The notes under the pieces are model-generated. The model did no database searches. It saw only the letters and a list, made by a program, of their open reading frames with translations, and was not told the origin of the DNA. The translations under genes were made by a program, and so were the position numbers. Of a stretch of DNA of 64,000 nt, positions 1 through 64,000 are shown in pieces. The stretch is taken from positions 744,001 through 808,000 of the forward strand of contig BROI01000008.1 of the NCBI GenBank assembly GCA_027923505.1, given 5' to 3'. Numbering within the stretch: position 1 is the stretch's first letter; every line of letters begins with the position of its first letter. The stretch comes from Mayamaea pseudoterrestris (taxonomy: Eukaryota).

Positions 1-885
1 CTGCGCCAAAATCAGACGGAAGAGGAGCAAGCGGAAGCAGCGAACGATGGCATTGCCATACCCAATGTAGTTACTGCGCCACACATAGAGCTTCCCGTTT
101 TCACCAACAATACCAATCAGTGTAAAGGAGAAGATATCCGCGATGCTGCGCTGCATACTGAACTGGCATTTCGGAAGAAAGGCCTCACGAGCTTGCACAT
201 TTACGGCGCCTTCATACCTCTTCCAGTTACGCTTAAGCGAATTCTTGTCGACGCATGGGAAAATATCACCCAGTGCAGCTCAGTTCCAATTCTTCCAGCG
301 AAAGTTAGCGTCAAAGATGCTCTAAACCTTTACATACAACGCAAGGGAGTTGAGCTCGAGTGCGCCACAGTTGATGCTGAGCTAAATGACGCGAACGCGT
401 CCGCTTCCGCTGCTAGCCTTCACGATATAAATGCGAACAAGCAGCAATGGATTGACATGATAGATGGCATTTGCCAGTATTTTGACGAGACACTTCCTTG
501 TCACCTCTTGTATGCGGAGGAATTGGCCCAACTTCACACCATGTGCGCGGACGATGAAACAAACATCGAATCCTATTCGGAAATTTACGGGTGTGAACAT
601 TTACTTCGACTGTTGACGAGGTTGCCGGCGCTACTCCTCGACAATGCCGCCGAGCAGGAGCTGCGTCCGATCCTTGCCAAGGTGAATGACTTTGTTCGCT
701 TCATGCACAAGAGTGATTCGCTGTGGGCGTTGAGCTACCGACCATTAAATGACGCGGAGCTTGGTGAGAAGATAAAGTTGGAAAAGATGAAAGATACAAA
801 AAGAAAGCGCGATACCAAGTCTGATGCTATGGGAGATTTTTCTTCTGAAATGGGAGGCAAGCGACAGATGACTGTGCCGGATTAG
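1..885 (+). CDS. MRG-domain chromatin protein (Eaf3/MRG15 family), 5' partial
   Basis: Frame is open from base 1 to TAG at 883-885. MRG motifs IPLPVTLKRILVDAWENIT, GICQYFDETLPCHLLYAEE and SEIYGCEHLLRLLTRLP. Confidence 0.88.
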   Translation: MRQNQTEEEQAEAANDGIAIPNVVTAPHIELPVFTNNTNQCKGEDIRDAALHTELAFRKKGLTSLHIYGAFIPLPVTLKRILVDAWENITQCSSVPILPAKVSVKDALNLYIQRKGVELECATVDAELNDANASASAASLHDINANKQQWIDMIDGICQYFDETLPCHLLYAEELAQLHTMCADDETNIESYSEIYGCEHLLRLLTRLPALLLDNAAEQELRPILAKVNDFVRFMHKSDSLWALSYRPLNDAELGEKIKLEKMKDTKRKRDTKSDAMGDFSSEMGGKRQMTVPD

Positions 886-1204
886 ACACACCTCCTGTTT
901 GATCTGTGCTTCCACTAATCTGGTATCAGGTCGGTGCCATATAAAAGTGTAGTCTATTACAATCTTCTGCTGGTATGTACAGAGTTTGAATTATTTACCG
1001 CACATAACTTACATCGTCTATGTACTGGGACGATGGGAAAAGGTGTGTCGCGGCAGGTCGTTCTTATCCCGTTGTGACACTTTCGGCATCTTCCTCGACG
1101 AAGACGCTCTTCATTTTCACGAAGTAACTTCATTACACGCTGTTTTTAATCCGATTGCTGTAAGGAACTAACTGTTGAATTGGGGTGAACTTTAAAAGGG
1201 AATC

Positions 1205-1963
1205 ATGGCATATGAAAAACGATGGAACGCTCATTCGTTGATCGCCAGCCAGATCTTTCTGTCAGGCATTTTCGCGCTGCTTCGGTTATGTCACACAGCC
1301 GCACATGGACCAGTTCCCATTGACCTAGGAACAACTTTGATTGCACTCAAATACAAAGATGGTGTCGTTGTCGCCGCTGACACTCGAACTTCCATGTCAA
1401 GCTACGTGAGTCACCGATCGGCCGACAAGATTGTTCCAGTCTCCTCGCATTGTCTTGTTGCTCGGTCAGGCAGTGCGGCTGACACACAGATGTTGGCGCA
1501 CGTTACAACGCAACATATTCTAGAACGCTTTTATAAACATGGAATGGTTTCTACAGTTTCGCAAAGTGCAAGGCTGATGGAAAATCTGGTGGGGTCGTCC
1601 TCGAACGAGTTGGGTGTGAGTTTACTAATCGCTGGCTACGACAAGGAGAGCTGTGCTAGTAAAATTTACAGCTTAGCAGCCAGTGGAGCGCTGTTGGAAG
1701 AAGGAACTTTTGCTATTGCAGGCTCTGGGTCGTCTTTTATCTCGGGATACATGGATACGCATGCCGTCGGAGGCTCAGAAATCTTGGACGAAGCGGCAGC
1801 GATTCGAGTATGTCAACACGCGATGCAGCTGGCCATGACGCGAGATGCTTCCTCGGGAGGCTTTATTCGCATCTTCGTATGTAATGATAAGGGATGTCGG
1901 CAGGAAACCAATCGTCCCGCGTCATTGCAAGTTGATGCAGGTGCAGATCGCAGAGTTTCATGA
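1205..1963 (+). CDS. PSMB6: 20S proteasome subunit beta-1 type, with hydrophobic N-terminal leader
   Basis: Autocatalytic site DLG|TTLIA, plus AADTRTS, ARSGSAADTQ, IAGSGS and RDASSGG, typical of beta1/PRE3. Confidence 0.85.
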   Translation: MAYEKRWNAHSLIASQIFLSGIFALLRLCHTAAHGPVPIDLGTTLIALKYKDGVVVAADTRTSMSSYVSHRSADKIVPVSSHCLVARSGSAADTQMLAHVTTQHILERFYKHGMVSTVSQSARLMENLVGSSSNELGVSLLIAGYDKESCASKIYSLAASGALLEEGTFAIAGSGSSFISGYMDTHAVGGSEILDEAAAIRVCQHAMQLAMTRDASSGGFIRIFVCNDKGCRQETNRPASLQVDAGADRRVS

Positions 1964-2002
1964 CGGCTGGATTAGTTTTGATCAAGCACAAAAGAATAGC
2001 CT

Positions 2003-5000
2003 CTATGTAATACTTTTCTTTGCGTCACTAGTGTTATCCATTTGTGGATCTTTGATAGCACCCGGCAAACAAAAACGCATTATTGCTGGGACAGGATCAG
2101 GGACTGTCAAACGAACTTTCCTACCTTGGCCATCGACCTCAACGGTTACAACAAATGAGTCTCCCGTCTTCGATCCCTCCGGCACTTTTATATCAAACGA
2201 CTTATCCATGCTGATATCCGAAGCTTTCCGCTTCCGCTTTTGAATTGGCTTTCTCGAATAGTAATTACCAGATAGGTTCGGGAAGAGCTTCTTACTGTGA
2301 TTTAGTGACGAGCGGAGCAGGGACGTCTGGCGAGAGTCGCCATTCCAGTCTGCTAGCTGGTCATGGATCAGTGGACCATTGCTAAATTGCGCATATGTCT
2401 CGATTAAAGAAAGGGCGACGGCCTTGATTGGGTCGAACATATGGTGAATCGTCCATAAGCGGAAGCATTTCGCGAGAGCTTCTTCCGAGCAGTTGAGGCG
2501 GAGGAAGCATGAATAAGCAGTTTTAAGACTTCTTTCTTTAGCGAATTCTGATAATAGCTTGCCTGCTTGAACGTCTTGTACTATGAGTTGAGCAAGACAA
2601 CCATTAGCATGCCGTTTAACAGTCGTCAGAAAGAAATGCGACGACAGCGACCGGGTCGGCAATAAACGATCACTGGAATGGTGCACCTGGGGAGCACCTC
2701 CTTGTGCCTTGGCACTTGCTGCGAAGAAAGAAGGCAGATCGCGGCCAGCCCCATAGAAAAATTTCATGAGCGTCTCGATGTCGTCTCGACGACTGCATAG
2801 TCGCAACAGGTTTAAGTATGCCAATATATATTTTCCTCGGAGACGATCGTATTTCCGGACTGTCTGATTTAGTACAGCAAATGGCGATGCGGAGCCCGTC
2901 GTTACCCAAACCGCGCAAAGTTGAGGCCGCCGCTTTTCAAAGAGAACGCTTAGAACCGTTGCTGCACTTGAATACGCGTTCGACGAGTTAAACCCTCGAA
3001 GCTTGGCCGCCTTTGACGCCGACACAGTACCAGCGCTGCCGCGACACCACTGGTCGATAGGGTTGTCCAATACAGGTGCCCACAAAAGCGCCTGAGCATG
3101 TCGATACACTGAACGGTGAAAATAAGAGAAGTCAAGTCTACATCTGGCAAGCGCATCGACAACGTCTGTGAGGACCGTCCAAACCCTTTCACGGACGCCC
3201 GACTGCCGATGCACAGGATCAGAGTAGAAATTCATTTCCGTGAGTCGAAGTGCCTCGGTTTCGGCCAAATACCGTTCGCCTTCCTGGTGGTTCACACCAT
3301 AAATGAGGCATTTCAGACGCAACGCATGCAAGCGATAAAGTACCTCGGCAGAACCGTGATCGCTTCCTCCGTTCTGTTCCGCATTAAGCAATCCTCCCTT
3401 TTCGACTGCCAAAGAGACTTCTAGGGAATACGCGTATTCAAGTAATGCAGTCTTCATATGAACTTCATATCTTCGAATGGTGTCTGGGCCGCTTATTGTC
3501 CCACTAAAGGATTCATTCCGAAATGTGTTCGCAATCTTCTCGTGGCACTTTCCTTGCATAAATCGAAGGCCGTACTTGTGCAGCCTAATGTCACCATCAT
3601 GTGTCAGAGCAGCGTCGGCCCTCGCAAAACACTCCAACGCGACTTCTGCAAGATCACGTTTACGCTTACTTGTAAGAGCACTCATGGGACACCCATAGCG
3701 CTGACACCCTGAGAGTTCCGAGTACATCACGACACCCAAACATTCCATACATTCAGAAAGCATTTGCTTCGACTCATTATTTGAAACATCTGTGTCTTGA
3801 GCAAGAATGTAGAGAGCAAGACATATGCATCGGGTAGCGATTATACGTAAGGAGGCGACGAACAAACCTCCCCATGTCTGTTGCCAGTTACTGACGTCCT
3901 CATTTTCTATACACGATAGTTTCAAGCATAGTAAGCGCTCATTTGTTTCATTGTCATCAATGCAGGGGTCGCGATAGAATGCTGCAGCTTCGGCGGAACA
4001 TGCTTGCAGTGAAGCGAATGAAGACCAGATATATCTTGTGTAAAGGGAGAGGTTCGCGCCAATTGAGCTTACCCAACCTTCACCTTTATAATTCGACTCG
4101 TTTTCATGCTCCTGCAGTAGCTCCGGCAGTCTGCGGCGACGCCCCAATGCCACTGGACGCTCAGGGACTGTAAAGCAACTGTTGTGATTGTCACTGCGAC
4201 TAGGGCCAATTCGATCAGCAATGAGATTTGCCTTCTCCACGATGCATTGCGCGGCTTTGTACCAGCCACGAAAATCGCTTGCATCTCCAAGCCAAAGACT
4301 TTCAAGAATAGCATTGAATTTTTTGGACAACTCCTCCTCGATTCTTATTGATTCGGCCCTATCGCAGTCGTTTGCCTGCTCTGGTAGCGCTCCTTGCGCA
4401 AGTAGTTGCGAAATTCCACGCCGAACAATACTTGTTGCTTCGTCCTCGCTTTCTCGCGTGCCATTTTTATTAAAAACATTTCTTACTTTTGTAAATGGTA
4501 GCTCCCAATACTCACTGCGATTAATAATAGCACGTACTTCTGAGAGGGGATTACATGATTGTCGCGAGAATAGATACGTCTGTATATCGTCCCGCTGAGC
4601 CCCATCCTCCGAGGAGAGCGGTGGGAGCGCATCCAGAATAACATCCAGAGCTGCCTTGGGTGGTGACTTCCTTCCTTGGGAGTAAGCTCGCATGATGCAT
4701 CGATATAGCGCTATAGCTGCATTGAGATTCTCAGGCTTGTACTGATGTACCTTCAAAGGACTACAACTCGGCGCTACTACGTCCTTTATTTCGTTGTTGT
4801 TAGTGAGGATGACGCGATGGAGACACTTGTACGCTTTATAAAGTAGCCTGTCCAGCAACGCGCCTATCGTTCTGGTACCAAATGGATAGTCGTTCCAGAT
4901 TGCTTTTTGGCGGGTAGAATCGTCGCCGTCAGCAAACGCAATGAGAAGCTTGTCGGCGATCCAATTAAGAACGCGCGCGACCACAAGAGGCAGCAATGGG

Positions 5001-8000
5001 CCATTTTTAGTTGTAGACCCTTCATAATGCTTAATAGACACTGCTTCTTCTTCGTCGATGGCCGAGAAAACGCCATTGATAGCTTGTACCATCTGACCGA
5101 GTAGACAAAGAAGGTTTTTTCCTTGCCTTGCCGCCACTATTTCAGCGTCGGCACTGCTAGTCTCGCTTATTAACTGTGCTGCGCTAGTATCTGAGTCAAA
5201 AATATCTGTAGCTGAAGTTGCAGCATGAGTGTTTGACGCCCGTGCGCCACTGTCACCCGAGAAGCCGCACAATCCAACTATAGCGGTTGCCACCGGTACC
5301 ATAAGCCTTGCTTTCAAGTTTAACTCGTTTATTAAGGCAGTCTCCCATAAACACAAGAGACTTTCGCATACTTCTGCGAGCATCGTACTCAAGGAATCAT
5401 GGTCGTTTAAGACGTCAGGGTCAAAGGAACCAGATTTTGTCACAATTATGTCAGACAATTCCTGCCCAAGCATACAACATGCTTTAGCGAGCAACGTTGC
5501 TCTCGACTTCCCAAGCCTTTGTCGAAGAAATTGGCCTGTGGGGCCCTGTTCATGGTTAACGATGGCACGCAGGACGGATGTTTGTTTAATAATTATGTTC
5601 GCAGCTCCTCGTACAACCGATTGACGAAGTGTGCCTAATAACTGGGGATGGAGTTGGATCGTTTTTAAAAAAGTCATGACAGAATTTAAAAGGTCGACGT
5701 CATCTTGAGGACCGTCAACCGCATAAGGAGGCTGATTAAGAGAATACACGAACCAATCAGCGCAGAGACACAACGAAAGTTGAACCATGTGAATGCAGAT
5801 CTCCGACGCAACAAACGTAAAGAAAAGTTGCTCATTCTCTTCCGTTATTGCAATTGCGTGTATCTTTCCCAAAAGAAGTTGGAGAAGCGTCATGTGCTTC
5901 CTTAAACCTTCGGTGACTGAGGAAAAGCTCGTTCCTGCGCTCTTGTTAAAAGACTCATCGTCAGTATCATCCAATGAAATTTTTTTGCAATTCGACCGCC
6001 CTTGCGATAGTTTCGACCGACAATAAATGCAGATGGCAATAATGAGACGACTATATAGCTTCAGCAATGCAGATGTCTCCTTCTGTGCTACCAAACAACA
6101 GCTCATGATACTGAGGATAGATATTGACGCGCAACTGGACAAGCCCTGAAGTACTGTTGAGTCGACGGAACTCGAAAGCACCAACGAATCGAACCAATCT
6201 TTCAACGAGATTATGTCCGTCAATTCCATTCGACTTCGGATAAGTGTGTTGCCATGAAGCCGCAAAAAGTCATCGACTATTTCGTGAAGCTTTTCGTCCA
6301 AAACTTCACCAGTTCCATGATAACGTTCAAGTAGAGCCTGCCCGACGTCTAAAAACACACGCGCACTGTCACTGCCCGACAGATTGTTGCGTATTATATT
6401 CGAAATTGCTTCCAAACACGCCTCTTGTGTTGACAAAATTACCGATGATGCCGTAATTTCATTGTAGAACACTTCGAGAGATTGCGCCGTCAGAACTTTG
6501 CAGTAGCTGGCCTCGGCTTCAGACTCCAAGTGTGGTGTCGCAACTTCTCCGACCATGTCAAGTATCTCAATTGTAAATTTTAAGTATTTTAAGGCTTCCC
6601 CTTCGGCAGATCTTGATTCGGACACGTTTCGCGTTGACCTACACTTCCAAAGTAAGTATCGAGTGGTCATCCAGTAAATTCGAACCTTCAAGCTTGAAAC
6701 GTGTTGTGTGCCACTTTGCAACATTAAGTCGGTATTTTGGAGCGATTGACATAGCGTTGACACAAGAAGGGAAAGTTTGCTTGGTTCAGAATCGAAGCTA
6801 AAGCTCTGTGTCTCTAGGCGCTTTTCCACTCGCGTCAAAAGCTGCTCGCCATGCAAGAGGTCGATCGCAACTTTTTCCAAAAAACTTAAATTAGCGTCTG
6901 CAGGAGCTTTAAGATCACCTCTTGACCAGCTTGGTACAAGTGCAACATGACAGTGGGATTGGCGAAGAAGTAACTCGATACCTGCGAGAATCGGGTGGAG
7001 AAATGAGCGTGTTTTGAAAAGTATCAGACGACAGCACTTGATGGGGAAACAACTTACATTCATTTAAAGACGACGAGAGAGTCTGCGACGAACCTCTATC
7101 ACTTGCAAAAATTTCTCCAATGTGAAGACTGATGTGTGACGCGAAACGGAACAACAAGCCGAGCGCAGAGATAGGCCAGTCGATGGTAAGAAATGCTGCA
7201 AGGGTCGAGTCACTCAGCCGCTCTTTAGTCTCTTCACGCACTCGACTAGCACTGGCTGCAGGTATTCGAGTAGTGATTCCGCTGAAACGATCAAGACTCA
7301 CGGCCCGTGGAGGTAGTAAGCTGTCACAATCCAACGTCGTTTCGTTGAGAGCGCTCGTCTCGCCATTGCATCGCAACATAAGCGCTCGCAAGCAATACGC
7401 AACAGATTGTCGCCGCTTCAAACGCTCTGCGCGTTTTCCTTCCGTTATTACCTGTGTCCGAAGCCGCTTTGAAACGCGATTGATTGGAGTCGTTGGGTCG
7501 TCGATCGTTGGCTTGTCCGTCTTGCTTTCGGGCGATTCTACCAATTCTAAGATCTTAAAGTCTTCCTGTAACAGCGATTCATCTTTTCTAGCGATAGTTT
7601 TTAGATGATCCACGGTGGCTCGAGTTGAAACGACCGAAAGCGATAAATCTTTGCAGGTACACTCTAATGAGTGTTGATCGATTGCAGACAAGTAGGAACA
7701 CACGATTCCCACAATGCCACACGGCAGTCTAAGAATCGGCGCCAAATCTAACTCCACAACAGTTGATATACCAGCTATTTCCTGCTGTACAGTAGCCTTC
7801 CAGTGTTGATGAGTTGCATGTGGACCTCCGCCACGAACGATACGAAGCAGAGTTCTGGCAAGTGTCGACCAAGAATTGTATCTCGAAATGACAATCCTCG
7901 TTCTCGTAACAAAGAATGGTTGTCTTATTAAAGAGGCATAGCCCGAAGGATTTTCTTCCAAGTTCCATTCCTTGATAGCAATTTTTAGCAGAGTAGAAGG

Positions 8001-8711
8001 AGGTACATTCGGAGAAAGAGCCCTGCTACTCATTTGTAGCGCATGCGTCTCGAGTCGGCGATACATTAAAAGTGCTGGAGGAAGATCATGGGACGAACCG
8101 CGTACATGACCAAGCCTCCTCGCGAGACTCGCAATCTTTAGCCACAAAATTAAATCCGATCCGTCCAAGACGGAAGCATCCACGAGAGCGGAAAGTGCGC
8201 GTCGCACTGTCCGTTCCTCCTCCTCATCCCAGCAAGAGACAATATCGTCTTGAAACGATTTTAAAGGTCGAACCAAACCACGCTCCAATAGTAGATTGCT
8301 GTTGGATTTTAAAGCAGATCTCCCAGCAATGAGTAAATCGGAATAGTTTACCAAGGCGAGATATGCAAGTGTCTTGACCATGTCGTGGTGCGCTGCCGAT
8401 GTGAGGGCCGGAGGCTCGCGTCGTCGTTCAATAAAACACAAGCTCGCCAATTGCGGTACATGCGGCAGAAGTAGTGGATCCCATAATAAAGTTTCCTCCA
8501 AAGCCTTTCTCGCAGCTCTGCCAACTTGTTTCATAAGGTCTAAATTGAGTGAGGCGTCCGCTCGATGCCATGCGGCTACACATTCCATGCTGGTTTGATA
8601 GGCTTTTGAAAGACGATTCAATGCGGCTTCGACAGTTTCTTGACTCTTTCGGTTCGCGCCGCTCTTTATTTGAGAGTGAGAAGCTACGTTTGCTCCTTCC
8701 CATGAGCTCAT
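2003..8711 (-). CDS. CABIN1: CABIN1/HIR3-like histone chaperone scaffold; exons 8711-7058 and 6981-2003
   Basis: GT-AG intron 7057-6982 (GTAAGT...CAG) joins the two long ORFs in frame (..LNE-C-IELLL..). Motifs ASVLDGSDLILWLKI, EVLYRLHALRLK and FHRSVYRHAQAL resemble CABIN1/Hir3. Confidence 0.75.
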
Positions 8712-8947
8712 AGTTCATTTTTTACTGGCAACAGGATGTTGATGCCCTCGTCGCTCGATTGATTTATTTTGTGTCGCCAGCGCGCGCTCGGCGCCTCATT
8801 CGCTGCATCTGAAACTTACGGTTTGCGTTATTCTAGCTATCAGACGTGTACCCAATTTTAGATGAAACCAACAGTAACTTTTAAAACGATTGTAGCTCCA
8901 TATTCATGAGAAGTAGACAAAAAGTTTAAAAATCGAGCTAAGTCAAC

Positions 8948-10492
8948 TTAAGCAATCCGAGTACTTTCAGCAGTGCATCGAAGCCGATCTACTCCGGCAA
9001 ATGGTTCCCATATGTGACACGCAACTGACGGCGACATTTGAACAAGCCAAGAAGGAAGCGCCAGTGATTTAGAGCTCAGCAGCCACTTTGTAATAGCACG
9101 CTCCTGACTTGCTAAATATTCCGCCAACGATTCATGCCCTTCCATGCCGGCAAGGTCGGATGGCATGCACCCTTCCTTATCGGGTCGAATCATCTCCAGT
9201 GTCAATAACGCCGCATTCAAACCCACCAACATGTCACCGAAAAACCAATGGCAGAGTTCGCGCTTGCCGCGTTGCGCGGCCTTGTGTAGCAATCCATGAT
9301 GATTATCATTTAACACGAGGCAAGAGCAGCCGACGGAATCGAGCCAACGCATAATGTCAGGCGAACCATGACTTCCTTGGGCGGCCCACAATGCTGCGTT
9401 GCAGCCAAACGAGTTGACGGAGGATACATTGCATTTTCTCTCATGCAAGTATACCATGACGCCCAGATGCCCCTGCCAGGCTGCCCAGCAAAATGCGGTC
9501 GTCCCATCAGCCGTCACCGCTTCCAAATTGACGCGACATTCTTCCACCAAATACTGCACAACATGCAAATGGCCGTTCCTTGCTGCCCAGTGCAAGGCCG
9601 TTCGACCTCGAAAGCCTCGTCTGCCCCGCTGCGCAAAGTTTGGGTCGCAGTTACACGTAGCAATGAAGAATTTGACCATGTCAAGCCGCCCGGATCCAGC
9701 GGCCCATAGCAGTAGACTGGCACCTTTGTTGTCAATGAATGTAGATGGGCTAAAACCTTCCTCGATCATCACCTTCATTTGAAGTATATTGCCTTGTTTT
9801 GCAATATTGACCGGATCGACCGGAGACGACAGTCGTCGAGGAACAAACGTCTCCTTCGCCGCGACTTGAACGGCACCAATAACAGCATTGTTTGCATCGT
9901 ACACAACAATGGCATTTGTCATCACTGTACTGGCAGTAGTACCCATGGCTTCGGAATGATTTTGTGCGTGAGTCTGTTGAATATGCCACCACAATCCTTT
10001 GTCGCCTCTGAGCCACTGGCAGCAATGCGGACAAGGCAGACGACCCGACTCACGAAGGGCAAGAAAGCGAGCTTGCGTTGTTATGCAAATTATACCAGCA
10101 TTGTTGCAGCGGATATCAAGTGAATAACCCAAGTCACGCGTAGATTGTTCGAGGGATAGCATCAATAATCGAGCAAACTTTTGCGGCGAGTGGATGGTCC
10201 GAATGGAACCAAGATCCGATTCAATGCACAGAGTGTTTACTGTAGCATCTTTAAAGCGATGAAAATAGGATACAGCCGTTCTTACTTCCACGTCCCATGG
10301 TTTTCCCTCCAAACTATCCGAATCTTTCGAGCATGTCAACGAGACTGTCGATGACGCCAGTGTCAGCATTGCGGCTTTCCATGCTGGTGTTGCATGTCCA
10401 CCGCATAATTCTTCTATACAGTCTACTACGGTTTCTTTTAAATGTTGGCATAGTTTAGAAGCACAAACTTGATTGTCTTGAGAACTTTTCAT
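8948..10492 (-). CDS. Ankyrin-repeat protein with one C2H2 zinc finger
   Basis: First ATG at 10492. CPHC-x12-HIQQTH finger. Ankyrin repeats GRTALHWAARNGHLHVVQYLV, GTTAFCWAAWQGHL and HGLLHKAAQRG. Confidence 0.85.
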   Translation of the reverse strand: MKSSQDNQVCASKLCQHLKETVVDCIEELCGGHATPAWKAAMLTLASSTVSLTCSKDSDSLEGKPWDVEVRTAVSYFHRFKDATVNTLCIESDLGSIRTIHSPQKFARLLMLSLEQSTRDLGYSLDIRCNNAGIICITTQARFLALRESGRLPCPHCCQWLRGDKGLWWHIQQTHAQNHSEAMGTTASTVMTNAIVVYDANNAVIGAVQVAAKETFVPRRLSSPVDPVNIAKQGNILQMKVMIEEGFSPSTFIDNKGASLLLWAAGSGRLDMVKFFIATCNCDPNFAQRGRRGFRGRTALHWAARNGHLHVVQYLVEECRVNLEAVTADGTTAFCWAAWQGHLGVMVYLHERKCNVSSVNSFGCNAALWAAQGSHGSPDIMRWLDSVGCSCLVLNDNHHGLLHKAAQRGKRELCHWFFGDMLVGLNAALLTLEMIRPDKEGCMPSDLAGMEGHESLAEYLASQERAITKWLLSSKSLALPSWLVQMSPSVACHIWEPFAGVDRLRCTAESTRIA

Positions 10493-10616
10493 GGTGACAA
10501 ATTTGGAAGGTCGTTTTGTCCGTCCATCTACGGAATGAGCGAAATTTGAGTCTTGGTGCGACAGAATAATCAATGAGAGCTGATGCCTTATCACTCAATT
10601 AATGCGCATAAAGCAT

Positions 10617-13600
10617 GCCATGTATACACCCATATCACACCAGAATGGTGCCAACAACATTATTCAGGCTGCGCTACAAGATGGTAGGCTTGGCTGGTGT
10701 CTCAGAGGATGTCAATGTATTTGGTGACAACTTGTCACCAATCTCAGCCCAAAGATGCCGTGACATTCAAACGCCCCTACAGCAAGCCCTGTAGGTGCCC
10801 AAATTACACCAGAATGGTGCCAACATCATTATTCAGGCTGCACTACAAGATGGAAAGCTTGGCCGGTGTCTCAGGGGATGGCAATGTATTTGGTGACAAC
10901 TTGTCACCAGTCTCAGCCCGCAGATGCCATAAATTCAAACGCCCCTACAGCAAGCCCTGTAGGTGCCCAAATTACACCAGAATGGTGACAACATCATTAT
11001 TCAGGCTGCGCTACAAGATGGTATGCTTGGCTGGTGTCTCAGGGAATGGCAATGTATTTGCTGACAACTTGTCACCAGTCTCAGCCCGCAGATGCCATGA
11101 CATTCAAACGCCCCTACAGCAAGCCCTGCAGGAGCCCAGATTACACCAGAATGGTGCCAACGTCATTATTCAGGCTGCACTACGAGATGGAAAGCTTGGC
11201 TGGTGTCTCAGGGGATGGCAATGTATTTGGTGACAACTTGTCACCAGTCTCAGCCCGCAGATGCCATGACATTCAGACGCCCCTACAGCAAGCCCTGTAG
11301 GTGCCCAAATTACACCAGAATGGTGCCAACATCATTATTCAAGCTGCACTACAAGACGGTAGGCTTGGCTGGTGTCTCAGGGGTTGTATGGCAATGTATT
11401 TGGTGACAACTTGTCACCAGTCTCAGCCCGCAGATGCCATAAAATTCAAACGCCCCTACAGCAAGCCCTGTAGGTGCCCAAATTACACCAGAATGGTGAC
11501 AACATCATTATTCAGGCTGCACTACAAGATGGAAAGCTGTTTTGCTGGTGTCTCAGAGGATGTCAATGTATTTGGTGACAACTTGTCACCAATCTCAGCC
11601 CACAGATGCCGTGACATTCAAACGCCCCTACAGCAAGCCCTGTAGGTGCCCAAATTACACCAGAATTGTGCCAACATCAATATTCAGGCTGCACTACAAG
11701 ATGGAAAGCTTGGCCGGTGTCTCAGGGGATGGCAATGTTTTTGGTGACAACTTGTCACCAGTCTCATCCCGCAGATGCCATAAATTCAAACGCCCCTACA
11801 GCAAGCCCTGTAGGTGCCCAAATTACACCAGAATGGTGACAACATCATTTTTCAGGCTGCACTACAAGATGGAAAGCTTGGCTGGTGTCTCAGAGGATGT
11901 CAATGTATTTGGTGACAACTTGTCACCAGTCTCAGCCCGCAGATGCCGTGACATTCAAATGCCCCTACAGCAAACCTTGTAGGCGCCCAAATTACACCAG
12001 AATTGTGCCAACATCATAATTCAGGCTGCAGTACAAGTTGGTATGCTTGGCTGGTGTCTCAGGGGATGGCAATGTATTTGGTTACAACTTGTCACCAGTC
12101 TCAGCCAGCAGATGCCGTGACATTCAGACGCCCCTACAGCAAGCCTTGTAGGCGCCCAAATTACACCAGAACGGTGCCAACATCATTATTCAGGCTGCAC
12201 TACAAGACGGTAGGCTTGGCTGGTGTCTCAGGGGTTGTATGGCAATGTATTTGGTGACAACTTGTCACCAGTCTCAGCCCGCAGATGCCATAAAATTCAA
12301 ACGCCCCTACAGCAAGCCCTGTAGGTGCCCAAATTACACCAGAATGGTGACAACATCATTATTCAGGCTGCACTACAAGATGGAAAGCTGTTTGGCTGGT
12401 GTCTCAGAGGATGTCAATGTATTTGGTGACAACTTGTCACCAGTCTCAGCCCGCAGATGCCGTGACATTCAAATGCCCCTACAGCAAGCCCTGTAGGTGC
12501 CCAAATTACACCAGAATTGTGCCAACATCAATATTCAGGCTGCAGTACAAGTTGGTATGCTTGGCTGGTGTCTCAGAGGATGGCAATGTATTTGGTGACA
12601 ACTTGCCTCCAGTCTCAGCCAGCAGATGCTCACGTGACATTTAAACGCCATACAGCAAGCCCTGTAGGTGCCCAAATTACACCAGAATAATGCCAACATC
12701 ATTATTCAAGCTGCAGTACAAGAAGGAAAGCTTGGCTGGTGTCTCAGGGGATGGCAATGTATATGGTAACAACTTGTCACCAGTCTCGGCAAGCAGATGC
12801 TGTGACATTCAAACGCCCCTACAGCACGCCCTGTAGGTGCCCAAATAACACCAGAATGGTGCCAACATCATTATTCAGGCTGCGCTACAAGATGGTATGC
12901 TTGGCTGGTGTCTCAGGGAATGGCAATGTATTTGCTGACAACTTGTCACCAGTCTCAGCCCGCAGATGCCATGACATTCAAACGCCCCTACAGCAAGCCC
13001 TGCAGGAGCCCAGATTACACCAGAATGGTGCCAACGTCATTATTCAGGCTGCACTACGAGATGGAAAGCTTGGCTGGTGTCTCAGGGGATGGCAATGTAT
13101 TTGGTGACAACTTGTCACCAGTCTCAGCCCGCAGATGCCATGACATTCAAATGCCCCTACAGCAAGCCCGTAGGTGCCCAAATTACACCAGAATGGTGCC
13201 AACATCATTATTCAGGCTGCACTACAAGATGGAAAGCTTGGCTGGTGTCTCAGGAGATGGCAATGAATTTGGTGACAACTTGTCACCAGTCTCAGCCCGC
13301 AGATGCCATGACATTCAAATGCCCCTACAGCAAGCCCCGTAGGTGCCCAAATTACACTAGAATGGTGCCAACATCATTGTTTAGGCTGCGCTACAAGATG
13401 GTAGGCTTGGCTGGTGTCTCAGGGGATGGCAATGTATTTGCTGACAACTTGTCACCAGTCTCAGCCCGCAGATGCCATGACATTCAGACGCCCCTACAGC
13501 AAGCCCTGCAGGTGCCCAAATTACACCAGAATGGTGCCAATATCATTATTCAGGCTGCGCTACAAGATGGTATGCTTGGCTGGTGTCTCAGGGGATGGCA

Positions 13601-14610
13601 ATGTATTTGCTGACAACTTGTCACCAGTCTCAGCCCGCAGATGCCATGACATTCAAATGCCCCTACAGCAAGCCCTGCAGGTGCCCAGATTACACCAGAA
13701 TGGTGCCAACATCATTATTCAGGCTGCACTACGAGATGGAAAGCTTGGCTGGTGTCTCAGGGGATGGCAATGTATTTGCTGACAACTTGTCACCAGTCTC
13801 AGCCCGCAGATGCCATGACATTCAAACGCCCCTACAGCAAGCCCTGCAGGTGCCCAGATTACACCAGAATGGTGCCAACATCATTATTCAGGCTGCACTT
13901 CGAGATGGAAAGCTTGGCTGGTGTCTCAGGGGATGGCAATGTATTTGGTGACAACTTGTCACCAGTCTCAGCCAGCAGATGCTCACGTGACATTCAAACG
14001 CCCCTACAGCAAGCCCTGTAGGTGCCCAAATTACACCAGAATGGTGCCAACATCATTTTTCAGGCTGCACTACAAGATGGAAAGCTTGGCTGGTGTCTCA
14101 GGAGATGGCAATGTATTTGGTGACAACTTGTCACCAGTCTCAGCCCGCAGATGCCATGACATTCAAATGCCCCTACAGCAAGCCCCGTAGGTGCCCAAAT
14201 TACAGCAGAATGGTGCCAACATCATTGTTTAGGCTGCGCTACAAGATGGTAGGCTTGGCTGGTGTCTCAGGGGATGGCAATGTATTTGCTGACAACTTGT
14301 CACCAGTCTCAGCCCGCAGATGCCATGACATTCAAACGCCCCTACAGCAAGCCCTGTAGGTGCCCAAATTACACCAGAACGGTGCCAACATCATTGTTTA
14401 GGCTGCACTACGAGATGGAAAGCTTGGCTGGTGTCTCAGGGGATGGCAATGTATTTGGTGACAACTTGTCACCAGTCTCAGCCAGCAGATGCCTTCATAT
14501 TTAATTGCCCCTATAAGAAGCCCTGTGGGGGCCCAAATTACACCAGAATGGTGCCAACATCATTATTCAAGCTGCGCTACAAGTGGGTAGGCTTGGCTGG
14601 TGTCTCAGGG
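10617..14610. repeat. 169-bp tandem satellite, block 1 (about 24 monomers)
   Basis: Head-to-tail repeats of CCCAAATTACACCAGAATGGTGCCAACATCATTATTCAGGCTGC...TGGTGACAACTTGTCACCA...CCTACAGCAAGCCCTGTAGG at 169-bp spacing. Confidence 0.98.
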
Positions 14611-14995
14611 TAACACCGTTGACGATTTCGCAGTCAACGTCTTACCTCCAAAAAGCTCCGATACAGGGTCCTTGGCCACGGTCTGTACAGCTCTGATGGA
14701 GATGGCTCGTCAAATAGTCTTGCGCTCGCCACTACACGAATACGACTGCACTCTCGTCGCAAACTAGTAGTTTTATATTGTGAGCTTATCGCTACATCGC
14801 TACATCGACCACTCGGAAGATCATCCGATCAATCCAATCACATTACATCAGTCGTAACTGGTCGTTCCATTCATACAACGCATCCACACGACGGTTGCGC
14901 ACTTTCTTCATTCACATGTCACATACGACAGCTGCGGACTCGACACAAGCTAATTAGGGTTCGGGCTCTTGACTTCGCCGCTCTACGACTTGTCA
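14611..14995 (-). repeat. 3' LTR of Copia A (385 bp)
   Basis: Direct repeat of 20814-21208. By eye 4 substitutions plus 1-bp and 9-bp indels. Termini TGACA...TGTTA on the minus strand. Confidence 0.95.
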
Positions 14996-17900
14996 CTCCC
15001 CTCGGGTACGCCGCTCGTCGTAGCCGCATTCTTGTCCTTCACAATTGCATACGATGTATCGCCGCGCCAAAACAATACTGGCTTGAGCAATGGCATCGCA
15101 TCACAGTACGGCAGGTACTTCGTCAGTACGTCCGCAATGTTCTCCTTTCCGTCAATCTTTACAAACTTGATAATCCCCGCAGCAACTGCCCAACGAACAC
15201 GATGGTAGGCCAACGCATTGTGTCGCTTGGACAATGTCGAACTCGGGATTGTAGATTGCGTAATCACTGCTTGGTTGTCTCCGTACATCCAGGCAGACTT
15301 CTCCAATGGTACGCCCATAGCCATGAGCGACACACGTAGAGAAATGCTGATATCCGTTCCACTCTTTGCTACGCCGAATTCCGATCCGAAGGTCGCAGTC
15401 TCGACTGTAGCCTGGAGTTTGCAATGCCAGTCGACAGGCGTCTGATTGACAAATGACAAAACTCCTTCCAATGACTTGCCTGTCACCATGCAATGCATGA
15501 GACACGCATCCTCGAAAGTTGATGTTCGTACGGTCACACCCTTTGGCGGTGGGTAGACGTCCAACATCTCATCAACTCCGTCCTTCCCGTAAACGCTGCG
15601 CTCCCAATCTTGTTCCTCCATGGTGCCGAAGTGCTCCTCGTTGGCTGGCCACTTTGTACGGAAACGGATTGCTGCGTCCGGTAACTCTCGCAAATATCCA
15701 CAGACTCGCTTCACACGCTGCAGGTGTCCCTTGCGCGGCTCCACACGGAATCGCGACAGACTCACAACTGCTACGGCAATGTCAAATCGTCCCAAAGTAA
15801 TCGCCCACTGAAGTGCTCCGACTAGAGACTGGTAAATCTTCTTCTCTTGGTCGTTCAGTAGCTCGCTTTGGTCGGTCGATGCTTGCTTGTCGATTTGGTG
15901 ATGGTACTTCTTCGGAGGACCTTCAAACAAACGCTCGTACTGCGCCAAGAATGCAACTTTCAGACGCCCGTAGGCAGTAAAGGGTTCCGTCAGGGTCTCG
16001 TCCAAAGTCACCGCCGAGATGATACTCGGGATGTCCAACACCTTTAAGCTTAAACTTGTACTTCTCCTCTAGCATCTTGAAGAACGCTGCTGGATCGTCT
16101 GAAATATTTAACAGATCGTCGACCCATACACAGAGGTAGTCGTAGCTGTCGCCGGCGTCCTTGATCCACAGATCGGAATCGCAATAGGACGGCTTCCACC
16201 CTTCCGCAAGTAGGGCGTCGGCTAAGCGTTCGTGAAATCGTGCTCCGCTCGTTCGCAATCCGTACAAAGCCTTGACGATGACCAGGATGTGTCCTTCGCG
16301 CTCCCCGAACTCGGGGCCTCCAACGAAGTATACCTTCTCCTTGGTGAACGCTTCGAGATAAGCATTCCCAATGTCACCGACCATGCACTTCTTGCCGTTC
16401 GCTTCTCCAATGACGAGAGCTAGACGCATTGCCTTCAATGAGATAACACTGGAGTAGGCATCGTCGTTGTCTTTCGTCATGTGGCCGCCTGCAACGAGAC
16501 GTGCCTTGTATCGCAAATCGTGCTTGACATCGTACACAAAATGGACTCGGATCTTCTGGTAACCAGTTGGTGGTGTTGTGGTGGAACTCGGACCAAGATC
16601 TTGAAACGTCTCGTACTCGTCCAGGTTCGCAAGCTCCACGCCTTCCGCATCCGTCCACTTCGTGTGCCCTGCAGCTTCTTGTAGACGACGCGCTTCCTTC
16701 CAGTCTCGGGGTACTTGGACTCCAAACTTGTAGCGCGGTCCGTTCTTCTGCTGCTCCATTCGGGCGGTCGCCACCTTGCGCGCAACCTTCTTGGCGTTCC
16801 GGCCCATCGATTCAACGATGTCCATCCGTCCTTGTCGAGAAGATTATGCTTTTGCGCGTAGGCTGCCACTGATACTTTGTCGCTTTCGATCATCGCGTTG
16901 AGAGGCTCCCAAGTCTTGGATCCATCGTCCCATTGTACAAGGACGTTCCACTTGGAGTGCTTCCAGTTCTTCGACTTGCTCGTCAGCGGACCCTGATGGT
17001 CTAGAATCTCCTTGAAGAACCATTTACGCTCAGGATTTGCCATGTCTTGGTTCACTTTGGCCTCATAGAGATCGGAAACCTCGACATAGGACATGACTTC
17101 ATCCGCTTCGCCGTTACCAAGTTTCAGCATCATTTTAATGTTCTGATGGTTCTGGGCGTCGCGATTGTTCAGCTTGCTCATGACGGTCGCTCGAACTTCT
17201 TGCCCGTCGTCCGTCTTCATGAGAAACGACTTGCCGATAAGTTCATCGGGTGCATACTTCGGGAGTTTGCGCCACGGATTGATGTTCTTCTTCTTCGGCT
17301 TGTCGTCGTCGTCATCGGCAGGAAGCATCGGCAGTGGATCTAGCTCCCCGTCGGTCATATCGTCATCTTCCGGGTATTCCACCGTCTCGACCAAAGGGGT
17401 ATCGTCTTCGTCAGGAATGAAAGAATCTTCGTCTCTGCTGTCGGCGTCGGTAATCTTCTTGATCATTTCCGGCATAAGGATCTCGCCACCTAGACCAGGT
17501 ACGGTATAGCGCGGCTCCCCTTCTTTCATGACTGGGGAAGCAGGTGCCGGTACGCGAAGGTTCAAAAATTTTGGGTTGTTTCGGGGTAAGCAAACCGATC
17601 GCGTCATGATCTCGTGTGTCTCGCAATCGCAGATGAAGTACGTCAGGTCGTCTCCGCACGTCGTGTTGGGACCAAGCCAGTACGCCGCGCGCTGGCGGGT
17701 ACCCGGGGCCTCGACATCCTTGACAAAGTAGTTGACAATTTCAAACCAACGAAAATGCAAATACTTCGACACGTCGGGGACTTGCCCAGTGATAAACTCA
17801 ATGGGAGATTTGCCGTCCAAGGCAGGATGCGACAAATGACGGTACATCTCGGTCTGAAAGAGTAAAGCGCGTAGCCAGAAGCATGCCGGAGTGCCCGTTC

Positions 17901-20716
17901 GGTCCATAAGTCGTTCATGACTTTCCTTTACGTGCCCGATGATGCGATCGGCTGGGTTTTGATTCTGATAGTACGGCTCCGATGTATGACGACGGCGAAT
18001 CATGAACTCGCGCATTACTTCGTCAAACTCGGCACTCATCGCTTCTTTCGCATTATCCGAGAAGACTTCCAACGGAGCTCCAAACTCGCGGATGAAATCA
18101 CGGAATCGTTTTGGTACGTCACCTTTCGTCCGCATGGGATACACGACAATGATCTGACTGCGACAACCATAGAATAGCTGCACGCATGTGCACCCTGCAT
18201 GTCCGTCGATATGGTCATCCATGGCAGGTTCGTCGAAGAACATGGTGTCATGGGCCACTCGATCATCTAGACGGTAGACGTTCAGGAATCGGCTCTTTCG
18301 ATGCATTCGTGGGGGGTATCGGCGCTCGTGCATGTTGAACTGCGTGCTATGGCGCAAAGTATCCTTGATCGTCTGCGCCGGGTACCATGCAAAGTTCGGC
18401 AGCAATGCGTCGATATCGGGTTTCTTTGGCAGGATAGACTTGTAGGGCTGATAGACGAGATCCGCATTGTATTTCTGTACGACGGCACAAACATTCAGCT
18501 CCTTCTCGGTGTAAACAGGTTGATTGTCGTGTCCGAGATTCGTATAAGTCAGGTTGCTCTGACAATGGGTGCGATTCCGCGTACGCGAGCGTGTCACGCG
18601 CGTGAAGCCCTCTTCGTCGTCACTGTCTTCGTCGTCTTCATCGCGCGACAACAAGTCCGGTACGTCGTCCTCGTCGTCATCGTCATCCGAAGAGTCATAG
18701 TCGTCGTCCTCGGTCGGCTCGACGTCAAACTCATTCGGATCCCAAGGCCCATCGAAAGTCATCATGACCCGAGGTAAGGTGTGAAGCTCATGCGCCGACA
18801 CTGGAAACATTGGCAAGGTCGCCATGCCACTTTCCATTCCGAGCATAAACTTGTATCCATCTGGCGTTTCGATTCGTAACTTGCCACCAAAGTTGTAATG
18901 CTTATCATTGACATGAAGTCCGAAGGCTTCCATCTGCATACTCGAATGAATCGTCTTGCCGGTTCCAGAATATGCGTAATTATGGAACTCGCCGATGACC
19001 CAACCCTTGGTGCTCTTAAGCTTGGCGACTGCTGTGACGGTAGACAGGTCCGGAAGCTTGAGACCACCGACTCCAGTGACTTCAATCTTGTGGAACTTGT
19101 CCTCGGTAAGGATGCGGCCATCCGCTCCCCATACTCCGCCACTCGCGCCGCGATCGACAGTCGACGCTGAATGCTTATCCAAGTCAATGCTCGCGACTTT
19201 GTACTTGCGACTCTGAGCAATGTTTGCTCCCCGAGTCGTAGTCGTGGGCTGGTCTGGACCTAAGAAACTTCGCATCGCTGAGCCACGGCTGGTGTTGTTC
19301 ACACATTCGGTCGCCGCACTCGCCGTCGTTGCCGCTGATGAAGTGGCTGCGACGTTTGCGTTGCGTGTTGTACTCGTCGTCTGCGTGGTGCCTGCCTGTG
19401 TTGCTGATGCCGAACCACCTGCAGCACTGGCCGCTCGACTCGTACCACGGCGTTCAAACACTTCATGTTGCTGATCGCGGGTAAGGAGTCGCCACGTGTT
19501 TGGTGGAATCGTCGCATTCACGTCGCTGGGAATTTCGATCGTCTTCGTGTCGGCATAGCTGCGAACATACGAACGAGTATCTCCCCGACCGCGGCCGCCG
19601 CCGCCTCGTCCCGTGCTCAAGTCGCCGCAACCACCGCCCCCCTGATTGGATTGCTGATTGTTGCTGCTACTTGGCGTAGACTGGGAATTGTTTGCGCTTG
19701 CCTTCTTCGTCTTCTCCTTCTCTTTCTTGGTTTGCTCAGATTGGTTCGCCTGGCGCTTCTCGGTCTCCTTGATGCCACGACGATTGTCAGATTGACGTGC
19801 GACGTCGTTCAGGAGGTTCCAAAACTGGGTGTACGTCATCGGGTTGCCGGTCTTGGACTCTTCGATCAGCGCCATGTTCACCGCCGATGCCATATCCGCA
19901 TGGCGGAAAACCACGGTCAGCTCTGACGCTTCGTGCTGAGGCTCGGTTTCCTCAGCGTAGTCATTGTAGTTCTCTTCCTTGCTGGACCACTGGATAAGCC
20001 AATCTGACGAGAGACTGCCATGACGGGATTCAAATTGCCCTTCGTCTTCGCGAGCACGGTGCCCAACTCCAGAATGTCGCCTCCAACTCTGCATGACGCA
20101 GGCATTTGCGCTGTCGATGTGCTTGCGGCAATGGACATGAGCTTGCTCTGCGGTGTCTTGCAGGTAAGGCGGCAAAGTTCGGTGACACTGATACTGGCAC
20201 CGGGCTCGGAGTGCAGCTGGTGCCTTGACCCTCTCGTCCCCAGCCAAGCGCCAGTAGGTGCCAGAGGAGCAGAAGGGCGACATCGTTTTGAGGCCTCCAT
20301 GTCAGCTTGATGTCGTGTCGCTTTGTCGTGGTGTCGTTGCCTCCGATAACGCTGAAGTCTCCGAAACTGCGGTTTCCTGCGGTCGGTGACCCCGGTGCTG
20401 CTGGGAGGTCTCGGCTCGTAATGTGGTCTTTCTCCAGGTCTTGCCATTGCGCAGTCGTCCGACGTTGCTCGTGAATCCAACTCATGAGCTTGCGCAACCG
20501 GCTTGTTCGTATCGTCGACCACTGGTGCTGGGTCTTAATGTTTGTCACGTCTTGTTCCGACAGCTCGGCCATCGCCTCCGCAGTCGTGAGTTCCTCTTGC
20601 TCGAAACACACTGCGGTAGGGTCGTTTGGATCCCAAGTTGCGGATGCTGCGAGCCACGGAATGTCAAAGACTTTACCGACGGCACGCTTGTAGGTCGTTA
20701 CATCAATTGTCGCCAT
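14983..20716 (-). pseudogene. Frameshifted gag-pol polyprotein of Copia A
   Basis: Coding sequence is split over four ORFs (breaks near 20280, 16810 and 15970). Protease VDRGASGG, integrase HDT/SDNA/NPAD, RT YKARLVAGG and CVWVDD, RNase H ENIADVLTK. Confidence 0.9.
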
Positions 20717-20813
20717 GGTGGAGGTTGATCAGAGGAATCGGACTTGCTGCAGATGAATGTGTCACGATAGCTCCCTCGCTCATTCTTGCTCTCGAAGCAC
20801 TGAAATGTTAATC

Positions 20814-21208
20814 TAACACCGTTGACGATTTTGCAGTCAACGTCTTACATCCAAAAAGCTCCGATACAGGGTCCTTGGCCACGGTCTGTACAGCTCTTGA
20901 TGGAGATGGCTCGTCGAATAGTCTTGCGCTCGCCACTACACGAATACGACTGCACTCTCGTCGCAAACTAGTAGTTTTATATTGTGAGCTTATCGCTACA
21001 TCGCTACATCGACCACTCGGAAGATCATCCGATCAATCCGTTTCTTTCAATCACATTACATCAGTCGTAACTGGTCGTTCCATTCATACAACGCATCCAC
21101 ACGACGGTTGCGCACTTTCTTCATTCACATGTCACATACGACAGCTGCGGACTCGACACAAGCTAATTAGGGTTTGGGCTCTTGACTTCGCCGCTCTACG
21201 ACTTGTCA
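20814..21208 (-). repeat. 5' LTR of Copia A (395 bp)
   Basis: Direct repeat of 14611-14995, followed on the minus strand by GATTAACA (20813-20806). Confidence 0.95.
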
Positions 21209-24200
21209 CAGGGGATGGCAATGTATTAGGTGACAACTTGTCACCAGTCTCAGCCCGCAGATGCCTTCATATCAATTGCCCCTACAGCAAGCCCTGTAGG
21301 TGCCCAAATTACTCCAGAATGGTGCCAACATCATGAGTCAGGCTGCACTACAAGATGCAAAGCTTGGCTGGTGTCTCAGGGGATGGCAATGTATTTGGTG
21401 ACAACTTGTCACCAGTCTCAGCCCGCAGGTGCCATGACATTCAGACACCCCTACAGCAAGCCCTGTAGGTGCCCAAATTACCTCAGAATGGTGCCAACAA
21501 CATTACTCAGGCTGCGCTACAAGTGGGTAGGCTTGGCTGGTCTCTCAGGGGATGGCAATGTATTTGGTGACAACTTGTCACCAGTCTCAGCCAGCAGATG
21601 CCGTGACATTCAAATGCCCCTACAGCAAGCCCTGTAGGTGCCCAAATTACACCAGAATGGTGCCAACATCATTATTCACGCTGCGCTACAAGATGGTAGG
21701 CTTGTCTGGTGTCTCAGGGGATGGCAATGTATTTGGTGACAACTTGTCACCAATCTCAGCCCACAGATGCCGTGACATTCAAACGCCCCTACAGCAAGCC
21801 CTGTAGGTGCCCAAATTACACCAGAATGGTGCCAACATCATTATTCAGGCTGCACTACAAGATGGAAAGCTTGGCCGGTGTCTCAGGGGATGGCAATGTA
21901 TTTGGTGACAACTTGTCACCAGTCTCAGCCCGCAGATGTCATAAATTCAAACGCCCCTACAGCAAGCCCTGTAGGTGCCCAAATTACACCAGAATGGTGA
22001 CAACATCAATTTTCAGGCTGCACTACAAGGTGGAAAGCTTGGCTGGTGTCTCAGGGGATGGCAATGTATTTGGTGACAACTTGTCACCAGTCTCAGCCAG
22101 CAGATGCCATGACATTCAGACGCCCCTACAGCAAGCCCTGTAGGTGCCCAAATTACACCAGAATGGTGCCAACATCACTATTCAGGCTGCACTACGAGAT
22201 GGAAAGCTTGGCTGGTGTCTCAGGGGATGGCAATGTATTTTGTGACAACTTGTCACCAGTCTCAGCCCGCAGATGCCATGACATTCAAACACCCCTACAG
22301 CAAGCCCTGTAGGTGCCCAAATTACACCAGAATGGTGCCAACATCATTATTCAGGCTGCACTACAAGATGGTATGCTTGGCTGGTGTCTCAGGGGATGGC
22401 AATGTATTTGGTGACAACTTGTCACCAGTCTCAGCCAGCAGATGCCATGACATTCAAACACCCCTACAGCAAGCCCTGTAGGTGCCCAAATTACACCAGA
22501 ATGGTGCCAACATCATTATTCAGGCTGCACTACGAGATGGAAAGCTTGGCTGGTTTCTCATGGGATGGCAATGTATTTGGTGCCAACTTGTCACCAGTCT
22601 CAGCCAGCAGATGCTCACGTGACATTCCAACGCCCCTACAGCAAGCCCTGTAGGTGCCCAAATTACACCAGAATGGTGCCAACATCATTATTCAGGCTGC
22701 ACTACGAGATGGAAAGCTTGGCTGGTGTCTCAGGGGATGGCAATGTATTTGGTGACAACTTGTCACCAGTCTCAGCCCGCCAATGCCTTGACATTCAAAC
22801 GCCCCTACAGCAAGCCCTGTAGGTGCCCAAATTACTCCAGAATGGTGCCAACATCATTATTCAGGCTGCACTACAAGATGGAAAGCTTGGCTGGTGTCTC
22901 AGGGGATGGCAATGTATTTGGTGACAACTTGTCACCAGTCTCAGCCCGCAGATGCCATGACATTCAAACACCCCTACAGCAAGCCCTGTAGGTGCCCAAA
23001 TTACACCAGAATGGTGCCAACATCATTATTCAGGCTGCACTACGAGATGGAAAGCTTGGCTGGTGTCTCAGGGGATGGCAATGTATTTGGTGACAACTTG
23101 TCACCAGTCTCAGCCAGCAGATGCTCACGTGACATTCCAACGCCCCTACAGCAAGCCCTGTAGGTGCCCAAATTACACCAGAATGGTGCCAACATCATTA
23201 TTCAGGCTGCACTACAAGATGGAAAGCTTGGATGGTGTCTCACGGGATGGCAATGTATTTGGTGACAACTTGTCACCAGTCTCAGCCCGCAGATGCCATG
23301 ACATTCAAACGCCCCTACAGCAAGCCCTGTAGGTGCCCAAATTACACCAGAATGGTGCCAACATCATTATTCAGGCTGCACTACGAGATGGAAAGCTTGG
23401 CTGGTGTCTCAGGGGATGGCAATGTATTTGGTGACAACTTGTCACCAGTCTCAGCCAGCAGATGCCATGACATTCAAACGCCCCTACAGCAAGCCCTGTA
23501 GGTGCCCAAATTACACCAGAATGGTGCCAACATCATTATTCAGGCTGCGCTACAAGATGGTAGGCTTGGCTGGTGTCTCAGGGGATGGCAATGTATTTGG
23601 TGACAACTTGTCACCAGTCTCAGCCCGCAGATGCCATGACATTCAGACACCCCTACAGCAAGCCCTGTAGGTGCCCAAATTACACCAGAATGGTGCCAAC
23701 ATCATTATCAGGCTGCGCTACAAGATGGTAGGCTTGGCTGGTGTCTCAGGGGATGGCAATGTATTTGGTGACAACTTGTCACCAGTCTCAGCCAGCAGAT
23801 GCCATGACATTCAGATGCCCCTACAGCAAGCCCTGTAGGTGCCCAAATTACAACAGAATGGTGCCAACATCATTATTCAGGCTGCACTACAAGATTGAAT
23901 GCTTGGCTGGTGTCTCAGGGGATGGCAACGTATTTGGTGACAACTTGTCACCAGTCTCAGCCCGCAGATGCCATGAGATTCAGACGCCCCTACAGCAAGC
24001 CATGTATACACCCAAATCACACCAGAATGGTGCCAACATCATTATTCAGGCTGCACTACAAGATGGTATGCTTGGCTGGTGTCTCAGGGGATGGCAATGT
24101 ATTTGGTGACAACTTGTCACCAGTCTCAGCCCGCAGATGCCATGACATTCAAACACCCCTACAGCAAGCCCTGTAGGTGCCCAAATTACACCAGAATGGT

Positions 24201-27200
24201 GCCAACATCATTATTCAGGCTGCACTACAAGATGGAAAGCTTGGCTGGTGTCTCAGGGGATGGCAATGTATTTGGTGACAACTTGTCACCAGTCTCAGCC
24301 CGCAGATGCCATGACATTCAGACGCCCCTACAGCAAGCCCTGCAGGTGCCCAAATTACACCAGAATGGTGCCAATATCATTATTCAGGCTGCGCTACAAG
24401 ATGGAAAGCTTGGCTGGTGTCTCAGGGGATGGCAACGTATTTGGTGACAACTTGTCACCAGTCTCAGCCCGCAGATGCCATGAGATTCAGACGCCCCTAC
24501 AGCAAGCCATGTATACACCCAAATCACACCAGAATGGTGCCAACATCATTATTCAGGCTGCACTACAAGATGGAAAGCTTGGCTGGTGTCTCAGGGGATG
24601 GCAATGTATTTGGTGACAACTTGTCACCAGTCTCAGCCCGCAGATGCCATAAAGTTCAAACGCCCCTACAGCAAGCCCTGTAGGTGCCCTAATTACACCA
24701 GAATGGTGCCAACATCATTATTCAGGATGCGCTACAAGATGGTAGGCTTGTCTGGTGTCTCAGGGGATGGCAATGTATTTGGTGACAACTTGTCACCAGT
24801 CTCAGCCCGCAGATGCCATGACATTCAAACATCCCTACAGCAAGCCCTGTAGGTGCCCAAATTACACCAGAATGGTGCCAACATCATTGTTTAGGCTGCG
24901 CTACAAGATGGTAGGCTTGGCTGGTGTCTCAGGGGATGGCAATGTATTTGGTGACAACTTGTCACCAGTCTCAGCCAGCAGATGCCATGACATTCAGATG
25001 CCCCTACAGCAAGCCCTGTAGGTGCCCAAATTACAACAGAATGGTGCCAACATCATTATTCAGGCTGCGCTACAAGATGGAAAGCTTGGCTGGTGTCTCA
25101 GGGGTGCCGTCTCAGCCAAGATTACACGCAGAAGCCATGTATACACCCAAATCACACCAGAATGGTGCCAACATCATTATTCAGGCTGCACTACAAGATG
25201 GAAAGCTTGGCTGGTGTCTCAGGGGATGGCAATGTATTTGGTGACAACTTGTCACCAGTCTCAGCCCGCAGATGCCATAAAGTTCAAACGCCCCTACAGC
25301 AAGCCCTGTAGGTGCCCTAATTACACCAGAATGGTGCCAACATCAATATTCAGGCTGCACTACGAGATGGAAAGCTTGGCTGGTGTCTCAGGGGATGGCA
25401 ATGTATTTGGTGACAACTTGTCACCAGTCTCAGCCTGCAGATGCTCACGTGACATTCAAACGCCCCTACTGCAAGCCCTATAGGTGCCCAAATTACACCA
25501 GATATGGTGCCAACATCATTATTCAGGCTGCGCTACAAGATGGTAGGCTTGGCTGGTGTCTCAGGGGATGGCAATGTATTTGGTGACAACTTGTCACCAG
25601 TCTCAGCCAGCAGATGCCGTGACATTCAGGCGCCCCTACAGCAAGCCCTGTAGGTGCCCAAATTACACCGGAATGGTGCCAACATCATTATTCAGGCTGC
25701 GCTAGAAGATGGTATGCTTGGCTGGTGTCTCAGGGGTTGTATGGCAATGTATTTGGTGACAACTTGTCACCAGTCTCAGCCCGCAGATGCCATGACAGAC
25801 AAACGCACCTACAGCAAGCCCTGTAGGTGCCCAAATTACACCAGAACGGTGCCAACATCATTATGCAGGCTGCACTACAAGATGGTAGGCTTGGCTGGTG
25901 TCTCAGGGGATGGCAATGTATTTGGTGACAACTTGTCACCAGTCTCAGCCAGCAGATGCCATGACCTTCAAACGCCTCTACAGCAAGCCCTGTAGGTGCC
26001 CAAATTACACCAGAACGGTGCCAACATCATTATTCAGGCTGCACTACAAGATGGTAGGCTTGGCTGGTGTCTCAGGGGGTGGCAATGTATTTGGTGACAA
26101 CTTGTCACCAGTCTCAGCCAGCAGATGCCGTGACCTTCAAACGCCCCTACAGCAAGCCCTGTAGGGGCCCAAATTACACCAGAATGGTGCCAACATCATT
26201 ATTCAGGCTGCGCCACAAGATGGTAGGCTTGGCTGGTGTCTCAGGGGTTGTATGGCAGTGTATTTGGTGACAACTTGTCACCAGTCTCAGCCAGCAGATG
26301 CCATGACATTCAGACGCCCCTACAGCAAGCCCTGTAGGTGCCCAAATTACACCAGAATGGTGCCAACATTTTTGTTTAGGCTGCGCTACAAGATGGTAGG
26401 CTTGGCTGGTGTCTCAGGGGATGGCAATGTATTTGGTGACAACTTGTCACCAGTCTCAGCCAGCAGATGCCATGACATTCAGACACCCCTACAGCAAGCC
26501 CTGTAGCTGCCCAAATTACACCAGAATGGTGCCAACATCATTATTCAGGCTGCACTACAAGATGGAAAGCTTGGCTGGTGTCTCAGGGGATGGCAATGTA
26601 TTTGGTGACAACTTGTCACCAGTCTCAGCCAGCAGATGCCATGACATTCAGACGCCCCTACAGCAAGCCCTGTAGGTGCCCAAATTACACCAGAATGGTG
26701 CCAACATCATTATTCAAGCTGCACTACAAGATGGAAAGCTTGGCTGGTGTCTCTGGTGATGGCAATGTATTTGGTGACAACTTGTCACCAGTCTCAGCCC
26801 GCAGATGCCATGACATTCAAACGCCCCTACAGCAAGCCCTGTAGGTGCCCAAATTACACCAGAATGGTGCCAACATCATTATTCAGGCTGCACTATAAGA
26901 TGGAAAGCTTGGCTGGTGTCTCAGGGGATGGCAATGTATTTGGTGACAACTTGTCACCAGTCTCAGCCAGCAGATGCTCACGTGACATTCAAACGCCCCT
27001 ACAGCAAGCCCTGTAGGTGCCCAAATTACACCAGAATGGTGCCAACATCATTATTCAGGCTGCACTACAAGATGGAAAGCTTGGCTGGTGTCTCAGGGGA
27101 TGGCAATGTATTTGGTGACAACTTGTCACCAGTCTCAGCCCGCAGATGCCATGACATTCAGACGCCCCTACAGCAAGCCCAGTAGGTGCCCAAATTACAC

Positions 27201-30102
27201 CAGAATGGTGCCAACATCATTATTCAGGCTGCACTACAAGATGGAAAGCTTGGCTGGTGTCTCAGTGGATGGCAATGTATTTGGTGACAACTTGTCACCA
27301 GTCTCAGCCGGCAGATGCCATGACATTCAAACGCCCCTACAGCAAGCCCTGTAGGTGCCCAAATTACACCAGAATGGTGCCAACATCATTATTCAGGCTG
27401 CACTACAAGATGGTATGCTTGGCTGGTGTCTCAGGGGATGGCAATGTTTTTGGTGACAACTTGTCACCAGTCTCAGCCTGCAGATGCCATGACATTCAAA
27501 CACCCCTACAGCAAGCCCAGTAGGTGCCCAAATTACACCAGAATGGTGCCAACATCATTATTCAGGCTGCACTACAAGATGGAAAGCTTGGCTGGTGTCT
27601 CAGGGGATGGCAATGTATTTGGTGACAACTTGTCACCAGTCTCAGCCGGCAGATGCCATGACATTCAAACGCCCCTACAGCAAGCCCTGTAGGTGCCCAA
27701 ATTACACCAGAATGGTGCCAACATCATTATTCAGGCTGCACTACAAGATGGTATGCTTGGCTGGTGTCTCAGGGGATGGCAATGTTTTTGGTGACAACTT
27801 GTCACCAGTCTCAGCCTGCAGATGCCATGACATTCAAACACCCCTACAGCAAGCCCAGTAGGTGCCCAAATTACACCAGAATGGTGCCAACATCATTATT
27901 CAGGCTGCACTACAAGATGGAAAGCTTGGCTGGTGTCTCAGTGGATGGCAATGTATTTGGTGACAACTTGTCACCAGTCTCAGCCGGCAGATGCCATGAC
28001 ATTCAAACGCCCCTACAGCAAGCCCTGTAGGTGCCCAAATTACACCAGAATGGTGCCAACATCATTATTCAGGCTGCACTACAAGATGGTAGGCTTGGCT
28101 GGTGTCTCAGTGGATGGCAATGTATTTGGTGACAACTTGTCACCAGTCTCAGCCGGCAGATGCCATGACATTCAAACGCCCCTACAGCAAGCCCTGTAGG
28201 TGCCCAAATTACACCAGAATGGTGCCAACATCATTATTCAGGCTGCACTACAAGATGGTATGCTTGGCTGGTGTCTCAGGGGATGGCAATGTTTTTGGTG
28301 ACAACTTGTCACCAGTCTCAGCCTGCAGATGCCGTGACCTTCAAACGCCCCTACAGCAAGCCCAGTAGGTGCCCAAATTACACCAGAATGGTGCCAACAT
28401 CATTATTCAGGCTGCACTACAAGATGGAAAGCTTGGCTGGTGTCTCAGTGGATGGCAATGTATTTGGTGACAACTTGTCACCAGTCTCAGCCGGCAGATG
28501 CCATGACATTCAAACGCCCCTACAGCAAGCCCTGTAGGTGCCCAAATTACACCAGAATGGTGCCAACATCATTATTCAGGCTGCACTACAAGATGGATAG
28601 CTTGGCTGGTGTCTCAGGGGATGGCAATGTATTTGGTGACAACTTGTCACCAGTCTCAGCCAGCAGATGCCGTGACCTTCAAACGCCCCTACAGCAAGCC
28701 CTGTAGGTGCCCAAATTACACCAGAATGGTGCCAACATCATTGTTTAGGCGGCGCTACAAGATGGTAGGCTTAGCTGGTGTCTCAGGGGATGGCAATGTA
28801 TTTGGTGACAACTTGTCACCAGTCTCAGCCAGCAGATGCCATGACATTTAGACGCCCCTACAGCAAGCCCTGTAGGTGCCCAAATTACACCAGAATGGTG
28901 CCAACATCATTATTCAGGCTGCACTACAAGATGGAAAGCTTGGCTGGTGTCTCAGGGGATGGCAATGTATTTGGTGACAACTTGTCACCGGTCTCAGCCC
29001 ACAGATGCCAGCCCCTACAGCAAGCCCTGTAGGTGCCCAAATTACACCAGAACGGTGCTAACATCATTATTCAGGCTGCACTACAAGATGCCAAGCTTGG
29101 CTGGTGTCTCAGGGGATGGCAATGTTTTTGGTGACAACTTGTCACCAGTCTCAGCCAGCAGATGCCGTGACCTTCAAATGCCCCTACAGCAAGCCCTGTA
29201 GGTGCCCAAATTACACCAGAACGGTGCCAACATCACGATTTAGGCTGCGCTACAAGATGGTAGGCTTGGCTGGTGTCTCAGGGGTTGTATGGCAATGTAT
29301 TTGGGGACAACTTGTCACCAGTCTCAGCCTGCAGATGCCATGACATTCAGATGCGCCTACAGCAAACCCTGTAGGTGCCCAAATTACAACAAAATGGTGC
29401 CAACATCATTATTCAGGCTGCACTACAAGATGGAAAGCTTGGCTGGTGTCTCAGGGGATGGCAATGTATTTGGTGACAACTTGTCACCAGTCTCAGCCAG
29501 CAGATGCCATGACCTTCAAATGCCCCTACAGCAAGCCCTGTAGGTGCCCAAATTACACCAGAACAGTGCCAACATCATTATTCAGGCTGCGCTACAAGAT
29601 GGTAGGTTTGGCTGGTGTCTCAGGGGTTGTATGGCAATGTATTTGGTGACAACTTGTCACCAGTCTCAGCCCACAGATGCCATGACATTCAGATGCACCT
29701 ACAGCAAACCCTGTAGGTGCCCAAAATACACCAAAATGGTGCCAACATCATTATTCAGGCTGCACTACAAGATGGATAGCTTGGCTGGTGTCTCAGGGGA
29801 TGGCAATGTATTTGGTGACAACTTGTCACCAGTCTCAGCCAGCAGATGCCATGACCTTCAAACGCCCCTACAGCAAGCCCTGTATGGGGCCCAAATTACA
29901 CCAGAATGGTGACAACATCATTATTCAGGCTGCACTACAAGATGGTAGGCTTGGCTGGTGTCTCAGGGGATGGCAATGTATTTGGTGACAACTTGTCACC
30001 AGTCTCAGCTAGCAGATGCCATGACATTCAGATGCCCCTACAGCAAGCCCTGTAGGTGCCCAAATTACACCAGAATGGTGCCAACATCATTATTCAGGCT
30101 GC
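21209..30102. repeat. 169-bp tandem satellite, block 2 (about 53 monomers)
   Basis: Same monomer and orientation as block 1; resumes in phase after the CAGGG TSD. Confidence 0.98.
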
Positions 30103-30842
30103 TCCCAAGGCAGTCTCCCAACAAGGTCGGCAAGTCTAACCAAAGGAATGGGAGGCAACCCAATCAACATCGGCATGTGGTCTGCCCATTGTCGGTAGCT
30201 GTTCCCATTCTCCCCCCGCACCACTGATGACATGACTATCGATCACAGTGTACTCATAAGGTATCAATGGTGCCCCACAGCAGGCCCTCGTAGCCGGAAC
30301 AATCATCAGAATGCGTGCCACTTCATTCTTCGGCTGTTCCTACTCGCACGCCTGGCTGCGCCCGGCCAGCTGCCCAAAAGTTGGCAGCGATGTATTTGGT
30401 GCAACTATGGACCAGTCAACTCCCCAGTCCATGACATCAACCACTTCAGCAGGCGACCTGTGAGGAGGATTCGCCACAACCCACACGAACAACAGCTTGC
30501 TGGGGGCAGTCACGCCACACAAACAAACAAGAAGCCGTGTGGCGAGAACCGCGGAAGAAAGGAAAGAGAAAGGAGAACGAGAAGACTCTGGATCTGGTGG
30601 AAAGACCCTGGAGGTTGCTCCTGATAAGGAGGAGCTAGCTAAAGACGAGGAGCGCACAAGCAGCCAGCCCGGAGGATGGCGACTCGGATGCAAACCTTTA
30701 GCTACAGTCTCGTAACCTATAAATCTCAACGATGCAGAAGAGTGTAACGTCTGCTAGTAGATGAGGTCTTGTATGACCCTCAAAGTAGAACGGCTCCCTG
30801 GATGGCCTTGAGCGTGAGGCGCCCAACTTCCTGGGAGCTTTC

Positions 30843-32600
30843 TCAAAGGTAATGCTGCACAGAAGGCGCTGACCATCTTAAACGGAAAGCAATCTCCTGT
30901 ATATCAAGGCCTGCGTTCTACAAAGCAACTGCCGCCATGACGCGATTGGAATGAGCCACTATGCGGGTCACATTTTGGCGCAGGAAATGTTGTGGGTTTG
31001 GGTATGCTCCAACCACCGCTGCTCGCATCACTTTGATGATATCCCGTGACTGTAGATAGTCATAACTCCCAGTGGAAGACGTTCGAAAGACACCCAAAGG
31101 CTCCTTGAATGGTTTGCTGTGAAGGCACCATGCGCGTCCAATGATGGACATACTTGCTGCGATGGGGCAAATGAATGGATGCCCGGACCATTTAAATTTT
31201 CGTATGGTGAAATTGGTTTGGCTCTTGTCATAGCGAAAGCGCAAGTGCAATTCAGCCTGTCATGTGTGATCAGGACGCTGTCAGCCGTGTAAAACATGAA
31301 ATCTAAATCAATGAATGCCAGCGGTTGGTTGGCCCATTCACCGGCATCCCTATTTGCTGGGACCTTGCTGAAGCATCCTCTACGTGCTGTAGTCTGTGCG
31401 TATTCATTTGCTCGCGAGCCAGTGAAAGCCCCAAGGCATGTCCAGTCGAAAACGGTGGTTTGTACGTCAAGATTTACTGTTGCGTTGGTGGCCGTCTCCT
31501 TTTTCAATGTGGCGTATATAGCAGGTATGCAACAGAAAGTAGTATCACTATGCCGTTAAAAGTAGCGCACCTCGGAATCGAACCAAGGATAACCGGCTAT
31601 ATCACCTCTAAACACGCTGCTACTTTTCCGTCTGCTAGTGTACTATATGCTGCATACAAGGCACCATGCACTATGACAAGTAAAGGTATCGCTCTGGTTG
31701 CTGTTTTTCGTGTGCAACCTGCTACTCCCCTAGCTTTGCGCGTCATAGTGCTAACTCGTCTTCCGTTTCAGCTGGCATTTTCGTCTCGCGGGGGAATGTC
31801 ACTTTTCAGTTTTTCCTGCGGCGTTTCGGGCTCGGCGCATCTTTGTGCACTCCCCAGGGTCCGCGACTCCCCATCGTTCGTTCGTGACAAACCCGTGCAA
31901 CCAGTGAATTTTTGCTTTTTCTTCGCTTGATTCGATCGCAACTCGAACCAGCAGCCTCAGTCCAGATCTCTCGATAGGGACGCTACCATAGCAGGTATGC
32001 AACAGAAAGTAGTATCACTATGCCGTTAAAAGTAGCGCACCTCGGAATCGAACCAAGGATAACCGGCTATATCACCTCTAAACACGCTGCTACTTTTCCG
32101 TCTGCTAGTGTACTATATGCTGCATACAAGGCACCATGCACTATGACAAGTAAAGGTATCGCTCTGGTTGCTGTTTTTCGTGTGCAACCTGCTATATAAG
32201 TACTCAAACATCTTGTTGGTGAATGGCTCGCGCTTCTCTCACGCCTTCTGCCACTTGCGCCGACTGGCCAGTATGTCGGCAAGCATTGGATGATATCCCT
32301 CCTTGCTTATATTTTGGATTGGAAATTTCCTGTTGAGGAACAACTCGAGGAGGGAGTGTGCTGCATTTAAGTAGCCCACCAATGTTTTCACCATCAATGG
32401 ATCTTGTTGGGCGCCGGCCTTCCCTTGGAGTTTCTTTTTGTCAATCTCAAGTGATGTTTTACCAGAGGCCACAGCAAACAAGTATCCCGCTAGGATCGCA
32501 ACTTCTTGCCCCGGTGAGACTTCCGCAAAAGACTTGTCTGTGAATCCTGCCTGGAGACTCCATCTTCCAAAATGCGAGGCTCTCTGATCAAACGCGCAAT
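30843..32600 (-). pseudogene. Tyrosine recombinase pseudogene
   Basis: Catalytic motifs TGSRANEY (R), RYDKS (K), AHSNRV (HxxR), FRLRWS (W) and QHYL (Y). In-frame stops at 32239, 30918 and 30843, a frameshift near 31255, and interruption by the TRIM. The 5' limit is approximate. Confidence 0.88.
31519..32194 (-). mobile_element. TRIM (miniature non-autonomous LTR retrotransposon), 676 bp
   Basis: Identical 206-bp LTRs (31519-31724 and 31989-32194) with 8-bp inverted ends TAGCAGGT/ACCTGCTA. PBS TGGTAGCGTCCC (31988-31977), PPT AGGGGAG (31731-31725) and 4-bp TSD TATA. Removing it restores the YR frame FEYLYATLKKE. Confidence 0.93.
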
Positions 32601-33022
32601 CGTTTCTGGCCCGTATGTCGCCTCGCTCGCGCTCCCATTGATCAGGGACAAGATCGTTGAAAGCAGCTCTCGCTCCACTAGGAAGATTTTGCAGGCTGCC
32701 AATGCCTGCGTGTCCTGTGAGATAACGGACGCCCACGACATTGTTGATGGAGTGAATCGAGAGAGTTGGTCGGCTTCCACAAGCGCCGAGGTGTTGTCTG
32801 ACAATACATTGAGAATGTGTTGTCGATCTCGAATGGCTGGTGTGTGGCAGATGGCACACAAAGACAGTACCACGTTTATGACAATGGCCACGAATTCCAA
32901 AATATTGATATGGTATTCATCCGTGACGAGCGGTCGTTGAGAAGGCTTGGTATTGAATTTGCGCATTTTGAATTTGCAGGTAGCCAAGTCCTCGTCATTC
33001 AAGCGCCACATAAAGAGCAAGG

Positions 33023-33335
33023 TTGCAGGATGCGAACGAAAACAGCGAAAATCGGGCAAGTCACACCGAATGTCCGATAGGGTGACACAGCGGCACTCGC
33101 GGCTCACCACAGCCTCACGATCGCGTGATGCGTGGCAGCGACGGCTTCGAAGCGATTCAACAAGTATATTGCTGAAACTAGTGCGATATAGAGTAGAAAC
33201 AAGCAGACTTACTAAGCTTGAAGAGTTAAGAAAGCGATTTATTCGTCTCTCGTATTGTAGCAACTGCAAGCTTGGATTGGCCATCCAAGGACAGCTACAA
33301 GCGAAAGGTGCAACGATTTGATTTACAAGTTACAA
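33023..33335 (+). repeat. 5' LTR of Copia B
   Basis: TTGCAGG...GTTACAA, identical by eye to 39295-39607 and 41434-41746; followed by GATTAACA. Confidence 0.93.
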
Positions 33336-33484
33336 GATTAACACTGTCTTGAGACTCATTGCCTCGGCATAGAGACTTTATCGACGAAGAGTACTATTGA
33401 TTTACGAAGTAACGTGGACGCACGTTGGTTCTTGGCCCGGAAAGTTCCGCAGGTGATAGCAAGAACATTGTCACGACGACAACG

Positions 33485-36400
33485 ATGGCGGAAACTCGCG
33501 CGCAGAAAGACGCGGCGTTTGCGCATGTTTACGAAGAGAACGTAGGCGTTTTCCAAGATCCTCAGTTCAAGGAGTTATTCGACGAACTCGGAGTAGAATC
33601 GCTTACGCAACTGATCGAGATGGAGTACGACGATTTCGCGACGAAGTGGAACGTCACGACGACGACAACGACGACGACTGACGATGGCGACAATGTCACG
33701 CAGGAAACGAGCGAACACTCGCTAACGAAGATGAAACAACGCACGATCACGAACGCGATCGAATGGTATTTGGCGCAAGAGTCGCCGGACATCAAGACAT
33801 GGTCGCAACTGACCACCGAAACGCTGGCGACGTTCGTCACAGCACGAGCGAAGGAACGAGTCCAAGCGCGCAACATTGCGAGCGTGGGCAGCGGAAGCGG
33901 AGCGAAACCTCCAGCGAAGGAAAGCGAAACGGAATCCAAGAAGGACGAATCCAAGGACTCCACGCTAACGAACGAAGGCGACGAGTCGAAGCCTGACTCG
34001 GCCGACAAGGTGCCACCGACGAGTGTGGACGTGGACACGAAGCAGTCACCGACATCCGTACTGGACCTCGGCGACGACGAAGACGACGAGAAGTATTCAG
34101 ACCAATTTACGAAGTCTATCAAGTTCTCGGCGAGGGATTGTAAAGAAATGAAGCTGGATTCCTCGTGGAAACAGTGGATTTCCGAGTTGAAAGTCATCGC
34201 TACATTGCATGACTTCCACGAAGTCTTTGACGACGATTATGACCCGAAGGAAAAGGGACCGAAAGAACAGAAGGCGTATGCAAAGAAGAATGTGTTTGTA
34301 TACAGGATCTTTCTCACGCACTGTCGAACTCCGTCTGCATCACTCGCAGTACAGCAGTTCAAGAAGACGATGGACGGACGCGAAGTCTACCAACGATTGC
34401 GAACGCGATACGAAGAAGGCGCTACTGCTCACATCGAGAAGGAACGCGCGCGAACGGAACTGCAGGGAATGCGGCTGACCGAGAAGTGGTCACGGCCGAC
34501 GATCGAATTTCTCGCACTGTTCTACAAGAAAGTCATCTGGCTGCTCGAAATGGACGCAGAAGCTCTGACAGGTTTACAACGATACGACATGCTACGCGAC
34601 GCTTTCTCCGAGCACACAGGATTCAGCGCATCACTAGCAGGTTTTGACGGAATGATTGCCATCAAGAAACACATGGGGCAACACGACTCGGAAGACAATT
34701 TCGCGCAGTTGTACGCGCACTTAGAAGAGTGCTGCATCAAGTATGACAAGAAACACCCATCGACGACGAAGACTAAGCGCACAATCAATCAAGCGCAGTC
34801 TAGTGGAACGAAAGGAGGCGGCGGCGGCAATGGCGGCGCGACTCCAAGCGGCTTATCGGCGGAACGATTTGCAGCGATCATGAAGAAACCTCACGCGAGC
34901 GTGAAGGATGAAGTCTGGTTGGAGATGAAGTTTGATCAGCGAAAGCAGTTGAAGGACAAGCGTGCGACGGCGCCCAAGACACCCGAAAACGGATGGCGAC
35001 CGCGCAACCAACGAGGCACGGCTACGACGCAGACGCAAGTCAACGCGGCGCATCAAGAGCGTCACGCGACGGAATCTGTAGCGAACGATCACGCAAGCGT
35101 TCCTGGCACGATTAATATTCAGCCCGGCAATAGTGGAATGTCAGTCCAAACGGCTGCACGATCGGTTCTGCAAGCGAACAATGCGAGTACTACAACTCAG
35201 CAAGTGACAGGATCGTTGACGACTGATAACACCGGACGAGGTACATTCAGCTTCAACATGCATCGTCGTATGCGCGTCAATCGCGCACACTACGAGCGGA
35301 TCAACGAAGGCGCGCTCATCGACAGCGGCGCGAACGGAGGCTTATGCGGAGGAGACATGCTCGTCGTTTCGGAAACGAACGCCGAGGTGGATGTGACTGG
35401 TATTGACGATCATATTGTCCCAGCTCTCAAGATTGGCACTGCAGCTGGACTGGCAAAGACCCTTAGTGGCGAAACCATTCTGCTTCTGTGTCACCAGTAT
35501 GCTTTAAAGCGAGACGGACCGACGATTCATTGCCCGAATCAATTGCGCGCAATGGGACATCGCGTCGACGATATTCCGACCATGTTTGGCGGAACGCAAC
35601 GAATTACGACGAACATTGGAGGCTACGTTTTGCCATTGGCAATTCGCGATGGCCTGGTGTACTTGGACGTGACGAAACCCACGTTCGATGATTTGGATAA
35701 GTATCCGACTGTCATCATGACGTCGGACGTGCCGTGGGACTCGACTGTTTACGATGTCGAGCACGCGCACGACGATTTCGACGAACGAGATCATGATTAT
35801 GGATCTTTCGACGAACGATTCGATGATGACGGTATCACGCACCGCAATCGTCACACGCCGACACGCACTGGCGACGAACTTGACGTACTGATCAATCGGT
35901 GCGTGCGACACGCTCAGTTTTCACGCGTTAATTTGCGGAAGCTAAGAAGCAAGGAACCGGACTATAATGCTCTTCGGCCGTACCTCGGATGGGTCCCGAC
36001 TGAGCGCGTTCAACAGACTTTACGTCACACGGAAGCATGGTATCATCTCAGCGCACACCCGCGATTACCATTTCGACACCTCACGAAATCACGATTTCCG
36101 GCCGCGAACGTTCAGCGGTTGCGCGAACTATTCGCCACGGACACGATACACTCTGACACGCCAGCTTTGGATGATGGAATTCTAGGGCATGGGGGAGCTA
36201 CTAAGATGCAGCTCTTTGTTGGACGAGAAAGTTTTTACACGCGCGGCTACCCGATGAAGTCGGAGAGCGAAATGTCAAACGCGTTAGAGGATTTTATCCG
36301 CGAAGTGGGCGCTCCTAACGGACTGCTCAGCGACAATGCCAAGTCGGAGACTGGCAAGGCTGTGAGGGATCTCTGTCGGATGTACAATATTCCTCAAGTG

Positions 36401-39277
36401 ACCACAGAACCGGGTCATCCAGAACAAAATCCATGCGAACGTCACACGTCGCACATTAAGCCAATGATGGAGAACCTCCAACGAGATTCGGGTTCGCCAG
36501 GCCATTGCTGGGTTTTGCTGATTAAATTCGTAATCATGATACTGAACGTCCTCGCGACGAAATCGCTGGGATGGCGCACGCCAACGGAAGTTGCGTTCGG
36601 AAATCTGCCGGATATTTCGCCTTTGTTACATTTCAAGTGGTGGGAACCGGTCACGTTTGAGGCGCAGGGGAGCTTTCCCTCGGCGGTACGATCTGGCAAC
36701 GGCCGATTCGTGGGCATCGCAGAGAATAGCGGTCCGCACATGACTTTTCTCGTTCTGACGGACGACACGCTTCAGGCGATTCCGCGCTCCAACGTGGTCT
36801 CGCGCAGCTACTTGTTACCACGAGAGTTGCCTTCCTTCCCTGAGTCTGGAGGGGAGATTTCTGAAGAAGCTACACGCGCAAGCGAGCGAAATTTTGAAAC
36901 TCCAGATCTCGCGACAGGACGCTACCATAGCACGCATGTGACAGAAAGTAGTCACGACAACTACGAAGGAAACGACGACGAAACGATTCCGATGGCGAAC
37001 CACGCCAACGTACCAGCGAAGTTCTTCAGAAGGGCTGAGCAAGAATCAGGGAATAAATGCCCTCTGTTCTCTCCAAGCGAACTCATCGGACGCACGTTCG
37101 TAAGGGAACACGAAAACGGTCAGAAAATGCGAGCGACTGTATGCGAATATATCGAAGTACGCGATAACGAGCTACTCGAAACGACGAAAGGTTTCCTAAT
37201 CCAAATGGGAGAGGAGCCAGCGAAAGACTTAATAAGTTACAACGAACTGTCGGATTTAATCGAACGACAGATGGACGAAGATATACGAAACGATCCGGCG
37301 ACTCAGTGGGTATTCACGAAGGTAATCGGACACGAGCTTAATTTGAAACCGAACGATCCGACATACAAAGGAAGTTCAAGTAACGTTCTCGTCGAATGGA
37401 CTGACGGAACGACGACGTGGGAGCCTCTCGCGATCATGAAGAAGGACGATCCGATAACGATCGCAGAGTATGGACTCAAGCACGGCTTACTCGACAAGCC
37501 AGGATGGAAGCAGCTGGAGCATTACACTCGGAAGCGAAAGAAGTTTCGACAGATGGTAACAGCGGCGAAACGAAAATCGAAAGCAAACGGCGTACGCTAC
37601 AAATTCGGCGTAAGGTTGCCGCGCAATTATAAAGATGCGAAAGCTCTCGACGAGATCAACGGCAACACGCTGTGGACGGATGCGATTCGAACGGAATTAA
37701 ATCAGATAAATGATTACGACACGTTCGCAGATCAAGGAGTCGGTAAGGTTATGCCGGCGCCGTGGAAACGAATAAACGTGCACATGATATTCGATGTCAA
37801 GCACGATTTGCGACGGAAAGCACGACTCGTTGCAGGAGGACATATGACAGAGCCGCCGAAGGATTCAGTTTACTCGGGCGTTGTGTCATTGCGAAGTCTA
37901 CGAATGGTAGCGATGTTAGCGGAACTCAACGGTCTGGAACTGTGGGCAGCTGACGTCGGCAACGCATACTTGGAAGCGAAAACGAAAGAGAAGGTTTATA
38001 TCGTGGCAGGTCCGGAGTTCGGGGAGCTCGAGGGTCACACGCTCACGATCGTGAAGGCATTATACGGTCTTCGCACGTCAGGCGCACGCTGGCACGAGCA
38101 CTTTGCAGACACGCTCCGCGACATTGGCTTCATGCCGTGTATCGCAGAACCGGACGTGTGGATGCGCGATAAAGGCACGCACTACGAATACGTTTGTGTG
38201 TATGTCGACGATTTAGCGATAGCGATGAAGAATCCGAAGGAACTAACGGATCTTTTAATTGAGAACTACAACTACAAGTTGAAGGGCGTCGGTCCATTGG
38301 CATATCATTTGGGCGCAGACGTTTGGCGAGACGACGACGGCGTACTCTGCTTCGGAGCGAAGAAGTACGTCACAAGACTACTAGCGAACTACAAAGAAAT
38401 GTTCGGCGAGGAACCGCGACCGCAGACAAGTCCACTACGCGACGGCGATCATCCGGAACTCGACGAAACGAAAGAACTTGACGACGACGGAATTGCGAAG
38501 TATCAATCGATAATTGGTGCGTTGCAATGGGCAGTAAGTTTATGTCGATTCGACATTCACTGTGCTGTCATGACTATGGGGAGATTCCGAGCTGCGCCAC
38601 GAGCGGGGCACTTGGAACGGTTGAAGCATATTTGCGGATACTTACGAAGATACCCGGATGGAGCGATTCGATTCAACGTTTCGATTCCAACGGACGAGCG
38701 ATACGCGACAGTTGACAAGATGGATTGGGATTACAGTGTGTACGGCAAGATCTGCGAAGAGCTTCCGTGGAACATGCCCACGCCGCGCGGCAAGGCGGTG
38801 CGAATGTCAACGTTCGAAGATGCGAACCTGTACCACGATTACACGACGGGACGGGCAGCGATGGGCATGCTACACATGTTGAATGGAACAGTCGTTGATT
38901 GGTTTTCGAAACGCCAAGCGACGGTCGAGACGGCGACGTACGGCTCGGAGTTTGTAGCAGCGAGAGTGAGCACGGAGCAGATCATGGATCTTCGCTTCAC
39001 GCTACGCATGTTGGGAGTTCCGCTCGACGGACCTTCATGGATGTTTGGAGACAACAAGTCGGTAACGCAAAGCAGCAACCTACCGCACTCTAGTCTGACG
39101 AAGCGACACAATGCACTGGCATTTCACCGTGTACGCGAAGCGATTGCGGCGGGAATTATTAATTTCAACCACATCATGGGAACGACAAACCCGGCGGATG
39201 TACTTACCAAGTTTCTTCCACGGGCTACGGCAAGCAAGCACTTAAAGAACCTGCTCTTCAAGGAATCTAACTATTAG
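33485..39277 (+). CDS. Copia gag-pol polyprotein (1930 aa): Gag, protease, integrase, chromodomain-like module, RT, RNase H
   Basis: ATG at 33485. LIDSGANGG, ATDT/SDNA/NPCE (DDE), RKARLVAGG, CVYVDD and TNPADVLTK; no stops. Confidence 0.96.
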   Translation: MAETRAQKDAAFAHVYEENVGVFQDPQFKELFDELGVESLTQLIEMEYDDFATKWNVTTTTTTTTDDGDNVTQETSEHSLTKMKQRTITNAIEWYLAQESPDIKTWSQLTTETLATFVTARAKERVQARNIASVGSGSGAKPPAKESETESKKDESKDSTLTNEGDESKPDSADKVPPTSVDVDTKQSPTSVLDLGDDEDDEKYSDQFTKSIKFSARDCKEMKLDSSWKQWISELKVIATLHDFHEVFDDDYDPKEKGPKEQKAYAKKNVFVYRIFLTHCRTPSASLAVQQFKKTMDGREVYQRLRTRYEEGATAHIEKERARTELQGMRLTEKWSRPTIEFLALFYKKVIWLLEMDAEALTGLQRYDMLRDAFSEHTGFSASLAGFDGMIAIKKHMGQHDSEDNFAQLYAHLEECCIKYDKKHPSTTKTKRTINQAQSSGTKGGGGGNGGATPSGLSAERFAAIMKKPHASVKDEVWLEMKFDQRKQLKDKRATAPKTPENGWRPRNQRGTATTQTQVNAAHQERHATESVANDHASVPGTINIQPGNSGMSVQTAARSVLQANNASTTTQQVTGSLTTDNTGRGTFSFNMHRRMRVNRAHYERINEGALIDSGANGGLCGGDMLVVSETNAEVDVTGIDDHIVPALKIGTAAGLAKTLSGETILLLCHQYALKRDGPTIHCPNQLRAMGHRVDDIPTMFGGTQRITTNIGGYVLPLAIRDGLVYLDVTKPTFDDLDKYPTVIMTSDVPWDSTVYDVEHAHDDFDERDHDYGSFDERFDDDGITHRNRHTPTRTGDELDVLINRCVRHAQFSRVNLRKLRSKEPDYNALRPYLGWVPTERVQQTLRHTEAWYHLSAHPRLPFRHLTKSRFPAANVQRLRELFATDTIHSDTPALDDGILGHGGATKMQLFVGRESFYTRGYPMKSESEMSNALEDFIREVGAPNGLLSDNAKSETGKAVRDLCRMYNIPQVTTEPGHPEQNPCERHTSHIKPMMENLQRDSGSPGHCWVLLIKFVIMILNVLATKSLGWRTPTEVAFGNLPDISPLLHFKWWEPVTFEAQGSFPSAVRSGNGRFVGIAENSGPHMTFLVLTDDTLQAIPRSNVVSRSYLLPRELPSFPESGGEISEEATRASERNFETPDLATGRYHSTHVTESSHDNYEGNDDETIPMANHANVPAKFFRRAEQESGNKCPLFSPSELIGRTFVREHENGQKMRATVCEYIEVRDNELLETTKGFLIQMGEEPAKDLISYNELSDLIERQMDEDIRNDPATQWVFTKVIGHELNLKPNDPTYKGSSSNVLVEWTDGTTTWEPLAIMKKDDPITIAEYGLKHGLLDKPGWKQLEHYTRKRKKFRQMVTAAKRKSKANGVRYKFGVRLPRNYKDAKALDEINGNTLWTDAIRTELNQINDYDTFADQGVGKVMPAPWKRINVHMIFDVKHDLRRKARLVAGGHMTEPPKDSVYSGVVSLRSLRMVAMLAELNGLELWAADVGNAYLEAKTKEKVYIVAGPEFGELEGHTLTIVKALYGLRTSGARWHEHFADTLRDIGFMPCIAEPDVWMRDKGTHYEYVCVYVDDLAIAMKNPKELTDLLIENYNYKLKGVGPLAYHLGADVWRDDDGVLCFGAKKYVTRLLANYKEMFGEEPRPQTSPLRDGDHPELDETKELDDDGIAKYQSIIGALQWAVSLCRFDIHCAVMTMGRFRAAPRAGHLERLKHICGYLRRYPDGAIRFNVSIPTDERYATVDKMDWDYSVYGKICEELPWNMPTPRGKAVRMSTFEDANLYHDYTTGRAAMGMLHMLNGTVVDWFSKRQATVETATYGSEFVAARVSTEQIMDLRFTLRMLGVPLDGPSWMFGDNKSVTQSSNLPHSSLTKRHNALAFHRVREAIAAGIINFNHIMGTTNPADVLTKFLPRATASKHLKNLLFKESNY

Positions 39278-39294
39278 GTATGACTTGAGGGGAG

Positions 39295-39607
39295 TTGCAG
39301 GATGCGAACGAAAACAGCGAAAATCGGGCAAGTCACACCGAATGTCCGATAGGGTGACACAGCGGCACTCGCGGCTCACCACAGCCTCACGATCGCGTGA
39401 TGCGTGGCAGCGACGGCTTCGAAGCGATTCAACAAGTATATTGCTGAAACTAGTGCGATATAGAGTAGAAACAAGCAGACTTACTAAGCTTGAAGAGTTA
39501 AGAAAGCGATTTATTCGTCTCTCGTATTGTAGCAACTGCAAGCTTGGATTGGCCATCCAAGGACAGCTACAAGCGAAAGGTGCAACGATTTGATTTACAA
39601 GTTACAA
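39295..39607 (+). repeat. Second LTR of Copia B
   Basis: 313-bp direct repeat preceded by the PPT. Confidence 0.93.
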
Positions 39608-41746
39608 TATGGACTCAAGCACGGCTTACTCGACAAGCCAGGATGGAAGCAGCTGGAGCATTACACTCGGAAGCGAAAGAAGTTTCGACAGATGGTAACA
39701 GCGGCGAAACGAAAATCGAAAGCAAACGGCGTACGCTACAAATTCGGCGTAAGGTTGCCGCGCAATTATAAAGATGCGAAAGCTCTCGACGAGATCAACG
39801 GCAACACGCTGTGGACGGATGCGATTCGAACGGAATTAAATCAGATAAATGATTACGACACGTTCGCAGATCAAGGAGTCGGTAAGGTTATGCCGGCGCC
39901 GTGGAAACGAATAAACGTGCACATGATATTCGATGTCAAGCACGATTTGCGACGGAAAGCACGACTCGTTGCAGGAGGACATATGACAGAGCCGCCGAAG
40001 GATTCAGTTTACTCGGGCGTTGTGTCATTGCGAAGTCTACGAATGGTAGCGATGTTAGCGGAACTCAACGGTCTGGAACTGTGGGCAGCTGACGTCGGCA
40101 ACGCATACTTGGAAGCGAAAACGAAAGAGAAGGTTTATATCGTGGCAGGTCCGGAGTTCGGGGAGCTCGAGGGTCACACGCTCACGATCGTGAAGGCATT
40201 ATACGGTCTTCGCACGTCAGGCGCACGCTGGCACGAGCACTTTGCAGACACGCTCCGCGACATTGGCTTCATGCCGTGTATCGCAGAACCGGACGTGTGG
40301 ATGCGCGATAAAGGCACGCACTACGAATACGTTTGTGTGTATGTCGACGATTTAGCGATAGCGATGAAGAATCCGAAGGAACTAACGGATCTTTTAATTG
40401 AGAACTACAACTACAAGTTGAAGGGCGTCGGTCCATTGGCATATCATTTGGGCGCAGACGTTTGGCGAGACGACGACGGCGTACTCTGCTTCGGAGCGAA
40501 GAAGTACGTCACAAGACTACTAGCGAACTACAAAGAAATGTTCGGCGAGGAACCGCGACCGCAGACAAGTCCACTACGCGACGGCGATCATCCGGAACTC
40601 GACGAAACGAAAGAACTTGACGACGACGGAATTGCGAAGTATCAATCGATAATTGGTGCGTTGCAATGGGCAGTAAGTTTATGTCGATTCGACATTCACT
40701 GTGCTGTCATGACTATGGGGAGATTCCGAGCTGCGCCACGAGCGGGGCACTTGGAACGGTTGAAGCATATTTGCGGATACTTACGAAGATACCCGGATGG
40801 AGCGATTCGATTCAACGTTTCGATTCCAACGGACGAGCGATACGCGACAGTTGACAAGATGGATTGGGATTACAGTGTGTACGGCAAGATCTGCGAAGAG
40901 CTTCCGTGGAACATGCCCACGCCGCGCGGCAAGGCGGTGCGAATGTCAACGTTCGAAGATGCGAACCTGTACCACGATTACACGACGGGACGGGCAGCGA
41001 TGGGCATGCTACACATGTTGAATGGAACAGTCGTTGATTGGTTTTCGAAACGCCAAGCGACGGTCGAGACGGCGACGTACGGCTCGGAGTTTGTAGCAGC
41101 GAGAGTGAGCACGGAGCAGATCATGGATCTTCGCTTCACGCTACGCATGTTGGGAGTTCCGCTCGACGGACCTTCATGGATGTTTGGAGACAACAAGTCG
41201 GTAACGCAAAGCAGCAACCTACCGCACTCTAGTCTGACGAAGCGACACAATGCACTGGCATTTCACCGTGTACGCGAAGCGATTGCGGCGGGAATTATTA
41301 ATTTCAACCACATCATGGGAACGACAAACCCGGCGGATGTACTTACCAAGTTTCTTCCACGGGCTACGGCAAGCAAGCACTTAAAGAACCTGCTCTTCAA
41401 GGAATCTAACTATTAGGTATGACTTGAGGGGAGTTGCAGGATGCGAACGAAAACAGCGAAAATCGGGCAAGTCACACCGAATGTCCGATAGGGTGACACA
41501 GCGGCACTCGCGGCTCACCACAGCCTCACGATCGCGTGATGCGTGGCAGCGACGGCTTCGAAGCGATTCAACAAGTATATTGCTGAAACTAGTGCGATAT
41601 AGAGTAGAAACAAGCAGACTTACTAAGCTTGAAGAGTTAAGAAAGCGATTTATTCGTCTCTCGTATTGTAGCAACTGCAAGCTTGGATTGGCCATCCAAG
41701 GACAGCTACAAGCGAAAGGTGCAACGATTTGATTTACAAGTTACAA
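39608..41746 (+). mobile_element. Second, 5'-truncated copy of Copia B (RT, RNase H and third LTR 41434-41746)
   Basis: Exact copy of 37469-39607 at offset 2139, starting immediately after the second LTR. Confidence 0.93.
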
Positions 41747-42230
41747 CACCAGTCTCAGCCCGCAGATGCCGTGACACTCAAACGCATCTACAGCAGATGG
41801 CCCACAAAGTCGGTACCCAAATTATGACCAGAATGGATGCCAAAATATTATATGTATTCATCCGCTGCGCTACAAGGTGGTAGGCTTGGTTGAGCGTTTG
41901 AATCTCAGGGATGGCCAAGTCCTCTTCACCAGCCACATAAAGCAGCAAGGTGATTCATCCCCCCAAGACTCTGGCATCACTCCGCTGGAGTGGCTCAATT
42001 TGCCCACGAAGGGGCCAAACATTGCTACTTGCGGCTGCGCAAAAATTGACAAGATGCGGAGGCTTTGGCTGGTGTGAATTGTGGCAATGAATTGCAGGTG
42101 ACAACTTGTCACCAGTCTCAGCGCAAAGATGCCATGACATTCAAGCGCCACAGCAAGCCCTGTAGAGATTACACCAGAGTGGTGGCATCATCGCAAGTTA
42201 TTCGGGCTGCGCAACCATGAGGCCAATTGG
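41747..42230. other. Mosaic of satellite and YR-element RNase H sequence, probable chimeric consensus
   Basis: Short words alternately match the satellite monomer and 32845-33022 (e.g. CCAAAATATT, TATTCATCCG, GCCAAGTCCTC, GCCACATAAAG). Confidence 0.7.
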
Positions 42231-42550
42231 TTTGGGCCACACGTGATGGATTGTTCAAAGTAGGATACAGCATGCGCGAGTCATCTAAGACTTCTTTTGA
42301 GAGAGCAATCCGACCCTTGCGCCACCAAGCTCTTGAGGAAGGCTTGGAAGTGCGAGCTTTAGCTGCCACACGCCTTGCCTGTTCATCAGCCTTTCGGGCC
42401 GCATCCGATAGAGACTGTTGGACTCTAATAGAAAGAAAATTGGCTAGGTCTGCCACAAAGGCACCGTGTCGCATCAAACCAACAATGGAGGATTTATCAG
42501 CGGCAGTGACGACTACCGTTTTAAATTGTTTGTTTGACAACCAATCCGAG
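42231..42550 (-). pseudogene. RT-RNase H linker fragment of the YR retrotransposon, 5'-truncated
   Basis: SIVGLMRHGAFV...FLSIRVQ...WW...WPKPIGLM lies upstream of, and on the same strand as, the RNase H remnant. No gag or RT core remains before the satellite resumes. Confidence 0.6.
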
Positions 42551-45500
42551 TGTAGGTACGGCCCAAATTACACCAGAATGGTGACAACATCATTATTCAG
42601 GCTGCGCTACAAGATGGTAGGCTTGGCTGGTGTCTCAGGGGATGGCAATGTATTTGGTGACAACTTGTCACCAGTCTCAGCCAGCAGATGCCATGACATT
42701 CAAACGCCCCTACAGCAAGCCCTGTAGGTGCCCAAATTACACCAGAATGGTGCCAACATCATTATTCAGGCTGCACTACAAGATGGAAAGCTTGGCTGGT
42801 GTCTCAGGGGATGGCAATGTATTTGGTGACAACTTGTCACCAGTCTCAGCCCGCAGATGCCATGACATTCAAACGCCCCTACAGCAAGCCCTGTAGGGGC
42901 CCAAATTACACCAGAATGGTGCCAACATCATTATTCAGGCTGCGCTACAAGATGGTAGGCTTGGCTGGTGTCTCAGGGGATGGCAATGTATTTGGTGACA
43001 ACTTGTCACCAGTCTCAGCCAGCAGATGCCATGACATTCAAACGCCCCTACAGCAAGCCCTGTAGGTGCCCAAATTACACCAGAATGGTGCCAACATCAT
43101 TGTTTAGGCTGCACTACAAGATGGAAAGCTTGGCTGGTGTCTCAGGGGATGGCAATGTATTTGGTGACAACTTGTCACCAGTCTCAGCCCGCAGATGCCA
43201 TGACATTCAAACGCCCCTACAGCAAGCCCTGTAGGTGCCCAAATTACACCAGAATGGTGCCAACATCATTATTCAGGCTGCACTACAAGATGGAAAGCTT
43301 GGCTGGTGTCTCAGGGGATGGCAATGTATTTGGTGACAACTTGTCACCAGTCTCAGCCAGCAGATGCCGTGACCTTCAAACGCCCCTACAGCAAGCCCTG
43401 TAGGGGCCCAAATTACACCAGAATGGTGCCAACATCATTATTCAGGCTGCACTACAAGATGGTAAGCTTGGCTGGTGTCTCAGGGGATGGCAATGTATTT
43501 GGTGACAACTTGTCACCAGTCTCAGCCAGCAGATGCCATGACATTCAAACGCCCCTACAGCAAGCCCTGTAGGTGCCCAAATTACACCAGAATGGTGCCA
43601 ACATCATTATTCAGGCTGCGCTACAAGATGGAAAGCTTGGCTGGTGTCTCAGGGGATGGCAATGTATTTGGTGACAACTTGTCACCAGTCTCAGCCCGCA
43701 GATGCCATGACATTCAAACGCCCCTACAGCAAGCCCTGTAGGTGCCCAAATTACACCAGAATGGTGCCAACATCATTATTCAGGCTGCACTACAAGATGG
43801 AATGCTTGGCTGGTGTCTCAGGGGATGGCAATGTATTTGGTGACAACTTGTCACCAGTCTCAGCCCGCAAATGCCATGACATTCAAACGCCCCTACAGCA
43901 AGCCCTGTAGGTGCCCAAATTACACCAGAATGGTGCCAACATCATTATTCAGGCTGCACTACAAGATGGAATGCTTGGCTGGTGTCTCAGGGGATGGCAA
44001 TGTATTTGGTGACAACTTGTCACCAGTCTCAGCCAGCAGATGCCGTGACATTCAAATGCCCCTACAGCAAGCCCTGTAGGTGCCCAAATTACACCAGAAT
44101 GGTGCCAACATCATTATTCAGGCTGCACTACAAGATGGAAAGCTTGGCTGGTGTCTCAGGGGATGGCAATGTATATGGTGACAACTTGTCACCAGTCTCA
44201 GCCCGCAGATGCCATGACATTCAAACGCCCCTACAGCAAGCCCTGTAGGTGCCCAAATTACACCAGAACGGTGCCAACATCATTTTTGAGACTGCGTTAC
44301 AAGATAGAAAGCTTGGCTGGTGTCTCAGGGGATGGCAATGTATTTGGTGACAACTTGTCACCAGTCTCAGCCTGCAGATGCCATGACATTCAAACGCCCC
44401 TACAGCAAGCCCTGTAGGGCCCCAAATTACACCAGAATGGCGCCAACAACGTTATTCAGGCTGCACTACAAGATGGAATGCTTGGCTGGTGTCTCAGGGG
44501 ATGGCAATGTATTTGGTGACAACTTGTCACCAGTCTCAGCCTGCAGATGCCATGACATTTAAACGCCCCTACAGCAAGCCCTGTAGGTGCCCAAATTACA
44601 CCAGAATGGTGCCAACATCACTATTCAGGCTGCACTACAAGACCGAATGCTTGGCTGGTGTCTCAGGGGATGGCAATGTATTTGGTGACAACTTGTCACC
44701 AGTCTCAGCCCGCAGATGCCATGACATTCAAACGCCCCTACAGCAAGCCCTGTAGGTGCCCAAATTACACCAGAATGGTGCCAACATCATTATTCAGGCT
44801 GCACTACATGATGGTAACTCGGCTGGTGTCCCAGGGGATGGCAATGTATTTGGTGACAACTTGTCACCAATCTCAGCTGCAGATGCCGTTACATTCAAAC
44901 GCCCCTACGGCAAGCCCTGTAGGTTCCCAAATTACACCAGAATGGTGCCAGCATCATTATTCTGGCTGCGCTACATAATGGAAAGCTTGGCTGGTGTCTC
45001 AGGGGATGGCAATGTATTTGGTGACAACTTGTCACCAGTCTCAGCCGTAGATGCCATGACATTCAAATGCCCCTACAGCAAGCCCTGTAGGTGCCCAAAT
45101 TACACCAGAATGGTGCCAACATCATTATGCAGGCTGCGCTACAAGACGGAAGGCTTGGCTGGTGTCTCAGGGGATGGCAATGTATTTGGTGACAACTTGT
45201 CACCAGTCTCAGCCCGCAGATGCCATGACATTCAGACGCCCCTACAGCAAGCCCTGTAGGTGCCCAAATTACCCCACAATGCTGCCAACATCATTATTTA
45301 GGCTGCACTACAAGATGGAAAGCTTGGCTGGTGTCTCAGGGGACGGCAATGTATTTGGTGACAACTTGTCACCAGTCTCAGCCCGCAGATGCCATGACAT
45401 TCAAACGCCCCTACAGCAAGCCCTATAGGTGCCCAAATTACACCAGAATGGTGCCAACATCATTATTCAGGCTGCGCTACAAGATGGTAGGCTTGGCTGG

Positions 45501-48270
45501 TGTCGCAGGGGATGGCAATGTATTTGGTGACAACTTGTCACCAGTCTCAGCCAGCAGATGCCATGACATTCAGACGCCCCTACAGCAAGCCCTGTAGGTG
45601 CCCAAATTACACCAGAATGGTGCCAACATCATTATTCAGGCTGCACTACAAGATGGAAAGCTTGGCTGGTGTCTCAGGGGATGGCAATGTATTTGGTGAC
45701 AACTTGTCACCAGTCTCAGCCCGCAGATGCCATGACATTCAAACGCCCCTACAGCAAGCCCAGTAGGTGCCCAAATTACACCAGAACGGTGCCAACATCA
45801 TTATTTAGGCTGCACTACAAGATGGTAGGCTTGGCTGGTGTCTCAGGGGATGGCAATGTATTTGGTGACAACTTGTCACCAGTCTCAGCCAGCAGATGCC
45901 ATGACATTCAGACGCCCCTACAGCAAGCCCTGTAGGTGCCCAAGTTACACCAGAATGGTGTCAGCAGCATGATTTAGGCTGCACTACAAGATGGTAGGCT
46001 TTACTGGTGTCTCAGGGGATGGCAATGTATTTGATGACAACTTGTCACCAGTCTCAGCCCGCAGATGCCATGACATTTAAATGCCCCTACAGCAAGCCCT
46101 GTAGGTGCCCAAGTTACACCAGAATGGTGACAACATCATTATACAGGCTGCGCTACAAGATGGTAGGCTTGGCTGGTGTCTCAGGGGATGGCAATGTATC
46201 TGGTGACAACTTGTCTGACACCAGTCTCAGCCAGCAGATGCCATGACATTCAGACGCCCCTACAGCAAGCCCTGTAGGTGCCCAAATTACACCAGAATGG
46301 TGCCAACATCATTATTCAGGCTGCGCTACAAGATGGAAAGCTTGGCTGGTGTCTCAGGGGATGGCAATGTATTTGGTGACAACTTGTCACCAGTCTCAGC
46401 CCGCAGATGCCATGACATACAAATGCCCCTACAGCAAGCCCAGTAGGTGCCCAAATTACACCAGAATGGTGCCAACATCATTATTCAGGCTGCGCTACAA
46501 GATGGAAAGCTTGATTGGTGTCTCAGGGAATGGCAATGTATTTGGTGACAACTTGTCACCAGTCTCAGCCCGCAGATGCCATGACATTCAAACGCCCCTA
46601 CAGCAAGCCCTGTAGGTGCCCAAATTACACCAGAATGGTGCCAACATCATTATTTAGGCTGCGCTACAAGATGGTAGGCTTGGCTGGTGTCTCAGGGGAT
46701 GGCAATGTATTTGGTGACAACTTGTCACCAGTCTCAGCCAGCAGATGCCGTGACCTTCAAACGCCCCTACAGCAAGCCCTGTAGGTGCCTAAATTACACC
46801 AGAATGGTGACAACAGCCTTATTGAGGCTGCGCTACAAGATGGTAGGCTTGGCTGGTGTCTCAGGGGATGGCAATGTATTTGGTGACAACTTGTCACCAG
46901 TCTCAGCCAGCAGATGCCGTGACCTTCAAACGCCCCTACAGCAAGCCCTGTAGGTGCCCAAATTACACCAGAATGGTGCCAACAGCCTTATTGAGGCTGC
47001 GCTACAAGATGGTAGGCTTGGCTGGTGTCTCAGGGGATGGCAATGTATTTGGTGACAACTTGTCACCAGTCTCAGCCCGCAGATGCCATGACATTCAAAT
47101 GCCCCTACAGCAAGCCCTGTAGGTGCCCAAATTTCACCAGAATGGTGCCAACATCATTATTCAGGCTGCGCTACAAGATGGAAAGCTTGGCTGGTGTCTC
47201 AGGGGATGGCAATGTATTTGGTGACAAGTTGTCACCAGTCTCAGCCCGCAGATGCCATGACATTCAGACGCCCCTACAGCAAGCCCTGTAGGTGCCCAAA
47301 TTACCCCACAATGCTGCCAACAGCATGATCCAGGCTGCGCTACAAGATGGCAGGCTTGGCTGGTGTCTCAGGGGATGGCAATGTATTTGGTGACAACTTG
47401 TCACCAGTCTCAGCCAGCAGATGCCTTCATATTCAATTGCCCCTATAGCAAGCCCTGTAGGTGCCCAAATTACACCAGAATGGTGCTAACATCATTATTC
47501 AGGCTGCGCTACAAGTGGGTAGGCTTGGCTGGTGTCTCAGGGGATGGCAATGTATTTGGTGACAACTTGTCACCAGTCTCAGCCAGCAGATGCCATGACA
47601 TTCAGACGCCCCTACAGCAGGCCCTGTAGGTGCCCAAATTACACCAGAATGGTGCCAACAGCATTATTCAGGCTGCACTACGAGATGGAAAGCTTGGTTG
47701 GTGTCTCGGGGGATGGCAATGTATTTGGTGACAACTTGTCACCAGTCTCAGCCCGCATATGCCATGACATTGAAACGCCCCTACAGCAAGCCCTGTAGGT
47801 GCCCAAATTACCCCACAATGGTGCCAACATCATTATTCAGGCTGCACTACAAGATGCAAAGCTTGGCTGGTGTCTCAGGGGATGGCAATGTATTTGGTGA
47901 CAACTTGTCACCAGTCTCAGCCAGCAGATGCCTTCATTTTCAATTGCCCCTATAGCAAGCCCTGTAGGTGCCCAAATTACACCAGAATGGTGCCAACAGC
48001 ATGATTCAGGCTGCACTACAAGATAGAAAGCTTGGCTGGTGTCTCAGGGGATGGCAATGTGTTTGGTGACAACTTGTCACCAGTCTCAGCCAGCAGATGC
48101 CGTGACATTCAAACGCCCCTACAGCAAGCCATGTATACACCCATATTACACCAGGATGGTGCCACCAATCTTGTTTAAGCTGCGCTACAAGATGGTATGC
48201 CTGGCTGGTGTCTCAGTTGACTGCAATGTGACTGGGGAGAACTTCGCAACAGTAGCATGCCCAGGATGGC
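42551..48270. repeat. 169-bp tandem satellite, block 3 (about 34 monomers), degenerate at the right edge
   Basis: Same monomer and orientation; similarity fades over 48220-48270. Confidence 0.98.
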
Positions 48271-48680
48271 AGAGTGGTGCTTGTCGGGGACGAAAAGAAT
48301 CTGGCAAAACAAGAGATGAGCCAAGGAGGATGCAACCGTGCACATACATATCATTACAGATCAAACATAAAGCCTATTTCCGCCTCACACTCATTGGAAC
48401 CAAGGCTGCTGATGTTGCAGAATGCCAAATCTTTAGCCAAGTAAGGCAAATTGTGTAGTCTCTACTATAATATGTTGTCTATATGACTCTTCAATCATTA
48501 GCCATCCTCATACTGATAAGCATAAACTATGTTTTGGCTTCATGGGCAGGATGGACAGGAAGAGCAAGAAACCTATCGTAGGAGACAAGAGTTATCACAT
48601 AGCTAAACTGTAATCCGATCAAAGAATCCGGGTCTTTTGGTCGGCCGTCATTTTTGTGTGTCGCCACTAACTGACTGACC

Positions 48681-51600
48681 ATGGGGAGGGACCAGCCGCT
48701 GCTCGCCCGCTCCAAGGCCCTTTCAGTGCCTCTAGATGAGACATCCAAGTATTTGACAGCATTATTGGATGGGAGTGTGAACAAAAAGCCGAAGAAACCC
48801 GACAAAAAAGCCTCACAAGGCGATCATCCACGTCGTCCAGCAGTGGCATCAATAGTTGCTGCAAAATTAACCTCATCTTTGTCCCAACCAAAACCCAAAG
48901 TATCGGGTCTTGGTGTTTACACGCTTTCTGATCTTCCGGGAGCTTTCAAGAATGCGAATAATGACGCAGTCAACATTTTACGAAGCAAAAAGAGGCATGC
49001 TGCAAACGACGACGACGTCTCCGTCTTTCCTCCTCACCAAAGCAAGCCTCTGCTCGCACCACAAGCATCTACGCTGAACGTGCCACCAACTCAATGCCTT
49101 TCTGAACCAAAAAGGGCCACAAGTTATAAGACTCTTTTGCCAACTCGTAAAGTAACTGCTCCGACACGTGTTAGTGTGGAAGGCCGTGCTCCGTCTTTGA
49201 CAATCACCCAACATGACAATGCAGCTCCGGCGAGAACACTTGCTCTGCAGCTAAAGCCTACAAAACGCGCTCGATACTCACAGAACCAAATTCAGCAATC
49301 ATCATCTTTATCTTTATTGAGGGACAAAATTAGTGTCGAGTCGGAGGTGAAAGTTATCAATTGCACCTCACTGCAGATGCCAACGATGGACTCACAGTCA
49401 CGAGGAATAAGCGAAGCATCGAAAGAAACGAAACTGACTTGCGATAATGACTTGTCCATTGGTCTCGACGAGAACAAGTTGAAGGCATCAGTGGTATCAG
49501 AATCATTGCCATCTTCGGCAATAGCAACATCAACGTCAACAATTTCTCAAAAGCAGAAGCCATCAATCAACATCAGTTCCGTTCGTCAGGAAATTCCTCG
49601 GCCCGAACAAATAAGCACCGACACATCGAAAAGAAACTTGAATAAGGGAAACTTTGTACGGCTTAACATGAAGAACCACGCCGGAGCGTGCCGAGGAGCG
49701 CGGAACAAGAAGCAACCTTACATCAAACGAAAATATCAGCCGCATGATCCTGACAATCCAACACCCAACACGGCCACGCGGGTGTGGCAAGCGACAACAA
49801 TTGGAGCCAAGGAAGCAGGCGGACTCGCCTCAACGTCTGGAATTGATCCCGTCGATGACTTTTTAGATGGCATATACACTGGCAATGTCGATGTCGCCGC
49901 CACGGCCAAACAGAGCAAGATAACCAACAAGCGCAGCTCAACTATTCCAAACTGCTCTGGTCACCAGCAGCCATGTAAACTACTGACAGTAAAGAAGAAT
50001 ACAGAAAACAAGGGTCGACAGTTTTATTGCTGTTCATTTCCGCGAGGCGACCAGTGCAACCATTTTGAATGGGCCGACGATACACTGGAGGCGGCGCAGG
50101 CAGCCTTGCTGAAAAACCAATCTGTCTCTGGCTTTATTGCTCGACAAGTGGCAGCTTACATGGCGCAAATCAAGCAACACACGGTACCAGAACTTGCTGA
50201 TCTGTTGCAGCGTCATGGACTCGACGGAAAAGGAAAGAAGCAGCAGCTGTTGACGCGGATCGCCGTCTGGGTACGCGACGAGGTGGCAAAGGGGATTGCT
50301 TTGAATGAAGGCAATACCGATGATGACGAACAGTCCGCCAAAAATGACAATCTTCTTGACGAAAGGTCGGGGGCGGCGTCTGGCGATCACACCGATGATG
50401 ATTATACTTGCTCGTCCGATGACGAACTCGAATTTGTCGGGCAATCCATGGACAAGATTGATAGTGTATATGAATTGGCCAAAAACGACGAAGCCGGGAA
50501 TGACGCGGAACCACAATGCGAATCAGAAACTATTCTTCATACCACGTTGCGAAAGCTTTTTGGACACTCTACATTCCGCGAAGGACAAGAGTGGACGATT
50601 CGTCGCTGCCTAGACAATGAGCGAACTTTATTGGTCGCCCCCACCGGATTCGGAAAATCCTTATGCTACACGTTGACTGCAGCATTGAAGGAAGGTGTCT
50701 GTATTGTGGTGTCTCCTCTGCTATCTCTGATCCAAGATCAGCTGCGGTTGCTTCCGCCAGGCATGGCAGCAGTGACTTTGTCTGGCACCATGACGAGGTC
50801 GAAATTGGCTGCAACGCTTGATGACATTGCTCGTGGACGAATCAAGATTGTCTTCGTTTCTCCAGAACGCCTAACGAGTGCATCCTTTCGGCGCCTCTTT
50901 CGATTGAAGTGGAGTCCTGAGCTAAAGACTCACAAGCGTATATTTCCGCCGGTCTCGCTATTTTGCGTCGACGAAGCTCACACCTTGAGCCAATGGTCGC
51001 ACCACTTTCGCCCTTCATATCTGCGTCTTCGTTCGGTCATGGCAATGATAGAGCCTCAAAGTGTGCTCGCCATTACAGCCACTGCCGGACCAAAGGTTGT
51101 GAATGACATTTGTCACATACTTGACATTCGTCGGCATCAGGAAGTGACGGATGCAGATGGATCAAAGACGCACGAGGGTATTCGACTAATGAGTTGCGAC
51201 CGCGATAATATTGACATTTCTTGCTGCATTTTATCGTCACAGGAGCAACGGCTTGCAAAGGTAAGCTATAACCGCTAGAGTTTTGCACCAGTGCGTAGGA
51301 CAACGCTCATCAATTTATCCTTCTTTCTAGTTGATTGGTCTTCTCGGCCATCGCAAACACGCCAAAGCAGACTGTGACGCGACAGCCGGTCTTCTATCTT
51401 CCGGCAGCGTAATCATATATGTATGGCGGCAGCGCGACGCCGAGGCAGTCGCTGAAAATATTCAAGCCGCAGCAGAAGTGCGAGGAGGTGTGACCGTTTA
51501 TCACGGAGGGATGGATGCTGCCGCCCGCAGCAAGGCTCAAAGCAAGGTGCGAATATGCGCTGAAGTATTAACTAGAAAAACTTCAAGTGATCTCACACCA

Positions 51601-52955
51601 AAAAATATTGTACACAGTTCATGCGGGGAAAGATACGCATTTGCGTGGCGACAGTTGCCTTTGGCCTGGGGATCAATAAAGGCGATATTGCCGGTGTCAT
51701 TCACATGTACCTCTCCGCCTCTCCAGAACACTATCTTCAAGAAATCGGACGAGCTGGCCGCGACGGTCAACAAGCTCATGCAGTCGCCTTAATTCTGGCG
51801 GACGAAGTCCTGGTACGCCACTCACTTGCACACAGCGACATGATCTCGATAAGCCAGTTAAAATCGCTTCTTCATTACTTAGCACGCTGCGTCGACGAGG
51901 CCTTAAAAATGTTACCAGGCGAAAGCATGAAACCTGACATGATTAGCGTCGGCTTGATGATGTCTGAGTGTACGAAGGTTTGCGATTGCAAAGCTGAAAC
52001 AGTGGAGACCGTTGTTTCTTTATTGGAGCAGCGAGAGGAATCGCTCCTGGTCGTGGAAGGGTGGAAATATGATAAGGCCCACGTGTCGCCCCGACGCAAT
52101 ATCGAGAAACTTGCGGCCCGCGAGCCTGTTGTTCGTGCCATTTTGATGTGCGCAAAGTGCACCGAACAGCCAGCCGGGGAACGACCTGAAGAAGCATCAA
52201 ATGATTACGCGAATGACCAGAAACTTGCCAGCAATGTCTTTGGTGCGTACAGCTTCTCCGTCGCACAATGCGCTAACTGTCTAGGATCTGGTGCAGAGCC
52301 TCGCCATGTCTTTGCAGCGTTGCGGAGGTTGAAACTAAGTGGCGACATCGATTACGTCTTGGACCTGTCCGATGCTGGAAAAGGTTTAAATATTAAAATT
52401 CTTCGCGCTGGACTGAAACGCTTGAAAGTTGAAGGTCTTGGCTTAATTGATGGCCTCGCAAAGGAGCTCGCCCAAATTTTGAACGGATCTGTCGCTGCGT
52501 CTTGCCGTAAAGTTTTGAATCTGGACCGCATTCTACGCCAAGTTGCGTCCTTGCCATCAAGCACGGTGACCAAAGCGAAGTCATCAAGGCTTTGCCTATT
52601 TCAGCAACTTATACGGGAATATTTTGAGGCCGACAGGCATGACGAGCCGAATCCTGATAAAGGCAAGGATGTTTCCTTGTTTGCGGATCTCAACCAGCGA
52701 AGCGTATCAGCAGACGTTCGCTCCATCTTTTCGTATCTGACAGGCATGGAAAATTCACTCAACACTTTGGGGAGCTTGGCACTAAGTGATTGTTCAGACT
52801 ACGCTTCATTGGCAATCGCAAAATTCTTGCATGGTATAAATGCATCGGGACGCTATCCGTCGGCAGCGTTTTATCAGCATGCTCTGTTCGGACGATTACA
52901 AGACTCACAATTCAGTCGTTTGCATAATGAAATACACAAAATCATCAACAACTAA
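48681..52955 (+). CDS. RECQL4: RecQ4-like DNA helicase with GRF zinc finger and SAP domain; exons 48681-51260, 51331-51546, 51618-52955
   Basis: GT-AG introns 51261-51330 and 51547-51617 keep frame. NFVRLNMK, APTGFGKS, VDEAH, QWSHHFRPSYLRL and YLQEIGRAGRDG. Confidence 0.9.
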
Positions 52956-53004
52956 ATAAAATAGAGTGACCTTATAAGTGTGCCTTGAAAGATTGGATAG
53001 ATGC

Positions 53005-55299
53005 TCACCCCGAGGAGTGTCGGCCAGATGTCACCTTACCCCCTGGCGGTTTCGCCTCAGTCGTCCGTGGCACGGTAGTCACGTTAATAAGCGAAGGGCG
53101 ATGTATCAGATTAGCGCTCATGTCCGCAGGCCGAGCGGAGCCAGTCGTCATAGTATCCTTTCGCTCCGAATGGCCTACACCGGCCAAATGAAGTGCAGTC
53201 ATCAGTTTTTGCTGCTTGCCCATATCACGATGCTGCTGTTCCGTCACGTCCAATGAGGATTGCGCCTGCGGCGGGGAATCCGAAGACGTCTCCGCAGCCC
53301 CATTATTCGCAGACCGTCGCTCAAGCACCGACGCATCCACAGCTGCAACAAATCTGGCTCTCTTAATGAAGATACATCGACACGGACCATCACTTACAAA
53401 CGCGGAGAAGTCTGGCTGATAGCTGTTGTCTAGCAGAGCATTGCGACCAAGGAGTGACCAATTAGCAACGTCCGAGCGAAAATTATCGGCTCCAGCGACT
53501 ACCGTCACCTTGCCAGTCAAAATAAGCGTCGCAAAGTCAGCATCAACACCACGCTCATAAAGCAAATCGGTCGGAATGGACTGATTAGCTTGCTGTGGTG
53601 CAGTCGGAAGAACAGCAACTGGAGTTTCAGCTATCAAGCGATGCAATTGGTGTTCGGTTAAAAGAGACACAGCCTGAGGATAGTTGACCCAAAGGTGGGC
53701 AGTAACAGCACGAGCCTCTTCGTACGATAGGTTCTGGTCAACAATTTTTGAATCTAGCATCCGCAGCCTTGCCCACCTGAATGCTTCTTCGCGATCTTCT
53801 GCTGCGTCCATAGTCTTTTCTGGAACGTCTGTCTCATCGACAATTTCGTCACCTAGACAACGAGATAGTCAGAAAGTGTGTCTTTGAAAACCTTGCTCTC
53901 AACGCGACGAACGTACCCAATATTTCCTCAATAATGTCTTCGAGGGTAATAATCCCCTTTAATTCGTAGTAAGGGTCCTGTGTTCCATCCTTGTTGTTCA
54001 CATCTCGAATCAGAACCATGTGCGATCGTCCCTTCTTCAACTCACGTAATATATCGCCCAGCTTGTCGTCGACCCATGCAACGTGGAGAGACCGGCCAAA
54101 AATGTCAATGACATCCGCGACGCGTGTTGCTGCAGAGCAGAGAAAGGATAGAGAGTGAGGGACAGTTTGCGGGCTGTTGAAGGAGCACGTACTTCACGTC
54201 ACCTACCATCTTCTGGATCGATAAAGATTAGATCCTTTACAAATAAAAGACCAATGACATTGTTCTGCAAAGCATTAGAAAAGTGGTAACGAAATGTGAG
54301 CGGTGTTGAACATCCATTAGTTATAATCAGGCATCACAAATAACGTGCTTTGTCAACTTCGTATACGGGTATGCGGCTATACCCCGTTTTAAAAATCTGC
54401 GCCATGGTCTCGTAGTTGAGTTTGTCGTCCACGGAAAGCATAAAGATGCGCTCCACTGGCGTCATGACGTCCTTCACCGAAAGGTTCTTGTACTTGAGAG
54501 CGCCCGTCATGGCTACGGCCGTCTCTGGATCAAGCGCATTCTCTGTAACATGAATTTGTAGCAACTTCATGAGCTCCGCTGTACTGTAAGTTGTAGCTAT
54601 CTCACTGCCTAGCGCCTTGTCAAGCACCCAAGAGAGCGGATAAGCTATAGGAAACAAGAAAACCATGACGCATCGAACCATTGGCACCGAAGCACTCCCA
54701 ATCGCCAGCGAATAGCGACTGCACAGAGCTTGCGGAATAATTTCTCCAAAAATAACAATCAATATTGTCGACAAGAGAAAGCCAATTAATCCACCAGCCT
54801 TGTCAGCCAAAAGAATGGACAGGAGCGAGTTTGCTCCAACGTTACCAAGTACCAGCGAGCACAACAGAAGGTTGCCACGTTTCCGCAAGGGAAATATTCG
54901 TTTTGCTCTAGCCGCATTAACGGCATCGTCGCCTGCCATGATGATTTCAAGCCCAGTCTTGTCCAAACCGATGAGACCCAGAGTGAGACCAGCAAAGGCG
55001 GCCGTGATCACAAGGAGCAGTATAATGAGTAGTATCTGCACCGCAAATGGTACGCCTTGAAAAACGTTTGATTCACCTACGGGCTCAGGACACTCGGTAA
55101 CATATTGCTGGCAGCAAGTTTCCGTACAATTTTGCTGCAGCATACGATTTATAGTAACATCTTGGCTAGAGCGGAGAAACGTATGTGACAATTCCGAATA
55201 AGTAAGCACACATTGCGCCGCGGCGACGGAAGCGACCAGAGTTGCTACAAGACGGCCGATACCATTTCCGTAGCTACCATTTGAATTAAGGTAGTGCAT
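53005..55299 (-). CDS. CNNM/DUF21-CBS metal transporter; exons 55299-54349, 54264-54207, 54129-53917, 53852-53005
   Basis: AFAGLTLGLIGLD, IFGEIIPQALC, GYSRIPVYE, LFVKDLIFIDPED and ITLEDIIEEILGDEIVDETD after splicing three introns; the first is predicted GC-AG. Confidence 0.9.
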
Positions 55300-55538
55300 T
55301 CAGAACTTGCCAGTGATGCTGGTTTTCAAATAGAAAAGTAGTAGGAAGTGGCTAGCAAGAGGTAGCCTTGGTGGTAGATATTCGGAGCCAGATGGAAGAC
55401 GAAAGTGCGATCGTTCCACGAAATCAACAAGCCTGAGTCGTATCGTTACTCAGTTGTACCGGAGTGACACTCAACATTCATGCATATCAACCGTCGGTTT
55501 CACTCGTTCCAACAAAGGCAGACTTGCAACTTGCAACA

Positions 55539-55877
55539 ATGGTGGACTACGAGGGCCAAAAGCTAGGGGAAATCATTTTTCATGTTCTCATCATCTCCTT
55601 TGGCAGTATCGGATGGGTGATTGGTTACTTGAAACAAGATTTTACAATTTGCGTCCAAGCGTGGCTGGTTGGCGTTGTTCTTTCGATTATTGTGAGTCTT
55701 CGCTCAGCATCCTTGTTGCGTTCGACAAACATGTTGAATTGATTGCTGACTTGAATTCGATTTGTTTTCTGTTTGCAGCTATGCGTGCCGGATTGGCCTT
55801 TCTACAATCGGCATCCGGTAAAATGGCTTGACTCTGTTCCGGATCGACGACTGCCAAAGGCAACTAAGGCGGATTAA
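55539..55877 (+). CDS. SPCS1: Signal peptidase complex subunit 1 (SPC12); exons 55539-55691 and 55779-55877
   Basis: MVDYEGQKL, two hydrophobic segments, CVPDWPFYNRHPVKWL. Intron 55692-55778 GTGAGT...CAG. Confidence 0.92.
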
Positions 55878-56783
55878 GTGCATTGATAATTATGTTTGAC
55901 ACTTGAAAGGCGATGAGTTGTTTCTATTGGATTGTATTGACGATGATTGGCGACTGTTTACGTTTATAATACACCTTGCCTTTGCATGGATATTGGCAGT
56001 TGCCAAAGTGAGCCGTGGGGAACATGAGGCTTTGGAGGCACTACGAGGGAAAACTTTAAGTATTTATAGCGACGTCTTATATGGTACCAAGTAGCGCTAT
56101 TTTTGGCCTGCAGCTACTACCATAGTCAGGGTAGGGTGGCTCTGCAATGGCAATCAATCATGTCGAGTGGATATGACTTGTAAGGCACCGCCGATTACGT
56201 CTGGTACGACCTTCTTCGTGTTTGCGGATTCTGGATTCTTCCATCCGCTACTTTCACCGGTGATGGTATGCATGGCAACGCTACTTTTAGGTCTGCTTCG
56301 ATTCGGTCTATTAGTCAGAACAATCCCGGTCCTTCGACGCAATAGCTGAAATGTCAACTCCGACCCTTCACCACGTGGCCATTTTGCGTGCAGCACCATG
56401 TGAAATGCTCGACCATCACTCGCTTCATCAAAATACGGAAATGGAAAAGATCGGCAACTGCAACTACCGGTAATATTCGCAACGACCAAGGAGAAATCGT
56501 TAGATTGCAGACCGCCCAACACGTTTAAAAGAGTCATCGCATGCGAGTGAACTTTTGGCGACTGCGAGTGGCTACGTTTGTTACACGACAAGACGCGTTG
56601 GAGCGATTTAGAGTCGTGAAGCTGTGAAAGGCGAAAGACTGTGAGAGTATAGTGAATTGACACACGCATTGGTGACCAAGCGTTTATTGCAATTGAAATT
56701 GTTTATGAGTCGGTGTACAAGCACTTGCTTCTCGTGCCAGTAGTCATCTGTCATCTACGGTACTCGAGTTTGCGGAGGCGAAC

Positions 56784-57836
56784 ATGTCGGACAGCAACGA
56801 CGATGCAAACGGCGAATTACCAATCTCCTCTCAACCTGCTCATTACGAGGAATGGCGTGGAGGAGGCCAAACTGACGAAAGGTACCATTTGGAAAGAGAC
56901 GAGTCTACTGCTTTCCGTCCCGCCCATGACAGTGCTCAGGTTGGATCGATCAAAGAACAAGATGCAGACAATGCCATTCCACCCCCGCAAATTCTGTCGA
57001 CAACCGATGCACCACCTTGGCTATCCAACAATACATCAACGAGACGAAGAAAGAAGCCTCGAGGCATGCCAAAGAGACCGTTGAGCGCCTATAATATATT
57101 CTTCCAGACACAGCGACCCATTGTCTTGTCCTCGGCGGACAATCATGTTGACGGAAAGGGAGTGGGCTTTGCTAATCTAGCTAGGATTATTGGAGCTCAA
57201 TGGAAGGAGATTGATGACGTTGAAAGAGCAAAGTATGATCAGTTGGCGGACGAAGATACAGCGCGATACCGGTTGGAGATGGATGCCTATCATGATTGGA
57301 AACGCAAGCAAAACTTATATCAACATGACGACAACATGCAACAATTAGCACCGCCAGACGATCCTGTTACGAAGAACCATCAAAATTTTCTAATACTTGA
57401 TTATGACGAGCCACCACCTGTGACCAACAGTCGTCTTGCTTCCTTTTTAACGTCGCCGCTGCACGCTCGTTTACCCGACTCGGAAGCCCAATCGTCAGTA
57501 TACAATGTCTTTGACCATTCCAGTCACCATTTTGACTCGCAACACTCTTATCAATCCGCATGGTATCGAAGAGACTACTCAAATGGTGCTGCAGCTACGG
57601 GACGACGAATCGCCCCATTGTCTGTGGACGCACTGCCCATTCCACAAGGCGTGACTATCACTCTACCTGACCATACAGGCGTTGAACGTCTCTACACTGT
57701 CGATTATCGTCTCTATGTCATGACTAGACGCGAGGCGCGAGAATATATGCAGAGGCTTCGAGACATTCCCCGACTAGGTGTCCCCGAAATTGAGCCGCGG
57801 GCGCCATGGGATGCTGTCATTCCTCGACGATTTTGA
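56784..57836 (+). CDS. HMG-box DNA-binding protein
   Basis: KKPRGMPKRPLSAYNIFFQ...FANLARIIGAQWKEI...RYRLEM. Confidence 0.9.
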   Translation: MSDSNDDANGELPISSQPAHYEEWRGGGQTDERYHLERDESTAFRPAHDSAQVGSIKEQDADNAIPPPQILSTTDAPPWLSNNTSTRRRKKPRGMPKRPLSAYNIFFQTQRPIVLSSADNHVDGKGVGFANLARIIGAQWKEIDDVERAKYDQLADEDTARYRLEMDAYHDWKRKQNLYQHDDNMQQLAPPDDPVTKNHQNFLILDYDEPPPVTNSRLASFLTSPLHARLPDSEAQSSVYNVFDHSSHHFDSQHSYQSAWYRRDYSNGAAATGRRIAPLSVDALPIPQGVTITLPDHTGVERLYTVDYRLYVMTRREAREYMQRLRDIPRLGVPEIEPRAPWDAVIPRRF

Positions 57837-58230
57837 GCGCTAATTATAAGTAATTGAGAATGCGTGTAGGACTTGATTCACATTGCGAACTTGTAATGGC
57901 AATAAAATTATTGGTTCCGATTTCTGAGGGACATGCGATCATCACAGGTAAAGCGCTAAGGGAACACTACGGAGGTGCATAAACAGACGTTAAAACTACA
58001 TTGGCTGCTTTAATTTCATTTGTATTACTTGGACTGCTGCTATAATGGGATGCCAAAGGTAGCTACCGTATGACAGTCGATGGAGCTACTGTACGGTACC
58101 CCACTATCGAAAGAAGAAACGGACATCGCACTGAGCGTCGCACTGTGTTTCAGTGCTCCTCACAGCCACGAAAAGGATAAAATAATGGAGCACTCACTCT
58201 GTTGCGTAAAAGAACAGATCAAGCGATACC

Positions 58231-61200
58231 ATGGTAAAACGGAAGCAGAGATCCAAACGATCTGTCTCCAGTCTTCCAAAGGGATTGCCAACCCGTGGTG
58301 GCGGAGAGAATCCCTTTGAAGCCGTTCACCGCGCCAAGCGTCCCAAGCATGATGTCGTGAATCGCCCAACGATGAAATCGGCTGGCCCGTCAGCGCTGGC
58401 TCGTTCCATTCAGCAGCGACAGGAAGCTATTCAGGCCGCCCGCAAAGCGAGTCAATCGGCTAATGTGTTCCAGGATAAGCGTATTGGCGAGTACAACCCT
58501 GAGCACTCACAAGACGACAAGCAGATTGCTCGCTTGGTGCGAGAGCGAAGTCAACGAAGCAAACGGAGCCAAAAGTTTAATTTGGATGGCGACAACGAAG
58601 AATTACTGACTCACAAAGGGAAAACGCTAGACAAGCTCACTGCCGCTGACCATATCATTCTGTCGGATGACGAGGACGACGACTTTGGAGGGTTGGAGAC
58701 GGACCTCCATTTCGGCGGTGGAACGCAAAAGGCATCCATCTATGGCCACTCGGTTGACATGGCGGATGTTTACGCCCAGCGCAAGAACGACCTTGACGAT
58801 ATCATCATGCGACGTAAAATCCTCAAGGCGGAACGACTCGAGAACAAGCACATGCAGGAGGAAAAGATTGAAACCATGGACGAACAGTATCAGGAACTTG
58901 CTAATCTGCTCCAGTTTCGTGACAAAGAGAAGGAGATTAGAGAGTATACTGCGAGCCGACGTAATGGGACGCTTACGAAAGAGGATGAAGAGTTTGAAGA
59001 GTGGAATAAAGAGCTCAAAACCTTTCAATTTGCATCAACTAAGGTCAAGGCTGCGGATCGCACCAAAACACCCGAGGAGGTGGCCAAGGAGGAGGCGGAC
59101 CGGTTGCAGGAGCTTGAGACGAGGCGGCTGGCGCGAATGAATGGTGATTTTGATAGCGATAGCTTGGCTGATATCTCGGATGAGGAAGGCTATTCATCAA
59201 AGGTAACCATGTCGAAGAAAAGAAGGAAGGCAGATTCGGCTGAAGCGTTAGACTATGCCGACAGCGACGACGACGAGGGCGACCAACGAAAGCCACGTTT
59301 TACACCTGATGGGTTGGTTATGGTGAACAGGAGAGGAGAAGTTGTTGTTGAAAATGCAGAGGAAGAAGACGGCGATGATGAGGAGGTAGATGGAATCGCT
59401 AACGCGTCCATGCCGGAGCACGCCGTGGAGACGCGGATTCTCGCCAATTATCATGCGCATGCGCAATTTGATGGGCACGAATCTTGGTTTGAAGGAGTTG
59501 TTACGAATGTTAACAAAGATGTTGAATCCGGAAAGGTATCATATGATATAACGTACGACGATGGTGACTTCGAAGAATGCGTTTTGGCTCGTCATGTACG
59601 ATTACCGAGCGAGGCTGTTGTTGCAAACGTTAACCAGCCTTGTGAAACGGATAAGACGGCAAAGGCAAAATTAAGCAAAGCGAAGTCTAGAGCCAGGTAC
59701 GTCAATGGGGACAGGTAATCGTCGTAGATAGACGGTGTGTTCTTGAATTCGCGCTTTCGTGCCATTCGAATGCTGTTGGACCTGGAAGGGCGTTATGCTC
59801 CAGATAGGTTCTCGAAAATGATATTCACCCAGAGCAATAAAGACCATAATAGTACTTTTTGGATTGAGAATCCTCCCTTGAGTCTCCTTGGTATATACAT
59901 CTGCTAACGAACTTCTATGCCTCTTTTTAGAGCGACCATACCCTATGTTTTTGAAGTCCCTACTACTCTCGATGCTCTTCACGAGTTGATCGCTGCGCAT
60001 GCATCAACCGGGGAGGACGCCTCAACGATAATCGATCGCATTTACAAAGTTAACTCTGTACGACTTGATCGTCGCAACACAGAACGTATGCAAAATTTTT
60101 ACGATGTATTGCTGCGTCGCTTCGTGGCAATCGGCGATGCGATATTTGAGTCGGGCGGTGGTGGTCCACAGCTTGGCCGCTATAAGCAACTTAATGCACT
60201 TCTTAAAGCATTGTACGCAATGGCTCAAGATGCCCCGGATAGCGCAACAGCTGTATGGAGTCGACGATTGGGCGTATTGCAGAGTGCCCACGCGAAGCGT
60301 TTGCGCGATGCCGAGCTCGACACCCAAGATGAAGATAACGACGAAGAAATAACCGCTTGGCCTTCAACGGGAGTTTTTTTGGCCTTACGGAGTATAGGCC
60401 ACATTTTTCCCGTGACGGATCGGCGGCATCATGTTGTGACGCCAACGCTTCTATTCCTCGCGCAAATAATCGGTCACACTCCCGTTACATCTCTCTACGA
60501 TCTGGTTCTTGGCGTCATGTGTTCAGGCTTGTTGCTCGAATATTCAAAAGGAGCACAACGTATCGTGCCAGAATGCTTAGTTTTTCTTGCTGATGTGATT
60601 CGGCTCTATACGCCTGATGTTACTACGTCTGCAGGCGCCTTTGCACTTCCTTCACTTGGTGCTGCTTCCACTATGCATATATTTACGTCACTACGACTAG
60701 CGGTGTCGAAATTTGAAGCCAGTGACTGCTTACGATTGTCGCTGGAGAAAAGCAGAATTAACGGCGAAGAAATCAAGTCTGCGATTTTAGCGTCAGCCCT
60801 TCAACTGACGGAAATGGCTGCCAATTTCTTCGGTGTCCCTCAATCGTCAGTGACACAAGAGTCATTCGTCGTGCTAGCCGAGAGTGTACTCTCACTTGAA
60901 CCGAAGTCACGTCAGTATCCATTTCCTAAAGTTATGCAACAGAAAGTGAGCGACTGCGTGTCGGCAATATCAAAAGTTTGCCCCGGAGGATTGAGGGCAC
61001 CATTAAGGTTACGATCTGGTCCAACGATACGTGAAAAGGCAATAAAGAGCTTGGCTCCACGCATGGAAGATCCTTCAAAGTACTCCTTGTCCAAGGATAA
61101 AGGCAAAGGCGCGACGCAAGCTGCGCTGGACCGCACTCGTCGTGAGTATAAGCGCGAGCACAAGGCAGTGGCAAGAGAATTGCGAACGGATGCTGCGTTC

Positions 61201-61413
61201 TTCGAAGCTGAACGACGGAAGGATAAAGAAAAGAAAGACTCATCCGCACGTGCCAAGCGGCACAAGGCCTTTTCTTGGATGGAAGGAGAGCAGGCGACAA
61301 TGAATCAACAAGTCCGCCAAGGTGGCGGCTTACTGTCCGGTGGAGGTATTGGAGCTGCTCGAGCTAAGGCGAAGAGCGCCAAGGTTGGAATGAAGAAGGG
61401 CGGAAAGCTTTAA
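58231..61413 (+). CDS. NOP14: Nucleolar protein 14; exons 58231-59696 and 59931-61413
   Basis: NPFE, FQDKRIGE, LTHKGKTL, DRTKTPEE, RLQELETRRLARM and KREHKAVARELRTDAAF. Phase-2 intron 59697-59930 (GTACGT...TAG). Confidence 0.93.
59760..59902 (+). ncRNA. Candidate intronic box H/ACA snoRNA
   Basis: H box AGAGCA at 59831-59836, ACA at 59897-59899, and a 3' hairpin whose pocket (TAATAGT / CTCCT) is complementary to LSU rRNA helix 69. The 5' end is approximate. Confidence 0.65.
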
Positions 61414-61466
61414 TTATCATAATTGGAAGAAGGCGTTAGTTTTACAGAAAATTAAGTCGCAAGTTT

Positions 61467-63024
61467 TTATAAATTAGAGATGCCAATCAAAGCAAGACGT
61501 TTGTCCTGGCGCTCCAGAAAGGCGCGCTCGACTTCCTTGAATTCAGCCAACATGCTTGTGATCTCTTCCTCTGTCTTTGCTTGCTGCTCATTCATCGACG
61601 CTTCGATATTACGAAGCTCTGCCTCCGACTCTTGCCGGCGCGCCATAGCGTCTCGTCGACCCTTTTCAACAACCAAGAGACTAGCTTTCAAAGTGTCAAG
61701 AGCTTCTTGAGCCCCATCAATTTGCAATTTGTGATGCTTGCGCTGCGAAATAATCTTCTCCTGCAGCAGTTTGTGCTGATGCTTCGCCTTGTCAGTTTCG
61801 TACTGAATAGCGGATGTTTCCTTCTCATTGGTCTTGATCTGTTTCAGTGTCAGTTCGAGCTCATTGACCATCTCCTTGAATTTGTCCATTTGCTCGAGCA
61901 AGTCATCTAACTGGACTTCCACTTCCTCAGACTCCTTGTTAGCCTGCTCGAGCCGAACAATCTTGAGCTTGACCTCTTGCAGCTGCATTTCAAGTTTGGC
62001 ATTTGCTTTCTTTTGCTTCTCCACCTCGTCCTTCACGCACTGTACACTTGCTTTGCGCCTATCTGGACTGGTAACTATCTGCATCCGCAAGTTTTCTTCC
62101 TCTGCTTGCGCTTCCTGCAGGGACCAAATTGCAGTGGCCAGCTCATCCTTCAAATCGTTCGTCTGCTTTTTGAGGGCGGCAGCCTCCTCTCGCGAAGCCG
62201 ATTGTAACTGATTGTTGCGAGCAATATCCGCTTCAAGCTGACGGCACTCTTCTATAATAAAAGTGACTTCTTCACTTGACGAATGCGCATGGAGCTCCAC
62301 TTGTGCGTACTCGTCATTGAGCTGAACATTGTCCTTGTTAATTTGATCAAGCGCCACCATCAAGTCATTGCGCTGGGATGAATACGGTATGAGTCATGTT
62401 AGATTGTACCTTGATATTGAAGTAACAATTACAAAAAGCGTAATTCGTGTTGAGTACTTACGGCTTCATTCAACTCGGCAAAGACTTTGACTTGTTCATT
62501 GTAGAAGTTGCCAGCCAAGTTGCATATCGCCGAGAGCTGCTGCTGCAACCGCTTGGGGGTCGGCGTACCATAAATGTCTCTCCAGCTGAATTCATAGTAC
62601 CCGCAAGACTCGAACAAGTGTCGAAGGGCGAGAAAGAGTTTCATCTCAACAAACTGTTGCGTTTCCGAGTGAAGCTGTGTGTCGTTGTCGGGCGCCCAGG
62701 CACTGAGTGCTTTGTCGCTGATAAGAAAATCCTCTTCCTGCTTCCCGGAACAATAAGACAGCTGCACAGCGATAGCGACATTAGATGATGTTGTTTAAAC
62801 ATCGAGTTTAAACATCTGCTACAGCTGTTAGTACTCACCAAATGGAGAAAAATGTTGCGGAGTTTCTCTCGATTGCGATGCGGCTCATTCAGTTCATTCT
62901 TGGTTATGTCAATCTTCAAACCGGCCAAAGCTTGAATGATTTCTGACTGATGGAGAATTGGAAAACTGATGCGACCGCCAATGCTAGAGCTACGGCTCCG
63001 TTGGGGCGTCCCGTTGACAACCAT
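61467..63024 (-). CDS. NUF2: Kinetochore protein Nuf2 (463 aa); exons 63024-62839, 62761-62462, 62372-61467
   Basis: SFPILHQSEI, FSWRDIYGTPTPKRLQQQLSAICN and a long C-terminal coiled coil. Two GT-AG introns keep frame. Confidence 0.85.
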
Positions 63025-63621
63025 GGTGACGAAGGTACGCAATGCAGTTGCGTTTTGGAGAGGAAAGCGTTTGGCTAACTGTAAACGTGACGTATCGGCA
63101 CTCGTTAACGTCTGTTTGCTGGCTTTGCGCGCGTGCCAGTCATGTCTCACGATTCACTTAACTTCAACATGGACGCTTCCATTATTTCATTGCCCATTGG
63201 ATGGCCAAGCGAACCGATTGATATTCATCCGTCATTCCTTGATGGCATTGTGTCATAAAACGAGTGGCGTGGGCTAAAAGGCGTTTCGGTTGGACATAGA
63301 GGCGGTGCCGGAAGGACCGAACGTAGAACAGCACGCGGGGTTGGAGACGGGCGATCGAGCGACCACGATCAGCGCATTGAGCAAGCGACGTTCTCCGGAA
63401 GCCTTCTAATTGCGTCGAATCTGCATCGTTGTGGTTCAAAGGTAGGCTGATAAGGAAGAATCTTTAGGAGTAGAGCTTAAAAACATCAAGGAAATTATTC
63501 TCGCTCTTGGAGATTCAGATGAGAATCTTGGATTGTTGCGATTTTCGATTGACATCCCGTGCGTCCTCGCTCATTTATTATATTCTCCATTTATCATCTT
63601 TCAGCTTGTACAAAGACAGCA

Positions 63622-64000
63622 ATGCCACAGAAGCAGTCGCCGGCAATGCCGTCGAATCTCGCTCCTCGATCGCGGAGTCGAACCGTCGGCGGATCGACCG
63701 AGCTTTCGCATGGCAATGGTAATGATGAACCAGTGGCAGATTCACAAATACCACGGCGATCCATCATTTTACCCAGTGCAGATAGACAACAATACATTGG
63801 ATCAGCGCCAAATACAGTCAATGTGTTTGGCAGAAGTCTCATCCCGCCGCAAAGCTCGTTTGCTCGAGCCATCGTCGGAAGCACTGACAAATTACATGTT
63901 ACCTCGAATGCCAGCCTGGGCATGGCACGAGGCACTGCGACGATGAGTAACAATTCGCTTCATCCGGGCATGTCTGGCCTTTCTGTACTTCTAAATCAGC
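63622..64000 (+). CDS. Hypothetical protein, 3' partial
   Basis: ATG at 63622 (MPQKQSPAMPSNL...) opens a frame with no stop to the window end; divergent from NUF2; no recognised domain. Confidence 0.45.
   Translation, partial: MPQKQSPAMPSNLAPRSRSRTVGGSTELSHGNGNDEPVADSQIPRRSIILPSADRQQYIGSAPNTVNVFGRSLIPPQSSFARAIVGSTDKLHVTSNASLGMARGTATMSNNSLHPGMSGLSVLLNQ

Follow-up and report, generated by a model that had tools for sequence, protein, structure and literature searches.

A 169-bp satellite array with Ty1/copia insertions forms a gene-free island in gene-dense diatom DNA

The window, which is the whole 64-kb stretch of Mayamaea pseudoterrestris DNA that was analyzed, contains an island, composed of an array of 169-bp monomers and copia insertions, inside otherwise gene-dense diatom DNA. 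The gene-free gap measures ∼38 kb from ATG to ATG, with the nearest first methionines at 10492 on the minus strand and 48681 on the plus strand, and bears out an earlier note on this DNA that had claimed ∼37.6 kb without host genes. The left flank is gene-dense eukaryotic DNA with MRG, proteasome, and ankyrin genes, and the right flank carries GRF/DEAD helicase, CNNM, HMG, and Nop14 genes, with coding DNA extending for 10 kb on one side of the island and 16 kb on the other. The island has a GC content of 51%, falling to 43% in its lowest 500-bp window. Scans of the 64-kb window for tRNAs and Rfam families gave no matches, and dimers of the TTAGGG or TTTAGGG type are absent throughout it; this lack of telomere repeats, together with the genes that flank the island left and right, gives a subtelomeric placement no support at this locus. 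The junction between the left flank and the satellite was recovered from contigs belonging to two independent run sets, with 0 differences in X1 (record 1) and with 2 substitutions and 1 gap in a 12.7-kb contig of X2 (record 9).

Table 1. Features of the island, in positions of the 64-kb window
Feature	Position	Strand	Remarks
Decayed partial monomer, left edge	10570..10628	+	∼80–135 bp upstream of ankyrin first ATG (10492, minus strand)
Satellite block 1	10629..14610	+	23.5 monomers; most diverged of the four blocks, with within-block identity averaging 0.914
Ty1/copia LTR retrotransposon 1	14611..21208	-	LTRs 14611–14996 and 20814–21208; RVT_2 E = 1.8e-21
Satellite block 2	21209..25104 (TRF start 21204)	+	23.1 copies; in phase after element 1; last monomer cut at position 80
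Variant monomer tail, 41 bp	25105..25145	+	With preceding cut monomer, one short 121-bp unit
Satellite block 3	25146..30102	+	29.3 monomers; near-consensus patch ∼26.5–28.5 kb; ends at monomer position 44
Unclassified 2.7-kb insert	30103..32846	.	No recognizable coding domain
Diverged satellite variant	32847..33021	+	Left flank of element 2; 70% identity to 41793–41949
Ty1/copia LTR retrotransposon 2	33022..41746	+	Intact 1954-aa ORF 33413–39277; RVT_2 E = 4.9e-25, aa 1448–1659
Diverged satellite variant	41747..42561	+	∼66–80% identical to main monomers; merges gradually into block 4
Satellite block 4	42561/42562..48257 (TRF end 48216)	+	33.5 monomers; near-consensus patch 42.5–44.2 kb

The satellite amounts to ∼18.5 kb, or ∼110 monomers of 169 bp, arranged in four blocks between 10629 and 48253 (Table 1). 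Tandem Repeats Finder (TRF) reported four 169-bp arrays with 91–94% matches and scores of 6531–9776, and a BLAST search with one monomer produced 115 matches in the window, 114 of them on the plus strand, in line with the ∼18.6 kb of same-orientation 169-bp monomers described earlier. One 23-nt word of the monomer is present in 86 copies across the window and in 0 copies in 100 shuffles. The tandem monomers are roughly nucleosome-sized and uniform in orientation, as in a satellite-type centromere. The lone minus-strand BLAST match is a 19-nt palindrome. A row with a period of 290 bp in the TRF output arises from the short 121-bp unit at the end of block 2. At the left edge, the decayed stretch preceding block 1 is similar to the 3′ half of a monomer, its final variant word recurs at 25134–25145, and the depth bin at 10566–10611 already draws satellite contigs. 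On the right, the last unit of block 4 is 77% identical and the array ends ∼425 bp before the ATG of the helicase gene.

Full-length monomers were extracted (n = 107), and their mean pairwise identity is 0.931, without periodicity at lags 1–12 and with similar identity within and between blocks; no higher-order repeat or recently homogenized core was found among the window monomers. Near-consensus monomers are confined to two short patches, one on either side of the central transposon cluster, with the edges of the island more diverged. Among the window monomers, a 60-bp core (monomer positions 61–120) has a minor-letter frequency of 1.2% versus ∼5%, a value reached in 0 of 5000 permutations. 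Genome-wide conservation of this core is not supported, with 5 of 60 core positions and 13 of 109 other positions polymorphic among contig variants (Fisher p = 0.6), and the core is kept as a lead only. Dyad symmetry or non-B DNA was also dismissed as a distinguishing feature (z = −0.94 for the monomer fold, which 36 of 200 shuffles equal or surpass). The monomer includes an invariant 17-bp palindrome, GGTGACAACTTGTCACC.

Element 1 is flanked by a 5-bp target-site duplication, CAGGG, at 14606–14610 and 21209–21213 (monomer positions 75–79), and since the satellite phase is also kept across it, the element is a genuine insertion into an existing monomer. Its coding region is broken into three overlapping frames, and its LTR pair differs by 4 substitutions and 10 gap columns, with three of the four substitutions at CpG. 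Element 2 has three LTR copies, starting at 33022, 39294, and 41433, and is judged young because these are 99.7–100% identical and its ORF is open for 1954 aa. An exact 2139-bp tandem duplication (37469–39607 and 39608–41746) gives it the layout LTR-internal-LTR-partial internal-LTR. Its rve match at aa 943–1003 is weak (20.9 bits against a cut-off of 32.6) and is located where an integrase preceding the reverse transcriptase would lie; inspection of the element 2 flanks revealed no target-site duplication. Assignment to Ty1/copia is therefore based on the LTRs, the CAGGG duplication, and RVT_2 for element 1, and on the LTRs, RVT_2, and the weak upstream rve for element 2, which is without a target-site duplication. 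Neither element gave a Chromo match or any additional Pfam domain at E ≤ 1.

The 2.7-kb insert between block 3 and element 2 contains an exact 207-bp direct repeat (31518–31724 and 31988–32194) and a very weak monomer-like stretch at 30304–30454, and a search for inverted repeats yielded just one 22-nt pair that is 82%-complementary. Three of its ORFs have no Pfam match at E ≤ 1, a fourth (32490–33329), which extends into the element 2 LTR, has none at E ≤ 0.001, and tblastx revealed no similarity to either copia element. The earlier description of the island consequently holds for the array and the gap and is not confirmed for its four different retroelement families, two of which were verified, both Ty1/copia, alongside this unclassified insert. 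The confinement of retroelements to the island was confirmed within the 64-kb window, the only scope for which that claim holds.

The satellite differs sharply from its surroundings in dinucleotide content. The CpG observed/expected ratio is 0.17–0.27 in the four satellite blocks versus 1.09–1.12 in the flanks, whereas TpG and CpA reach ∼1.7 in the satellite; inside the copia elements the CpG ratio is 1.23 (element 1) and 1.54 (element 2). The 169-nt consensus has 2 CpG versus a shuffle mean of 10.7, and as few were found in 2 of 20000 shuffles. As the satellite descends from one founder, its dinucleotide make-up represents a single draw, and only the hypermutability of CpG sites within the array counts as independent: transitions affect 10.3% of letters at four CpG-site positions versus 1.1% at 81 other C/G positions. 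Because the mutation rate at CpG sites is thus ∼9 times that at other C/G sites, long-term cytosine methylation appears probable. CpG depletion, a surplus of TpG and CpA, and hypermutable CpG sites, relative to neighboring DNA, together form the signature of CpG-methylated heterochromatin, and they lend indirect support, through the depletion and the hypermutability, to the heterochromatin half of the earlier centromere-or-knob reading. Against this reading, element 1 is not CpG-depleted, and decay within the island has therefore been slow or recent.

The satellite family extends far beyond this locus. Summed word depth relative to the single-copy flank, in contigs of the two independent run sets, corresponds to roughly 45,000–70,000 monomer equivalents, an estimate that may be up to two-fold high since depth summed over contigs does not measure copy number and X1 includes 8,688 contigs with two possible placements; the ∼110 monomers of the window would make up ∼0.2% of the family. 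In X1, the single-copy flank has a word depth of 253.4, the satellite bins sum to 1.8–15.6 million, and satellite depth integrated over 10612–10965 gives ∼11.8 Mb-equivalents; in X2, the flank depth is 46.7 and the satellite reaches ∼7.7 Mb-equivalents. Contigs placed on the two monomers of that interval numbered 66,349 of 555,133 in X1 and 13,041 of 182,933 in X2. Short-read contigs end ∼34 nt into the array, which leaves the satellite junctions of other loci uncountable. The possibility raised earlier that the satellite occurs only at this locus is contradicted by these depths, which place tens of thousands of monomers elsewhere, and the description of the island as compact is doubtful given the megabase scale of the family as a whole.

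Runs X6 and X7, which bear other organism labels and come from the same study as X1, were considered as satellite-sharing relatives and rejected in favor of traces of the same organism. Both contain the satellite; X6 additionally matches the unique flank, without a single difference and at a depth of 2.15, and the ratio of satellite to flank in X6 resembles the X1 value. The one locus with the satellite 23-mer among metagenome contigs (L001) was likewise discarded as satellite, the common sequence being only a 23-mer with a profile score of 16.7 over 24 nt at 41% GC, a chance match. The satellite 23-mer has 0 occurrences in public genome contigs and 0 in viral contigs, and no RNA run is listed among the sequencing runs containing the satellite. 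Comparison of satellite-derived ORFs with a protein collection gave one match, P0121, at 82% identity, which the window does not encode and which therefore comes from another record.

The array, the insertions with their target duplication, the abundance of the family, and the CpG-decay signature are direct observations, and from them we read the island, with confidence that is evenly balanced, as cytosine-methylated constitutive heterochromatin and as a single assembled locus belonging to a 169-bp diatom satellite family of very high abundance. Both methylation and heterochromatin are deduced here from mutation spectra. The island would occupy what is otherwise a divergent intergenic region of ∼0.5 kb, where the array may have grown, and may persist, through unequal exchange between same-orientation monomers. 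As it has no genes, the array could tolerate Ty1/copia insertions and serve them as a safe haven; of these insertions, element 1 is old and decayed and element 2 recent and apparently intact. Methylation would then silence the entire block. On present evidence the island acts like a repeat block of the knob or pericentromere type, and a kinetochore function is possible. Plant and animal centromeres, too, look like methylated satellite interrupted by nested LTR elements, and this reading is therefore compatible with centromere function.

A functional satellite-type regional centromere, with CENH3 nucleosomes on the 169-bp monomers, the family present once per chromosome, and copia elements accumulating as in plants, is a serious candidate, although we lean against it. 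Nucleosome-sized monomers in a single orientation, the lack of genes, the interstitial position between genes, and the absence of telomere repeat from the window are all in its favor, as are the near-consensus monomers around the central transposon cluster with more diverged edges and the intact young copia element at the island center. The family is very abundant, and the commonest 150–200-bp tandem repeat is reportedly usually centromeric in plants and animals (a survey attributed to Melters et al. in 2013). Centromeres of copia-type or LTR-rich composition are also described for stramenopiles other than diatoms in the available parts of two reports (PMC7082073, PMC11541908). Against this, the studied diatom centromeres are short, low-GC, and repeat-free as far as the available text of two sources goes (10.1101/096016, 10.1101/2021.11.10.468027), compared with 51% GC in the island. 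Neither a higher-order repeat nor recent homogenization is seen, the copia elements have no detectable chromodomain or other targeting domain, the single-strand monomer fold is no better than shuffles (z = −0.94), and the 60-bp core is not clearly conserved genome-wide (Fisher p = 0.6). Moreover, a locus with ∼110 of 45,000–70,000 monomers implies either much larger arrays elsewhere or hundreds of such islands. The boldest version, in which this diatom would have switched from the short AT-rich type to satellite-based regional centromeres, with a megabase 169-bp family, one CENH3-loading array per chromosome, the palindrome GGTGACAACTTGTCACC as the box for a centromere protein, and homing of copia elements, is tentative and in our view doubtful.

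The remaining explanations concern the extent and the source of the array. That the island is real in kind and not in size, being a collapsed or truncated assembly of a much longer array, would fit a heterochromatin or a centromere reading and is unlikely: word depth puts the family at several megabases versus the 18.5 kb present here, and the two 100%-identical internal duplications (2139 and 207 bp) are of a type that assemblers can produce, but monomers ∼7% different on average are resolvable by accurate long reads, the target duplication of element 1 is clean with satellite phase kept, and the left junction was reproduced in the two independent run sets. Satellites often originate in repeats internal to retrotransposons, and the 169-bp repeat could in principle have come from a transposable element or be part of one, the island being a nest of such elements; this is very improbable, as monomer profile and BLAST searches find no monomer-like sequence in the copia elements or their LTRs, apart from an alignment overhang at 41721–41746, and element 1 clearly inserted into a pre-existing monomer. 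There is also a small chance that the island is an interstitial outpost of a satellite with mainly subtelomeric arrays. The bulk of the family does lie outside the window, and in the available text on the brown alga Ectocarpus (PMC11541908) satellites are described as mainly subtelomeric, yet the window has no telomere-type repeat and genes continue for 10 and 16 kb on the two sides of the island.

The short, AT-rich, repeat-free nature of the diatom centromeres studied so far underlies the episome technology of diatom engineering. A satellite centromere, if true, would be an architecture not reported for diatoms, and full-text searches of the available literature turned up no diatom with a satellite of this kind. 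A megabase-scale, nucleosome-sized, interstitial, and methylation-marked satellite would reveal more variety in the chromosome architecture of diatoms than the model species lead one to expect, and an array abutted by genes on both sides would offer a compact system for studying the origin of satellite heterochromatin or centromeres. Should the island be merely a knob, only its host would be unusual, the repeat block itself being of a common type.

Plant satellite centromeres combine a tandem repeat with nested LTR retrotransposons, as in the 178-bp repeat and ATHILA of Arabidopsis or CentO and CRR of rice. The island shares with them nucleosome-sized monomers of uniform orientation, LTR elements inside monomers, a methylation-type signature, and a gene-free region with genes at its borders. 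It differs in having no higher-order or recently homogenized core, in its diatom host, and in its elements, which are Ty1/copia without a detectable chromodomain and not Ty3/gypsy CRM. Centromeres of Phaeodactylum tricornutum are described in the available text of Diner et al. (10.1101/096016) as short and low in GC (100-bp windows ≤32% GC), without repeats. Intergenic placement in a compact diatom genome is common to both, but the island is 38 kb long, 51% GC, and built of repeats, with 43% as its lowest 500-bp GC. No Phaeodactylum-type stretch (at least ∼500 bp of clustered low GC) occurs in the window, which has six isolated patches of 100–142 bp, all outside the satellite, and the contrast with AT-rich, satellite-free Phaeodactylum centromeres drawn in the earlier note is correct by this GC scan and the same source (10.1101/096016).

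Among other stramenopiles, Phytophthora parasitica also has abundant satellite families, PpSat1 and PpSat2, a likeness by description alone in the portion of PMC7290008 consulted. The CoLT centromeres of Phytophthora sojae have clustered LTR elements of the copia type in gene-poor heterochromatin, a few of them intact and with LTRs that are nearly identical; set beside the island by description, in the accessible portion of PMC7082073, they are transposon-rich, satellite-free, and much longer, whereas here satellite dominates and copia contributes two families in ∼2.3 copies. In Ectocarpus, the 98-bp satellite is subtelomeric with telomere motifs and the ECR elements of its centromeres are chromodomain LTR elements without satellite arrays, according to the available text of PMC11541908. 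This stramenopile nevertheless resembles the present case, as described there, in having a satellite that marks a chromosome landmark and LTR elements limited to one gene-poor region per chromosome.

The satellite of the island is arranged in four arrays with 91–94% matches, and a fifth Tandem Repeats Finder row (24856–25394, 290-bp period) arises from one shortened unit. A single-monomer BLAST query against the window gave 115 matches, 114 on the plus strand and the remaining one a 19-nt palindrome, and the satellite sums to ~18.5 kb, bearing out the description of the 169-bp repeat in an earlier, sequence-only note. One 23-nt word of the monomer is present 86 times across the window, compared with no occurrence in 100 shuffles. 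The majority consensus of the 107 full-length monomers extracted is 169 nt long with 50.3% GC.

Features of the island and its flanks (window positions)
Feature	Position	Strand	Details
Left-flank genes			MRG, proteasome subunit, two large ORFs without Pfam family, ankyrin protein
Left-flank frames	2003–7063; 6915–8714	minus	1686 and 599 aa; no Pfam family at E ≤ 0.001
Satellite array	10629–14610		169-bp period, 23.5 copies (Tandem Repeats Finder)
Element 1	14611–21208	minus	copia-type LTR retrotransposon; LTRs 14611–14996 and 20814–21208
Satellite array	21204–25104		169-bp period, 23.1 copies (Tandem Repeats Finder)
Satellite array	25146–30102		169-bp period, 29.3 copies (Tandem Repeats Finder)
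Unclassified insert	30103–32846		2.7 kb
Diverged satellite variant	32847–33021; 41747–42561		flanks of element 2
Element 2	33022–41746	plus	copia LTR retrotransposon; RVT_2, three LTR copies
Element 2 polyprotein	33413–39277		1954 aa
Element 2 tandem duplication	37469–41746		exact, 2139 bp
Satellite array	42561–48216		169-bp period, 33.5 copies (Tandem Repeats Finder)
Right-flank genes			GRF/SAP/DEAD helicase, CNNM, HMG-box protein, Nop14
Nop14 open frames	58210–59718; 59908–61413		N- and C-terminal halves of the Pfam model

Mean pairwise identity of the monomers is 0.931, with within-block values (0.914–0.939) close to those between blocks. Identity is flat over lags 1–12 in every block and there is thus no higher-order repeat. 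Two patches at ~26.5–28.5 kb and 42.5–44.2 kb are 97–99.5% identical to the consensus and the outer edges are more divergent, a mild gradient that runs from the transposon cluster at the centre to the edges. Folding of the monomer as single-stranded DNA was no better than that of shuffles (z = -0.94). Monomer positions 61–120 vary four times less than the remainder within the window, which is not clearly confirmed by the genome-wide contig variants (5 of 60 positions polymorphic versus 13 of 109 elsewhere, p = 0.6). A 17-bp palindrome at positions 95–111 carries no variant among those listed in the window or contig data, an invariance matched by other 20-nt stretches of the monomer. One variant monomer tail, ending GCCATGTATACA, closes the decayed left-edge unit, where it lies at 10617–10628, and a 41-bp filler, where it lies at 25134–25145. 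This tail is also present in loose ends of X2, a public sequencing-run set, and encoded in P0121, a satellite-derived ORF of another record that is not encoded within the window, and therefore marks a monomer subfamily existing elsewhere.

The observed/expected CpG ratio is 0.17–0.27 in the four satellite blocks, 1.09–1.12 in the flanks, 1.23 in element 1 and 1.54 in element 2, with TpG and CpA in the satellite at ~1.7. The consensus retains two CpG versus 10.7 expected, equally few being reached in 2 of 20,000 shuffles. Transitions affect 10.3% of monomers at the four CpG-site positions versus 1.1% at the 81 other C/G positions, and all four rank within the top five of 85; CpG transitions also make up three of the four substitutions between the LTRs of element 1, which are a further 10 gap columns apart. 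CpG depletion together with CpG-site transitions is what deamination of 5-methylcytosine classically leaves behind, and we infer that the island has probably long been methylated and heterochromatic and the neighbouring genes not.

Element 1 (RVT_2, E = 1.8e-21) has a coding region broken into three overlapping frames. It is adjoined at both ends by CAGGG, a word found once in the monomer, at the insertion place, and the satellite phase is unbroken across it; these features define a clean 5-bp target-site duplication. Element 1 is a copia-type insertion into an already existing monomer. Element 2 retains an unbroken frame with a clear RVT_2 domain and a weak integrase match upstream of it, and its three LTR copies are 99.7–100% identical. 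Its polyprotein is unusually long, with ~940 aa before the integrase core lacking a Pfam match, and may include an additional N-terminal domain. The tandem duplication, which yields an LTR-internal-LTR-partial internal-LTR order, reflects unequal exchange between LTRs in the very recent past or, alternatively, an artefact of the assembly. No target duplication was found at the flanks of element 2, which are different positions of a satellite variant ~66–80% identical to the main monomers, as would be the expected residue of recombination between two copies.

The longer tblastx segments shared by elements 1 and 2 show 27–59% protein identity, placing them in different families, and no chromodomain was detected in either. 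A short word common to both, GATTAACA, lies directly inside the 5' LTR (15000–15010, 20800–20813 and 33336–33345), where a primer-binding site is expected. The unclassified insert contains three ORFs without a Pfam match at E ≤ 1 and a single very weak monomer-like stretch, tblastx gave no match between it and the two elements, and an ORF extending into the element 2 LTR (32490–33329) has no Pfam match at E ≤ 0.001. Of the four retroelement families proposed earlier, two are hence confirmed and the others are not.

Both flanks consist of densely packed ordinary eukaryotic genes. The first methionine of the bordering gene is at 10492 on the left (minus strand) and at 48681 on the right (plus strand), so that the island occupies a divergent intergenic region otherwise of ~0.5 kb. 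Homologues of Nop14 reach 79% identity, and those few that carry a name come from diatoms (Bacillariaceae sp., 55%, and a cluster including a Conticribra weissflogii protein); we regard the host as a diatom. The two Nop14 frames are presumably separated by an intron, and the first also has a weak Tudor_5 match.

Abundance outside the window was gauged from word depth in public sequencing runs. In X1, with a single-copy flank word depth of 253.4, the satellite bins sum to 1.8–15.6 million; over 10612–10965 this run set gives ~11.8 Mb-equivalents or ~70,000 monomers, with 66,349 of 555,133 contigs on the two monomers there. X2, from another study and under another organism label, gives ~7.7 Mb-equivalents or ~45,000 monomers over the same interval (flank depth 46.7; 13,041 of 182,933 contigs on the two monomers). 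Because summed contig depth does not measure copy number and some of the contigs match at two positions, these estimates may be wrong by a factor of two. An order of magnitude of 10^4–10^5 monomers greatly exceeds the 110 in the window, which thus holds ~0.2% of the family; confinement to this locus, named by the earlier note as counting against its candidate centromere, is not what X1 and X2 reveal. The left flank-satellite junction was recovered in both, in X2 on a 12.7-kb contig with two substitutions and one gap. X6 carries an identical flank at a depth of 2.15 and has a similar ratio of satellite to flank; this set and a further one, X7, seem to be traces of the same organism. A metagenome contig sharing a satellite 23-mer (L001) is unrelated, the match probably being chance; at 4860–4914 it carries several copies of the word GTTGGTGAC around the palindrome.

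Collectively, the island is real: it represents a single locus of a satellite family of megabase scale, bears a methylation-decay signature and was invaded by copia elements on separate occasions. That it is methylated satellite heterochromatin acting as a tolerated retrotransposon landing zone has, in our estimate, an even chance of being correct. Under-representation of the array by the assembly, a caveat compatible with other readings, is rather unlikely. The main rival, a functional satellite centromere, is possible but falls short of probable. What defines plant-type satellite centromeres is that they bind CENH3 and occur as one array on each chromosome; a homogenised core, which the island lacks, is common among them. 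Full-text searches of the main text of openly accessible articles turned up neither a satellite centromere nor the 169-bp repeat in any diatom.

Phaeodactylum centromeres are of low GC and without repeats (10.1101/096016), and predicted Fistulifera centromeres are likewise short and of low GC (10.1101/2021.11.10.468027). Here the minimum 500-bp GC is 43%, the only low-GC patches are six isolated stretches of 100–142 bp, none in the satellite, and the island is not a low-GC centromere of this type. Transposon-rich centromeres are described in other stramenopiles, with copia-like CoLT in Phytophthora sojae (PMC7082073) and with ECR elements, which have a chromodomain, in Ectocarpus, whose satellite is subtelomeric (PMC11541908). 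Formally, the island comes closest to plant-type satellite centromeres that carry nested LTR elements.

Follow-up and report, generated by a model that had tools for sequence, protein, structure and literature searches.

In a 64-kb stretch of DNA (hereafter the window, analysed over its full 64,000 nucleotides), a TRIM was found whose two LTRs each carry an 83-nt degenerate tRNA-derived unit. The reading favoured here, with middling confidence, is that each LTR contains a decayed copy of a tRNA with a long variable arm, and that the element bearing them is a TRIM of the Helenus/TRIMp3 type, young and present in several copies, driven by Pol III and mobilised by copia. The initial annotation of this DNA had seen in the LTRs a 56-nt, mascRNA-like tRNA mimic that might act as a Pol III promoter or a self-encoded primer. 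Its identification of a TRIM and of a relation to tRNA both stand, the latter being real and stronger than it had held, but the framing as a short mascRNA-like module does not.

Anatomy and Distribution of the TRIM

Identical LTRs, a PBS, a PPT and a TATA duplication confirm the earlier assignment of the element to the TRIMs (Table 1). Both LTRs are spanned by a direct repeat of 207 nt with 100% identity and a spacing of 470, and the LTR start was set by homology with the PPT/LTR junction of copia elements (GGGGAG/T). The PBS string TGGTAGCGTCC (31978-31988) adjoins the 5' LTR. The length of the TSD is ambiguous because the target is TA-rich (TATATA): 4-6 bp are formally possible, and 4 bp result if the LTR ends are symmetric. 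On the sense strand no ORF of at least 80 aa lies fully inside the element. It thus has the short LTRs, non-coding interior, length below about 1 kb, placement of PBS and PPT, TSD and occurrence at several sites that define a TRIM.

Table 1. Features of the TRIM and of the neighbouring copia element (positions in the window)
Feature	Position	Strand	Remarks
Whole TRIM	31519..32194	-	~676-677 bp: LTR, PBS, 263-nt non-coding internal region, PPT, LTR; sequence read and direct repeat
5' LTR, 206 nt, TAGCAGG...CCTGCTA	31989..32194	-	7-nt terminal inverted repeat
3' LTR	31519..31724	-	Identical to 5' LTR; sequence read and direct repeat
PBS TGGTAGCGTCCC	31977..31988	-	Directly 3' of 5' LTR
PPT AGGGGAG	31725..31731	-	Directly 5' of 3' LTR
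TSD TATA, upstream copy	32195..32198	-	Sequence read
TSD TATA, downstream copy	31515..31518	-	Sequence read
Degenerate tRNA-derived unit, 83 nt, 5' LTR	32032..32114	-	LTR positions 81-163; ARAGORN -ps (c[32032,32114]) and null model
Degenerate tRNA-derived unit, 83 nt, 3' LTR	31562..31644	-	ARAGORN -ps (c[31562,31644])
A-box-like motif TAGCAGACGG	32098..32107 (5' LTR), 31628-31637 (3' LTR)	-	Unit positions 8-17
B box GGTTCGATTCC in T arm	32044..32054 (5' LTR), 31574-31584 (3' LTR)	-	Unit positions 61-71
TTTT run, one base past discriminator	32028..32031 (5' LTR), 31558-31561 (3' LTR)	-	Run scan
Ty1/copia element, diatom type	33023..41746	+	LTRs 33023-33335, 39295-39607, 41434-41746; ORF 33413-39277; candidate mobilising family
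Antisense match to TRIM U5 end, PBS and 26 nt	36901..36952	-	Inside copia ORF; 46/53 identical (87%), E 9e-10

No second copy was found elsewhere in the 64-kb window. The TRIM is present in eight sequencing runs from two studies, none of them listed as RNA, and it is multi-copy at different sites, as seen from the depth of its repeating unit, a second junction and a diverged LTR piece. The 470-nt unit formed by LTR and internal region was recovered from runs X1, X3 and X4 as a 500-nt cyclic contig (470 + 30) with 0 differences; its depth in these runs (38.8, 15.6 and 17.2, respectively) compares with about 2-5 for the flanks, values that serve as a rough guide only, and the exact flanks in X1 have a depth of 3.0-3.3. 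A 453-nt contig from run X5, also with 0 differences, contains a joint that goes back 470 nt. The unit reaches a depth of 871 in X5 against about 2-5 for flanks, a figure that speaks for neither expression nor copy number as the run is not specified as RNA or DNA. The cyclic contigs and the X5 joint, which a de Bruijn graph of LTR-internal-LTR produces by repeat collapse, were not taken as a sign of circles or tandem arrays. Run X3 contributes the second junction, which joins the LTR start to a 169-bp satellite, and run X1 the diverged LTR contig, which covers the module with 14 differences in 128 nt. The element was probably active recently: its LTRs are 100% identical and its 470-nt unit shows no differences across runs.

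Pattern searches for relatives gave 0 matches in metagenome contigs (a PBS-anchored and a PPT/LTR-start pattern), in genome contigs (an LTR-end/PBS pattern) and in viral contigs (a module pattern). The literature returned for the PBS string was unrelated work only.

A Probable Decayed tRNA in Each LTR

The minus-strand string reported in the initial annotation is exact at 31618..31563 and at 32088..32033 (AGCGTGT, 24 nt, CTTGG, TTCGATT, CCGAG, GTGCGCT, A and CTTTT). Its structural description is also accurate: the 5-bp T arm with the B box has a G-U as its third pair between Watson-Crick pairs, the 7-bp acceptor-like stem consists of four Watson-Crick pairs followed by three G-U pairs, and the T4 run lies where it had been placed. 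The statement that full D and anticodon arms are absent overlooked the upstream half. When thresholds are lowered to 95% (ARAGORN -ps), a cloverleaf of 83 nt is drawn in these two LTRs and nowhere else in the 64-kb window, and the 56-nt module makes up its 3' two thirds. The acceptor stem of this cloverleaf uses AGTACAC, 26 nt further upstream, and has five Watson-Crick pairs, one G-U pair and one mismatch. Its D arm contains TAGCAGACGG, and its anticodon arm is weak, the loop having 8 nt and a 4-nt "anticodon". The variable arm is long; the T arm and, at the 3' end, a discriminator A are also present, and CTTTT comes next.

The unit is a decayed 83-nt cloverleaf, and its framing as a 56-nt, mascRNA-like minihelix is not supported: Rfam returned neither mascRNA nor tRNA, and the predicted fold prefers another hairpin. 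This is the competing 9-bp hairpin AAAAGUAGC/GCUACUUUU, already pointed out in the initial annotation, which belongs to the minimum-free-energy fold.

Could the unit be a functional tRNA gene? Run at default settings, ARAGORN finds 0 tRNAs, and Rfam searches with E up to 10 on 1101 nt and on 96 nt gave no tRNA match. The best Rfam match at the module, sno_ncR3, scored 16.4 bits where the gathering score is 88 and was taken as noise. The ARAGORN cloverleaf, at +2.5 kcal/mol, is energetically unfavourable compared with the minimum of -16.7, and the fold of 86 nt has a z of -0.83. A functional tRNA gene was rejected on the negative default ARAGORN and Rfam results, the 8-nt anticodon loop and the unfavourable cloverleaf; the LTR unit is a promoter-type relic.

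The motifs themselves are improbable by chance. Exact copies of the 11-mer GGTTCGATTCC occur at two sites only in the 64-kb window, one per LTR, although matches with one mismatch number 8 against 0.79 expected, so that near-B-box sequences are commoner in the real sequence than in shuffles. Relaxed ARAGORN applied to 1500 Markov-1 random 64-kb windows returned 107 matches, or 0.071 false positives per window. The exact B box GGTTCGANTCC was present in 0 of these 107, and a relaxed cloverleaf combined with an exact B box is thus rarer than about one per 1500 windows. Runs of at least four T on the TRIM sense strand occur solely right after the unit; runs of at least four A number nine. With one T4 run per 470 nt against 0.73 expected from base composition, the absence of T4 elsewhere in the TRIM is not significant.

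Relation to Helenus and Other Elements

TRIMs of the Helenus/TRIMp3 group carry tRNA-derived sequence in their LTRs with boxes A and B conserved, and their transcription by Pol III has been proposed (Kojima, 2024; PMC10886601). They were reported from fungi, animals and Selaginella, those of fungi depend on Copia, and the group is held to have arisen when a tRNA-derived element inserted into the LTR of a TRIM (PMC10886601). In two LTR consensus sequences of the supplement, the tRNA-like part occupies the 3' part of the LTR and TTTT follows soon after (PMC10886601).

The TRIM described here probably belongs to this kind and would represent no new class. It shares with Helenus a size below 1 kb with PBS, PPT and short duplication, as well as a sense-oriented tRNA-derived sequence that lies within the 3' portion of both LTRs, bears A- and B-box motifs and is followed by a T run. 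As in Helenus, the unit is no functional tRNA and Copia similarity lies outside the bulk of the LTR, and a Copia-type partner, as in the fungal members, is probable. The B box of Helenus, with GGTTC, is matched by GGTTCGATTCC within a 5-bp T arm, and TAGCAGACGG contains the TRGC and CGG of the Helenus motif TRGCY...YGG. Several differences set it apart, however. The A box has A at the Y position of TRGCY, the host looks like a diatom, the PBS is of another type than in the copia lineage, and the similarity to the internal part of copia is antisense and within the ORF. In addition, the 3' end of the unit is nearly complementary to the PBS, whereas Kojima states that none was seen in Helenus (PMC10886601). 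The terms "diatom", "Phaeodactylum" and "Stramenopil" do not occur in the supplement of that study, nor do the PBS and T arm seen here (PMC10886601). No follow-up of Helenus in stramenopiles was found in the literature, and for diatom TRIMs the literature search yielded nothing beyond a number given for "putative TRIM/LARD" in Phaeodactylum, in the part of the source consulted (PMC5859163).

Other small elements invite comparison. The LTRs of Cassandra carry Pol III promoters and terminators, according to the section consulted (PMC7215508). Cassandra and Ajax, as far as the excerpts used here describe them, resemble the present element in that a relic of a small-RNA gene with Pol III promoter and terminator resides in TRIM LTRs (PMC7215508, PMC10886601). 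Their relics are 5S-derived whereas this one is tRNA-derived, and Cassandra is a lineage of plants and has a different PBS; an Rfam search with E up to 10 gave no 5S match in the LTR. Retrozymes likewise are small non-coding LTR elements whose two LTRs each contain a functional RNA motif, in the portion of the source consulted (PMC5680766). Their motifs are hammerhead ribozymes, however, and here nothing points to circular RNA and Rfam gave no hammerhead match with E up to 10.

Links to a Neighbouring Copia Element

Sequence similarity connects the TRIM with the diatom-type Ty1/copia element that lies beside it (Table 1). At the PPT and LTR start, 27 of 32 positions match at homologous places, and GGGGAGT precedes the LTR both in the window's copia and in all six related copia loci examined. 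The antisense stretch of 53 nt shared with the copia ORF is predicted to form an RNA duplex of -76.3 kcal/mol, whereas 218 other 52-mers of copia average -21.4. When the copia linker was aligned with 12 relatives, the region proved too variable to show whether this stretch had been inserted into copia or copied from it. A further 18-nt match to U5 at 60930-60947 lies within a Nop14-like host gene, does not extend and was taken as chance.

The 3' end of the LTR and the type of PBS differ between the two elements, so the partner may be an element other than the neighbouring copia. The motif (C)AGATTA.CAG follows the LTR of the window's copia and of four of the six related loci, and a fifth locus, L013, has a variant of it that differs by 1 nt. 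The tRNA-like unit is absent from the LTRs of the window's copia by ARAGORN -ps, which also returned nothing in the LTR-bearing regions of all six related loci. The 83-nt unit is specific to the TRIM, in agreement with the insertional origin published for Helenus.

A Pol III Model and Its Alternatives

The unit retains its A-box-like motif, B box and TTTT whereas its D and anticodon stems have decayed. The A-box-like motif precedes the B box by 53 nt and T4 comes after the discriminator, which is how a Pol III unit is arranged; the Pol III reading has the support of both anatomy and precedent. TFIIIC and Pol III would then initiate at or near LTR position 81 of the 5' LTR. The T4 directly past the unit would stop most Pol III transcripts before the PBS, and a full-length RNA would therefore need read-through; some transcripts may pass this weak T4. 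The read-through RNA would cover U5, PBS, internal region and PPT and end at the T4 of the 3' LTR, such that the tRNA-like unit could serve as the R repeat required for strand transfer. A Ty1/copia element of the neighbouring family would reverse-transcribe and integrate this RNA in trans.

The unit could alternatively be a passenger with no present function: an ordinary TRIM transcribed by Pol II would once have received into its LTR a fragment derived from a tRNA or SINE, and would still carry it. This is possible, though we hold it to be doubtful. An unstable, decayed cloverleaf that escapes default ARAGORN and Rfam would suit such a fragment, as would a number of T runs that matches the composition expectation, and the readable copies of the TRIM are all identical, so that selection on the boxes is not indicated. 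However, the intact parts are exactly the Pol III signals (the 11-nt B box, TRGC..A..GG and T4), and decay of the stems between them is the pattern of SINEs and Helenus. A resemblance by accident, with tRNA ancestry absent altogether, is barely credible. The false positives of relaxed ARAGORN, the excess of near-B-box matches over shuffles and the z of the fold would each allow it, but the exact B box is missing from every random match, and here the A box coincides with the spacing of a long-arm tRNA, a discriminator and a T4 next to it.

It has also to be asked whether the unit acts on RNA rather than as a promoter. The tRNA-like unit of MALAT1/mascRNA is cut out by RNase P and RNase Z. Like mascRNA, the LTR unit possesses an acceptor and T-arm region on which the enzymes of tRNA end-processing and CCA addition might act, but at 83 nt with a D-arm relic it is no short mimic and it has no Rfam match. 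Cleavage by these two enzymes could free the unit from longer Pol II or read-through transcripts and set the ends of the TRIM RNA, and thus R. The acceptor-like stem, T arm and discriminator present in both LTRs would permit this; the lack of a mascRNA-type or tRNA match in Rfam and the instability of the cloverleaf argue against it, and we rate such a processing signal as highly improbable. Transcription from a Pol III promoter within the LTR is the reading we prefer.

Which RNA Primes Reverse Transcription?

The proposal in the initial annotation that the CCA-tailed module would pair with the PBS over 9 nt is borne out, with nine contiguous pairs of which eight are Watson-Crick and one is G-U. 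Over 13 positions, the 3' end of the unit plus CCA agrees with the PBS complement at 11, and 12 pair when one G-U is counted. Within the encoded 11 nt (LTR positions 153-163), nine match. Complementarity at this level is found at a single site in the LTR and at 5 of 126,646 other window positions, and the predicted duplex (-22.3 kcal/mol) compares with -24.6 for a perfect 12-mer.

A self-supplied primer would require that the LTR unit is transcribed, trimmed at its 3' end and tailed with CCA, and that it then anneals to the PBS of its own element, where the minus strand would be started from it. The best preserved portion of the unit is its acceptor and T arm, the region that tRNA end-processing enzymes recognise. 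The match to the PBS complement falls exactly at the tRNA-like 3' end, and the PBS is unlike the copia motif (C)AGATTA.CAG. We nevertheless consider this scheme improbable. The match is imperfect, with a mismatch at PBS position 10, and the predicted fold hides the 3' end of the unit in a hairpin with the trailer. Moreover, the PBS looks like an ordinary site for the 3'-CCA end of a tRNA: its start, TGGTAGC, is what would suit a tRNA whose acceptor ends in A1:U72, e.g., the eukaryotic initiator tRNA, and a host tRNA may therefore match it perfectly. The resemblance may only mean that the unit descends from a primer-like tRNA. Kojima sought such complementarity in Helenus and found none (PMC10886601).

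There is little reason to expect more of a two-step reading, in which the CCA-tailed tRNA-like RNA of the LTR primes at its own PBS and the U5-PBS leader pairs with helper RNA and so enters helper particles. With a primer of its own, the TRIM would have no need of the anticodon-arm type that its copia helpers appear to use. To our knowledge, no retroelement that encodes its own tRNA-mimic primer has been described. Tf1 primes itself with the extreme 5' terminus of its transcript, which is complementary to a PBS that does not resemble a tRNA site. The present TRIM resembles Tf1 in having a stretch of its own LTR (positions 153-163) complementary to the PBS, but its PBS begins with TGG like a tRNA site.

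Implications

LTRs of this type inflate counts of tRNA pseudogenes. If our reading is right, they would also place diatom Pol III/TFIIIC sites in repeat-rich, satellite-flanked regions. The selection of primer and helper is open for TRIMs generally (PMC10886601), and near-complementarity to the PBS together with an antisense match to a candidate helper makes this element a good test case for both choices. Finally, the stramenopiles would be a fourth eukaryotic group in which the Helenus/TRIMp3 design has arisen anew. Such recurrence, if true, would favour a repeated solution over a lineage oddity, namely that a non-coding LTR parasite gains a Pol III promoter from a tRNA relic.

Structure and spread of the element

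The direct repeats of the TRIM, a minus-strand miniature LTR retrotransposon, are 207 nt long, 100% identical and spaced 470 nt apart. The LTR proper is 206 nt (TAGCAGG...CCTGCTA); base 207, common to both repeats, is the first T of the primer-binding site (PBS) on one side and of a flanking TATA on the other, and TATA stands at both ends of the element. The PBS TGGTAGCGTCCC abuts the 5' LTR directly, AGGGGAG precedes the 3' LTR, and the 263-nt internal part is without coding capacity. No second copy is present in the 64-kb window.

The 470-nt stretch of LTR and internal part was recovered with 0 differences in four assembled sequencing runs from two studies. It forms a 500-nt contig at depths of 38.8 (run X1), 15.6 (X3) and 17.2 (X4) and a 453-nt contig at depth 871 in X5, with flanks at about 2-5, contig depth not being equivalent to copy number. 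A second junction in X3 sets the LTR start against a 169-bp satellite, a different insertion site, and X1 contains one diverged LTR piece. Since the LTRs are identical and more than one insertion site is occupied, these data show a young, mobile family. Cyclic contigs were considered as a circular form and set aside as an assembly-graph effect. In X5, far longer runs of A stand in place of the A-rich internal tract AAAAAGCAAAAA (31909-31920), and the contig breaks there, leaving plus-strand loose ends with 11 T and with 23 or more T. The tract may vary in length and could be what remains of a retroposed piece.

Features of the window
Feature	Position	Strand	Basis
Complete miniature LTR retrotransposon (TRIM)	31519-32194	minus	
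83-nt cloverleaf, 3' LTR	31562-31644	minus	ARAGORN, 95% thresholds
83-nt cloverleaf, 5' LTR	32032-32114	minus	ARAGORN, 95% thresholds
ORFs flanking TRIM	30918-31516; 32239-33329	minus	
Ty1/copia LTRs (three, identical)	33023-33335; 39295-39607; 41434-41746		
169-bp satellite arrays	about 10590-14660; 21130-30230; 41750-43000+		
Very long open frames, 1686 and 1274 aa	2003-7063; 16477-20301	minus	

A tRNA-derived unit in the LTRs

The initial annotation described a 56-nt tRNA-like module in each LTR (31563-31618 and 32033-32088) as a possible Pol III promoter or self-encoded primer; the observation was borne out and extended, and the interpretation is supported in part. The exact B box GGTTCGATTCC is present in both LTRs and nowhere else in the window, the 5-bp T arm lies where it had been placed, and CTTTT comes directly after the discriminator A. 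A 9-bp hairpin that competes with the module is also real and belongs to the predicted minimum-free-energy fold. The 7-bp stem AGCGTGT/GTGCGCT pairs as proposed (4 Watson-Crick, 3 G-U), but AGCGTGT, taken for the 5' strand of the acceptor, is the anticodon stem in the ARAGORN drawing. At default thresholds ARAGORN found no tRNA; with thresholds lowered to 95%, it returned one structure per LTR and no other in 64 kb. In this 83-nt unit the acceptor is AGTACAC/GTGCGCT (5 Watson-Crick, 1 G-U, 1 mismatch), followed by T8 A9, and the D arm is the A-box-like TAGCAGACGG. Full D and anticodon arms had been thought missing: at the 95% setting a D arm is drawn upstream, and the anticodon arm is poor, with a loop of 8 nt. 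A long variable arm of 4 bp, the T arm and the discriminator complete the cloverleaf.

Genomic surroundings

The window is rich in repeats. More than 100 copies of the 169-bp satellite, many 92-97% alike, form arrays broken by retroelements; 122-aa "ORFs" across them were rejected as genes, being the repeated unit in an open frame. The 1686-aa and 1274-aa frames, which adjoin or separate the arrays, had no hit in Pfam (E up to 0.001) and could represent additional mobile elements of unclassified type. A degenerate coding repeat, also without a Pfam hit (E up to 0.01), encloses the TRIM, and diverged copies of these flanking sequences were found in the sequencing runs. The closest atlas clusters to a 162-aa piece of this repeat partly carry NDC10_II, DUF3435, DUF3504 and Phage_integrase, a possible link to Crypton-type tyrosine recombinases that is a lead only. 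Host genes at 48-62 kb encode a helicase, an HMG box protein and a Nop14-like protein. The last is split over 58210-59718 and 59908-61413 on the plus strand (profile positions 8-357 and 429-861), likely by an intron or frame change; the first of these frames has a weak Tudor_5 match under cutoff.

Relations to the neighboring Ty1/copia element

The TRIM is directly adjoined by a Ty1/copia element with an ORF of 1954 aa (RVT_2, 4.9e-25; rve under its cutoff), whose reverse transcriptase (RT) has its closest protein-atlas clusters most frequent in Bacillariophyta. Its database relatives (n = 2213) are mostly on metagenome contigs of 6-7 kb, the top non-self relative at 78% identity. Taken with the rest of the window, this led us to treat the host as diatom-like. 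The element (33023-41746) reads LTR, full internal region, LTR, 3' part of the internal region, LTR, the middle LTR being joined directly to the repeated last ~1.8 kb of internal region (37469... = 39608...). With the coding repeat on its left and satellite on its right, it has no matching duplication. Diatom-type Ty1/copia polyproteins with 37-65% identity to that of the window are encoded on 25 contigs filed as bacterial MAGs, of which 13 belong to a single Sphingobacteriaceae bin; these contigs are eukaryotic contamination of the bins.

The polypurine tract and LTR start of TRIM and copia (AGGGGAGTAGCAGGTTGCACACGAAAAACAGC vs AGGGGAGTTGCAGGATGCGAACG-AAAACAGC) agree at 27/32 homologous positions. 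GGGGAGT precedes the LTR in all six related copia loci compared, which come from those contaminated records; over the 25 nt that come next, only the window's copia agrees with the TRIM. A second match links the TRIM to the copia ORF at 36901-36952, read on its antisense strand (46/53, E 9e-10), and covers the final 25 nt of the TRIM LTR, the PBS and 16 nt beyond. The match lies in the variable integrase-RT linker, in frame (copia coding on the plus strand, match on the minus), so that copia RNA holds the exact complement of the TRIM PBS. Pairing of the two sense RNAs is predicted at -76.3 kcal/mol, and 218 other copia 52-mers gave a mean of -21.4 and a best of -34.7; the RNAs could pair at this site.

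Against a partnership, the LTR 3' ends are unlike and the copia LTR is followed by GATTAACAC..., which is not a TGG site (33336-33352). CAGATTA.CAG follows the LTR in 4/6 related loci, with a 1-nt variant in a fifth, L013; sites of the (C)AGATTA.CAG type are in intergenic regions of L014, L017, L013, L019 and L012. The complement reads CAAGA, a loop CUGUUAA (three loci; CUGAUAA and CUGGUAA in two), then UCU. Its resemblance to an anticodon stem-loop suggests that an internal tRNA fragment serves as primer, the anticodon varying by element; internal-tRNA primer sites are known for Copia and Ty5 (PMC10886601). Since this motif reads as an anticodon stem-loop and the TRIM PBS is a TGG site, the TRIM probably differs in primer type from the copia lineage it otherwise resembles. 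The tRNA-like unit is absent from the window's copia LTRs and from the six related LTR regions, and was therefore acquired by the TRIM.

Origin and possible function of the unit

Is the resemblance to tRNA fortuitous? By itself a relaxed ARAGORN call is weak: 1500 Markov-1 random windows gave 107 hits, 0.071 per window. None of the 107, however, contained the exact B box GGTTCGANTCC, nor joined it to an A box or trailing TTTT, which places the joint event below about 1 in 1500 windows. Of the explanations weighed, chance is the least probable. A real tRNA was rejected in turn. For inputs of 1101 nt and 96 nt, Rfam (E up to 10) matched neither tRNA nor 5S, hammerhead or mascRNA families. The fold of the 86-nt sequence does not stand out from those of shuffles (z = -0.83; 38/200 equally good), and the ARAGORN cloverleaf stands at +2.5 kcal/mol vs -16.7 for the free fold. 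We conclude that the ancestor was a tRNA or a tRNA-derived SINE, and that the unit keeps promoter-type motifs, T arm and acceptor and is not a tRNA gene.

The model of Helenus and Cassandra is the one favored here, with about an even chance of holding for this TRIM. The unit would be an internal Pol III promoter and itself constitute R, the downstream T4 would act as a leaky terminator, and a diatom-type copia would mobilize the element in trans. It is rather unlikely that the unit is a functionless remnant carried by a TRIM that Pol II transcribes. Its 3' end is complementary to the PBS at 9/11 encoded bases (11/13 with CCA), at the sole such site in the LTR and to a level matched at 5 of 126,646 other window positions. 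A self-supplied primer is improbable, and a processing signal highly improbable.

Comparison with known TRIMs

Helenus, described in 2024, comprises TRIMs with tRNA-derived LTR sequence and, with Cassandra and Ajax, forms TRIMp3, the group of TRIMs whose Pol III promoter derives from a small-RNA gene (PMC10886601). Like Helenus, the present element is built as a TRIM, carries a tRNA relic in sense orientation within the 3' portion of the LTR, and has box B and, after the unit, a T run; it likewise lacks a functional tRNA and has Copia-type relations. Box A agrees in part with the Helenus pattern (TRGCY and YGG): TRGC and CGG are there, with A at the Y position of TRGCY. It differs in host, Helenus being reported only from fungi, animals and Selaginella (PMC10886601), while the present host is diatom-like. 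It differs also in the near-complementarity of the unit's 3' end to the PBS, which was explicitly not found for the tRNA-like part of Helenus (Kojima, 2024; PMC10886601), and in a copia match that is antisense and within the ORF. The kind of element is already known, and this TRIM, notable for its links to its own PBS and to the ORF of a candidate helper, extends it to a new host group.

Follow-up and report, generated by a model that had tools for sequence, protein, structure and literature searches.

A candidate half-tRNA-Asn primer site shared by two divergent Ty1/copia retrotransposons and their relatives

Introduction

Two divergent retrotransposons, designated Copia A and Copia B, carry the same octamer, GATTAACA, immediately downstream of the 5' LTR in the stretch of DNA analysed here (64 kb in all, hereafter the window). 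This octamer is probably the core of the minus-strand PBS in a clade of diatom-type Ty1/copia elements, with a 5' fragment of tRNA-Asn as the primer. Priming from a tRNA-Asn half was first put forward in a first-pass annotation of the window, and the reading has since gained from the conservation of the octamer at every readable junction of the clade, the fit of the extended motif GATTAACAGTC to tRNA-Asn, the presence of a comparable site in a sister clade and the failure to find a self-primer.

In the proposed mechanism, cytoplasmic tRNA-Asn(GUU) would be cut in the 3' strand of its anticodon stem, leaving a 5' fragment with C40 at its 3' end, and the last 8 to 14 nucleotides of this fragment would anneal to the RNA immediately 3' of U5. 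Pairing would involve U33-G-U-U-A-A-U-C40 and would extend, in many elements, to C32 and to positions 31 through 27 of the stem. RT would then extend the fragment from C40 into U5-R to yield minus-strand strong-stop DNA, after which replication would continue as it does for copia and Ty5. Because the site matches the anticodon arm of tRNA-Asn, the elements probably prime from the cut tRNA; from this match we infer a host tRNA-Asn with U39-C40, its cleavage after nucleotide 40 and the priming event itself.

Structure of Copia A and Copia B

Copia A and Copia B are Ty1/copia (Pseudoviridae) elements with a Copia-type RT (RVT_2). The alignment of the two takes in PR-IN ahead of RT, which places the integrase upstream of RT. 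Identity between them is 30% over PR-IN and 51% over RT, in keeping with their original description as divergent families, and yet they fall within a single RT clade. The two elements also have in common a stretch between IN and RT (~37350-37470, aa 1310-1345 of Copia B) that includes NVLVEWTDGTTTWEPL; by eye this stretch resembled a chromodomain, and it had no Pfam match at E <= 1.

Copia A lies on the minus strand and possesses direct LTRs, a PPT and a 5-bp target duplication. Its 5' LTR (20814..21208; TGACAAG...GGTGTTA, 395 nt) and 3' LTR (14611..14995) are 96.5% identical, and the end of the LTR is fixed by the target duplication, CCCTG, found at 21209-21213 and 14606-14610. The polyprotein of the internal region (14996..20805, minus strand) is divided among at least four frame segments, with the RVT_2 region at 15923-16825 (E = 1.7e-21, Pfam) and the PPT, GAGGGGAG, at 14996-15003.

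Copia B lies on the plus strand and begins with a 5' LTR of 313 nt (33023..33335; TTGCAGG...GTTACAA). The gag-PR-IN-RT-RH polyprotein is encoded by one intact ORF of 1950 aa (33485..39277), the frame being open from 33425 with its first ATG at 33485. RVT_2 occupies aa 1444-1655 of the product (E = 4.9e-25, Pfam), and an rve-like stretch at aa 939-999, positioned upstream of RT, has an E value of 4.5e-4, which is below Pfam's cut-off. The ORF is followed by the PPT GAGGGGAG (39287..39294) and by a second LTR (39295..39607). A third LTR (41434-41746) exists because the segment 37469-39607, which contains the 3' part of pol, the PPT and the LTR, is repeated exactly and in tandem at 39608..41746 on the same strand, bringing with it a second copy of the PPT at 41426-41433. 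All three LTRs are 100% identical.

The end of the Copia B LTR is fixed by the two other LTR copies, which have different downstream sequences, and contigs of a public run branch at 33335/33336, which is the border between LTR and leader. No target duplication was found for this element, which is flanked by GCAAG and CACCA and is rearranged, with its three LTRs. The second LTR is joined directly to the repeat of internal sequence from 37469 onwards, with neither flanking DNA nor a PBS at that point. This LTR|internal junction and its counterpart in the relative L034, described below, may be products of recombination or aberrant strand transfer, or may be assembly artefacts. Copia B was present in 9 listed sequencing runs, with no RNA run among these 9. 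Because its LTRs are identical, its 1950-aa ORF is intact and it is present in the nine listed runs, its site appears to have been functional recently, as judged from recent activity of the element.

The octamer at the LTR/leader junction

The only two matches to GATTAACA in the window lie at 33336-33343 on the plus strand and at 20813-20806 on the minus strand. As a count, two against 1.8 expected is at chance level, and the non-random part is the placement: both copies are the first 8 nt 3' of a 5' LTR, the ends of the LTRs were delimited independently by the target duplication, the PPTs, terminal inverted repeats and the run contigs, and the probability that two fixed positions share an 8-mer is 4^-8, or ~1.5e-5. 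The putative PBS core of Copia B (33336..33343), which is unchanged in 4 public runs, and that of Copia A (20806..20813) thus each adjoin the 5' LTR. Beyond the octamer the two elements diverge, with Copia B continuing CTGTCTTGAG and Copia A TTTCAGTGCT, so that the arrangement given in the first-pass annotation, an identical octamer directly after the LTR followed by divergence, was confirmed with independently fixed LTR ends.

The same annotation had stated that neither element has the TGG of a normal PBS, and TGG is indeed absent from the first 30 nt after the LTR in both Copia A and Copia B. As in PBSs of the half-tRNA type, the site in each element abuts the 5' LTR and has no complement to the 3' end of a tRNA. 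In both elements 8 contiguous bases match nt 33-40 of E. coli tRNA-Asn, and the earlier caution that the pairing visible in the window is limited to 8 bp was well placed.

Relatives and conservation of the octamer

Relatives were sought by alignment of the RT regions of Copia A and Copia B. The search identified 28 loci in metagenome contigs and 16 in contigs binned into bacterial MAGs, and the same RT alignment found no relatives in the viral contigs searched. The 16 binned contigs (L030-L045) were filed under Sphingobacteriaceae, Weeksellaceae, Aeromonas, Planctomycetota and other MAGs; their content is clearly that of eukaryotic retroelements, and their binning reflects contamination by eukaryotic repeats. 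Bacillariophyta is the group in which the nearest Atlas clusters are most frequent, on the strength of very few labelled members, so that a diatom/stramenopile type for these Copia elements is a lead only. A diatom host is likewise a lead only, to which a Nop14+Tudor_5 architecture shared with a mostly diatom cluster also points.

The RT tree, comprising 37 rows after L007, L024 and L026 (several stops each) were left out, splits into two clades with an SH-aLRT of 100 each, namely the window's clade of 17 rows and a sister clade of 20. The 17 rows of the window's clade include 10 readable junctions, 6 contigs that fall short of the LTR junction and one leaderless element, L034, whose LTR runs directly into the interior of the polyprotein, in the protease region (6140-6230). 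Without a leader, L034 is therefore also without a PBS. L043, a Copia fragment on a 350-kb contig, was too degraded to serve as a source of a junction.

Conservation of the motif in relatives had been proposed as a check on the tRNA-Asn reading, and LTR|GATTAACA was found at 10/10 readable junctions of the window's clade (Copia A, Copia B, L002-L005, L031, L032, L033 and L035). Since the relatives share ancestry, this figure counts lineages of one clade and not independent origins. The columns that flank the octamer are unconserved and unalignable among these elements, and RT paths connecting members of the clade amount to more than one change per site.

LTRs of the relatives begin directly after (G)GGGAG, which itself follows the pol stop, with TG (TA in L031) and terminate in CA; L002, L003, L005 and L033 have clear terminal inverted repeats (e.g., TGAAAC...GTTTCA and TGACAGA...TCTGTCA). 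Many of the contigs are ordered pol-PPT-LTR-PBS-gag, with a gag-like ORF after GATTAACA. This order arises because both LTRs collapsed in assembly or because the elements are in tandem, and it allows the junction to be read easily. Two further features were seen in the leaders. L005 has a second copy of GATTAACA at 6833-6840, 93 nt downstream of the PBS. The leader of L003 contains GATTACAACG (~5600-5612, ~40 nt after the PBS), which is close to GATTAACAACG in L005, and in these close relatives the two may represent a second conserved leader box.

Fit to the anticodon arm of tRNA-Asn

The octamer is directly followed by GTC in 6 of the 10 elements (L002, L003, L005, L032, L033 and L035), giving the 11-mer GATTAACAGTC. 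In another three, GTC follows an insertion of 1-2 nt (A in L004 and L031, CT in Copia B), and Copia A has TTTC. Under the rules applied for an anticodon-arm site ending at tRNA position 40, site positions 1:11 and 2:10 are complementary, position 8 is A (opposite U33), position 9 is a purine (opposite 32) and position 4 is a pyrimidine (opposite 37). These rules are all passed by GATTAACAGTC, as they are by 579 of the 127,980 11-mers of the window (0.45%); the 11-mers of Copia A, Copia B and L004 fail them.

The three site bases opposite the anticodon, AAC, are invariant in 10/10 and correspond to GUU, the anticodon of Asn. The sequence expected for pairing with a tRNA-Asn(GUU) arm that has A31-U39 and G30-C40 is also GATTAACAGTC. 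Nucleotides 30-40 of E. coli asnT read GACUGUUAAUC (G30-A-C-U-G-U-U-A-A-U-C40), the exact complement of GATTAACAGTC, although this bacterial tRNA may differ from that of the host. In some eukaryotes tRNA-Asn has C39, which would mismatch site position 2.

The longer motif GATTAACAGTCTTG occurs in L033 and L035 and, with an insertion, in Copia B and L031. Copia B has CT and then GTCTTG after the octamer (33344..33351, compared by eye with L033 and L035), and because L033 and L035 read GATTAACAGTCTTG without the CT, its site resembles one of 14 nt into which 2 nt have been inserted after position 8. Sites of the GATTAACAGTCTTG type would predict a host arm CAAGA-CUGUUAA-UCUUG (CAAGACUGUUAAUCUUG), and a tRNA-Asn primer as such would predict host cytoplasmic tRNA-Asn(GUU) genes with ACUGUUAAUC at positions 31-40. 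Positions 12-14 of the site vary among the elements of the window's clade, and the effective PBS may therefore be as short as 8-11 nt.

No tRNA genes were found in the 64-kb window or in the 28 metagenome loci. The 10 MAG bins with relatives were searched with a generic tRNA-Asn pattern, the second batch being judged from the pattern matches alone; in the first batch, ARAGORN confirmed tRNA-Asn on contigs L048, L049 and L052. These three were read as bacterial or of uncertain origin rather than as the tRNA of the eukaryotic host. L052, whose tRNA-Asn matches 14 nt of the site of L003 and L005, is gene-dense, has 38% GC and looks bacterial; on L048 the CCA end is encoded; and on L049 the gene lies in a cluster of six tRNAs, the tRNA-Ile of which is no match for the site of the sister clade.

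A putative tRNA-Ile-type site in the sister clade

In the sister clade a different motif, GTTTATCAGACCCA, follows the LTR in eight elements (L010, L011, L015, L016, L018, L019, L038 and L040), as for example at L011:4709-4722, and close variants are present in L008, L013, L014 and also L026. LTR ends in this clade were established by an LTR pair in L013/L014 only and by terminal inverted repeats in L015, and the rest were placed by the position of the motif. The arm rules are passed by GTTTATCAGACCCA as well, its 14 nt reading as the complement of positions 27-40 of an arm with the anticodon GAU/IAU. The motif reads as a tRNA-Ile-type anticodon-arm site in a register identical to that of the Asn site, and it would predict a host tRNA-Ile(AAU) with UGGGUCUAAUAAACCCA. 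Internally, the half-tRNA reading draws its strongest support from the fact that two clades pass the arm rules at one place.

Insertions right after PBS position 8 were observed in Copia B (33344-33345), L004 (2372), L031 (5500) and the sister-clade element L008 (5773-5774). Both clades have insertions at the boundary between the parts of the site that complement the loop and the stem. Another sister-clade element, L013, has an insertion after PBS position 6 (L013:5169). The clades also differ in gene organization: gag/pol forms one continuous ORF in the window's clade, whereas a single in-frame stop separates gag from pol in the sister-clade elements L010 (2327-2329), L011, L013-L016 and L019, which suggests read-through.

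A broader proposal, built on the Asn and Ile clades and their sites of at most 14 nt, is that a whole aquatic Copia branch primes from "positions 27-40 of whatever tRNA fits"; at present this generalization is doubtful. If it were true, cleavage after nucleotide 40 would be structure-specific and independent of tRNA identity, and lineages could switch primer among Asn, Ile and Lys through as few as one and no more than three substitutions in the bases facing the anticodon. Speculatively, the insertions of 1-2 nt after position 8 would then be scars left where plus-strand synthesis stops copying the tRNA primer, the trace of a modified nucleotide close to position 32.

Alternative explanations for the conserved octamer

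The octamer could be the PBS and yet be served by another RNA ending ...UGUUAAUC, such as a fragment of organellar tRNA-Asn, which is of bacterial type, half of a tRNA-Lys that pairs with one mismatch, or a small RNA of unrelated origin. Bacterial-type tRNA-Asn does carry the exact 11-mer, and even the 14-mer in the case of L052, so that plastid or mitochondrial tRNA-Asn would probably match too; likewise, the tRNA-Lys site of FunCo1, discussed below, is only one base different. However, organellar tRNAs are not expected at the place where cytoplasmic virus-like particles assemble, and a tRNA-Lys primer would place a mismatch, C:C or C:U, at the centre of the 8-bp helix. AAC is invariant in all 10 junctions and a perfect fit to GUU, and a primer other than a cytoplasmic tRNA-Asn half is considered unlikely.

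The octamer might instead be a different cis element at the U5/leader border, with a role in packaging or dimerisation or as part of a GalEa-like hairpin, and priming might follow another route. A precedent exists in the fungal GalEa Copia elements, which have a conserved non-tRNA sequence at the same position, a palindromic 9-mer that includes the last base of the LTR and pairs with a second conserved box (PMC5445492). The likeness to GalEa consists of a conserved non-canonical sequence exactly at the Copia PBS position, and the shortness of the invariant part, only 8 nt, would suit such an element. In contrast to the palindrome and second box of GalEa, A|GATTAACA is not palindromic with the end of the LTR, and MFE folds of six junctions have no common structure, the octamer being paired in some and open in others. 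A cis element would also leave the fit to the arm rules in two clades unexplained, and it is quite improbable as a substitute for a half-tRNA-Asn PBS.

Self-priming of the Tf1 type, in which the transcript of the element supplies its own primer, its 5' end folding back on the site and then being cleaved, is predicted for some Copia lineages, e.g., TAR, in the excerpted text of PMC6317226. It would be compatible with a site that has no match to a tRNA 3' end, a lack that Tf1/sushi elements share with Copia A and Copia B. Self-priming had been named at the outset as an outcome that would count against a tRNA-Asn primer, and nine LTRs were searched for the complement of their own site. In Tf1/sushi the 5' end of the transcript complements the PBS, whereas here the complement is absent from 9/9 LTRs (0/6 in the window's clade and 0/3 in the sister clade), the best matches, at 2 mismatches in 8 or 3-4 in 11, being no better than chance. 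Because no LTR holds the complement of its own site, self-priming is unsupported and very improbable.

Chance or neutral inheritance, by which the octamer would be a functionless leftover of common ancestry, accords with the placement of every carrier in one clade but is barely credible, given that the octamer is invariant in 10/10 despite RT paths of more than one change per site and unalignable neighbouring columns, and that Copia B was recently active with it.

Comparison with known priming systems

Half-tRNA priming with tRNA-iMet is known for copia and Ty5, in which the 3' end of the primer comes from internal cleavage of the tRNA (excerpt of PMC5371799). In plants, half-tRNA-iMet serves Osser, Bryco and part of Gymco-II, half-tRNA primers being reported exclusively in Ty1/copia and the type of primer being lineage-specific, according to the excerpted text of PMC6317226. 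As in copia, Ty5 and Osser, the PBS described here abuts the 5' LTR, is without TGG and complements the anticodon stem-loop. It differs in pairing with Asn(GUU) rather than initiator Met and in having a core of 8 nt, extended to 11-14 in many relatives; the hosts differ from those of copia and Ty5 as well, the clade of Copia A and Copia B being of diatom/stramenopile type as far as that lead goes. In copia the site, GGTTATGGGCC..., likewise ends at position 40, in register with those of Copia A and Copia B.

Two systems use half-tRNAs or internal tRNA regions other than initiator Met. The plant Bianca lineage has a 1/2tRNA-Ile primer with I34 (Neumann et al., 2019; excerpt of PMC6317226). Bianca is alike in using an elongator half-tRNA in a lineage-specific manner, and the sister-clade motif GTTTATCAGACCCA is of the same kind, with C opposite position 34; it differs in using Ile where the window's clade would use Asn, and the likeness is one of description, taken from that excerpt, and not of PBS sequence. 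In the fungal FunCo1 Copia, the PBS ATTAAGAGTCT corresponds to an internal region of tRNA-Lys (Donnart et al., 2017; PMC5445492). This too is an anticodon-arm site: ATTAAGAGTCT and ATTAACAGTC are one base apart, and ATTAAGAGTC and ATTAACAGTC differ only opposite anticodon position 34. FunCo1 differs in its tRNA, Lys(CUU) as opposed to Asn(GUU) here, and in its fungal hosts. A search of supplements gave no sequence context for the FunCo1 site, such as a possible G in front of it.

The yeast Copia element Ty4 is said to have tRNA-Asn as its primer and to pair with the 3' end of the whole tRNA. It is thus alike in the identity of the tRNA and different in the part used, an anticodon-arm fragment being proposed here; a literature search on Ty4 gave no matches.

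These comparisons bear on how much of the finding is new. The first-pass annotation knew of no description of such priming, and this held for the particular tRNA: literature searches, which covered the plant survey apart from its supplementary tables, found neither a half-tRNA-Asn PBS nor GATTAACA as a PBS. They also found no PBS description for CoDi elements, the diatom Copia groups of Maumus et al. (2009), PMC2806351 having no PBS passage, and a search on diatom tRNA fragments gave nothing usable. The claim did not hold for the mechanism, and novelty is lower than had been assumed, because half-tRNA priming with tRNAs other than iMet has been published (PMC5445492 and the excerpted part of PMC6317226). 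What is supported is a primer tRNA and a host group that are both new, for a mechanism that is itself already known.

Significance and genomic surroundings

The scope of such priming so far comprises initiator tRNA-Met, tRNA-Ile in one plant lineage and an internal region of tRNA-Lys in one fungal clade. If the tRNA-Asn reading is true, with a tRNA-Ile counterpart in the sister clade, the half-tRNA mechanism would be general among Copia lineages of microbial eukaryotes, with the choice of primer specific to the lineage. In practical terms, LTR annotation tools that seek only complements of tRNA 3' ends would call "no PBS" in these elements, and LTR|GATTAACA(GTC) and LTR|GTTTATCAGACCCA offer simple markers with which to find and orient them. 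Copia B, being young and intact, provides a test case for the cutting of half-tRNA primers, and the proposed priming is relevant to the idea that tRNA fragments may regulate retrotransposons.

Both elements are inserted in a 169-bp tandem satellite, of which more than 100 copies, ~92-97% alike, occupy 10590-14610, 21209-30102 and 42561-48229 of the window. Copia A is embedded in the array, where its target duplication is clean, and degenerate satellite sequence forms the right flank of Copia B from 41747 onwards. The satellite block could be centromere-like or heterochromatic and targeted by these Copia elements. To the left of Copia B, the non-satellite block 30103-33022 contains a perfect 207-bp direct repeat (31518-31724 and 31988-32194). 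Two very long ORFs, of 1686 aa and 598 aa, are located at 2003-8711 on the minus strand and have no Pfam match at E <= 0.001, and they are adjoined by an ankyrin-repeat ORF at 8948-10594.
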